Below, in pieces: positions 1 through 32,000 of a stretch of DNA of 32,000 nucleotides. The stretch lies in the NCBI GenBank assembly GCA_043808785.1, contig JAZDEL010000010.1:1-32000 (forward strand), read 5' to 3'. A program made the translations under genes and the position numbers. The notes under the pieces are model-generated. The model was not told the origin of the DNA, searched no databases, and saw only the letters and a program-made list of their open reading frames with translations. Origin of the DNA: Candidatus Iainarchaeum sp. (lineage in GTDB: Archaea; Iainarchaeota; Iainarchaeia; Iainarchaeales; JAZDEL01). How positions within the stretch are numbered: the first letter of the stretch is position 1; each line of letters opens with the position of its first letter.

Positions 1-185
1 CTTGCCCGATACGGACTTTACATAGTGTGCCTCTCACGCCGGGGCCCTCTCGGCTAAGCGCGACGCACGAATAGATGCATGTCTACGAGGCATATGGGAT
101 GGCAGAAAAAGGTAAAGGTTTAAAGGGGTTTTCATAGATGCCAAAACCGATTAATTAACCGCGGACATTGTTTTCTTATAGCGGT

Positions 186-200
186 TTTTATTTTTATATT
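186..200 (+). promoter_or_regulatory. AT-rich TATA-box-like element upstream of ugd
   Basis: TTTTTATTTTTATATT. The box ends 20 nt before ATG 221 and no SD lies between, which is archaeal-style short-leader or leaderless geometry. Confidence 0.45.
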
Positions 201-220
201 CCGGCAATGGTGTGTCAAAC

Positions 221-1510
221 ATGGATGTTGCAGTCGTGGGAACAGGTTATGTCGGGCTTGTTGCGGGCGCATGCCTTGCCGAACTCGGCCACAATGTCAT
301 ATGCGTCGACAGCAACGCCGCCAAGATTGCCTCCCTCAAAAACGGCGAAATCCCGATTTACGAGCCCGGCCTCGAACCCCTGGTGAACAAGAACGCAACC
401 GCAGGGCGCCTTTCCTTTACAACCGACCTCAAATCAGCGGCGAAAGAGAGCAGGGTTGTTTTCATCGCGGTAGGGACGCCTCCGAAGGAAAACGGCGAGG
501 CCGACCTCAGCCATGTTGAGGCCGTAGCGAAGGAGATTGCGCGCGCGATAACGAAGCACACCGTGATCGTGGAGAAGAGCACCGTGCCTGTGCAGACAGG
601 CGACATGGTTGCAAGTGCAATACGCGCGCAGAACGTCAAGCCCGAACTTTTCGATGTTGTTTCAAACCCCGAGTTCCTGCGCGAGGGTTCCGCAGTGAAG
701 GATTTCATGGAGCCTGACCGCGTCGTAATAGGCACGGACAGCGAGCGCGCAAGGAAGGTTATGGAGGAGCTTTACGCCCCGCTTGAGGCTGAGAAAATTT
801 TCACGGACGTGAAAAGCGCTGAACTCATAAAGCACGCCTCTAACGCGTTCCTCGCAACGAAAATTTCGTTCATAAATGCCGTTGCAAACATCTGCGAAAA
901 AACAGGGGCAAACATAGGGCAGGTCGCGCACGGCATGGGCACCGACAGGCGCATAGGGCGCAGTTTCCTGAACGCGGGCATAGGTTATGGCGGCAGTTGC
1001 TTCCCGAAGGATGTTTCGGCATTCATACAAATTGCGGCGAAGAACGGCTACGATTTCTCGCTGCTGCGCGAGGCTGAGAACATAAACAAAAACCAGCGCA
1101 AGGCATTCATCGGCAAGATTGAAAACGCCCTTGGCGGCCCGAAAGGGAAAAAAATCGCCGTGCTCGGCCTCGCATTCAAGCCGGACACGGACGACATGCG
1201 CGAGGCGCCGAGCATCGATATCATAAATGCCCTGCTGGAAAAGGGCGCGGAAGTAAGCGCTTACGACCCCGCGTCAATGAAAACCGCGGCGCAGCACGTC
1301 AAAGGCGCGCGCTTCTGCACGGGCCCTTACGAGGCAATGGAGGGTGCGGACGCACTTGTTATTGTCACGGAATGGGACGAGTTCAGGCGCCTTGACCTTG
1401 AGCGCGTGAAAAAACTGCTGAAGAAGCCCGTTGTAATAGACGGGAGGAACATCTTCGATGCGGAAAAGATGCGCGACCTCGGATTCACTTACGTAAGCAT
1501 AGGGCGCTGA
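221..1510 (+). CDS. ugd: UDP-glucose 6-dehydrogenase
   Basis: N-terminal VAVVGTGYVGLVAGACLAELGH Rossmann motif. Catalytic-Cys motif GIGYGGSCFPKDV. C-terminal LGLAFKPDTDDMREAP. The ORF track starts at GTG 212; ATG 221 (MDVAVVG) is preferred. Confidence 0.93.
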   Translation: MDVAVVGTGYVGLVAGACLAELGHNVICVDSNAAKIASLKNGEIPIYEPGLEPLVNKNATAGRLSFTTDLKSAAKESRVVFIAVGTPPKENGEADLSHVEAVAKEIARAITKHTVIVEKSTVPVQTGDMVASAIRAQNVKPELFDVVSNPEFLREGSAVKDFMEPDRVVIGTDSERARKVMEELYAPLEAEKIFTDVKSAELIKHASNAFLATKISFINAVANICEKTGANIGQVAHGMGTDRRIGRSFLNAGIGYGGSCFPKDVSAFIQIAAKNGYDFSLLREAENINKNQRKAFIGKIENALGGPKGKKIAVLGLAFKPDTDDMREAPSIDIINALLEKGAEVSAYDPASMKTAAQHVKGARFCTGPYEAMEGADALVIVTEWDEFRRLDLERVKKLLKKPVVIDGRNIFDAEKMRDLGFTYVSIGR

Positions 1511-1557
1511 ACTATATGCCGTATGCGTTCTGCGGTTTATTTTTGCATGGTGTGATG

Positions 1558-2292
1558 ATGAAAGCGATAATCCCTGTTGCCGGCTATGCCACAAGGCTCT
1601 ACCCCCTGACACGAGAAAAACCAAAGGCGCTTATCGAGGTAAAGGGCAAGCCGATACTTTCGCACATCGTTTCCAGGATATGCGCAATCGGGGGCATAAC
1701 CGAAATTCTTGTCGTGACAAACAACAAATTCTTTTACCAGTTCGAGGACTGGGCAAAGTGCGAGAATTCGGACGTGCCCATAAGGGTGATAAACGACAAC
1801 ACCGTGAGCAACGAGGACAGGCTCGGGCAGATGGGGGATATACAGCTTGCGCTTGAGGAGGGCAAGGTTAAAGATGACCTGCTCGTGGTTTCGGGGGACA
1901 ACCTCTTTAATTTCCCGCTGAACGGGATGCTTGCGGACTTCAGGGCAAAGCGCGCAAACCTCATAGCGCTTTACGACGTTTCCGACACGGATGAGGCGAA
2001 GAAGATGGGCGTTGTGCAGGTCGACAAAAGCATGCGCGTCAAGGCCTTCCATGAGAAGCCGGAGGAGCCGAAAAGCACGCTCTGCTCATGCGGAATATAT
2101 TTCTACCCCGCGAAGACAATAGCGCGCATTTCGGAATACATATCCGAGGGGAACGACCCCGATAAAATGGGAAATTTCCTCGAGTGGCTTATAACGCGCG
2201 AAGCGGTTTACGGGCACATATTCCTTGAAAAATGGTTCGACATAGGTTCATTTGAATCCCTCGGCAGGGCGAGGGAGGAGTTCAAGCCCTGA
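1558..2292 (+). CDS. sugar-1-phosphate nucleotidyltransferase (NTP_transferase family, short form)
   Basis: MKAIIPVAGYATRLYPLTREKPKALIEV is a G-x-(G/A)-T-R-L type motif, and the length is about 245 aa. GGTG lies 5 nt before ATG 1558; ATG 1555 is also possible. The ORF-track N-terminus from 1516 is probably not translated. Confidence 0.82.
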   Translation: MKAIIPVAGYATRLYPLTREKPKALIEVKGKPILSHIVSRICAIGGITEILVVTNNKFFYQFEDWAKCENSDVPIRVINDNTVSNEDRLGQMGDIQLALEEGKVKDDLLVVSGDNLFNFPLNGMLADFRAKRANLIALYDVSDTDEAKKMGVVQVDKSMRVKAFHEKPEEPKSTLCSCGIYFYPAKTIARISEYISEGNDPDKMGNFLEWLITREAVYGHIFLEKWFDIGSFESLGRAREEFKP

Positions 2293-2343
2293 GCGGGCGC
2301 GGAACTTAAAAAACAAAAAACACATGCGTGTGGTTTGGTTTCT

Positions 2344-3279
2344 ATGGCTGTTAAGCGTGCGGTTGTAACGGGCGGCGCGGGGTTCATAGGCTCGCACCTC
2401 TGCGATTTCCTGCTGGGGGAGGGGTTCGGCGTTGTCTGCATCGACAGCCTAATCACCGGCAGCGTGAAAAATATCGCGCACCTGCGCGGAAATAAAAATT
2501 TCGAATTCATAAGGCACGACATCGTTTCCCCGCCAGGGGTTAAGGGCGGAATAGATTTCATTTACAACCTCGCTTCCCCCGCATCGCCCGTGGATTACCA
2601 GAATCACCCCGTGGAGACGCTGCTTGCGGGTTCGCTCGGCGTGAGGAACATGCTCGAACTCGCCCGCGAAAAGAAGGCGCGCTTCCTGCAGGCTTCGACT
2701 TCCGAAGTTTACGGCGACCCTCTGCAGCATCCCCAGCGCGAGAGTTACTGGGGGAATGTAAACCCCATAGGGCTGCGCTCGTGCTACGACGAGAGCAAGA
2801 GGTTTGCGGAGGCGCTTGTCATGGCTTACCGCCGCACACTCGGCGTTGAAACCCGCATTGTACGCATCTTCAACACATACGGCCCGAGGATGGCGGACGA
2901 AGACGGGAGGGTCGTGCCGAATTTCATAACGCAGGCTCTCGCGGGAAAGCCGCTCACGGTTTACGGCAGCGGAAAGCAGACCCGTTCCTTCTGTTATGTT
3001 TCCGACATGGTGCGCGGCATTGCCCTTGCAATGGAGAAAGGCGGCGCCGAACCCATAAACCTCGGGAACCCGGACGAGTTCACGGTCAATGAGCTCGCGG
3101 AAAAGGTCATCGCCGCAACAGGCTCGAAATCGAAAATTTCATATTCTCCCCTGCCGCAGGACGACCCCGCGCGCAGGAACCCCGACATCTCGCTTGCGAA
3201 AAAAACCCTCGGCTGGGCGCCAAAGGTCCGGCTTAATGAAGGGCTTAAGGAAACAATAAGTTATTTCCGCGGGAAATAA
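2344..3279 (+). CDS. uxs: UDP-glucuronate decarboxylase (UDP-xylose synthase type SDR)
   Basis: [12 protein letters not shown]; [41 protein letters not shown]; [10 protein letters not shown]; [13 protein letters not shown]; [14 protein letters not shown]. These are near-textbook UXS motifs. ATG 2344 is preferred over TTG 2335. Confidence 0.88.
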
Positions 3280-3287
3280 CTGGCCGA

Positions 3288-4898
3288 TTATTCGGGGCAT
3301 TTCTCCCGTGCGTAAACCCAAAAAACCGTGTACGTTCCCGACTTTATTTCCGCACAGGGCGTGAATTTTTCAAGTGCCGCCGCATCCTCGGTATCGAAAA
3401 ATACCGCTGTTGCGACGACATAATCCGTGCTGTCCGCAACATCCGCAAGCCTTGTGTTCACGTAATAATAAAGCCGCTGTTCCTCCTGCCGCGCCTGCGC
3501 AGGCACCCCTGGCAGTTTGGAGAAGAAAGGGTTAACAACAACCGTATCTGTTTTGTAAATCCCGAGGTAATACCTCACGGGGTCCAGGCTGCTTGTGTAC
3601 ACCTTTGCGCCCTGCGGCAGTTTTTGCATCTCCTCCGAAAGCCCGCGGAAATTATGCCCGCTTATCAGCGCGGCATCCTGCCAGGCGAAGAGCAGAATGA
3701 TTGCCGCGAGTGCCGCGATGCCCGCGGCCCTGTTCATTTTCCACGCCCGCGCAATCCCGAACGCGGCAACAGCCATGAGCGGGAACTCCATGCCCAGCGC
3801 ATACCTCGGCGCCATGTACTGGCTGGCAAGCGTGAAGAACGCGAGATATGCCGTGAAAATAAGCAGGAGCATTAGCAAAGTGCGGTTCCTCTCCCTTATT
3901 GCGAAGAGCGCGCCCGCAATGAACAGCAGCGCCGCCGCAGGCGTGAGAAAGAACATAAGTGTTTCGGGGTAAAAGCCGGTGCCCTGCTGCAGCGGCTCCC
4001 CGCCCATGGCATCAACAAACTGCGCGCTGTAATGCTCCATATCGCTTACATAATTGCTCGATTCCGCGCTCCATGTTGCGTATCCGCCGAAACTTGAAAG
4101 CATTGCCGGCAGGAACGCCCCCATTGCCGCCACGCAAATCAGCGCGAATACCGCACAGTTTTTCCTGTTTTCCTTTTCAAGTGCCCAGCCCCTGTTTTCG
4201 AAAATCAGCCATGCGAAAGCCAGCGCAATCAGCGCCGCCGTGTATCGCGTGGCAACCGCGCAGGCAAACATCGCCCCCGCAATGGGCATTAGCCTCGAGT
4301 TCCGCAGGGCGAAAAGGAACACCACAAGCGAACCGTAGCAGAGCGCAACCTCAAGCGGGTTCAGCAGTGCGGTGCTTGAATAAAAAACCGAAAGCGGGGA
4401 AAGCATGAGCAGTGCGAAGAGCACGAGCCCGAATTTTTTATCGCGCAGGTAAACGCCCAGCAGAAGCCCGAAGAAAGCCAGCGCAATCAGCGCTACTGTT
4501 GATATGAGTTTCCCCACAACATCGGGCGCAAGCCCTGTCAGGAATATTCCTATGGATGCGAGAATGTTGAAAAGCGGGGGGTGCCGAGGGTGCAGGGTGA
4601 GGGGAACATGGAGTGCAAGGGATGCAAAGAGCAGGGCAAGCGCAGCCGCGCCAGCGGCAATAACGCTCCTGCGCACGAGGATTAAATATGCGAGAACTGC
4701 AGCCACTGCAAGGCATACTGCAAGTATAAGCGGCTGTGCCCAGAACACCGTTGCAATCTTGTACGCAATCATCACGTGCCAAGCCCCGTCCCAGGCAATG
4801 TCCGTGCCTGAAAAGAAAAGCAGCCTTGCAGCAATGCCCAGCGCACATACAAGCGCGATAAAAGCGATTTCCCGCCCCGAGAATTTCAGCTGTTCCAT
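3288..4898 (-). CDS. polytopic membrane protein, GT-C fold (GT39/GT83, PMT/ArnT-like) glycosyltransferase candidate
   Basis: More than 10 hydrophobic segments. An acidic first-loop segment (TDIAWDGAWH) follows TM1. The C-terminal domain of about 110 aa is soluble. Placed immediately downstream of DegT on the same strand. ATG 4898 is preferred; TTG 4940 is possible. Confidence 0.68.
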   Translation of the reverse strand: MEQLKFSGREIAFIALVCALGIAARLLFFSGTDIAWDGAWHVMIAYKIATVFWAQPLILAVCLAVAAVLAYLILVRRSVIAAGAAALALLFASLALHVPLTLHPRHPPLFNILASIGIFLTGLAPDVVGKLISTVALIALAFFGLLLGVYLRDKKFGLVLFALLMLSPLSVFYSSTALLNPLEVALCYGSLVVFLFALRNSRLMPIAGAMFACAVATRYTAALIALAFAWLIFENRGWALEKENRKNCAVFALICVAAMGAFLPAMLSSFGGYATWSAESSNYVSDMEHYSAQFVDAMGGEPLQQGTGFYPETLMFFLTPAAALLFIAGALFAIRERNRTLLMLLLIFTAYLAFFTLASQYMAPRYALGMEFPLMAVAAFGIARAWKMNRAAGIAALAAIILLFAWQDAALISGHNFRGLSEEMQKLPQGAKVYTSSLDPVRYYLGIYKTDTVVVNPFFSKLPGVPAQARQEEQRLYYYVNTRLADVADSTDYVVATAVFFDTEDAAALEKFTPCAEIKSGTYTVFWVYAREKCPE

Positions 4899-4944
4899 AC
4901 AATCCGCCGTGGAATTTCCCGCGCAGGCAAACCGCGCCAAGGTT

Positions 4945-6045
4945 TTACGCCCGCCCGAGTATTTTTTTCAGGTGAGAAACAACAATTTCCTGTTTTTCCT
5001 TTCCCATGCCGCACCAGAGCGGTATGTCTATGAGGCTTTTCCAGAGGGAGTAGGAAACGGGAAAGTCCGCCTTCCCGTAGCCGTATCTTTCCGCATAATA
5101 AGGCTGCGCGTGTATCGGCGGGAAACTCAGCCTTGTTTCTATGCCTTCCTTTGCAAGCCCTTCGACAATAATGTCGCGCTTTTTCGCGTCGACATTAACC
5201 GTGTAAAGGTACCATGCGTGCTGCGTTACATAATCGGGGATGTGCGGCAGTTCCAGCCCTTTCACGCCCTCCAGCGCCCTGTAATATTCATCCGCAAGCC
5301 CCTGCTTTTCGCTTATAACCGAATCAAGCCTCGCAAGCTGGCTGTTGCCTACGGCAGCCTGCAAATCGGTCATCCTGTAATTGTTGCCGAGCATAACATG
5401 CCTGTACCTGCCCTCCTGCCCCTGGTTGCGTATTTTGCGCATCTTTTCAGCGAGTTCCGCATCCCCCGTTGTTACCATTCCCCCCTCCCCCGTAGTTATG
5501 TTCTTGTTCGGGAAGAACGAGAAGCAGTGCAGCGGCGCTATGCTCCCTATCCTCCTTTTTTTGTATGTGGCGCCGAGGCTTTCCGCGCTGTCGGCAACGA
5601 GCGCTATGCCCTTTTTTTCGCAGAGTTCAGTTATTTCATCGTAATCCGCCGGCATGCCGTTCATGTCGACTGAAATTACCGCCTTCGTTTTCGCAGTGAT
5701 GCGCTTCCTTATCTCGTCCGCGGTTATGTTGTAAGTTTCCTTGTCGCACTCCGCAAGAACGGGTTTCGCGCCCTGGTAAAGCACGACATTCGCGGTCGAG
5801 ATGAATGTAAGCGTGGGCAGTATTACCTCGTCCCCGTGCCCTATGCCGAGCGCCACAAGCGCGGTGTGCAGCGCGGATGTGCCGTTGTTAACCGCCACGG
5901 CGTTTTTCGCGCCCGTGCATTTGCAGAAATTTTCCTCGAATTCCTTCACGCGCGGGCCCATGCTGAGCCACTGGCTCTTTACCGTTTCATACGCCGCCCT
6001 TGCGTCGTCCTCGTTCAGGCTGGTGTTAGCGACAGGTATCTTCAT
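4945..6045 (-). CDS. DegT/DnrJ/EryC1/StrS-family PLP-dependent sugar aminotransferase
   Basis: NNGTSALH; DSAESLGA; Schiff-base Lys retained in SFFPNKNITTGEGG. SD GGAGAGGG sits just upstream of ATG 6045. Confidence 0.9.
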   Translation of the reverse strand: MKIPVANTSLNEDDARAAYETVKSQWLSMGPRVKEFEENFCKCTGAKNAVAVNNGTSALHTALVALGIGHGDEVILPTLTFISTANVVLYQGAKPVLAECDKETYNITADEIRKRITAKTKAVISVDMNGMPADYDEITELCEKKGIALVADSAESLGATYKKRRIGSIAPLHCFSFFPNKNITTGEGGMVTTGDAELAEKMRKIRNQGQEGRYRHVMLGNNYRMTDLQAAVGNSQLARLDSVISEKQGLADEYYRALEGVKGLELPHIPDYVTQHAWYLYTVNVDAKKRDIIVEGLAKEGIETRLSFPPIHAQPYYAERYGYGKADFPVSYSLWKSLIDIPLWCGMGKEKQEIVVSHLKKILGRA

Positions 6046-6151
6046 TTCCCTCTCCCCCGCGTTTCAACTGTTTCACCTAAATCTTAAATAAACCATATTT
6101 AAACCTTTTTGCGCAGCATTCTTTCATTGCGCGGCTGAAGGCGGGTTTTCC

Positions 6152-6164
6152 TTGGTACAAAAAT
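6152..6164 (+). promoter_or_regulatory. TTGGTACAAAAAT motif, copy a
   Basis: 13-mer identical to the reverse complement of 19120-19132. It lies in the divergent DegT/dehydrogenase spacer and coincides with the TTG that opens the ORF-track call. Confidence 0.4.
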
Positions 6165-7501
6165 CTAACGTGAATGTTCGTGCAAAAGTGCCTGTTGTCG
6201 CGGTCTGCGGCCTCGGTTACATAGGCATGCCCATGGTTGCGGCATTCGCGAATTCGGGCCTCGGGGTAATAGGCGTCGACATCGACGGCGCGAAAGTGAA
6301 GGCCCTGCGTGAAAAATATTCCGCGGAAATATTCGAGCCCGGCCTGAACGAAACCCTGCGGAAGCACAAAAGCGCGATAACCTTCACATGTGACTATGCA
6401 GTTGCAATGAAGGAAGCGGACGCGGTGATAATAACGGTGGGCACGCCCCTTAAAAACTCCCGCGAGCCGAATTACGAGTACATAGACGGCGTGCTCGAGA
6501 GCATCGGCAAAGGCCTGCGCCGCGGGCAGGTAATTATGCTCAAATCCACCGTTGTGCCCGGCACAACCGAGAACCACGCAAAGTCGCGCCTTGAAGCCCT
6601 TTCGGGCCTGAAGGCCGGAAAGGATTTCTTCCTCGCATTCTGCCCCGAAAGAACAATAGAGGGCATGGCAATGCACGAACTTTACACCCTGCCTAAAATA
6701 GTGGGGGGCATAAACCGCGGGAGTGCGGAAAAGGCGGCTGAAATAATCTCCCGCCTCGGCGGGCGCGTTGTAATTGTTTCAAGCCCGAGGGTCGCGGAAC
6801 TATGCAAATTAATAGACAACCTTTACCGCGCGGTCAACATAGCGTTCGCGAACGAGGTCGGCATGCTCTGCGAAAAGATGGGCATAGACTCCTACGAGGT
6901 TGTGGAGGCGGTGAACAATTCATATTCACGCACATCTATATTCAAGCCGGGGCTGGGCGCGGACGGGCCGTGCCTTTCGAAGGACCCCGAGATATTCAGG
7001 TATTTTTCCGAGAGCAACGCGCTCGGCGCCGCGCTCGTTAACGCGACGATAGACGGGAACCAGCACGCAACCCTCCGCATTGCCGACATTGTCAGGCGCT
7101 TTGTTCGCGGGCACAAAATTGCGAAGCCGCGCATAGCCGTGCTCGGCCTCGCGTTCAAGGGCAAGCCCGAAACCGATGACATGCGTGGCGCGCCCTCCGT
7201 GAAGATAACGGACGCGCTCGGCGCGGAGTTCGATATGGAGTACGCGGCATTCGACCCTGTTGTGAAAACATTTATGGGCAGGCCGGTGGAGGCAGGTATC
7301 GCCGCCGCCCTTAAGGGCGCGGATGCGGTGCTTTTCCTCACAAACCACGAGAAGCTGATGAATGCGGACGCGAAACTTATCCTCTCGAACTGCAATAAAC
7401 CCGTGCTTGTCGTGGACTGCTGGCACAACATTGCGGACGCCGCGGCGCTGAGGCATGCAAGGGGCGTTGAGTACGTCAGGATAGGGGACGGGACGGCGTG
7501 A
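6152..7501 (+). CDS. nucleotide-sugar dehydrogenase (UDP-glucose/GDP-mannose dehydrogenase family, second paralog)
   Basis: VAVCGLGYIGMPMVAAF Rossmann motif; catalytic-Cys motif GLGADGPCLSKDP; LGLAFKGKPETDDMRGAP. The start is uncertain: there is no in-frame ATG, and the candidates are TTG 6152, GTG 6170 and GTG 6188. Confidence 0.85.
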   Translation: MVQKSNVNVRAKVPVVAVCGLGYIGMPMVAAFANSGLGVIGVDIDGAKVKALREKYSAEIFEPGLNETLRKHKSAITFTCDYAVAMKEADAVIITVGTPLKNSREPNYEYIDGVLESIGKGLRRGQVIMLKSTVVPGTTENHAKSRLEALSGLKAGKDFFLAFCPERTIEGMAMHELYTLPKIVGGINRGSAEKAAEIISRLGGRVVIVSSPRVAELCKLIDNLYRAVNIAFANEVGMLCEKMGIDSYEVVEAVNNSYSRTSIFKPGLGADGPCLSKDPEIFRYFSESNALGAALVNATIDGNQHATLRIADIVRRFVRGHKIAKPRIAVLGLAFKGKPETDDMRGAPSVKITDALGAEFDMEYAAFDPVVKTFMGRPVEAGIAAALKGADAVLFLTNHEKLMNADAKLILSNCNKPVLVVDCWHNIADAAALRHARGVEYVRIGDGTA

Positions 7502-7506
7502 GCCCT

Positions 7507-8628
7507 ATGGGGAAGCCGAAAAAGGGCAGGGTTCCGGTAACGGGGCACGCTGCAGCCGGGGGTGCAAGGGTTCTCGTAACCGGGGGTGCGGGCTTCATAG
7601 GCATGCACCTTGCAAAGGCGCTTGCACTGCGCGGCACCGCGGATGCGCTTGCAGGGCGCGGCATTGCAGACGGGGCAGCACTGTGCGGCGCAGTGCGCGG
7701 CTCGGCGCGCGATGAACTGCGCGGCTGTGAGGTCACAATTGCGGACAACCTCTCGCGCGGGAAGGCGGACGCCGAATTTAAAGAACTCTGCGCGCTGAAA
7801 AACGTTGATTTCATAAATGCCGACCTCTCCGTGCACGGCGGAACAAAAAAGCTCGGCAAACCCGACGCGTTTGATTTCGTTTACCACCTTGCCGCGATAA
7901 ACGGCACGCGCTTCTTTTACGAGAAGCCGGAGGAGGTGCTGCGCGTGAACATCTCGTCCGCGCTCAACATCCTCGAATGGCTCAAGTCACGGAAAGGGAA
8001 CGGCGCGAAAATAATTTTCTCATCCTCATCCGAGGCTTATGCAGGGGGCGTCTCACTCGGCGTATCGAAAATCCCCACTCCCGAAACCGCGCCGCTGGTT
8101 ATCGAGGACGTGAAGAACCCTAGGTGGAGCTACGGCGGGAGCAAGATTGCGGGCGAACTGCTGTTTGTGAATTATGCTCGCCGTTACGGTTTCCCGTTCT
8201 CCATAGTTCGCTACCACAACGTCTACGGCCCGCGCATGGGCAACGAGCACGTAATTCCCGAGTTCATAATGCGTGCGCAGCGCGGGGAAAACCCTTTCAA
8301 AATACAGGGCGGGGGGCAGACAAGGGCGTTCTGCTTTGTGGATGACGCGGTAAGGGCGACAATCATGGTTGCCGAGTCTGAAAAAACCGTCGGTGAAATA
8401 GTGCACATAGGCAACGATAAGGAAGAGATAAAAATCTCCGAACTTGCGGGCAGGGTATGCCGCATGCTCGGATACGAGCCGGAGCTGCAGGTTGTGCCCT
8501 CCCCCGAGGGCTCGGCAATGCGCCGCTGCCCCGACATAACAAAACTCCGCACGCTCACCGGCTTCGAGCCGAAAGTTTCGCTTGCAGAGGGGCTTAAAAA
8601 AACCGCAGAATGGTATTTGGGGAAATAA
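7507..8628 (+). CDS. NAD-dependent epimerase/dehydratase (extended SDR) with a 30-aa insertion in the Rossmann fold
   Basis: [14 protein letters not shown]; SSSSEAYAG; YGGSKIAGE (YxxxK); C-terminal TAEWYLGK. GTG 7498 overlaps the upstream stop (GTGA); ATG 7507 is the alternative. Confidence 0.85.
   Translation: MGKPKKGRVPVTGHAAAGGARVLVTGGAGFIGMHLAKALALRGTADALAGRGIADGAALCGAVRGSARDELRGCEVTIADNLSRGKADAEFKELCALKNVDFINADLSVHGGTKKLGKPDAFDFVYHLAAINGTRFFYEKPEEVLRVNISSALNILEWLKSRKGNGAKIIFSSSSEAYAGGVSLGVSKIPTPETAPLVIEDVKNPRWSYGGSKIAGELLFVNYARRYGFPFSIVRYHNVYGPRMGNEHVIPEFIMRAQRGENPFKIQGGGQTRAFCFVDDAVRATIMVAESEKTVGEIVHIGNDKEEIKISELAGRVCRMLGYEPELQVVPSPEGSAMRRCPDITKLRTLTGFEPKVSLAEGLKKTAEWYLGK
7627..7725 (+). 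repeat. 9-bp direct repeat CTGCGCGGC (7627-7635 and 7717-7725) bounding an in-frame 90-bp GC-rich insertion
   Basis: The two copies are exactly 90 nt apart. Removing one copy plus the spacer restores the canonical ...ALALRG-CEVTIADNLSRG Rossmann beta1-alphaA-beta2 spacing. Confidence 0.75.
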
Positions 8629-8647
8629 TTTGCAGGGTGTTCCGGTT

Positions 8648-9730
8648 ATGGCAAGCTCTATTGAAATAAAGCCGTCCAACGCGCTGCCTTTCGCGTACAA
8701 TTACCTGCGCTGGCATTTCAATTACTACGTTATGAACAGGCCATTCCCCCTGATTGCGCAGTTCTATACCTCGCACATGTGCAATTTCAGGTGCGCGTTC
8801 TGCAACTTCTGGCGCAACCCGGGGAAAAAATACATCCCCCTGCAGCGCTACAAATCCCTCATCGACGAGCTCTCGCTCATGGGCACCTGCTTCGTGAACT
8901 TCACGGGCGGCGAGCCGCTGATACTGCCCGATATAATCGAGCGCGTGCGCTATACGAAAACGAAAATACCCTATATGCACATGGTCTCGAACGGCTCCCT
9001 GCTCACGCCCGAAATTGCCCGCTCCCTCGGTGAGGCGAAGATTGACGCTGTTTCGATAAGCGTAAACGCTTACGGGGAAGCATACGACAAACTCACGGGT
9101 TTCAAAGGCGCGTTCAAGCGCGCAGTGCGGGCGGTCGAGAACCTTAAGGCTTACTCCCCCGCGGTTTCCGCATCAATAAATTCCGTGATAACTCCCCATA
9201 ACGCGGACGAACTTTACAAACTCCACGCCCTTTCAAAGGAACTTGGCATCGACCACAAGTTCCAGGCAGTGAGCATACATCCCGAATTTGCGGGGCAGAA
9301 ATCAAAGGCACGTTACGATTTCAAAACATCGGAACTCGAAAAGGTGCGCAAATTCTGCACGGAAATGGCGCGCGAGAAAAACGTCCTGAACAGCAAATAT
9401 TACCTCCTTCAGGTTGCGGATTATTTTGCGGGCAACGCACGCTCCGGCATTTTCGCCGAGCGCTGCATAACCCCGAACTATTTCGTCGAATTCTGGGAGG
9501 ACGGCTCGTTCAGCCCCTGCCTCACGGGCACAGGCTGGGCGCGCAATTTCAGCATCCGCGGCAAAAGCCTGCGCTCCGTCCTTGAAAGCCGGGAATACCG
9601 CGGCCAGTGCCTCGCGCTCGAGCAGTGCAAAACCTGCTCCACGAACCTTCAGGTCTGCATAATGGAGCCGCGAATTTTCTTCCCGCTCGGCAACTTTATT
9701 AAATATACCGTGCTACCAAACCTTAGGTGA
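8648..9730 (+). CDS. radical SAM protein with SPASM-like C-terminal Cys domain
   Basis: CX3CX2C in HMCNFRCAFCNFW; GGEPL motif. The C-terminus has CX12GX4C (CITPNY...EDGSFSPC) followed by CX5CX2CX6C (CLALEQCKTCSTNLQVC). ATG 8648 is preferred over the ORF-track start at 8582. Confidence 0.85.
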   Translation: MASSIEIKPSNALPFAYNYLRWHFNYYVMNRPFPLIAQFYTSHMCNFRCAFCNFWRNPGKKYIPLQRYKSLIDELSLMGTCFVNFTGGEPLILPDIIERVRYTKTKIPYMHMVSNGSLLTPEIARSLGEAKIDAVSISVNAYGEAYDKLTGFKGAFKRAVRAVENLKAYSPAVSASINSVITPHNADELYKLHALSKELGIDHKFQAVSIHPEFAGQKSKARYDFKTSELEKVRKFCTEMAREKNVLNSKYYLLQVADYFAGNARSGIFAERCITPNYFVEFWEDGSFSPCLTGTGWARNFSIRGKSLRSVLESREYRGQCLALEQCKTCSTNLQVCIMEPRIFFPLGNFIKYTVLPNLR

Positions 9731-9734
9731 ACCT

Positions 9735-10481
9735 TTGCCGCAGGCGAACAGAAAGCTTTCAGTAAGCATAATTATCCCCACGCTTAACGAGGAGAAAAAC
9801 CTCCCCCTGCTTGTAAAGAGGATTCCCCGCGGCGTTGCATCGGAAATCATTGTTGTAGACGGCCACTCCTCGGACGGAACCGTTGCCGTGGCAAAAAAAC
9901 TCGGCCTTCGCACGGTCATGCAGGAAGGGAAAGGCCTCGGCAACGCATACCGCACGGGCGCAAAGGCAGCAAAGGGGGAACTGATCGTAATTCTGGATGC
10001 CGACGGCTCCCACATGCCCGAAGACATCCCGCTCCTGCTTAAAAAAGCGAACGAGGGTTTTGACCTGGTTGTCGGGAGCAGGCTCAAGGGCGGAGTGCAG
10101 AGCAAGGACATGACTTTTTTCCGCCTTTACGCAAACTACCTCATTGCATTCACAATGCGCCTGCTTTTTTCAGTCCCCCTGACCGACCCGTGGATGGGTT
10201 TCAGGGCGATAAACAGGAAAAAATTCCTCGCCCTCGCCACCTCGGCGCCCGGGCAGGAAGTCGACCTTGAGATAGAGATAAAGGCGAAAAAGAACGGCAT
10301 GCGCATTGCGGAAGTCGCAACATTCGAGCCGCAGCGCATACACGGCAGCAGCAAGTTCAATGTCTTCTTCGACGGCCTGCGCGCGGGCGTCCTCTTCGCC
10401 CGCGAGTTAATCCTGCCGCACGAATCCCACAGGGAGTCGTGGCTGCTCGAGTTCATCCACAGGGTTCAGATGCGCTTTTAG
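9735..10481 (+). CDS. GT2 glycosyltransferase, DPM1/polyprenyl-phosphate sugar synthase-like (soluble form)
   Basis: SVSIIIPTLNEEKNL; VVDGHSSDGT; ILDADGSH (DxD). The start is TTG, with AGGTGA 4 nt upstream. Confidence 0.85.
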   Translation: MPQANRKLSVSIIIPTLNEEKNLPLLVKRIPRGVASEIIVVDGHSSDGTVAVAKKLGLRTVMQEGKGLGNAYRTGAKAAKGELIVILDADGSHMPEDIPLLLKKANEGFDLVVGSRLKGGVQSKDMTFFRLYANYLIAFTMRLLFSVPLTDPWMGFRAINRKKFLALATSAPGQEVDLEIEIKAKKNGMRIAEVATFEPQRIHGSSKFNVFFDGLRAGVLFARELILPHESHRESWLLEFIHRVQMRF

Positions 10482-10501
10482 CGCGGGATTGCGTGTTCGG
10501 C

Positions 10502-11254
10502 ATGGACAGGACCAATTCCCAGAAGGAGTTCTTCGACAGGCAGTCAGCGGAATACGAAATGCTGTATGGGGATGAAAGCGAACTCGAGCGCGAGATTGTA
10601 GAGAAGCGCCGCACGCTCGTTAAATCCTCGCAGCCCGCGGGAATCGTGCTCGACCTCGGCACAGGCACGGGCACGCACCTCGGGGAAATTTCGGGGAAGG
10701 CGGATGCGGTAATCGCGCTCGACATCTCCCCGCAGATGATTGCACTTGCAAGCCGCAGGGCCGAGAATGAAAAACTGCGGAACGTTTCCCTCGTGATTGC
10801 GGACGCGCAGAGCCTGCCCTTCAAGGAGGGCGCGTTCGATGCCGTCTACTGCATAAACGCTTTTTACCATGTGCCCGACAGGGGCAGGGCGCTTTCGGAA
10901 ATGCGCAGGGTTATGCGCAGGGGCGCATTTGCCATTCTGGAGTTCTACAGCATACTGAACCCTATGGTGTTTGCAAGGGTTGTTGTGAATTACATTTCCG
11001 CAATTTCCTCAAAGCGCGGCTTTGTGTATGCGGAATTCCCCCCCGCGTTCCGTGCAACCCTTTCGCGGAACGGCTTCACGCTCGAGGGCGGCTCTTTCTC
11101 GGCGCTCTCCTATGTCGAAACAAGCGAAGCAGTGAGGCAGTGGCTGCCCGAATTTGCGTTCCGCATTCTCTCGGCATACAGGCGCATCAGCGAGCGCCAC
11201 ACCTTCCTGAGGCCGCCGAAGATGCGCTGCGCGGCGAAAATAAGCAAGCGCTGA
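10502..11254 (+). CDS. class I SAM-dependent methyltransferase
   Basis: VLDLGTGTGTHL (motif I); ALDISPQMI; FDAVYCINAFYHV. ATG 10502 is preferred. Confidence 0.85.
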   Translation: MDRTNSQKEFFDRQSAEYEMLYGDESELEREIVEKRRTLVKSSQPAGIVLDLGTGTGTHLGEISGKADAVIALDISPQMIALASRRAENEKLRNVSLVIADAQSLPFKEGAFDAVYCINAFYHVPDRGRALSEMRRVMRRGAFAILEFYSILNPMVFARVVVNYISAISSKRGFVYAEFPPAFRATLSRNGFTLEGGSFSALSYVETSEAVRQWLPEFAFRILSAYRRISERHTFLRPPKMRCAAKISKR

Positions 11255-11312
11255 CCGTTAAGCGCCGACTGCGCCTAAAATGCGCCGCGCCGCAAAAATA
11301 ACCGTGCGCCGA
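11222..11312 (+). repeat. echo of the methyltransferase 3' end (11222-11254 versus 11280-11312)
   Basis: ATGCGCTGCGCGGCGAAAATAAGCAAGCGCTGA versus ATGCGCCGCGCCGCAAAAATAACCGTGCGCCGA: 26 of 33 identical by my count, offset 58 nt. GCGCCGACTG also recurs at 11262 and 11306. Confidence 0.6.
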
Positions 11313-11333
11313 CTGTACTTCCCGTGTGCCAGC

Positions 11334-12026
11334 CTAATCAGAAACCCTGTATTTCAGCAGCGCCCAGAGGGCGCAGAACCCGTCCTTCCACCAGCGTATT
11401 TTCTTTCCCTCCGCAAACCCCCGCGGCCTGAAATCTATCGGCACCTCGATTATTTTCTCCCCCTTCTTCAGGATTTTCGCGGTAATTTCCGGCTCGAAAT
11501 CGAATGCGTTGGACCTGAGCCGCATGCCCGCCAACACTTCCCGCCTGAACGCCTTGTAGCCTGTTTCCATGTCGGTAATCCTTGTGCCGTAAATAATTGC
11601 GGTTACCGCGCTCAGCAGCTGGTTCCCCATCCTGTGCAGCGCTATCTCCTTCCCCCTGACCTTGCCGAGGGCGCGCGAGCCGTAAACAACGTTCGCCCTT
11701 CCCTTCACTATCGGCTCAAGCAGTTTCGGGATGAATTTCGGGTCGTATTCCAGGTCCGCGTCCTGTATGATTATTATTTCCCCCTTCGAATTCGCAATGC
11801 CTGTCCTGATTGCCGCTCCCTTTCCGCGGTTCTTTTCGTGCTTCACCAGTTTTATGCCCTTTATTTTTCCGAGCGTTTCCGCGCTGTTGTCCGTGCTGCC
11901 GTCGTCCACAACAATGATTTCCTTTTCAAGCCCCAGCCCGGCAAGGGAGACGCGCTTTACCGCGCCTATGGTTTCGCCTATTGTGCCCCCTTCGTTGTAA
12001 CTCGGTATTATTATACTTGCCTTCAT
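11334..12026 (-). CDS. GT2 glycosyltransferase (dolichyl/polyprenyl-phosphate hexosyltransferase-like)
   Basis: MKASIIIPSYNEGGTI; VVDDGSTDNS; IIIQDADLEYDP. ATG 12026 is preferred; the 31 codons upstream in the ORF track are unlikely to be translated. Confidence 0.88.
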   Translation of the reverse strand: MKASIIIPSYNEGGTIGETIGAVKRVSLAGLGLEKEIIVVDDGSTDNSAETLGKIKGIKLVKHEKNRGKGAAIRTGIANSKGEIIIIQDADLEYDPKFIPKLLEPIVKGRANVVYGSRALGKVRGKEIALHRMGNQLLSAVTAIIYGTRITDMETGYKAFRREVLAGMRLRSNAFDFEPEITAKILKKGEKIIEVPIDFRPRGFAEGKKIRWWKDGFCALWALLKYRVSD

Positions 12027-12065
12027 CCCATCCCGCCGCAGTGCAGAATAAGCACACCTAACACT

Positions 12066-12143
12066 GCACCCATACGAATAAAAGTTTATTCGCGCCCGCG
12101 GCACGCCCGCATGCGGCACCCAAACGCATAAAAGTTTATTCGC
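12066..12143 (+). promoter_or_regulatory. duplicated 28-nt palindrome-containing AT-rich box (12066-12093 and 12116-12143)
   Basis: GCACCCATACGAATAAAAGTTTATTCGC versus GCACCCAAACGCATAAAAGTTTATTCGC, 26 of 28 identical. The core of copy 1, CGAATAAA-AG-TTTATTCG, is an inverted repeat. The AT box of copy 2 ends about 21 nt before ATG 12157. Confidence 0.5.
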
Positions 12144-12156
12144 ACAGTATTATCGC

Positions 12157-13713
12157 ATGGCAATCTCAGGCTACTTGAAGTGCCTTATCGCCCTGGCGGC
12201 TATTGCCGCGATTTTCTACTCCCTCGCGCTCGACGGTTTTATCGAGGGCGGGGATTCTACAAAATATGCGGTAGGGGCGCTCGCGCTTGCGCAGGGAAAA
12301 GGGTACGCGGATATAAGCGTTCCCGTTCCCGCACCGTTCACATATTATCCGCCCCTCACTTCCCTCCTCATGGCGCCTTTCGCGTTTTTCGGCTATAATG
12401 CGCTTGCCCTGAAAATTCCCGCCCTGCTTGCCTCGGCACTTTCCGTCATTGTTGCGGGCATGCTCTTCCGCAGGTTTTTCGGGCCGAGGCTTTCGCTCAT
12501 GCTTGCCGCGGTTTTTGCATTCTGCCTGCCGGTTTTATGGTATTCCCACAAGGCGCTGAGCGACGCCCCGTTCGTGCTGCTCTCGCTCCTTGCGGTTTTC
12601 TTCGCAACGGAACACGTGCGGCTTAACTCTAGGCTCTCCGCTGCGCTTGCAGTTGTTTTTACCGCGCTCTCGTGCCTCACGCGCGTTGCAGGCCTTGCGC
12701 TAATCCCCGCGCTCCCGATTTTCCTTTCCCTGCGCGGCAGGCCCAAGGCAGGCATTGCGTTTTCCCTTGCAGCCCTGCTCCTTATTTCCCCATGGCTCAT
12801 ATATCCCGCGTTCTTCCCCGAAAGCGGCGAGCCGAGTTACCTCGGCCTGATGTTTGCGAAGAACATAGAGGAATATTCCTCGGGCTATGCCTCCGGCACG
12901 CTTTCCGTGCAGGAGGTTGCGGCAAGGTCTGTTTCTTTCGCGTCATTCTATCTTTTCTCCTCGATACCCGAAACCGTTTTCCCGCCGCTCGGCGCCGCGC
13001 GCTGGGTTTTCGGCGCAAACCCTCTTGCCGCACTGCCTATTGCCGCAGCGGGGATTGCGGTGTTTGCGGTTTTTGCAGCGGGAATGCTCTCCGCGCGCAG
13101 GGAGTCTGGCTTCGCGCGCATTTACCTGCTGATTTACCTTGCAGCGCTGTTTATTTACCCTTACATAGACACAAGCGCGGTGAACAGGTTCCTGCTCCCT
13201 GTGCTGCCCCTGCTCCTGCTCTTCTTTGCCGACGGCCTGCTCCTTGCCTCGTCCGTCTTCAGGGAAAAAACGGGAATATCGCCGAAAACATCATCCGCCC
13301 TGGTTTTTGCCGTAATCGCGCTAATGCTTTTCGCGGGTTTTTCCTCGTGCGTTTATTACCTCGCAACCCAGCACGAACGCAATTTCGACGGCCCGTACAC
13401 AAACCTGCTGCTCGCTTCGGAGTGGGTCAGGGAGAACGCCCCGCAGGGCGCACTGCTCTGGTCGCCCATGCCGCAGAGGGTTTTCCTGCTCACAGGCAGG
13501 CACACAATAAAGGAACCCGCGGAAACCGCGGATGAACTCCTTTCCGCGTGGAAACGCAGCAGGGTTTCATACGCGCTCCTCGTTGATTACTCTGACAGCG
13601 GCAGGACCGCTGCCGAGGCGGCAATTGCGCAGGGCTTTGCCGAGGCCGTATACTCCGCACCTGACGGAAAGACAAAAGTGCTGAAGGTCATTAATGGCGT
13701 TCCTGCGCCGTAA
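12157..13713 (+). CDS. polytopic membrane protein, GT-C fold (GT39/PMT_2-like) glycosyltransferase candidate
   Basis: More than 10 hydrophobic segments. First loop reads GGDSTKYAVGALALAQGKGY. The C-terminal domain is soluble. Divergent from a GT2 gene. Confidence 0.68.
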   Translation: MAISGYLKCLIALAAIAAIFYSLALDGFIEGGDSTKYAVGALALAQGKGYADISVPVPAPFTYYPPLTSLLMAPFAFFGYNALALKIPALLASALSVIVAGMLFRRFFGPRLSLMLAAVFAFCLPVLWYSHKALSDAPFVLLSLLAVFFATEHVRLNSRLSAALAVVFTALSCLTRVAGLALIPALPIFLSLRGRPKAGIAFSLAALLLISPWLIYPAFFPESGEPSYLGLMFAKNIEEYSSGYASGTLSVQEVAARSVSFASFYLFSSIPETVFPPLGAARWVFGANPLAALPIAAAGIAVFAVFAAGMLSARRESGFARIYLLIYLAALFIYPYIDTSAVNRFLLPVLPLLLLFFADGLLLASSVFREKTGISPKTSSALVFAVIALMLFAGFSSCVYYLATQHERNFDGPYTNLLLASEWVRENAPQGALLWSPMPQRVFLLTGRHTIKEPAETADELLSAWKRSRVSYALLVDYSDSGRTAAEAAIAQGFAEAVYSAPDGKTKVLKVINGVPAP

Positions 13714-13737
13714 CCGCGCAGCGGCGCGCGCAGTTAT

Positions 13738-13811
13738 TCCATAAACAGCCAGTGCATTCCCCGCACCCGCAGGCTGCAGTTGCAGAGTTCACTCCATAAA
13801 CAGCCAGTGCA
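13738..13811 (-). repeat. echo of the B12-radical-SAM 3' end (13738-13756 versus 13793-13811)
   Basis: TCCATAAACAGCCAGTGCA is repeated 19 of 19 with a 55-nt offset. On the minus strand both copies read HWLFME followed by a stop: TGA in the gene, TAA in the echo. Confidence 0.8.
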
Positions 13812-15180
13812 GCCCCCTTTTCATCACGAAATAGAAATGCTGCGGAGTCCTTATTTCGCGCAGCATCCCGAGCAGTATGTGCGGCCGCATGTAGAATTTC
13901 GACAGCCCTTTCTGCCTCAGCTGCCTCAGCCTTTCCTTGCTTATTCCCTTCGGCGAATACGTTGCGCGGAAAAGGAAGCAGTTCTTCCAGTCAACATCCC
14001 CTATCTCGCCGCTTGCCCTGAGCGTGTCGTAAATCTCCGTGCCCGGGAAAGGCTGGAGGCAGGAGAAATTTATGCGCTTCAGTTTAAGCCCGAGCACGAA
14101 ATTTATTGTTTCCTCTATTTCCTCCTCGGTTTCAGTCGGGAAGCCGAGCATCACAAACCCGATAACCCCCAAGCCGACGGAATCAATCAGTTCTATCTTC
14201 TCCCTTGTCTGTGCGGGAGTGAGCCTTTTTTTGACAAGTTTAAGTATGCGCTCCGAACCCGATTCTATTCCCACGGAAACCGAGTAAAGCCCCGAGCGCT
14301 TCATCAGCAGGAGCAGTTCCCTGTCAAGCGTGTCCAAACGCATGCCGTTCGGGCAGCACCAGCTTATCCCGAGGTTCTCCGAAATCAGGCGGTTGCAGAA
14401 CTCCTCCACAAAGCGCCTGCTCATCGTGAAATTGTCGTCCTCTATATGTATTTCATTTATGCCGTACCTGTTGTGCAGGAGCTTTATTTCCTCTATCACG
14501 GAATCCACGCCGCGCACCCTTATCATTCTCCCCGAAACAACATGCCCGGCGCAGAACGTGCACTGGTAAGGGCAGCCGCGCGTAACAATTATCGGCGCAG
14601 TGGGGTACTGCCTGAAGAACGAGCCGTGCGGCGCCTGCGGGTATGTGCCTGGCCTGAGCAAGTCCCATGAGGGCGTGCCCAGTTCGTCGAGGTTCTTGAC
14701 AAATTTCCTTTCGTTCACAACAACGCGTTCCCCGTCCCTCCATATGAGGGATGGCACTTTTGCAAGTTTGGCTTTGCCTTTTTCGCCTTTCTCAAGCAAA
14801 TCAAGCAGCGCAGGGAACCCGATTTCGCTCTCCCCCGCAAATGCGAAATCTATTTCGGGAATTTCGCGCATTGTTTCTTCGGGCATCGCGGAAGGGTGCG
14901 GCCCGCCGACAACAACGGTTACGTGCGGGAACCTTTCCTTTATTCCCCTTGCGGTTTCCATTATGCCGCCGTAGTTCATTGTGAAGAACTGCATGCCGAC
15001 CACATCTATGCCCTGCGCGCCGATTTTCTCGAGCAGCTGCTCCGTGCCGATGTTTTCCTTTATGCAGTCAAGTATGCCGACGCTGTGCCTGCCCCTTATT
15101 GCCGTGGCTATGTAACCCAGCCCTATGGGGGGCATTGTTTCGTCCGCTGTGCTTTTGAGCTTTACAAGAAGCACTTTCAA
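13789..15180 (-). CDS. B12-binding-domain radical SAM protein (class B type)
   Basis: The N-terminal Rossmann-like domain (PPIGLGYIAT..., VVVGGPHPS) is followed by IIVTRGCPYQCTFCAG (CX3CX2C) and a TIM-barrel-like region. The start is TTG, with GAGGG 7 nt upstream. Confidence 0.88.
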   Translation of the reverse strand: MKVLLVKLKSTADETMPPIGLGYIATAIRGRHSVGILDCIKENIGTEQLLEKIGAQGIDVVGMQFFTMNYGGIMETARGIKERFPHVTVVVGGPHPSAMPEETMREIPEIDFAFAGESEIGFPALLDLLEKGEKGKAKLAKVPSLIWRDGERVVVNERKFVKNLDELGTPSWDLLRPGTYPQAPHGSFFRQYPTAPIIVTRGCPYQCTFCAGHVVSGRMIRVRGVDSVIEEIKLLHNRYGINEIHIEDDNFTMSRRFVEEFCNRLISENLGISWCCPNGMRLDTLDRELLLLMKRSGLYSVSVGIESGSERILKLVKKRLTPAQTREKIELIDSVGLGVIGFVMLGFPTETEEEIEETINFVLGLKLKRINFSCLQPFPGTEIYDTLRASGEIGDVDWKNCFLFRATYSPKGISKERLRQLRQKGLSKFYMRPHILLGMLREIRTPQHFYFVMKRGLHWLFME

Positions 15181-15218
15181 GCTATCGCCCTCATCCCACT
15201 TGCAAACTAATTCCCGCT

Positions 15219-15241
15219 GCGCTATCTATTTTAATTGTTTC
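15219..15241 (+). promoter_or_regulatory. 23-nt promoter-like box, copy 1 (GCGCTATCTATTTTAATTGTTTC)
   Basis: Identical to copy 3. Contains TATTTTAA (15227-15234). ATG 15261 follows the box by 19 nt. Confidence 0.55.
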
Positions 15242-15267
15242 TGCGCGCTTGCGATCGCGCATGCCGC

Positions 15268-15340
15268 GTGCTGCCTCGCTATTTTGCCTGCGGGCAAAAT
15301 GCGCGCATTCGGGCTTCTGCCCGAATAGCGTCGGCAGCAC
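15268..15340 (+). ncRNA. candidate structured element: closing 8-bp stem plus two twin 11-bp hairpins (Y shape)
   Basis: GTGCTGCC (15268-15275) pairs with GGCAGCAC (15333-15340). The hairpins are at 15277-15303 (loop TGCG) and 15304-15330 (loop TTCT), each with one bulged base. In total 60 of 73 nt are paired. Confidence 0.4.
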
Positions 15341-15364
15341 TAGCCTACCCGCGCTTTCTGCCTT

Positions 15365-15387
15365 GCGCCACCTATTTTAATTGTTTC
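15365..15387 (+). promoter_or_regulatory. 23-nt promoter-like box, copy 2 (GCGCCACCTATTTTAATTGTTTC)
   Basis: 21 of 23 identical to copies 1 and 3. Immediately followed by TGGTACAAAA. Confidence 0.5.
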
Positions 15388-15397
15388 TGGTACAAAA
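15388..15397 (+). promoter_or_regulatory. TGGTACAAAA motif, copy b
   Basis: Directly abuts promoter-like box copy 2. Confidence 0.35.
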
Positions 15398-15422
15398 CCC
15401 GCAACCTTATGCAGTGCCTGCC

Positions 15423-15445
15423 GCGCTATCTATTTTAATTGTTTC
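15423..15445 (+). promoter_or_regulatory. 23-nt promoter-like box, copy 3: likely promoter of the dehydrogenase operon
   Basis: TATTTTAA (15431-15438) ends 24 nt before ATG 15463, and no SD lies between. Confidence 0.6.
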
Positions 15446-15462
15446 CATGGAGCATTCTTTGC

Positions 15463-16764
15463 ATGAAATCCGCGGATGAAACGGTTTGCATAATCGGTCT
15501 CGGCTATGTCGGCTTGCCGCTTGCATGCCTCTGCGCAGGGCGCGGCCTTGATGTCAGGGGCCTGGAAGTGAGCAGCTCCATTGTCGATAAGGTTAACCGC
15601 GGCACAAGCCACATTGATGACGCGAAACTCAAGCGCGAGGTTGCCGTGCTTAAGGGAAAAATCCGCGCAACTTCGGATGCTGCGGAAGCGATGAAAGGCG
15701 CCGACGCCGTAATCGTCTGCGTCCCCACGCCCGTTGACGCACAGCAGGAACCCGACCTTGCCGCGCTTAAATCCGCGTGCTCCGCAATCGCAAAAAACCT
15801 GAAGAAGGGGCAAATGGTTATAATCGAATCCACAATTTACCCCGGCACGGTCGAGGAAGTGGTTCTGCCGATTCTTGAGCAGGGTTCGGGGCTCAAGGCA
15901 GGAAAGGATTTCGACCTTGCGCACTGCCCGGAACGCATAGACCCTGGGAATGAAAAATGGCCAGTTGAAAAAATACCGAGGGTTGTTGCAGCATTAACGC
16001 CGGAAGGTACAAGGCGTGCAGCAACATTCTACAGGGGCATTTTGGATAAGGGCGTGCCTGTGCTTGAACTCAAATCCCTCAAGGCTGCCGAAGCAGTGAA
16101 GGTAACGGAGAACACTTTCCGCGATATAAACATAGCGTTTGTAAACGAACTTGCCAAATCCTTCGACCAGTTGGGCATAGACATTTCGGAAGTTGTAAGT
16201 GGCGCATCCACAAAGCCCTTCGGCTTCATGCCTTTTTACCCGGGGCCGGGGGTAGGGGGGCACTGCATTCCAGTTGACCCTTACTACCTCATAAAGCGCG
16301 CCCGTGACTCGGGTTTCGAACACAGGTTCCTTTCCCTTGCGCGCGAGATAAATAATTCAATGCCCGATTATGTAGCATCCCTCGCCGAAAAAATGGCCCG
16401 CAATTTGGGCGCAGGCATGAAAGGCATGCGCATCTGCGTCCTCGGAATTTCATATAAGAAAGGAATAGACGACGCGCGAAACAGCCCGGCAATGGAGATT
16501 GCGGAACTGCTTGCAAAGAAGGGCGCGGATGTTGTTTCTTTCGACCCGCACATTCCCTCCAAATCCGCTGCGAAATCTTTGGAGGAAGCATTGAAGGGCT
16601 CAGCAATCGCGGTGCTCGCAACCGACCACAAGGAGTTCATTTCCCCCCTCCCCCCCGCGAGCCTGAAAAAATTAGGGGTGAAGGGCGTAATCGATGCGCG
16701 CAATGCGCTTGACAGGGAAGGCATTATCGCTGCAGGAATATTGTACAAGGGAATAGGGCGTTAG
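15463..16764 (+). CDS. nucleotide-sugar dehydrogenase, UDP-N-acetyl-hexosamine (WecC/Cap5O-like) type, third paralog
   Basis: VCIIGLGYVGLPLACLCA; catalytic-Cys motif GPGVGGHCIPVDPYY; LGISYKKGIDDARNSP. ATG 15463 is preferred over TTG 15439, which lies inside the promoter box. Confidence 0.88.
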   Translation: MKSADETVCIIGLGYVGLPLACLCAGRGLDVRGLEVSSSIVDKVNRGTSHIDDAKLKREVAVLKGKIRATSDAAEAMKGADAVIVCVPTPVDAQQEPDLAALKSACSAIAKNLKKGQMVIIESTIYPGTVEEVVLPILEQGSGLKAGKDFDLAHCPERIDPGNEKWPVEKIPRVVAALTPEGTRRAATFYRGILDKGVPVLELKSLKAAEAVKVTENTFRDINIAFVNELAKSFDQLGIDISEVVSGASTKPFGFMPFYPGPGVGGHCIPVDPYYLIKRARDSGFEHRFLSLAREINNSMPDYVASLAEKMARNLGAGMKGMRICVLGISYKKGIDDARNSPAMEIAELLAKKGADVVSFDPHIPSKSAAKSLEEALKGSAIAVLATDHKEFISPLPPASLKKLGVKGVIDARNALDREGIIAAGILYKGIGR

Positions 16765-16765
16765 C

Positions 16766-17722
16766 ATGCTTAAACAAGCCGAAAAATTGCTCCCCCTTCT
16801 CGGAATTGCGCTTTTTGCCGCGATAATCTGGTTGGTAGGCATTGACAAGATAATTTCCGCAGCGCTTTCGGCAAACCCGACAATGCTCCTTGCAGCGGCG
16901 CTTATACTTATCCCCGTAGCCCTTATCCAGGCATTCAAGTGGCACTACCTTATTGAAAAACAAAAACTCGGCGAGGTTAGTTTTTTCCAAGCGCTCCGCT
17001 GGTATTTCATAGGCTTATTCTACGGCGCGATAACTCCCGCAAAGATCGGCTCGTTCATGCGCATAAGCCTTCTTCAAAAAGCCACAGGCAAGCCGCTCGG
17101 GGCGTGCAGCGCGAGCGTTGTGCTGGATAGGATGCTTGACGTACTTTCAGTCGCCCTTCTGGCGTTTTTCGGCGCGGTTTTTTTCCTGAACGCCATCTCA
17201 GGCTCCGTGTTCCTTGCCTTCGCCCTCCTGCTTGCAGCGCTTATCCTCGCGCTCTGGCTTCTCACATCGCGGGGAAAAGGCGCCGCGCTGCTCTCCGCGC
17301 TTTATGCCAAACTAATTCCTGAAAAACTGAAGCCGCAGGCTTCGGAACTTTTCTCCTCTTTCCGCGCGGGCATGCCGCAGAGGGGCGCGCTTTCATTTGC
17401 ATTCATCCTCTCCTTTATTTCATGGGTGCTTATTTTCACGCAGACCTACATTGTGGCGCTCGCACTCGGCATGGGCTTCGAATACGCATTTTTCATCGCC
17501 GCTGTCGCGGTTTCCAGCATTGTCGCGCTCCTGCCGGTGACGATAAACGGCCTGGGCACAAGCGAGGCCGCCCTTATTGTCCTGCTCTCCCCGTTCAATG
17601 CAGCTCCAAGCGCGATTGTCGCGATGTCCCTTATCTCAGCCCTCCTCCTTACCTACCTCTCCGCTGCGGTAGGCGCGGCATTTGCGCTCACTGCAAAATC
17701 TTTTAAGCCTTTAACAGGATGA
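16766..17722 (+). CDS. integral membrane protein, lysylphosphatidylglycerol-synthase-TM / 'flippase-like' (UPF0104) family candidate
   Basis: About 8 TM segments. The N-terminus KLLPLLGIALFAAIIWLVGIDKI...ALIQAFKWHYL is typical of this family as I recall it. Placed between sugar-modifying genes. Confidence 0.65.
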   Translation: MLKQAEKLLPLLGIALFAAIIWLVGIDKIISAALSANPTMLLAAALILIPVALIQAFKWHYLIEKQKLGEVSFFQALRWYFIGLFYGAITPAKIGSFMRISLLQKATGKPLGACSASVVLDRMLDVLSVALLAFFGAVFFLNAISGSVFLAFALLLAALILALWLLTSRGKGAALLSALYAKLIPEKLKPQASELFSSFRAGMPQRGALSFAFILSFISWVLIFTQTYIVALALGMGFEYAFFIAAVAVSSIVALLPVTINGLGTSEAALIVLLSPFNAAPSAIVAMSLISALLLTYLSAAVGAAFALTAKSFKPLTG

Positions 17723-19077
17723 TTCGTATGATGGGCAGGGATGAAACCGAAATCAGGAATAACATCCGCGAAGAAATTGTGCGGTTCTTCGAGCTAAAGG
17801 AAAGCGCCGCGGACAGGAAATTCGTTCCCGGCAAAACCAAGATACAGTACGCCGGCCCTGTTGTGGGGCAAGAGGAAATCGGCGCATTCGTTTCCTCCCT
17901 GCTCGACGGCTGGTTTGGAGTTGGGAGGCAGGCAGCGGCTTTCGAAAACGCGTTCTCGCGCTATCTCGGCACTTCTTCCTCGGTGCTCACAAACTCTGGC
18001 TCCTCCGCAAACCTTCTTGCAATTGCGGCGCTGCGCTCAAGGCAGGCGGAGAAGCCGCTGAAGGCGGGTGACGAGGTCATAACTCCCGCGTGCACATTCC
18101 CCACAACATTCAACGCGATAATCCAGAACAACCTCAGGCCCGTTCTCCTCGACGCGGAGCTCGGCACTTACAACATAAACCCCGCACACCTCGAAAAGGC
18201 GCTCTCGGAAAAAACCCGCGCAATAATGCTCCCTCACACTTTGGGCAACCCGAACAAAATGGATGCTGTAATGGATTTCGCGGAAGAGCACGGCCTCTTC
18301 GTTATTGAGGACACTGCTGATGCGCTCGGTTCCGAATACAAGGGAAAACTTGCTGGCTCCTTCGGGCATATGGGAACGTTTTCATTTTACGTCGCGCACC
18401 AGATGACAATGGGGGAAGGGGGCGCGATAGCGCTGCGCGACAAATCATTCGAACCCATAGTGCGCTCGCTGCGCGACTGGGGCAGAAACTGCGCCTGCAG
18501 TGTCTGCAGGGTTGCAGTTAGCCCGCAGGACTTCTGCCCTTTCAGGGAAAGCGCGGAAAAGGCCGCCAAAGGCACGCCGCTGGATGGCTACGAAAACCGC
18601 TACCTTTACAGCAACATCGGCTACAACCTCAAGCCGCTTGAGTTTCAGGCTGCGATGGGCATTGTGCAATTGAAGCGCCTGCCCGAGTTCATAAAAAAGC
18701 GCAGGCATAATTTCGAGGTGCTTTATGAGGAGTTCAGTGGGCTTGAGGATTGTTTTGTGCTTCCTGAAGCAACTGAAAACTCAAAGCCCGCGTGGTTCGC
18801 GTTCCCGCTCACGATAAAAGAAGGCGCGGGTTTCGGCAGGGCGGAATTCGTGAAATGGCTTGAGAAATGCCGCATTGAAACCCGCATGCTTTTCGCGGGA
18901 AACATCCTCATGCATCCCGCATATGCGGGCATCGATGTGCGGGTTGCGGAGCCGCTTTCAAACTCCGACACGGTGCTCAAAAACAGCCTGTTTTTGGGCG
19001 TATACCCGGGCATAACCGACGAGATGCTTTCGTACGTTTCCGCGAAGGTCAGGGAGTTCGTTGCCGCGCACAAATAG
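17719..19077 (+). CDS. RfbH/DdhC (E1)-like DegT-family enzyme, paralog 1 (putative PMP-dependent NDP-4-keto-6-deoxyhexose 3-dehydrase)
   Basis: SLLDGWFGVGR; TNSGSSANL; GDEVITPACTFPTT; His replaces Lys in FSFYVAHQMTMGEGG; SLRDWGRNCACSVCRVAVSPQDFC (C-x-C-x2-C-x9-C); PEATENSKPAWFAFPLT; TRMLFAGN. The start is ATG 17719 (an ATGA overlap with the upstream stop) or ATG 17728. Confidence 0.87.
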   Translation: MIRMMGRDETEIRNNIREEIVRFFELKESAADRKFVPGKTKIQYAGPVVGQEEIGAFVSSLLDGWFGVGRQAAAFENAFSRYLGTSSSVLTNSGSSANLLAIAALRSRQAEKPLKAGDEVITPACTFPTTFNAIIQNNLRPVLLDAELGTYNINPAHLEKALSEKTRAIMLPHTLGNPNKMDAVMDFAEEHGLFVIEDTADALGSEYKGKLAGSFGHMGTFSFYVAHQMTMGEGGAIALRDKSFEPIVRSLRDWGRNCACSVCRVAVSPQDFCPFRESAEKAAKGTPLDGYENRYLYSNIGYNLKPLEFQAAMGIVQLKRLPEFIKKRRHNFEVLYEEFSGLEDCFVLPEATENSKPAWFAFPLTIKEGAGFGRAEFVKWLEKCRIETRMLFAGNILMHPAYAGIDVRVAEPLSNSDTVLKNSLFLGVYPGITDEMLSYVSAKVREFVAAHK

Positions 19078-19119
19078 CCCCCGTACTGCGGCAGCCATAG
19101 CCCCCTGCAGGCATCTGCG

Positions 19120-19132
19120 ATTTTTGTACCAA
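19120..19132 (-). promoter_or_regulatory. TTGGTACAAAAAT motif, copy c (minus orientation)
   Basis: The plus strand reads ATTTTTGTACCAA. The flank GGCGGGCTT resembles the flank GGCGGGTTTTCC of copy a. Confidence 0.4.
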
Positions 19133-19163
19133 AAGCCCGCCAAACGCTGGGCAAACTGTCCAC

Positions 19164-19188
19164 TATTAAAAGGTTTTTCCTTTTTAAT
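19164..19188 (+). promoter_or_regulatory. AT-rich palindromic promoter-like element upstream of the SDR gene
   Basis: TATTAAAA (19164-19171) ends 23 nt before ATG 19195. ATTAAAAGG-TTTTT-CCTTTTTAAT forms a near-perfect inverted repeat. Confidence 0.45.
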
Positions 19189-19194
19189 TTCGTT

Positions 19195-20154
19195 ATGCGT
19201 GTCCTGGTTACCGGTGCTGCGGGGCTTTACGGCGTCCACACGGTTGCGGAGCTTGTCTCAAGCGCGAAAACCGGGAAAATTTTCGCGCTCGACGACATGA
19301 GCCGCGGCTTTCTCGGCAGGGAGCCGTTCATACTGCCCGAGGGCTTTGCGGAAAAGGTCCAGATAATGAAGCGCGATTTCCGCACGCTTAAGGCGAAAGA
19401 AATCGATGCAATGAAGCTTGACACCATTATGCATTTTGCCGCGCACGTTTCCATAGACGAAAGCATGGTTAACCCGCGGAAATATTTCGACAACAACGAG
19501 CTCGGCACGTTCAACCTTTGCAGGGAGCTGCTTGCAAGCAAAACAAAGCCGGCGCTTATTTACGCATCATCCCCCGAGGTTTACGGCAACCCTCTGCGCA
19601 CGCCGATGGACGAATTGCACCCTCTTTCCCCGAGGAGCGTTTACGCAGTCACAAAACTCGCTGCTGAAAAGCACTGCCTCTCCATGTTCGAATGGCACAA
19701 TTATCCCGTGAACGTTATAAGGAACTTCAACACATTCGGCGAGAACCAGAACCTCTGGGGCTATTCCGCGGTAATTCCCGCATTCATAAGCCGCGCGCTG
19801 AAAGGGCAGGCACTGCAGGTTTCCGGCAGCGGGGAGCAGACGCGTGATTTCCTGTATGTGAAGGACGCGGCACGCGCTTACAGGATGCTCGCTGAAAAAG
19901 GCGGCTCTATAAAAGGCGAAATATTCAACATAGGCACGGGGAAGCAGACAAGCGTAAAGGCGCTTGCCGAAAAAATAATAAAAATCACGGGTTCTGGTTC
20001 GGAGATTGTTTCCGCGGAGGCGAGGAAGGGCGACCTCAAGGCGCTGGAGGCGGACGTTTCAAAAATTTCCTCTTCCCTCGGATGGAAGCCGAAGTACACG
20101 CTTGAACAGGGCCTGAAGGAAACCGCGGAATGGTACGGAAAATTTGTGAAGTGA
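19195..20154 (+). CDS. NAD-dependent epimerase/dehydratase family protein (extended SDR)
   Basis: VLVTGAAGLYG; HFAAHVSIDES; ASSPEVYG; YAVTKLAAE (YxxxK); GSGEQTRDFLYV; C-terminal TAEWYGKFVK. Confidence 0.85.
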   Translation: MRVLVTGAAGLYGVHTVAELVSSAKTGKIFALDDMSRGFLGREPFILPEGFAEKVQIMKRDFRTLKAKEIDAMKLDTIMHFAAHVSIDESMVNPRKYFDNNELGTFNLCRELLASKTKPALIYASSPEVYGNPLRTPMDELHPLSPRSVYAVTKLAAEKHCLSMFEWHNYPVNVIRNFNTFGENQNLWGYSAVIPAFISRALKGQALQVSGSGEQTRDFLYVKDAARAYRMLAEKGGSIKGEIFNIGTGKQTSVKALAEKIIKITGSGSEIVSAEARKGDLKALEADVSKISSSLGWKPKYTLEQGLKETAEWYGKFVK

Positions 20155-20200
20155 ATGCATGGCATGCGGGGCGGAATGGAAATGGAAATTTGTGAAGTAA
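20125..20200 (+). repeat. echo of the SDR 3' end (20125-20154 versus 20171-20200)
   Basis: GCGGAATGGTACGGAAAATTTGTGAAGTGA versus GCGGAATGGAAATGGAAATTTGTGAAGTAA: 25 of 30 identical, both 10 codons ending in a stop (AEWYGKFVK* and AEWKWKFVK*). The offset is 46 nt, so the copies are out of frame with each other. Confidence 0.75.
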
Positions 20201-20215
20201 TTTTTGGTGTGCATT

Positions 20216-21172
20216 ATGGCTAATGTCCTTGTAACAGGCGGCGCGGGGTTCATAGGGCGCTGGGTTGTGAAAAAATTGCTCGGCGAAAAGCACAGGGTGT
20301 GGGTTCTTGACAACCTCTCCAACGGCAGCGCGGAAAACCTTGCGGAGTTCAAGGGCAATAAAAATTTCGCGGGGCTTGTTCAGGGAAATGTGGAGGATGC
20401 CGCGCTTGTTTCAGGGCTCTTCTCCAAAAACAAATTCGACCTCGTTATCCACCTCGCTGCGCAGATAAACGTTCAGGAAAGCATCGGCAATCCGCGGAAA
20501 AGTTTCGATTCCAACATCCTCGGCACATTTGTCCTGCTCGAGGAGATGAGGAAGCGCAGGTCCTTGCCGAAAATGGCGCTCATAGGCACATGCATGGTTT
20601 ACGACCTCGCCTCAGCAGGCGGGGCAATAAGCGAATCGCATCCCTTGAAGCCGTTGAGCCCTTACGCGGCATCAAAGATCGCCGCAGAGCAGCTTGTCGA
20701 GGCCTACGGAAATTCCTACTCCCTCCCCTACACAATCCTGCGCCCGTTCAATACCTACGGCCCTTTCCAGAAAAGCAATATGGAAGGGGGCGTTGTAAGC
20801 ATCTTCCTGCAGAACGCCCTCAACAAAGAGCCGCTGAAGGTTTTCGGCTCGGGCAAGCAGACGCGCGACCTTCTCTATGTGGAGGACTGCACTGAGTTCA
20901 TAGTGCGCGCGGCATTTGAAAAGCGCGCGGAGGGTAAGGTGATAAATGCGGGCTCTGGGCAGGACATAAGCGTAAATGAACTCGCGAAAATCATCGCCCG
21001 CGGAAAATCCAAAGTCCTGCACGTGAAACACCACCACCCTCAGGCGGAGATAATGAAGCTGCAGTGCGATTATTCCCTTGCGCGGAAACTCCTCGGATGG
21101 AAGCCGAGGCACACGCTTGAGGAAGGCATAAATGAAACTCGCGAGTGGCTCTCGCGCCAGGGGGGAAATTGA
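20216..21172 (+). CDS. NAD-dependent epimerase/dehydratase family protein (extended SDR)
   Basis: [14 protein letters not shown]; VLDNLSNGS; HLAAQINVQES; YAASKIAAE; FGSGKQTRDLLYV. ATG 20216 has GGTG 6 nt upstream. Confidence 0.85.
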   Translation: MANVLVTGGAGFIGRWVVKKLLGEKHRVWVLDNLSNGSAENLAEFKGNKNFAGLVQGNVEDAALVSGLFSKNKFDLVIHLAAQINVQESIGNPRKSFDSNILGTFVLLEEMRKRRSLPKMALIGTCMVYDLASAGGAISESHPLKPLSPYAASKIAAEQLVEAYGNSYSLPYTILRPFNTYGPFQKSNMEGGVVSIFLQNALNKEPLKVFGSGKQTRDLLYVEDCTEFIVRAAFEKRAEGKVINAGSGQDISVNELAKIIARGKSKVLHVKHHHPQAEIMKLQCDYSLARKLLGWKPRHTLEEGINETREWLSRQGGN

Positions 21173-21173
21173 T

Positions 21174-22535
21174 ATGGCTTCGGGCAAGGGTGTGCTGTCA
21201 GGCAAGGGGGGAACTGGCGAGGCTTCCGCAAAGGAGCAGCAGATTTTCAGGCTTGTGGAAGAACTGATGAAGGAAAATGAAGAATCGAAAAAATTTATCC
21301 CTGGGCAGTCAAAGGTCCACTACTCGGGCCCGTTGTTCGGCCACCGCGAGGTTAACGCAATACTCTCCAGCCTCTTCGACGGCTGGCTTGCGGAGGGGAA
21401 GAATACGGTCGAGTTCGAGAGGCGCTTTTCGCAGTTCGTCGGGGCAAAGGATGCCGTGGTGACAAACTCAGGCTCTTCCGCCCTGCTGCTTTCCTTTGCA
21501 GCGCTTATGAACCGCGGGGTCGAGAACCCGCTGAAGCAGGGCGATGAAGTAATAACCTCCGCGCTCACATTCCCCACAACCCTGAATGCAGCGCTGCTTA
21601 ACGGCCTTTCACTCGCTTTTGTCGACGTTGACAGGCAGAGCTACAATATGGGCCTTGCGCAGCTCGAGCGCACGGTTACAAAGAAAACCCGCGCAATCCT
21701 CGCAATGCATCACCTCGGAAACCCTATAGAGATGGATGCGCTTATGGAGATTGCGGAAAGGCATGACCTTGCGGTTGTCGAGGACTGCTGCGATGCGCAC
21801 GGCTCTTCATACAAGGGAAAAAAGCTCGGCTCATGGGGCGAGTTAGGGGCGTTTTCATTTTACGGCGCGCACGCAATGACAATGGGTGAAGGGGGAATAA
21901 TCACGACAAGCAACGAGGCGCTTGTGCCGCTTCTGCTTTCGCTGAAAACCTGCGGCAGGGCCTGCGTTTGCAGGGTATGCACGATTGCAATGAACTCCGA
22001 AACCCGCTGCCCGATAAGGTTCAAGGCGGGGATGAAGGGCTTCGAGGAATACGACAAGCGCACGCTTTACCCGAACGTAGGCTATAAGCTCAAGACTTTG
22101 GACCTGCAGGCCGCCATGGGCCTCGTGCAATTGGAGCGCCTGCCGCAGTTCGTAAAGTCGCGCAAGAGGAATTTCGATTTCATTGTTTCCTCTCTGCGCC
22201 CGTTTGAAAAATTCCTGCAGCTTCCCGAGGAAACAAAAAATTCCGAAGCCTGCTGGTTTGCGGTGCCCCTTACGATAAAGGAGGGCGCACCCTTCTCGCG
22301 CAGGGATATTGTTGACTTCCTCGAGAAAAAGAACATAGAAACAAGGCCGCTGCTCGGCGGCAACATACTTAAGCAGCCCGCTTACAATGGGATGAAGTTC
22401 CGTTCAACGCCCCTGCCAAACACCGATTATTTCCACGACAATTCATTCTATATCGGCTGCCACCCCGGATTGACGCATGAGATGCTGGATTACATTGCCT
22501 GCAGTTTCGGGGAATTTTTCAAGAGGCCGAAGTAA
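21174..22535 (+). CDS. RfbH/DdhC (E1)-like DegT-family enzyme, paralog 2
   Basis: Collinear with paralog 1: SLFDGWLAEGK; TNSGSSALL; GDEVITSALTFPTT; VEDCCDAHGS; His in FSFYGAHAMTMGEGG; CGRACVCRVCTIAMNSETRC (C-x3-C-x-C-x2-C-x9-C); PEETKNSEACWFAVPLT. ATG 21174 lies directly after the upstream stop. Confidence 0.87.
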   Translation: MASGKGVLSGKGGTGEASAKEQQIFRLVEELMKENEESKKFIPGQSKVHYSGPLFGHREVNAILSSLFDGWLAEGKNTVEFERRFSQFVGAKDAVVTNSGSSALLLSFAALMNRGVENPLKQGDEVITSALTFPTTLNAALLNGLSLAFVDVDRQSYNMGLAQLERTVTKKTRAILAMHHLGNPIEMDALMEIAERHDLAVVEDCCDAHGSSYKGKKLGSWGELGAFSFYGAHAMTMGEGGIITTSNEALVPLLLSLKTCGRACVCRVCTIAMNSETRCPIRFKAGMKGFEEYDKRTLYPNVGYKLKTLDLQAAMGLVQLERLPQFVKSRKRNFDFIVSSLRPFEKFLQLPEETKNSEACWFAVPLTIKEGAPFSRRDIVDFLEKKNIETRPLLGGNILKQPAYNGMKFRSTPLPNTDYFHDNSFYIGCHPGLTHEMLDYIACSFGEFFKRPK

Positions 22536-22567
22536 CTTGGCATGCGTGTTCAGGGGGTGGATGTAAC

Positions 22568-23500
22568 TTGCCGCGCGAAAAAGTTTTCATAACAGGCGCC
22601 TCCGGCCTCCTCGGCGCGGCGTGCTGCCTCGAACTGCGGAACAGGTTTGATGTTACTGGCAGTTACCATTCTCACGGGGTAGGGATGGATGGCGTCGAAA
22701 CAGTGATGCTTGACTTCGGCAATTCCGCGGATGTAATTAAAAAAATAAAATCCGCAAAGCCGCAATGGGTTATCCACACAGCGGCAATGACTAATGTCGA
22801 CCTCTGCGAAACCGAGCGCGCGCGTGCTTACGAGGCGAACGTAACCGGGGCAAAAAACATCGCGCTCGCGGCAAAGGAATGCGGCGCAATGCTCATCCAC
22901 ATGTCCACAGATTACGTTTTCGACGGAAAAAAGGGGAATTATTCCGAAACAGACGCGCTAGGGCCCGTTAGCTATTACTGCGAGACAAAGGTGCTGGGGG
23001 AGCAAGAGGTTGCAAATGCGTATCCCGATGCCGCAATAGTGCGGGCAACAATCTTCGGCTGGAATATTGTCGGCGGGCAGTTCAACATAGGCTCGCGCAT
23101 TGTAAGCGAACTGCGCGCGGGAAGGAAACCCGCGCTCTTCACCGACCAGTGCAACTCGACAATACTCGTGAACGACCTTGCGGAACTATTTTCGGAGATG
23201 CACGCGAAGCGCCTTTCCGGCGTGTACCATGCCGGCACGCAGGGCAAAACAAGCAAGTATGCTTTGGGCCTTGAGATATGCAGGGCGTTCGGCTTCGATA
23301 AGTCGATGCTGCGGGAGGCAAGGCTTTCCGAGTTCGAGAAGAGGGGCGTGCTCAAGGCGAAAAGGCCGCGCGACACATCGCTATCGTCAAAAAAGCTCGA
23401 GAAAGCCCTCGGAAGGAAGATGCCCGAAATACGCGGCTGCGTGGAAAGGTTCAAGAATCTGGGGGGCAATAATTATCTGGGCAACTTTGCCCTGAAATGA
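22568..23500 (+). CDS. RmlD-like NDP-4-dehydro-6-deoxyhexose reductase (dTDP-4-dehydrorhamnose reductase family)
   Basis: KVFITGASGLLG; HTAAMTNVDLCE; MSTDYVFDGKKGNYSE; YYCETK (YxxxK). The start is TTG, with GGTGGA 6 nt upstream. Confidence 0.8.
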   Translation: MPREKVFITGASGLLGAACCLELRNRFDVTGSYHSHGVGMDGVETVMLDFGNSADVIKKIKSAKPQWVIHTAAMTNVDLCETERARAYEANVTGAKNIALAAKECGAMLIHMSTDYVFDGKKGNYSETDALGPVSYYCETKVLGEQEVANAYPDAAIVRATIFGWNIVGGQFNIGSRIVSELRAGRKPALFTDQCNSTILVNDLAELFSEMHAKRLSGVYHAGTQGKTSKYALGLEICRAFGFDKSMLREARLSEFEKRGVLKAKRPRDTSLSSKKLEKALGRKMPEIRGCVERFKNLGGNNYLGNFALK

Positions 23501-23536
23501 GGCCGCGGGAATGAGAAATGAAGTGAGGATGCAGGC

Positions 23537-24337
23537 ATGAAAAAGGTAGTTGTTTTTTTCGATATCGAAGCAAACCTTGTGAGCCAGGGCGGGGACAACA
23601 AGGGCTACATAGAGGCGTGCCTGAAAACCCTGCAGAAGCACGGTGTGCATGCAACGCTAAATGTTTGCGGCAGTGTTGTGAAACAATATCCCGAAATTTT
23701 CAGGAAAGCCGCGCTCGCGGGGCACGAGATTGCCTCCCACGGCTACTCGCACGAGAACTTTCTGGAACTGCGCGCGGAGGAACTGAACCTTGCGCTAGAA
23801 AAAGCGGAGCGAGAAATAGAAAATGCGTGCGGAGCAAGGCCTCTGGGCGTACGCAGCCCGTGGCTTTACATGAACCGCGGAGTTTATTCCGTTTTCAGTT
23901 CACGCGGCTATCTTTGGGCAAGCAACCGCAGGATGCGCATGCCCGAAATAGTTAAGCACCCGTCGCTCCAGCCGGATGCAAGCCTCGCATACCGCGCCAA
24001 CGCGTTCCTCATGCGCACATACCTTTCGTTTCAGGGGCTCTGGTTCCCCAAGGCGCCATATGTGCTTGACGGTGTGCTTGAGATTCCGCTCCTCTCCTCC
24101 ATGGACGGGGAACTCCTCGGCCTTGTTGACCCCAACCAGGAAAGCAGCGAACAGGCTGTTGAATACGCCATTGCCTCGCTTAAGAAGCAGTTCCTGCGTT
24201 CCAAGGGGCACTTTAATCTTACATTCCACGACTGGGTAATAGGTTCCGCAAACCGCACAAAAGTTCTTGACGAACTTCTGCGCTTCATGAAATCGCAGGG
24301 CGCGGAATTTTTTACCGCTTCAGAACTCCTGAAATGA
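23537..24337 (+). CDS. polysaccharide deacetylase (CE4/NodB-fold) family protein
   Basis: FFDIEAN (motif 1 variant); HEIASHGYSHENF (H-x-x-x-H metal motif); VRSPW (RxPY-like); TFHDW. Confidence 0.72.
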   Translation: MKKVVVFFDIEANLVSQGGDNKGYIEACLKTLQKHGVHATLNVCGSVVKQYPEIFRKAALAGHEIASHGYSHENFLELRAEELNLALEKAEREIENACGARPLGVRSPWLYMNRGVYSVFSSRGYLWASNRRMRMPEIVKHPSLQPDASLAYRANAFLMRTYLSFQGLWFPKAPYVLDGVLEIPLLSSMDGELLGLVDPNQESSEQAVEYAIASLKKQFLRSKGHFNLTFHDWVIGSANRTKVLDELLRFMKSQGAEFFTASELLK

Positions 24338-25487
24338 CCCTTTCCATTTCCGCGCCTATCGCTTTTGTAGAGAACCTTTCATTGTAGGTTTTCCGCGCGC
24401 CTTCCGATATTTTTTTTCCGAGCGCGGGGCTCTTCCTGAGTGCGAGTATTGAATCCGCAAGTTTGCGCGCGTTTTCAGGTTCGACAAGCAGCATGTTTTT
24501 CCCGCTTTCGCCAATCTCCCTTATTCCCGCGCCTTCGCAGGTTATCAGCGGCCTGCCCATTGCCATTATTTCAAACGCCTTTGTCGGGATTACGCGCCCT
24601 ATTTTTTCAACCCTGCTGAAGTGCCCGAGGCAAACATCGGCTTCGGCAATCATCTGCGGCAGGCGCGCATGCTCCGCCCATCCCGTGAATTCCGTGTTTT
24701 TGAGTTTCAGTTCAGCGGCAAGAGATTTTAATTCCGCTTCCTGAGGCCCGCTGCCCGCGATTGTGAACTGCACTCCCTTCTCCTTCTCGAGCAGTTTTGC
24801 CGCGCGCAGTATTGCCTCAACGCCCTGCCCGGGCCTGAGCGAGCCGTAGAAGAGCACAGTGAATGCTGCGCTGTTTTTTTGTTTTTGCAGTGCGCCTTTT
24901 CCCGAAGCCCCGCCGCATTTTTCTTCCCGCCCCCCTTTCCCGAATATTTCCTCGTCGAGCCCCACAAAAACCCTCGCGAATTTTTCCTTCCTTATGCCGA
25001 AAGTGCGGGAGAAATATTCCGCGTGCGCATTTGTGTCCAGGATTATCTTGTCCGCTAGCATGCAGGGTATTTTGTCGAGCCAGAAATAAAGCCCTGCCTG
25101 AAGCGATTTTTTCCCGGCGTAACCGCGCTGGAACACAAGGTTATCGTAAGCGGAAAGGAAAGGGAAATAAATTATTTTTTTGCCGCGCAGTTTCGCGAGC
25201 GGCCATGCAAGCAGCATATCCAGGTTGCCGGGGTAGAGCACGGCAACGGCGTCGTGCTTTCCCGCACCGAAATATTTTGCAGCAAGTTTTGCCGCTGTCG
25301 GCACATATCTGAGGAGATGGCCCGCGATTTTTCCCGCGCTTGTGAAGTTCTCCGCCCTGTTCCTGTCGAACTTCCAGAATTCCGCGTGCGCCTCGGCAAC
25401 CTCGACGCCGTTCCGCCGCAGCCCCCCGATTTTGGTTTTGTTGAACGCCCACTTTCCGTCATATGTGCCGAAAAAGAGTACGCGCAT
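24312..25487 (-). CDS. GT4 (GT-B, 'group 1') glycosyltransferase
   Basis: MRVLFFGTY at the N-terminus. The C-terminal Rossmann half reads FTIAGSGP...KAFEIMAMGRPLITCEGAGIREI (EX7E-type). A low-complexity inter-domain linker reads GKGGREEKCGGASGKG. The 3' end overlaps the convergent CE4 gene by 26 nt. Confidence 0.85.
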   Translation of the reverse strand: MRVLFFGTYDGKWAFNKTKIGGLRRNGVEVAEAHAEFWKFDRNRAENFTSAGKIAGHLLRYVPTAAKLAAKYFGAGKHDAVAVLYPGNLDMLLAWPLAKLRGKKIIYFPFLSAYDNLVFQRGYAGKKSLQAGLYFWLDKIPCMLADKIILDTNAHAEYFSRTFGIRKEKFARVFVGLDEEIFGKGGREEKCGGASGKGALQKQKNSAAFTVLFYGSLRPGQGVEAILRAAKLLEKEKGVQFTIAGSGPQEAELKSLAAELKLKNTEFTGWAEHARLPQMIAEADVCLGHFSRVEKIGRVIPTKAFEIMAMGRPLITCEGAGIREIGESGKNMLLVEPENARKLADSILALRKSPALGKKISEGARKTYNERFSTKAIGAEMERVISGVLKR

Positions 25488-25556
25488 CGAATCAGCCTGC
25501 CGCTCGCGTTATGCACCCGCATTCCTGTGCCGGGCATGCATTTTTCCCGCAGAGCC

Positions 25557-26531
25557 TTATGCCCCCTTTACCCCGCTCTTCCTCAGCCTGTAGAGGATTT
25601 CCTCCTGCATCTTCCTCTGCCTCTCGTTCATGTCTGCCAGGAGGGCAAGCACCACGAGCAGGAACCCGATGAGCAGCAGCATGCCCGCTACGGAAATAAG
25701 CGAGGTGTAGGGAGAGGTCATCCCCGTGCTTAGCCAGTGCAGGAAAACCGCGCCGCCAATTGCAAGGCCAAGCGCAAGGAAGCCCGCGCCTATGCTTGCG
25801 AAAAACTCCAATGGCTTATAATCGCGCACGGTCCTCACGATAATAACAAGCGCCCTTATGCCGTATGAAAACACGTTCCCCACAACCCTGCTTTTTCCCT
25901 CCCTTGCGCCCTTTACCCTGAAAGGCATTTCCATAATCCTGCAGCCGCTGTTCGCAAGCCCGAGGAAAACCTCCTGGGTGTATGTGTATTTGTGGAACAA
26001 TGTCATCTTCATTGCAGCTTCCCTCGAATATGCGCGGAAGCCGCACTGCGTGTCCGTGAAATTCCCGCCCGTGAATTTGTTCACGAGCCATGTGAAGACC
26101 GAATTCCCGAACTTCTTGATCCGCGGCATTTCGGGTTCAAGCCCCTTATCCAAAAACCTGCTGCAGCTCACCATGCCCGCCTCTCCCCTCAATATGGGCT
26201 GCACAATCTTCGCAATGTCCGCGGAATCGAACTGCCCGTCCGCGTCTATGTTCACAATCACGTCCGCGCCCATTTCAAGCGCCTTCTCAATTCCTGTGGA
26301 GAACGCAACCCCCAGGCCGCGGTTCATGCCGTGGCTGAAAACAGTTGCGCCCTTTGCCTTTGCCGCCGCAACCGTGCCGTCAGTGCTGCCGTCGTCCACA
26401 ACAAGAACGCTGGTTTTGCTTATGCCACTTATTTCCTTCGGCACGTCGGCTATAACCGCGCCTATGGTTTTTTCCTCGTTCAGCGCGGGAACCATTACAA
26501 CCAGATGCATTCCCTTTGAAGCGCCTTTCAA
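25557..26531 (-). CDS. GT2 polyprenyl-phosphate sugar synthase (GtrB/DPM1-like) with C-terminal TM anchor
   Basis: VVMVPALNEEKTI; VVDDGSTDGT; VNIDADGQFD. Two C-terminal hydrophobic helices. TTG 26531 has AAGGTGG 6 nt upstream; ATG 26510 is the alternative. Confidence 0.85.
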   Translation of the reverse strand: MKGASKGMHLVVMVPALNEEKTIGAVIADVPKEISGISKTSVLVVDDGSTDGTVAAAKAKGATVFSHGMNRGLGVAFSTGIEKALEMGADVIVNIDADGQFDSADIAKIVQPILRGEAGMVSCSRFLDKGLEPEMPRIKKFGNSVFTWLVNKFTGGNFTDTQCGFRAYSREAAMKMTLFHKYTYTQEVFLGLANSGCRIMEMPFRVKGAREGKSRVVGNVFSYGIRALVIIVRTVRDYKPLEFFASIGAGFLALGLAIGGAVFLHWLSTGMTSPYTSLISVAGMLLLIGFLLVVLALLADMNERQRKMQEEILYRLRKSGVKGA

Positions 26532-26559
26532 GATGTTCCACCTTTATGCAAGTTTCAAA

Positions 26560-26569
26560 TTTGTACCAA
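26560..26569 (-). promoter_or_regulatory. TTGGTACAAA motif, copy d (minus orientation)
   Basis: The plus strand reads TTTGTACCAA in the AT-rich divergent GT2/GT-C spacer. On the GT2 strand it lies between an AT box (CTAATAAAT) and the SD/TTG start. Confidence 0.35.
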
Positions 26570-26679
26570 TAGCATTTATTAGAAATTTGTGGGGTTATAT
26601 CCTATATTATAATTATCGTTTCCCCTTGTTTAAAATAGTAATGGTACGGTTCTGGAACCCGTTTAGGGCAGGTGCAAAA

Positions 26680-28212
26680 ATGCAAATCGACAGGGACAGC
26701 CTCCTCAATGCCGCAATTCTCATCGTGCTCTTCGCGCGCCTTTTCTCGCTCGCGGTGCTGCCCGAGGCTGCGTATGCGGACTCGTTCAGGCACGTTATGA
26801 TATCGCAGGATATCATGAACTACGGAACCCTTGACATGGCAGATAACATCGACAGCCCGCTTTGGTGGGTTCCCCCACCGCTTTATTACCTTGTTTTCTC
26901 CTCGGTTTTTTTCCTTACAGGCCTGCCGATTGGCCAGTACATAATCAAAATCCTGCCGTTATTTTTTGCAGTGGTTCAGCTGCTGCTTTTCTTCCTCGTC
27001 TCCCGCAAACTGTTCGCGGAAAACTGGAAAGTGCCGTTCGCGCTTTTCGCGGCTTTCCCGCTTGTGATACGCTACGGGTCGGTTAATTACGCCGAAAACC
27101 TGGCGCTGATTTTCGTGCTTGCATGCACGCTCCTTGCGCTGCGCATAAGGGATGCACGCAAGCCCGTAACCCTGCTATCCCTAGTCCCGCTTGCCTTCTG
27201 CCTCGGTGCGCTCTCGATATCGAAGCTCAACGGCGCGGTTCTTGTGCCGTTTTTGGCCGCCGCCGCTTATTATCTCCTGAAAAACGGCGCCGGCAAAAAA
27301 ACCGCCGCAATTTTTATTATTTTTTCCGCCCTGCTTTCCTCGGCTTGGTTTGCCGCGAATTACGTGAAATACGGCTATGCTGACAGGTCGTTTTACATTT
27401 CCCCGGCACTGCATGAAACAGGCGAATCAGACCTCTCGCTCCTCTCCGCGTTGCCGCAGAATCTGGCGATGCTTGCCTCGAGCCCGGAAATGCTTTCCGC
27501 GGGTTTCGTGCAGTTCTGGGACTTCCCGCCTTTCGGCCTCCTGCCCGAGCAATTTCTGCCGGCACTTGTGCTGGCATTTGCCCTGGTGGTTCTGCCGCTT
27601 TACTATGCGCTTTTCACAGGCGCATTATCCGCCGCAAGAACTAAGCGGTTCTTTTTTGCCCTCGGGGCGCTCGCAACCGCCGCCATTGCGGTGATGGTAA
27701 TTGCGAGGACGATTGACCTCTGGTATTTCAGGCTCCTTTTCCCTATTGTGCCGTTCATCGCAATCCTGTTCGGCTACGGCTGGCTCGAACTTAGAAAAAA
27801 TAAAACCGCACAGCGGCTTGTTTTCTTAGCACTCATGCTCTTCGCGTTGTATTCATTCGCATATACATCATACACAGCAATCTATTACGCGAACGACCAG
27901 GCAAACAGCGCATCGCTCTATGCGCAGATTGCGCTGCTCCCTGAGGATGCGAAAATTGCGATACAGCCTAACCTCCTGCATGCCGTGAACTTCATCTCGG
28001 GCAGGGATGCGATATGGAAGGAGATAGGGTTCAGTGCATCTTCCGCCACGGAACTGCACGCGAAATTGCTTTCATTCGGCGTAACCCATCTTGCAACCGT
28101 GTGCAGGAAAGACCCGTGGGATAAGGAAATGCTCGCAGAGCTGCAGTCGGAGGGAAAACTGCGCCTCCTCTTCCGCGAAAACTGCTCCGCGCTTTACGGG
28201 GTCGTGAAATAA
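26680..28212 (+). CDS. polytopic membrane protein, GT-C fold (GT39/PMT_2-like) glycosyltransferase candidate
   Basis: More than 10 hydrophobic segments. First loop reads EAAYADSFRHVMISQD. The C-terminal domain is soluble. AGGTG lies 5 nt before ATG 26680; ATG 26641 is the alternative. The 25858-26640 part of the ORF-track call is antisense to the GT2 gene and is rejected. Confidence 0.68.
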   Translation: MQIDRDSLLNAAILIVLFARLFSLAVLPEAAYADSFRHVMISQDIMNYGTLDMADNIDSPLWWVPPPLYYLVFSSVFFLTGLPIGQYIIKILPLFFAVVQLLLFFLVSRKLFAENWKVPFALFAAFPLVIRYGSVNYAENLALIFVLACTLLALRIRDARKPVTLLSLVPLAFCLGALSISKLNGAVLVPFLAAAAYYLLKNGAGKKTAAIFIIFSALLSSAWFAANYVKYGYADRSFYISPALHETGESDLSLLSALPQNLAMLASSPEMLSAGFVQFWDFPPFGLLPEQFLPALVLAFALVVLPLYYALFTGALSAARTKRFFFALGALATAAIAVMVIARTIDLWYFRLLFPIVPFIAILFGYGWLELRKNKTAQRLVFLALMLFALYSFAYTSYTAIYYANDQANSASLYAQIALLPEDAKIAIQPNLLHAVNFISGRDAIWKEIGFSASSATELHAKLLSFGVTHLATVCRKDPWDKEMLAELQSEGKLRLLFRENCSALYGVVK

Positions 28213-29748
28213 ATGGCTGAAAACAAAGCCCAAAGCGGCAAAGCGCAGTCCGCCGAAAAAAACTTCGGCGCAATGGATGTCGCGAAGAACTCCGGCGCAT
28301 TCGTGGCAGGGCGCTGGATCGGAAAACTGCTCGCGCTCGCAACTGTGCTTCTCCTCGCCCCATATCTCCTGCCCGAGCTCTTCGGCCAGTATTCCCTAAT
28401 CACCGCATTCCTCGGCTTCTTCCTTTTCCTTAACGATTTCGGCGTGTACAGTTTCATTGTCAGGGACATTTCAAGGGACGAGAGCAATGCATCGCACGTG
28501 CTTGGGACTGCCTTTGCACTGAAAGGCGTGCTTTCCCTGGCTGCAATTTCGCTTGCCGTACTCTCCGCCGCGCTTCTCGCATACCCCTGGGAAATAGTCC
28601 TCCTCGTGGCGATATATTCCCTCACAATCCTTATAGGCGGGCTGGGCTCGGTTTTCGGGATAGTGTTCAACACTGAACTCAGGGTAAAGTACAACGTCTA
28701 CACCGAACTCATAGAGCGCATATCGTACCTCGCGATAGCGCTTTTCGTAATGTACGCGCTCCCGAAAGAGCAGGCGATGTTCTGGCTGATATCCGGCCTT
28801 GTTGTGAGCGTCCTGCTTTCGAATATCGCGAGGTATTTTTTCTTCCGCAGGCTTGTTTCAGCCAAGCCGCAGTTCAAGTTCAGGCCGGAAATCAACCTTC
28901 CTTACTGGAAACGCCTTCTTAAGCAGTCGTGGCCATTCGCTTTCATAACCCTCTGCATAGCGATATACGGGCGCATAGACATTGTGATGCTTTCTAAAAT
29001 GGTCGGCGAGTCGGCAGTCGGCTACTACTCCTCCGGCTACAGGATTACCGACACCTTAATTCTCATCCCCACCGCGCTCATGGTCAGCCTTTTTCCGATA
29101 ATGTCCCACTACTTCTCCAAAAACAGGGAGAAGCTCGCGACAACGCACAGCCTTGCGCTGAAATATTTGGCAATGGTTATGCTGCCCGCGGCGATAGGCA
29201 CCACTTTCCTCTCGGATAAAATCCTGACATTCCTCTACGGCACGGGCTTCATCGGCTCGGAAACCGGCATGTTCCTTAGCCTCTCCCTGCTTATGTGGGC
29301 GGTGCTCTTCGCATTCTTCAATTACGTGAACAGCTACACCCTTAACTCCATGAACCTTGAAAAGGTCGGCGTTGCAGTGCTTTCCTGCGGGATAGTTGTG
29401 AAAGTGCTGCTCAACCTCTTTTTCATACCCGCATACTCCTATGTCGGATCCGCGTTCGCGACCCTCGCAACCGAGGCGCTGGTTTTCGCGGCGTTCACCG
29501 CGCTGGTTTGGAAGCACTTGGGCTGGGCAAAGCTCGGCATATTCGCGAGGCCGCTTGCCGCATCCGCGGTTATGCTTGCATTCATACTGCTGGCGCCGGT
29601 GCCCGAGCTGCTCGCAGTGGTGTCGATTGCGGCGCTGGTTTATTTCGTTTCGCTTTACGCCCTCGGCGCCTTCACGCAGCAGGACAAGGGCATAATTATG
29701 GGCGTGCTCACCGGCACCGGAATCGCTCAGCGCTTCCTCAAAAAATAG
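28213..29748 (+). CDS. Wzx-type (MOP superfamily) oligosaccharide/polysaccharide flippase
   Basis: About 12-14 TM segments. N-terminus reads NSGAFVAGRWIGKLLALATVLLLAPYLLPELFGQYSL. Length and topology are typical of the Polysacc_synt family. ATG abuts the upstream stop. Confidence 0.78.
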   Translation: MAENKAQSGKAQSAEKNFGAMDVAKNSGAFVAGRWIGKLLALATVLLLAPYLLPELFGQYSLITAFLGFFLFLNDFGVYSFIVRDISRDESNASHVLGTAFALKGVLSLAAISLAVLSAALLAYPWEIVLLVAIYSLTILIGGLGSVFGIVFNTELRVKYNVYTELIERISYLAIALFVMYALPKEQAMFWLISGLVVSVLLSNIARYFFFRRLVSAKPQFKFRPEINLPYWKRLLKQSWPFAFITLCIAIYGRIDIVMLSKMVGESAVGYYSSGYRITDTLILIPTALMVSLFPIMSHYFSKNREKLATTHSLALKYLAMVMLPAAIGTTFLSDKILTFLYGTGFIGSETGMFLSLSLLMWAVLFAFFNYVNSYTLNSMNLEKVGVAVLSCGIVVKVLLNLFFIPAYSYVGSAFATLATEALVFAAFTALVWKHLGWAKLGIFARPLAASAVMLAFILLAPVPELLAVVSIAALVYFVSLYALGAFTQQDKGIIMGVLTGTGIAQRFLKK

Positions 29749-30332
29749 ATTTTGTTGCAGGAATTTTCCATCCCTAATGCGATATTCACCGCAACCTTGA
29801 GCGGGTTTATGTAGTGGTTCACGCCCAATTCCTTCACAAATTCAAATCCGAATTTTGACGCAAGGTCGCGCACGGTCTGCGCCGTATACGGCCTCCTGTG
29901 CCCCGCCGCATCCCAGAAATTGTGCAGCATGAAAAGGTTCCTGATGTTGGGTGTCGACAAAATAAAAAATCCGCCGCTGTTGAGCGCCTTTGCCGCCCAC
30001 CTGAAATAGCCCTCAGCCTCGCCCTCCGTGAGGTGCTCTATTACCTCGGTCATCACAATAAAATCAAAGCCCTTCCCGAGCGAATTTATTTTTTTCGGCT
30101 CCACAACCCCGTAGCCTTTTGCCCGGGCCTTTTCCGCCTCCTGCTTATCCGGCTCGATGCCGGCCATTTCCGCATTCGGGTTTATCTTCCTCAGTTCGCC
30201 GAAGAACAGGCACCTCCCGCACCCTATGTCCGCAACCCTTTTAGCGGAGCGGAAATCCGCGCCTTCGAGTATTTTTTTGTGCGTCTTCCAGCTGTAATCT
30301 TTGCATTCCGCCATTTTTACCGCCCGAAACAT
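29727..30332 (-). CDS. class I SAM-dependent methyltransferase
   Basis: VADIGCGRCLF (motif I); FDFIVMTEVIEHL; GGFFILSTPN. The 3' end overlaps the convergent wzx gene by 22 nt. ATG 30314 is an alternative start. Confidence 0.8.
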   Translation of the reverse strand: MFRAVKMAECKDYSWKTHKKILEGADFRSAKRVADIGCGRCLFFGELRKINPNAEMAGIEPDKQEAEKARAKGYGVVEPKKINSLGKGFDFIVMTEVIEHLTEGEAEGYFRWAAKALNSGGFFILSTPNIRNLFMLHNFWDAAGHRRPYTAQTVRDLASKFGFEFVKELGVNHYINPLKVAVNIALGMENSCNKIYFLRKR

Positions 30333-30348
30333 TTTCCTTTTCCTGAAA

Positions 30349-31716
30349 TCACAGGTAACCGAGGCCCTTAAGCCTTTCCTTCACTTTGCCCTCAACAGGG
30401 TTCTCCACGTCAGCCCTTGCGGCTTCCGCAGCGCCCGCGTTTTCATAGCTCTCCACATATGCCGTGCCGCGTTCCGAAGAAAAGCCTTTCCCCAGCGCCT
30501 CTTCTGCGGCCTCGCCGTCCATGTCGCGCGCCTGCGGCATGCCCATCAATGCAAGCATTGTCGGCATTATATCCCGCACGGAAATTTTTCCTATCTCCCC
30601 CGCCTTCGCAAACCCCGCGCCCGAAAAAACCGAAATCCCCGGCGGCCCGAACATGTGCCCGCCGCTGTATTCCCCCTCCGCCTTGCTGCCCAGCGCCGCC
30701 TCTACGCCGTGGTCCGAGACTATTATGAAATTCGCATCGTCCCCCGCTGCGCGCATAACCCTGCCCAGGCATTCGTCCGCAAATTCATAGTAGTTCAAAA
30801 TCGCCTCCCCGAATTCCGAAATTTCCTCCCTTGTGACAACGCTGAAAAGTTCGGGGTGCATGTACTTCCAGCAGAAGTGCTGCATGCCGTCTATCCCGTA
30901 AAAATTAACCGCAAACACATCGGGCTTCTCCCTCTGCAGGAGTTCCTCCGCAACCGCGCAGTTGAGCTTGTCCCTCACATAGCCGAACTTCAGTATGTCA
31001 TACGGCTTCTTGTTTTCGTTCAGGCTCTTCACCGAGCGGAAAATTTCCATGCCCTTGCCCCCCGTGTTTATGAACCTTTTAATCTCGGCATCGCTTATCC
31101 GCATTGCGCTTTCCATTTTCTCCCGCACGAATGAGAATAGTTCGGCGGGGTATGCCGCCCTTTCCGCAAGTTCCCCCCCTCCCTTTCCCGCGTGTATCTC
31201 GCGCATCATCAGGTCTATGTTGTCCGTGACCATGAACCCGTTTACCTCCTCCGCGGGCCAGCTTATCATCCAGTCAACAACCCCCACCTTATATCCCGCG
31301 TCGCCGAATATGTTCCAGAACGCCTTCGCCCTCCTTGATGTAGAGTTTATTGTCGTGCCCTCCAGTATGCGCAGCGCGACAAGCGCCTTTACGCAAACCT
31401 GCAGCAGGTTCCTTGCGTACTTGTCCATCCTCATGTGGTAGCCGGGCCTCTTAAAATGCCCGAGCCTTTTCCCGAGCAGGGGAATGCGCCAGGTCATGAA
31501 GTCCTCTATTCCGTGCTTCTCCGCAACCTTTCCAGTCGCAATCGTGGTCCATATCACGGGGCTCCATGCAGGGGTTATTGTTTCCAGTTCCGCATGGCAG
31601 CCGTTGTCCATGAGTTTTTTAAGGTTCCTCAATCTTCCCTGCGCAACCATCGGATTTATGACGCCCCAGCTCGCGCCGTCCAGCCCTATAATTACGAGTT
31701 TAGTTTTTTGCCGCAT
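30349..31716 (-). CDS. alkaline-phosphatase-superfamily protein (type I phosphodiesterase/nucleotide pyrophosphatase-like)
   Basis: KLVIIGLDGASW; ITPAWSPVIWTTIATGKVAEKHGI (NPP-like nucleophile segment with Ser); IIVSDHG. ATG 31716 has GAGGGTG upstream; ATG 31737 (a TAATG overlap with the upstream stop) is the alternative. Confidence 0.78.
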   Translation of the reverse strand: MRQKTKLVIIGLDGASWGVINPMVAQGRLRNLKKLMDNGCHAELETITPAWSPVIWTTIATGKVAEKHGIEDFMTWRIPLLGKRLGHFKRPGYHMRMDKYARNLLQVCVKALVALRILEGTTINSTSRRAKAFWNIFGDAGYKVGVVDWMISWPAEEVNGFMVTDNIDLMMREIHAGKGGGELAERAAYPAELFSFVREKMESAMRISDAEIKRFINTGGKGMEIFRSVKSLNENKKPYDILKFGYVRDKLNCAVAEELLQREKPDVFAVNFYGIDGMQHFCWKYMHPELFSVVTREEISEFGEAILNYYEFADECLGRVMRAAGDDANFIIVSDHGVEAALGSKAEGEYSGGHMFGPPGISVFSGAGFAKAGEIGKISVRDIMPTMLALMGMPQARDMDGEAAEEALGKGFSSERGTAYVESYENAGAAEAARADVENPVEGKVKERLKGLGYL

Positions 31717-31753
31717 ATTCCCCGCACCCTCGCGCATTAGTTTTTTGCCGCAT
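31701..31753 (-). repeat. perfect 16-nt echo linking the GT4 3' end to the phosphodiesterase 5' start
   Basis: The plus strand reads TAGTTTTTTGCCGCAT at 31701-31716 and at 31738-31753, which is ATGCGGCAAAAAACTA on the minus strand. The offset is 37 nt. One copy encodes AAKN-stop of the GT4 gene; the other supplies ATG-R-Q-K-T of the next gene. Confidence 0.85.
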
Positions 31754-32000
31754 TTTTTTCCCTCCCCCGCATTATTTTCCCGAACAGCACATTCGCATCC
31801 TGCGCAATCCTTTCCCATGAGAACCTCTCCGCAGCGCGCCTCCTGCCTTTCGCTGCAAATGCCGCGCTTATCCCCTTACTGTTCCTCATTTTCGAAATCG
31901 CGCCCGCCAATTCTGCGGCATCGCCCTCCCTGAAAACAATTCCCGCGTCCCCGATTACGTCGGGTATGGAGCCCGAGTCGGAGCCTATCACAGGAACGCC
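31737..32000 (-). CDS. GT4 glycosyltransferase, C-terminal fragment (gene continues beyond the window)
   Basis: IGSDSGSIPDVIGDAGIVFREGDAAELAGAI is the typical GT-B C-terminal donor-binding segment. The reading frame is open to the window edge. Confidence 0.65.
   Translation of the reverse strand, partial: GVPVIGSDSGSIPDVIGDAGIVFREGDAAELAGAISKMRNSKGISAAFAAKGRRRAAERFSWERIAQDANVLFGKIMRGREKNAAKN

Follow-up and report, generated by a model that had tools for sequence, protein, structure and literature searches.

Short direct repeats at the gene junctions of a glycan-biosynthesis island from Candidatus Iainarchaeum

In a 32-kb stretch of Candidatus Iainarchaeum DNA (hereafter the window), gene junctions carry an excess of short direct repeats, in which gene 3' ends with their stop codons, one overlapping stop/start region and the TATA elements of divergent gene pairs occur in imperfect copies. 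We assign a probability of about one half to the reading that these arose in situ as nested short duplications, through slippage or template switching, and that those sparing the ORFs were kept and partly co-opted as promoters or as separators of overlapping genes.

Genomic setting and repeat excess

The window covers a glycan-biosynthesis island whose promoters are of the archaeal TATA type. Pfam assigns the 27 gene products scanned only to sugar-modifying enzymes, glycosyltransferases, radical SAM proteins and methyltransferases, and the cluster is of the surface-sugar type, in what is probably a small uncultured archaeon. The nearest relatives, Iainarchaeota (DPANN) MAGs, share only ~65% amino-acid identity, and we found no close relative able to polarise any duplication event. 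Within 87 kb of Iainarchaeota-like relatives there was only one comparable repeat case, and an analogous case is present in an independent assembly, L002. The L002 spacer contains a palindrome with 14-nt arms; five of the six differences between its copies are synonymous, conservative or stop-to-stop, and the extra copy has no in-frame start codon.

We scanned the whole window for ungapped local direct repeats at offsets of 15-150 nt. At a score of at least 13 it holds 8 repeats, compared with 0.25 in Markov-3 shuffles and 0.075 in block shuffles; at a score of at least 15 it holds 6, compared with 0.05 and 0, respectively, and with 0.6 expected from the control-locus rate. The latter density is 1.9 per 10 kb in the window against 0.19 in 1.84 Mb of control loci from other genomes, and the window ranks first among 161 loci for repeat density. 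Short tandem repeats detected by TRF occur at 5.3 per 10 kb in the window and 5.1 in controls; this rate is not elevated, so the window sequence is not globally slippage-prone.

Gapped self-alignment of 200-nt segments covered 27 junctions and 108 gene interiors. Six of the 27 junction segments scored 37-46 (z = 9-15), whereas none of the 108 interior segments reached 30. The first-pass annotation had listed seven strong boundary pairs and proposed a comparison of boundaries with gene interiors and shuffled controls, which within the window returns enrichment at junctions. Six of the seven pairs hold up as junction repeats far above chance, while the seventh, 7624/7678, lies inside an epimerase gene as part of an in-frame 27-nt tandem repeat. 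The same annotation held that most repeats include a stop or start codon; this applies to the gene-terminus pairs but not to the 12066 and 15213 families, which are promoter elements containing neither.

The repeated block measures 20-42 nt (mostly 28-34), the spacer 0-114 nt and the offset 26-58 nt, once 146. The offset is thus not constant, contrary to the characteristic tract of about 50 nt proposed earlier, and none of the junction offsets (58, 50, 55, 58, 146, 46, 46, 37, 31 and 26 nt) is divisible by three. Copies of a pair are 72-93% identical, with mismatch types mixed across pairs. Since the source is a metagenomic contig (233,549 bp), an assembler could in principle have made the repeats from strain variants, but we consider this highly improbable: the copies are nested and differ by 7-28%, all ORFs are preserved, one copy is read in frame within a gene, an assembler can join two alleles across a unique spacer only where that spacer is real, and L002 was assembled independently.

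Repeats of gene 3' ends

Extra copies of gene 3' ends lie beyond the genes that they repeat (Table 1). The methyltransferase copy sits in a 79-nt gap between convergent genes, and a nested 14-nt duplicate (AAGCGCTGACCGTT/AAGCGCCGACTG) follows the in-gene copy. The radical-SAM pair 13732/13786 has a block of 31-32 nt with one 1-nt gap. Because the in-gene C-terminus is orthologous to the C-termini of homologues, the downstream copy is the extra one, and all four differences of this pair (13738) have G/C in the gene where the extra copy has A, which fits neutral AT-biased decay. The epimerase copy follows a mini-palindrome spacer, GCATGGCATGC (20157-20167; GCATG-G-CATGC, P = 0.007), and is followed by an SD and the ATG (20216) of the next epimerase gene.

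Table 1 Repeat copies and associated features in the window.
Feature	Position	Strand	Remarks
In-frame 27-nt tandem repeat, ~3 units	7612-7700	+	epimerase gene 7498-8628; TRF 7612-7663, period 27
In-gene copy, methyltransferase	11214-11255	+	last 13 codons and TGA 11252-11254; gene 10439-11254
Extra copy, methyltransferase 3' end	11272-11313	+	33/42 identical, stop lost; junction z = 12.3
Promoter-like copy 1	12066-12093	+	near-palindromic CGAATAAAAGTTTATTCG; centre ~57 nt upstream of GT2 start 12026 (minus strand)
Promoter-like copy 2	12116-12143	+	26/28 identical; TATA-like core ~24-28 nt upstream of ATG 12157, PMT_2-like gene
Extra copy, radical-SAM 3' end	13732-13762	-	MHWLFME, stop TAA; convergent gap, 55 nt past real end
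In-gene copy, radical-SAM	13786-13817	-	last 8 codons and TGA 13789-13791; gene 13789-15180
Promoter-like copy 1, 15213 family	15213-15243	+	CTATTTTAATTG; centre ~51 nt upstream of radical-SAM TTG 15180 (minus strand)
Imperfect palindromic three-way-junction element	15250-15354	.	between 15213-family copies 1 and 2
Promoter-like copy 2, 15213 family	15358-15387	+	
Promoter-like copy 3, 15213 family	15418-15445	+	TATA core 15431-15440, ~27 nt upstream of ATG 15463, UDP-glucose dehydrogenase gene
In-gene copy, epimerase	20125-20156	+	last 9 codons and TGA 20152-20154; gene 19195-20154
Extra copy, epimerase 3' end	20171-20201	+	AEWKWKFVK, stop TAA; block 31-32 nt
In-gene copy near epimerase end	21146-21167	+	WLSRQGG; gene 20216-21172
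DegT N-terminal extension	21174-21213	+	spacer and second copy (VLSGKGG); gene 21174-22535
Diverged near-tandem repeat	22518-22577	+	period 31, 72% over 29 nt; z = 1.6
Diverged tandem repeat	23493-23544	+	period 26, 76%; z = 2.6
Tandem 37-nt duplication	31700-31781	-	SD and ATGCGGCAAAAAACTAA; partial third unit

We also found a pair missing from the earlier list, 21146/21192 (offset 46), whose second copy forms part of the N-terminus of the DegT gene product. This extension, missing in relatives, has within it an 18-nt repeat that is in frame (SGKG twice); the epimerase/DegT junction is a 4-nt ATGA overlap in a relative and a repeat plus 13-residue extension in the window. Two of the spacers are in turn copies of nearby sequence (GCGCCGACTG at 11262/11306 and GGCAAGGG at 21183/21201, P <= 0.04), while for four others a search for a local template detected none.

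In the four spacer-type 3'-end repeats, one of them in L002, similarity stops 0-3 nt past the stop codon, and the stop is retained in three of the four extra copies. Both features would be expected of recombination scars, in which the last codons of former alleles or paralogues, evolved in different contexts, stay behind after replacement, inversion or deletion during cassette shuffling. The kinds of difference seen in L002 point the same way, although over all pairs of the window neither third codon positions nor synonymous changes are enriched among the differences (10/30 by our count). Cassette shuffling had been proposed earlier and gains some support from gene order, as comparison with Iainarchaeota relatives shows rearrangement at the junctions that bear repeats; four relatives keep rSAM next to GT2, and the window has lost this adjacency precisely at three of its repeat-bearing junctions. 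The island is also mosaic, with a phosphodiesterase gene that has only bacterial homologues (~35% identity). However, each remnant would need to have been cut down to 28-42 nt, and the promoter repeats, the tandem 37-nt start duplication and the nested duplicates are left unaccounted for. Homology-facilitated illegitimate recombination exchanges its anchor and is not known to leave a second copy of it. We regard scars as an improbable source.

A second alternative is insertion with a long target-site duplication, where a staggered break of ~26-42 nt is filled in and short DNA is left between the copies. This DNA could be filler, a very small palindromic element or the trace left by an excised one; the block would then be constant and the spacer variable. 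Indeed, block length is tighter than the offsets (26-146), the spacers are unlike their flanks, and an insertion within the terminal 30 nt of a gene would restore the gene end and so predicts stop-containing repeats. Palindromic spacers occur at 20157-20167, at 15250-15354 and in L002, but these are only three of eight; as regards a MITE, no spacer recurs within the 32-kb window, nor do the spacers, 0 to 114 nt long, share any sequence. Pfam annotation of the window turned up neither a transposase or integrase nor a cas gene, and we know of no transposase or integrase that gives duplications so long, the maximum being ~15 bp, as for casposons. Such insertion thus seems unlikely to us.

Tandem and in-gene repeats

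Full or near-full tandem repeats are found at 31700 (34 of 37 nt), 23493 (period 26), 22518 (29/31) and 7612 (period 27). In the 11214, 12066, 13732, 15358, 20125 and 21146 pairs the spacer resembles neither flank, and these are not simple tandem repeats. At the first locus, 31700-31733 and 31737-31770 are 79% identical, with an additional repeat of 19-nt period; the upstream copy carries the GT1 stop (31737-31739) and the downstream copy the phosphodiesterase start (31716), so that the resolution of gene overlaps, suggested earlier, can be seen directly here.

For the 22518/22549 repeat, copy 1 holds the DegT stop (22533-22535) and copy 2 the SD and TTG (22568) of an RmlD-like gene, while 23493-23544 spans the stop of gene 22568-23500 and the start (23537) of a deacetylase gene. 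Their membership of the pattern is suggestive only. The weak cases GTAACTTG and GAAATGA(G/A)G, non-significant alone, belong to these two longer diverged repeats, respectively, whereas ATAGCCCCC at 19074/19097 and TTATGCNCCC at 25509/25557 stand at chance level (junction z = 1.3 and 1.0).

The repeat at 7612-7700 is the in-gene counterpart of the junction repeats. It sits after the GxxGxxG motif of the epimerase, as an insertion relative to the Pfam Epimerase profile. As a selection filter on reading frames predicts, this only strong in-gene repeat has an in-frame 27-nt unit, and the 18-nt DegT repeat is in frame too.

Promoter-like repeats and junction spacing

The 15213 family comprises three copies, spaced 146 and 58 nt. 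Between the first two lies an imperfect palindrome, both strands of which fold equally well (z = -3.6 and -3.7) and which has no Rfam or tRNA match. Putative BRE/TATA cores are centred ~24-28 nt upstream of ATG 12157, 15463 and also 19195; judged from sequence, this spacing suits leaderless genes, and the PMT_2-like gene appears leaderless. The repeats may act as promoters.

Selection rather than mutation might account for the pattern if copies were kept as paired divergent promoters, as separate RBS/start regions or as short upstream ORFs passing on translational coupling. In both promoter families a TATA-like core precedes the leaderless ATG by about 27 nt and one precedes the start of the divergent leadered gene by about 51 to 57 nt, the promoter copies are the best conserved of all repeats (88-93% identity), and mini-ORFs link upstream stops to downstream starts at 31753-31700, 23511-23540 and 20164-20223. 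Yet the extra copies in convergent gaps (11272 and 13732) are without evident function, the L002 copy lacks a start, and selection explains retention, not origin; as a full account we find it improbable.

Subtracting the repeat offsets from the gaps leaves 21, 80, 20, 78, 15, 1, 10 and -17 nt, the ordinary compact spacing seen at repeat-free junctions of the window. The two divergent gaps shrink to ~80 nt, the sum of the 27 nt that separate TATA from a leaderless ATG and the 51-57 nt that separate it from a leadered start. At the nine junctions affected, copies account by our own count for roughly three quarters of the non-coding DNA.

Comparison with known systems

Microhomology-mediated or slippage-derived short tandem duplications (MTDs) have been described in fission yeast (PMC8639346). 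Like MTDs, the repeats described here are in-place duplications of tens of nucleotides, tolerated outside ORFs or in frame; MTDs account for much short insertion variation, and four loci here consist of plain tandem units of 26-37 nt. Unlike in MTDs, however, an unrelated spacer separates the copies of most pairs, an identity of 72-93% marks the repeats as old and not as subclonal variants, and their density is ~10-fold above comparable loci with no elevation of ordinary short tandem repeats.

Scars of alternative end joining or of the MMBIR/FoSTeS type leave a copy of nearby sequence together with filler at repaired or rearranged junctions. Copy plus filler, nested complexity and rearranged gene order recur here, but the spacers lack detectable templates, and we know of no such scars documented for archaea of this group. 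The repeat-spacer-repeat layout with a ~30-nt block also recalls target-site duplications and neo-CRISPR-like off-target integration, from which the window differs in having no recurring element, irregular spacing and each family confined to one junction.

A CRISPR array was rejected, as the largest family has three copies (146 and 58 nt apart) and the others two, each unique to its junction, and Pfam detected no cas genes among the 27 gene products scanned. Diversity-generating retroelements (DGRs) are common in DPANN archaea (PMC8144416), and a direct repeat of a gene 3' end in nearby non-coding DNA resembles a DGR TR/VR pair; the blocks here are ~30 nt rather than 100 nt or more. A DGR was likewise rejected, with no reverse transcriptase domain in the window and mismatches that are not adenine-specific.

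Proposed origin

In the in-situ duplication reading, error-prone replication or repair, that is, strand slippage or microhomology-mediated template switching, would generate short duplications, often nested and in several rounds, in an island with rearranged gene junctions. Template switching or slippage had been suggested earlier and gains some support from the nested patchwork at 11214-11313, 21146-21213 and 31700-31781. The duplications are seen at junctions because only there do insertions that are not multiples of three spare every ORF. The earlier remark that no described mechanism predicts such boundary specificity was thus too strong, since this specificity follows from purifying selection acting on short duplications that arise at random positions.

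A duplication spanning a stop codon would leave the gene whole, with a dead copy of its last 8-13 codons downstream, and one spanning a start or promoter would leave a working copy beside the gene. Some copies may then have been co-opted, giving each gene of two divergent pairs its own TATA element, pulling apart an overlapping stop/start pair and turning one copy into an N-terminal extension.

Several observations count against in-situ duplication. Uniform decay of a tandem cannot leave the block ~90% identical and the spacer no more alike than random, and the end of similarity at the stop codon is unpredicted by a random-breakpoint model. Six pairs are not simple tandems, and for four spacers the search detected no local template; short tandem repeats in general stand at the control level, and the 87 kb from Iainarchaeota-like relatives hold a single comparable case. 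The unrelated spacers of most pairs, the stop-codon limit and the near-absence of such repeats in relatives are left unexplained by it.

A dedicated DNA transaction that places ~30-nt target duplications and a short, often palindromic, insert at transcription-unit ends is a speculative and unlikely further reading; its agent might be an integrase or nuclease that makes staggered cuts, or some specific route of break repair. If true, its sites would lie just after stop codons and at TATA elements, and it would provide a built-in means of inserting spacers, splitting operons and duplicating promoters without gene damage.

Implications

If in-situ duplication is correct, the window shows how intergenic DNA, separate promoters and non-overlapping gene ends originate in a gene-dense archaeal genome, the material coming from small local duplications filtered by selection. 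If the ~30-nt block, the stop-codon end and the unrelated spacers hold genome-wide, they would point to an undescribed repair or insertion mechanism. For an uncultured DPANN lineage, the repeats amount to a mutational signature that can be read.

The glycan-biosynthesis island and its relatives

The window, with a G+C content of 54.8%, is a glycan-biosynthesis island of tightly packed genes. Pfam profiles identified three UDP-glucose/GDP-mannose dehydrogenases, three DegT-type aminotransferases, two radical-SAM proteins, several NAD-dependent epimerases/dehydratases, transferases of the GT1, GT2 and PMT_2 types, methyltransferases, a polysaccharide deacetylase, a flippase and an AlkP-family phosphodiesterase. 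The B12-binding radical-SAM protein is the sole member of its own cluster, and its nearest relatives come from Candidatus Iainarchaeum/Diapherotrites MAGs (61-66% identity). Our genome and metagenome scans returned no relative nearer than 52-66% amino-acid identity, and we infer that the host is an uncultured DPANN archaeon whose lineage is without close sequenced relatives. Population contigs of one relative (L161-L169) are 99.5-100% identical and carry no information on indels. For the AlkP-family phosphodiesterase gene (30349-31716, minus strand), no homologue exceeded about 35% identity and the few named matches were bacterial (Eisenbacteria, Acidobacteria), which suggests horizontal acquisition of this gene into the island.

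Direct repeats are concentrated at gene junctions

The short direct repeats at gene junctions are real and stand up to statistical testing, although the first-pass annotation mis-described some of them. All the pairs which that annotation had ranked as strong were recovered, at the positions it gave, by a repeat search and an ungapped diagonal scan. When ungapped local direct repeats were scored at offsets of 15-150 nt, eight repeats in the window reached a score of at least 13 and six reached at least 15, a clear excess over Markov-3 shuffles (0.25 and 0.05, respectively) and over shuffles keeping local composition (0.075 and 0). Across 160 control loci taken from other genomes, most of them homologous glycan loci and 1.84 Mb in total, repeats scoring at least 15 occurred at 0.19 per 10 kb compared with 1.9 per 10 kb in the window, which ranked first; the Poisson expectation for the window was 0.6, against six observed. 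The proposed preference for gene boundaries also held in a junction test based on gapped self-alignment of 200-nt windows: six of the 27 windows centred on gene junctions scored 37-46 (z = 9-15), whereas none of the 108 windows tiling gene interiors exceeded 28 (Fisher P ~4e-5). Taken together, the shuffles, the control loci and the junction test rule out a chance origin. The window shows no corresponding rise in ordinary short tandem repeats.

Several of the listed pairs required correction. The pair 7624/7678 does not lie at a boundary but within the epimerase gene 7498-8628, where it corresponds to two 27-nt units of a tandem repeat, in the best-scoring gene-interior window. The 27-nt units encode ALALRGTAD/ALAGRGIAD/..., directly after the Rossmann, NAD-binding GxxGxxG motif, and form an insertion with no counterpart in the Pfam Epimerase profile. 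The weak matches at 19074 and 25509 (9-10 nt) were at chance level in the junction test, while those at 22531 and 23494 each proved to be part of a longer, more diverged repeat that is suggestive only. An additional pair, 21146/21192 with an offset of 46 nt, had been missed.

Repeats and related elements of the window. Where two ranges are given for a gene 3' end, the first is the in-gene copy and the second the extra copy.
Feature	Position	Strand	Details
In-frame 27-nt tandem repeat, ~3 units	7612-7700	+	TRF match 7612-7663
Methyltransferase 3' end	11214-11255; 11272-11313		
Promoter-like repeat, near-palindromic CGAATAAAAGTTTATTCG	12066/12116		divergent pair
Radical-SAM 3' end	13786-13817; 13732-13762		LHWLFME-TGA vs MHWLFME-TAA
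Promoter-like repeat containing CTATTTTAATTG	15213/15358/15418		divergent pair
Imperfect palindromic element, three-way junction	15250-15354		flanked on both sides by promoter-like copies
Epimerase 3' end	20125-20156; 20171-20201		AEWYGKFVK-TGA vs AEWKWKFVK-TAA
Epimerase 3' end	21146-21167; 21192-21213		
Diverged repeat, period 31, 72%	22518-22546/22549-22577		suggestive only, z = 1.6
Diverged repeat, period 26, 76%	23493-23544		suggestive only, z = 2.6
Start-region duplication, Shine-Dalgarno (SD) + ATGCGGCAAAAAACTAA	31700 locus	-	two copies 37 nt apart

Repeated gene ends, start region and promoter-like elements

Three kinds of sequence are duplicated, namely gene 3' ends including the stop codon, one start region, and the promoter-like elements of the two divergent gene pairs. 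Since the C-terminus encoded by the in-gene radical-SAM end matches those of homologues (...RWLF..), the downstream copy is the extra one. At the 31700 locus, the last codons and TAA stop of the GT1 gene (...EKNAAKN-stop) come from the upstream copy of the 37-nt repeat, and the downstream copy provides the phosphodiesterase gene with its start (MRQKTKLVIIGLDG), the one also used in the public gene call; removal of one 37-nt unit would restore a 17-nt stop/start overlap between the two genes. The DegT protein of the window carries 13 extra N-terminal residues (MASGKGVLSGKGGT) formed by the spacer and the second copy of the epimerase-end repeat. The same epimerase/DegT junction is a plain ATGA overlap in a relative, and the translation of the second copy, VLSGKGG, resembles the C-terminus of the relative's epimerase (FLSGKK-stop).

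The 87 kb of Iainarchaeota-like relatives yielded only a single comparable case. In this case (L002, a Candidatus Iainarchaeum MAG, 3379-3535), the last 11 codons and stop of gene 3499-4569, CDNCIRTGFID-TAA, have a second copy, CDNCIKTGFID-TAG, at a distance of 121 nt downstream, and the start of the next gene follows 16 nt beyond this extra copy.

Genes with non-coding DNA upstream carry an AT-rich TATA-like element. At 12157, 15463 and 19195 it is centred ~24-29 nt upstream of the ATG, a distance that suggests leaderless transcripts for these genes; in others the distance is ~50-60 nt, with a G-rich SD sequence after the element. In both divergent pairs, the TATA core of the copy closest to the plus-strand gene falls at about -27 relative to the putatively leaderless ATG, and the more distant copy is found 51-57 nt ahead of the minus-strand gene, whose leader has an SD. 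A common regulator binding site was rejected because each repeat family is confined to its own junction. The only string common to different families is the 13-mer GGGTGCGGGGAAT, found exactly only at 13756-13768 and 31717-31729 (minus strand), both directly upstream of an ATG; allowing up to two mismatches gave seven matches against 1.0 expected, and the string is possibly a shared SD context or a copied patch.

Spacing, frame and decay of the copies

When the repeat offset was subtracted from the intergenic gap at the affected junctions, the gaps changed from 79 to 21, 130 to 80, 75 to 20, 282 to 78, 61 to 15, 32 to 1, 36 to 10 and 20 to -17 nt, which are the spacings of repeat-free junctions in the window and of the relatives. 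Both divergent gaps shrink to ~80 nt, equal to the need of one shared TATA element (27 nt plus about 54 nt). None of the junction offsets is a multiple of three, and the sole strong in-gene repeat (27 nt) is in frame, as is an 18-nt repeat within the extension of DegT. The extra copies show no sign of coding constraint, as the differences between copies are not in excess at third codon positions (10/30). At 13738, every difference is a G or C in the gene against an A in the extra copy, as would be expected if a dead copy decayed with an AT bias. The similarity ends 0-3 nt past the stop codon in all four 3'-end repeats of the spacer type.

The gene-terminus offsets of 58, 55, 46, 46, 31 and 37 nt (junctions 11214, 13738, 20125, 21146, 22518 and 31700) and of 121 nt (L002 3379) all equal 1 mod 3. 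Counting L002, this holds for seven of eight offsets, the exception being the period-26 repeat at 23493, in a post hoc comparison of small numbers. These offsets prompted the idea that the copies give ribosomes frameshifted by +1 a backup terminus, but it does not hold for 20125, since a TGA at 20147-20149 interrupts the +1 frame there. The extra copies are preceded by in-frame ATGs at 13734-13757 and 20159-20200; the L002 copy has none ahead, so a reading of the copies as mini-genes is not general. Short ORFs of 9-19 codons, starting in the upstream repeat copy or the spacer, lie at 20164-20223, 23511-23540 and 31753-31700 (minus strand), and each ends in an overlap with the start codon of the gene that follows (8, 4 and 17 nt, respectively). 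These ORFs might serve to relay translational coupling or might simply have arisen as a by-product of duplication.

Spacers and palindromic elements

In six pairs the copies stand 14-30 nt apart (once 114 nt) with a spacer resembling neither flank, which rules out tandem duplication followed by uniform decay for these pairs. A search for spacer templates within 150 nt on both strands detected none for four of the six, and an inverted templated origin found no support. Some spacers are palindromic: one reads GCATG-G-CATGC, another holds the element at 15250-15354, and that of L002 holds the palindrome CTTTCTTTTCTTTT-TA-AAAGAAAAGAAAG with 14-nt arms. The predicted fold of the element at 15250-15354 has an outer stem GUGCUGCC/GGCAGCAC and two perfect 8-bp hairpins, with minimum free energies of -58.9 kcal/mol (plus strand) and -60.6 kcal/mol (minus strand) and z of about -3.6 and -3.7. 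This element could be a small RNA or act at the DNA level; Rfam and tRNA searches of the window, the element included, gave no match. The palindrome GCATGC (SphI site) occurs 32 times in the window, compared with 16.6 +/- 3.7 in dinucleotide shuffles, and five sites fall in junction spacers (12109, 15259, 20162, 22540, 25534). GCATGC is over-represented window-wide and not spacer-specific, and neither it nor ATGCRG was accepted as a spacer motif.

Origin of the junction repeats

Known repeat systems did not account for the pattern. A CRISPR array was rejected on the irregular spacing, the uniqueness of each repeat family and the absence of cas genes from the window; a DGR on the absence of a reverse transcriptase from the window, the 30-nt blocks and the mixed mismatches; and an integron or transposon on the absence of matching genes or layout in the window. 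Our literature search found no account of junction-specific 30-nt duplications in archaea. In their behaviour the repeats resemble both short duplications that arise by slippage or through microhomology and templated insertions at junctions, the nearest conceptual match being MTD in fission yeast (PMC8639346). Archaeal PolB and PolD have been reported to slip in vitro at hairpins flanked by direct repeats (PMC4134008).

Gene order bears on the same question. The convergent adjacency of the radical-SAM gene and GT2, with a gap of -4 to 13 nt, is kept in the Iainarchaeota-like relatives L001, L161, L171 and L173. In the window (11334-15180) the pair is broken: GT2 has the opposite orientation, the two genes are separated by one for a PMT_2-like membrane protein, and the junctions with repeats are also the rearranged ones. 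Plain tandem units occur at four loci, and repeats are nested at 11214-11313 (order B-C-C'-B'-C''), at 21183/21201 (GGCAAGGG repeated) and at 31748/31767 (an additional 19-nt period).

The in-frame in-gene repeats, the lack of junction offsets that are multiples of three, the tandem and nested loci, the lack of a third-position excess, the decay and the rearranged junctions together lead us to favour in-situ duplication by slippage or template switching, filtered by selection, with some copies co-opted. Error-prone slippage or template switching would make short duplications in place, partly tied to rearrangement; selection would confine the survivors to gene junctions, and promoter and start copies would be co-opted later. 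Two other origins, a long target duplication plus an insert and extra copies as the remnant of a replaced gene end, are kept alive by the unmatched spacers, the ends at stop codons, the 1-mod-3 offsets, the palindromes, the lack of a rise in tandem repeats and the rarity in relatives. These points are not readily accommodated by in-situ duplication filtered by selection. Most probably, the repeats nevertheless represent mutation of a familiar type that is locally dense here, with selection having shaped the outcome and some of the copies put to use.

Follow-up and report, generated by a model that had tools for sequence, protein, structure and literature searches.

A Y-shaped promoter-proximal element in an Iainarchaeota genome as a copy of a small family of nested palindromic repeats, possibly of REP-doublet/REPIN-like type

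Introduction

The DNA analysed here (the window, 32,000 nt) comes from a DPANN archaeon of the phylum Iainarchaeota and, judged by Pfam domains, represents a cluster for glycan/polysaccharide biosynthesis. Two divergent genes in it are separated by a 282-nt spacer. On the minus strand lies a B12-binding radical SAM gene (13789-15180, TTG start at 15180; PF02310, PF04055) and on the plus strand a UDP-sugar dehydrogenase gene of the UDP-N-acetyl-D-hexosamine type (15463-16764, ATG at 15463; PF03721, PF00984, PF03720). The dehydrogenase is 100% identical to a MAG protein listed at NCBI under 'Candidatus Diapherotrites archaeon'. The spacer contains a 73-nt element (15268-15340), co-oriented with the dehydrogenase gene, which folds into the shape of a Y. 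A first-pass annotation of this DNA knew of no feature class to which the element could be assigned. The question raised by this locus is whether the element is a structured RNA or leader, a site bound by a protein, or a DNA repeat.

Structure of the element and of its promoter region

The outer stem of the element, here called S1, is formed by the 5' arm GTGCTGCC (15268-15275), which is exactly complementary to the 3' arm GGCAGCAC (15333-15340). It encloses two hairpins of 11 bp each, together called module T1. Hairpin 1 (15277-15303) reads CGC-T-ATTTTGCC-TGCG-GGCAAAAT-GCG, with a bulged T and the loop TGCG, and is based, like the 3' arm of S1, on sequence, fold and alignment. Hairpin 2 (15304-15330) reads CGC-ATTCGGGC-TTCT-GCCCGAAT-A-GCG, with a bulged A and the loop TTCT, and was found by sequence, fold and an inverted-repeat scan. 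Upstream of S1 lies a further hairpin, H0, with the arms TGCGCG and CGCGCA (15242-15261), which is seen in the sequence and in folds. The first-pass annotation had already described these pairings, H0 included, and all of them are present at the positions given when the sequence is read directly; its figure of 60 paired nucleotides among the 73 is confirmed by a count of 30 pairs. The twin hairpin is itself an imperfect palindrome, with 31-nt arms of 71% complementarity, in which hairpin 1 approximates the reverse complement of hairpin 2 and the bulged T corresponds by symmetry to the bulged A.

Folding of both strands, a check proposed together with the first-pass annotation, recovered the Y with z values of about -7, far beyond the shuffled sequences. 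As RNA, the plus strand of the 73-mer reached -46.4 kcal/mol, compared to -25.6 +/- 3.0 kcal/mol for dinucleotide shuffles (z -6.9; none of 200 shuffles was equal), and the minus strand reached -44.7 kcal/mol (z -6.9). DNA parameters gave an identical Y on both strands (z -7.6 and -8.2). In the minimum free energy fold of 15240-15358, the region of the upstream hairpin is paired slightly otherwise than in the simple 6-bp reading. Pattern searches with each hairpin across the window returned the element itself as the sole match. TGGTACAAAA is found again near 6152 and 19125, which in a window of 32 kb was not considered significant.

The element is located between repeated promoter boxes, as the first-pass annotation had correctly recognized, and the three 29-nt boxes are real. 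They form a direct repeat on the plus strand (repeat family D6): copy 1 (15213-15241) contains the TATA-like sequence TATTTTAA at 15227-15234, copy 2 (15359-15387) is 79% identical to copy 1, and copy 3 (15417-15445), with a TATA-like box at 15431-15438, is the gene-proximal promoter. The 16-nt core of the boxes, CTATTTTAATTGTTTC, occurs exactly three times in the window, with 0.34 occurrences expected. Copies 2 and 3 are separated by a 29-nt plus-strand spacer, TGGTACAAAACCCGCAACCTTATGCAGTG (15388-15416), which, read from its sequence, may be the remnant of a second insert.

Copies in related genomes

In a search for further copies, an exact 20-mer from the junction of the two hairpins was compared with a set of genomes, one for each GTDB species. 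It matched three separate contigs of the MAG JBDRDO01 ('Candidatus Iainarchaeum archaeon'), each with the full architecture, next to genes for an FKBP isomerase (L001), a proteasome alpha subunit (L002) and a FlaI-like ATPase (L005). The remaining matches were two bacterial sequences without hairpin context. A fifth, partial copy (L036) surfaced when the ortholog of the isomerase was fetched from a third species (Logan assembly SRR22387960, G+C 0.51). The isomerase of L036 is 64% identical to that of L001, and the contig ends inside the twin hairpin, 104 nt upstream of the isomerase ATG. Assemblers typically break at repeats. In total, five loci were seen in three genomes, with at least three loci and six modules in JBDRDO01 according to the exact 20-mer scan and a single copy in the 32 kb of the window. 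A covariance model built from the copies scored the four complete ones at 65-100 bits and had no comparable hit in the rest of the window or in some 120 kb of further Iainarchaeota sequence.

The element is a member of a family, and this changes the verdict of the first-pass annotation that no feature class accounts for it: the palindromic unit recurs at unrelated intergenic sites, nested and in tandem, as do REP/BIME/REPIN- or MITE-like repeats. That annotation had named as a refuting case the occurrence of the same unit at dozens of unrelated intergenic sites. The recurrence is of this kind, but its extent is five loci. A small RNA, a structured leader or a cruciform, the options which that annotation had offered, may still arise at the locus as secondary consequences.

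Searches against known families and collections gave no assignment. Rfam showed no match in the window at the gathering threshold and only noise at a relaxed threshold of E<=10 (window, L001 and L002). ARAGORN detected neither a tRNA nor a tmRNA in the window. The 206-nt element of the proteasome locus had no blastn match in phage and plasmid collections. A metagenome scan with a degenerate 21-mer yielded 19 loci, all of them chance matches without hairpin context, and the viral-contig collections scanned gave nothing or chance matches.

Conservation of the structure

The family is constrained in its structure. Conservation between loci is limited to about 70 nt, running from CTGCC to GGCAG. 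The hairpin stems are invariant among the four T1 copies; that of hairpin 1 is changed on both sides in an additional copy nested at the proteasome locus. The tetraloops vary freely. Those of hairpin 1 are TGCG, TGCG, TACG and one that is interrupted by an insert, and those of hairpin 2 differ in every copy (TTCT, AACA, TTGT and CTAA). In S1, two positions are changed on both sides between the window and the ATPase locus, where the arms read GGGCTGCT and AGCAGCCC. The first-pass annotation had suggested a search for compensatory changes, and across the copies the stems are indeed either invariant or changed on both sides.

In an alignment of the five full copies, from which the nested insert of L002 (loop written as TGCG) and a 10-nt insertion of L001 were removed, both in unpaired columns only, 95% of the cells are paired and 7 pairs are changed on both sides. 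None of 500 shuffles matched this, and slid controls were 30-41% paired. For hairpin 2 alone, six copies from three species could be aligned with 97% of the cells paired (slid controls 24-35%), four pairs being changed on both sides and none on one side only. The copies contain no G-U pairs or intermediates. Genomes whose orthologous proteins share 65% identity, and whose G+C contents are 0.55 and 0.46-0.49, have identical T1 stems and a core of about 89% identity.

Nesting of the palindromes

Folds of whole inserts show a common order of H0, a short GTGAT-like linker and then S1 enclosing the twin T1. The arms of H0, TGCGCG/CGCGCA in the window, read GCGCGGA/TCCGCGC in L005, CGCCGGA/TCCGGCG in L001 and GCGGCGGA/TCCGCGC in L002. 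In L001 and L002, H0 encloses a second kind of twin, T2, which consists of a TTCCGAA-type and a TTTCGGGC-type hairpin. In addition, L002 contains a second module, T1', which is nested in the loop of hairpin 1 and reads CCC-T-ATTTTGGC...GGG followed by TGC-AATTGGGC...A-GCA. Compared to T1, it carries five changes on both sides and retains both bulges. All seven complete twin modules lie within the loop of another hairpin. The enclosing hairpin is S1, H0 (in L001 and L002) or, once, hairpin 1 of another module (in L002).

Genomic context and flanking duplications

The family occupies promoter-proximal DNA of unrelated genes in one orientation. All five copies are located 20-125 nt upstream of a gene and are co-oriented with it. 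The genes downstream, encoding the dehydrogenase in the window, the isomerase in two species, the proteasome alpha subunit and the FlaI-like ATPase, are functionally unrelated; three loci out of the four complete ones represent divergent promoter regions. A TATA-like box is found about 27 nt ahead of the insert in the window, L001 and L002, and in the window, L001 and L005 a TATA-like box follows the end of the element at a distance of 0-33 nt. In box 3, the TATA-like TATTTTAA is centred 28.5 nt before the dehydrogenase ATG at 15463, and the isomerase gene of L001 and L036 likewise has a TATA-to-start spacing of 27.5-28.5 nt. From this spacing at both genes we infer archaeal TATA promoters that drive leaderless or near-leaderless mRNAs.

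Direct repeats of 24-37 nt, specific in sequence to each locus, lie on both sides of the element in three of the four complete loci; they repeat the promoter or the start of the gene. In the window this is the 29-nt promoter box in three copies (local alignment score 48, shuffle maximum 27). In L001 it is a 24-nt repeat, AGTTAAATTTATAACCCnCGCGCA, corresponding to the isomerase promoter (score 43, shuffle maximum 24), and in L005 about 35 nt of the ATPase start, ATGAAAATTGGCGG..., in three copies (score 30, shuffle maximum 25). No flanking repeat was found in L002 (score 15, shuffle maximum 23). The repeats in the window are therefore part of the same phenomenon as the element. The first-pass annotation had treated them as promoter repeats; the boxes themselves hold, but since two other loci have analogous duplications around the element, with sequences of their own, they are better read as element-associated, locus-specific duplications than as an independent regulatory array.

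Several origins of these duplications are conceivable. They could have resulted from a long staggered cut at insertion, from a tandem duplication of promoter and element followed by precise loss of one element, or from selection for any rearrangement by which a promoter regained its leaderless spacing. Unequal exchange between the repeats could explain why the window and L005 have third copies.

Turnover between species

Copies are gained, lost or replaced between species. In L028, an ortholog of the FlaI-like ATPase gene (78% identity), the element is absent and only a single gene start with an 84-nt spacer is present; its proximal promoter aligns with the promoter directly 3' of the element in L005. 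In JBDRDO01, the next-closest genome to that of the window, the ortholog of the dehydrogenase (65% identical) overlaps a PMT_2 gene by 8 nt within one operon. This dehydrogenase cluster has neither the radical SAM gene nor the intergenic spacer, so that the divergent control region as a whole is specific to the lineage of the window. Two species carry an element at the isomerase site, T1 in one and a T1'-like variant in the other, and both subfamilies are present in JBDRDO01. Within one population, the copy at the isomerase locus is fixed: three MAGs and two Logan assemblies have it unchanged in an identical spacer of 254 nt, and a search for a polymorphic empty site among these five assemblies found none.

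Discussion

The element in the window seems best explained as one member of a small family of dispersed, nested palindromic DNA repeats in Iainarchaeota that is REP-doublet/REPIN-like, a reading to which we assign a probability of about 0.58; possibly the element is also transcribed. The assignment is based on the dispersed and nested occurrence of the family, the equal folding of both strands, the twofold symmetry and the lack of G-U intermediates. It is further based on subfamilies that span species, on orthologous sites that differ in occupancy and on the contig break inside a copy. The position of H0 points in the same direction. At a spacing of 27-29 nt, the upstream promoter copy is predicted to start transcription at about 15259 in the window, inside H0, and at about 3196 in L001, after the 5' arm of H0. 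The H0 stem would thus be absent from the RNA, which favours a constraint at the DNA level.

A REP-like repeat of this kind would propagate, or be homogenised, at the DNA level as single-stranded hairpins or as a cruciform. A putative trans-acting enzyme would recognise the hairpin structures, the obvious candidate being a nuclease of the HUH/Y1 type as in REP/RAYT or IS200/IS605. At the locus in the window, the element may have landed between the promoter and the dehydrogenase gene, where only the duplication of the promoter would keep one copy at a distance suited to a leaderless mRNA. Transcription of the element from the upstream promoter copy would probably yield a long structured leader or, as a by-product, a very stable RNA.

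Several observations count against a REP-like nature. Few copies were seen (at least three loci in JBDRDO01); REP/REPIN families typically hold tens to hundreds. Among the ORFs of the window and those flanking L001, L002 and L005, no transposase or nuclease gene was found. Nor was a polymorphic empty site seen, the isomerase-locus copy being the same in all five assemblies. The invariant stems and saturated loops suggest selection on each copy rather than recent neutral spread, and the common orientation of all five copies, with the TATA-like box about 27 nt ahead at three loci, would fit an RNA role equally well. Regarding the long flanking duplications, we know of no REP, REPIN, MITE or IS200/IS605 mechanism that makes them. 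We do not place the family among REPs, REPINs or MITEs proper, because the test for the REP tag sequences fails, the copy number looks low and the duplications of 24-37 nt fit none of these known mechanisms.

The strongest competitor is a family of paralogous structured ncRNAs or 5' leaders, transcribed from the upstream duplicate of the promoter, which would act as a stable small RNA or as a leader in cis and in which the nested hairpins would be expansion segments. We consider this possible but clearly less probable than the repeat. The co-orientation of all five copies 20-125 nt upstream of a gene, the TATA-like box at about 27 nt in the window, L001 and L002, and the strong covariation are what would be expected of such an RNA. 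The same is true for the occupation of the isomerase site in two species with 64% identical isomerases, beside a highly conserved promoter, and for the selection on each copy implied by invariant stems and free loops. However, the RNA would have no Rfam match even at E<=10, it would contain G-U pairs nowhere, and the opposite strand would fold equally well. Furthermore, an oligo-T terminator after the element is not consistent, the downstream genes are functionally unrelated and the predicted start of transcription would leave out the conserved H0 stem. The orthologous isomerase site holds a different subfamily, and other sites are empty in relatives, which is also difficult to reconcile with a conserved RNA.

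A protein-binding site in duplex or cruciform DNA appears improbable. Each 8-N4-8 palindrome would then be the site of a dimeric transcription factor or of an architectural protein in a divergent control region, directly upstream of the gene-proximal TATA box. Conserved arms of 8 bp around a freely variable centre of 4 nt do resemble a dimeric site, a TATA-like box follows 0-33 nt after the element at three loci (window, L001 and L005), and divergent promoter regions account for three of the four complete loci. But all hairpins, about 14 in number, are perfect palindromes, while real factor sites are rarely perfect, and the CGC/GCG closing pairs, the conserved bulge and the covariation of S1 and H0 need folding of the strand. 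Moreover, T1' alters both half-sites together, and the neighbouring genes have no common regulatory logic.

A degenerate mini-array built by a Cas1-like or integron-like integrase, in which the 29-nt boxes would be the repeats and pieces of 117 nt and 29 nt the inserts, could draw on the three direct repeats, on the 29-nt spacer between copies 2 and 3 and on the fact that insertions which duplicate about 24-37 bp are known elsewhere mainly from the duplication of CRISPR repeats, but it is largely refuted, as the repeats are locus-specific, differ at L001 and L005 and contain the promoter or start codon of the gene itself, L002 has no flanking repeat, attC core sites are absent by inspection, and the ORFs of the window contain no cas, integrase or intI domain.

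If the reading as REP-doublet/REPIN-like repeats is true, a structurally analogous family in streamlined DPANN genomes would extend REP/REPIN biology across domains and would point to a hairpin-recognising enzyme in these organisms. The link to duplicated promoters suggests a route by which a selfish insert may be tolerated, or co-opted as a promoter-driven structured RNA, in organisms dependent on leaderless mRNAs. A more far-reaching version, which we regard as rather doubtful, is that the family would be the first REPIN-like self-propagating palindromic replicator in Archaea, one that lands in hairpin loops and duplicates 24-37 bp of the target promoter or gene start, so that a structured RNA unit comes to lie under a copy of the neighbour's promoter; neither the landing in loops nor such a duplication is known from bacterial REPs. 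REP/REPIN-type palindromic repeats are regarded as bacterial. For genome reconstruction it is relevant that such repeats break MAG assemblies, one contig ending within a copy, and that they are easily mistaken for novel riboswitch-like RNAs.

Comparison with known systems

Several known classes were considered and rejected on their hallmarks. The element has no conserved core of a hammerhead or other ribozyme, no C and D boxes of a C/D-box sRNA and no bulge-helix-bulge of a BHB intron. For a TnpB omega-RNA or a bridge RNA, the associated gene and a match in Rfam are missing. It is not a CRISPR-like array, in which one repeat sequence would be common to all arrays of a genome and cas genes would be present: the repeats differ between loci and correspond to the promoter or start of the respective gene, and no cas domain was present in the ORFs examined. 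Integron attC sites, recombination sites which are also known from archaeal integrons, resemble the element in being folded single strands, 60-140 nt long, that have extrahelical bases and in some cases a branched tip, and they were reported from MAGs of the DPANN group (Ghaly et al. 2022, PMC9668308). At the ends of the element, however, there are no R'' (RYYYAAC) or R' (GTTRRRY) cores, the copies are singletons by housekeeping genes instead of arrays of short cassettes with at least two sites within 4 kb, and no intI was found.

MITEs, among them archaeal ones and the MITE-like C/D-box sRNA element described in Pyrobaculum calidifontis (Lui et al. 2018, PMC6009581), are likewise small, non-coding, multicopy and intergenic; they have terminal inverted repeats, can be transcribed and show nested insertions. 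Their target-site duplications measure 2-10 bp, in contrast to the 24-37 nt found here, which are absent at L002. The ends of MITEs match an autonomous IS; no IS was found in the sequences examined here. The element has no C/D boxes. Palindromes derived from IS200/IS605 resemble the element as imperfect hairpins with an extrahelical T which are recognised as single-stranded DNA, and in their strand-specific insertion. Unlike the twin of the archaeal element, which is inverted, their end hairpins are in direct orientation, and they insert 3' of a fixed tetra- or pentanucleotide and without duplication of the target, whereas the left flanks of the four loci here differ (..TTGTTTC, ..TTTGAAG, ..CGCGCA and ..TTTCCGG) and have no common motif.

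The closest likeness is to REP-type repeats. Bacterial REPs have stems of 8 bp and loops of 4 nt with occasional bulges, and form head-to-head dimers 0-2 nt apart, which in T. roseum, H. neapolitanus and A. variabilis sit in larger palindromes (Di Nocera et al. 2013, PMC3733652). The archaeal element similarly consists of two short extragenic hairpins of 27 nt with 8-bp stems, 4-nt loops and single-base bulges; its stems are kept or changed on both sides while the loops are variable, and its inverted dimer lies within a larger palindrome, represented by the 8-bp outer stem. It differs in its archaeal host and in the few copies seen here, REPs being palindromes of 20-40 bp with tens to thousands of copies per genome. 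Bacterial REPs carry GTAG- and CGTC-tagged palindromes (PMC3733652). Their tag abuts one end of the stem. In contrast, the archaeal element has no GTAG tag, and a CGTC (within AGCGTC) is found 2 nt beyond hairpin 2 on its 3' side, opposite to the side of a REP tag and not adjacent to the stem, in the four T1 copies but not in L036. Furthermore, the archaeal copies are promoter-proximal and 5' of genes, whereas REPs are usually 3' or between convergent genes, and they are flanked by the locus-specific duplications of 24-37 nt.

REPINs consist of two inverted REP hairpins in a larger foldback, with conserved arms and a variable centre (Bertels & Rainey 2011, PMC3116915; bioRxiv 10.1101/2021.07.10.451892), and the archaeal family shares these features. 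Like REPINs, it comprises distinct sequence subfamilies that are retained in related species, which would fit a long vertical persistence. REPINs measure about 100 bp and are present in hundreds of copies, with a cognate single-copy RAYT gene for each type (PMC3116915; 10.1101/2021.07.10.451892). A RAYT (Y1/HUH) domain was not found in the ORFs of the window or of the L001, L002 and L005 flanks, and a flanking duplication, as seen here, is not known for REPINs. Among palindromic repeats, the archaeal element is unusual in two ways, its recursive nesting and its duplication of promoters.

Sequence context of the hairpin element

At the locus of the FlaI-like ATPase (L005, in the MAG JBDRDO01), a 50-codon upstream ORF (MKIGGFEGADRS...; 6938-6786, minus strand) begins in the second duplicate copy of the ATPase start and spans the hairpin element without interruption. 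Its stop codon TGA overlaps the true ATPase ATG (ATGA), a layout resembling translational coupling. The window (ORF 15235-15438) and the proteasome alpha locus (L002) likewise have this frame open across the element. The FlaI-like ATPase adjoining the element has 758 aa and contains no intein. Several orthologs from Iainarchaeota/DPANN (protein matches P0141, P0144, P0192, P0216 and others) measure about 1270 aa and include intein or homing-endonuclease domains (PF14528, PF14890).

The promoter and 5' region of the isomerase gene are near-identical in two species (ATTTATAACCCCCGCGCAGG at 3337-3373 of L001, the FKBP isomerase locus of JBDRDO01, and ATTTATAACCCCAGCGCAGG at 71-107 of L036, a Logan contig from SRR22387960), despite an identity of only 64% between the isomerase proteins. 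Such a match is unusually strong for non-coding DNA. The Logan contig terminates within the twin hairpin that precedes the isomerase gene (L036 1-42). An assembly break at a repeat would fit this, and the SRR22387960 genome therefore probably has further copies of the element.

Repeats and gene content of the window

A perfect 10-bp palindrome, AGTTATTTCC-GCG-GGAAATAACT, is located at 3259-3281, where two convergent genes meet (2335-3279, plus strand; 3288-4940, minus strand), and may be a bidirectional terminator or a 3'-end hairpin. The second of these genes is a 550-aa ORF with no Pfam match. It contains both copies of an exact 21-nt direct repeat, GAAAGCCAGCGCAATCAGCGC (4215-4235 and 4473-4493, spacing 258 nt), and this duplication suggests an internal repeat in the predicted protein. 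The word TTGGTACAAAAATC or TGGTACAAAA occurs at 6152-6165, 15388-15397 and 19117-19130 (minus strand). All three sites lie at or close to gene starts or intergenic regions, and one of them is the 29-nt spacer that separates promoter boxes 2 and 3. Its recurrence was judged to lie within chance for 32 kb.

The gene cluster of the window includes several paralogous sets, with two to three DegT-type aminotransferases, at least four NAD-dependent epimerases/dehydratases and three UDP-sugar dehydrogenases. The paralogous genes (17719-19077 with 21132-22535; 19195-20154 with 20204-21172; 212-1510, 6152-7501 and 15463-16764) are connected at the DNA level by the repeat families D1-D5.

Comparison of 13789-15462 with the syntenic cluster of a related Iainarchaeum genome (L025-L027, positions 4446-7257) revealed two additions in the window, a B12-binding radical SAM gene encoded on the opposite strand and a new divergent control region. 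Both separate the PMT_2-like gene from the dehydrogenase, two genes that overlap by 8 nt in the related genome.
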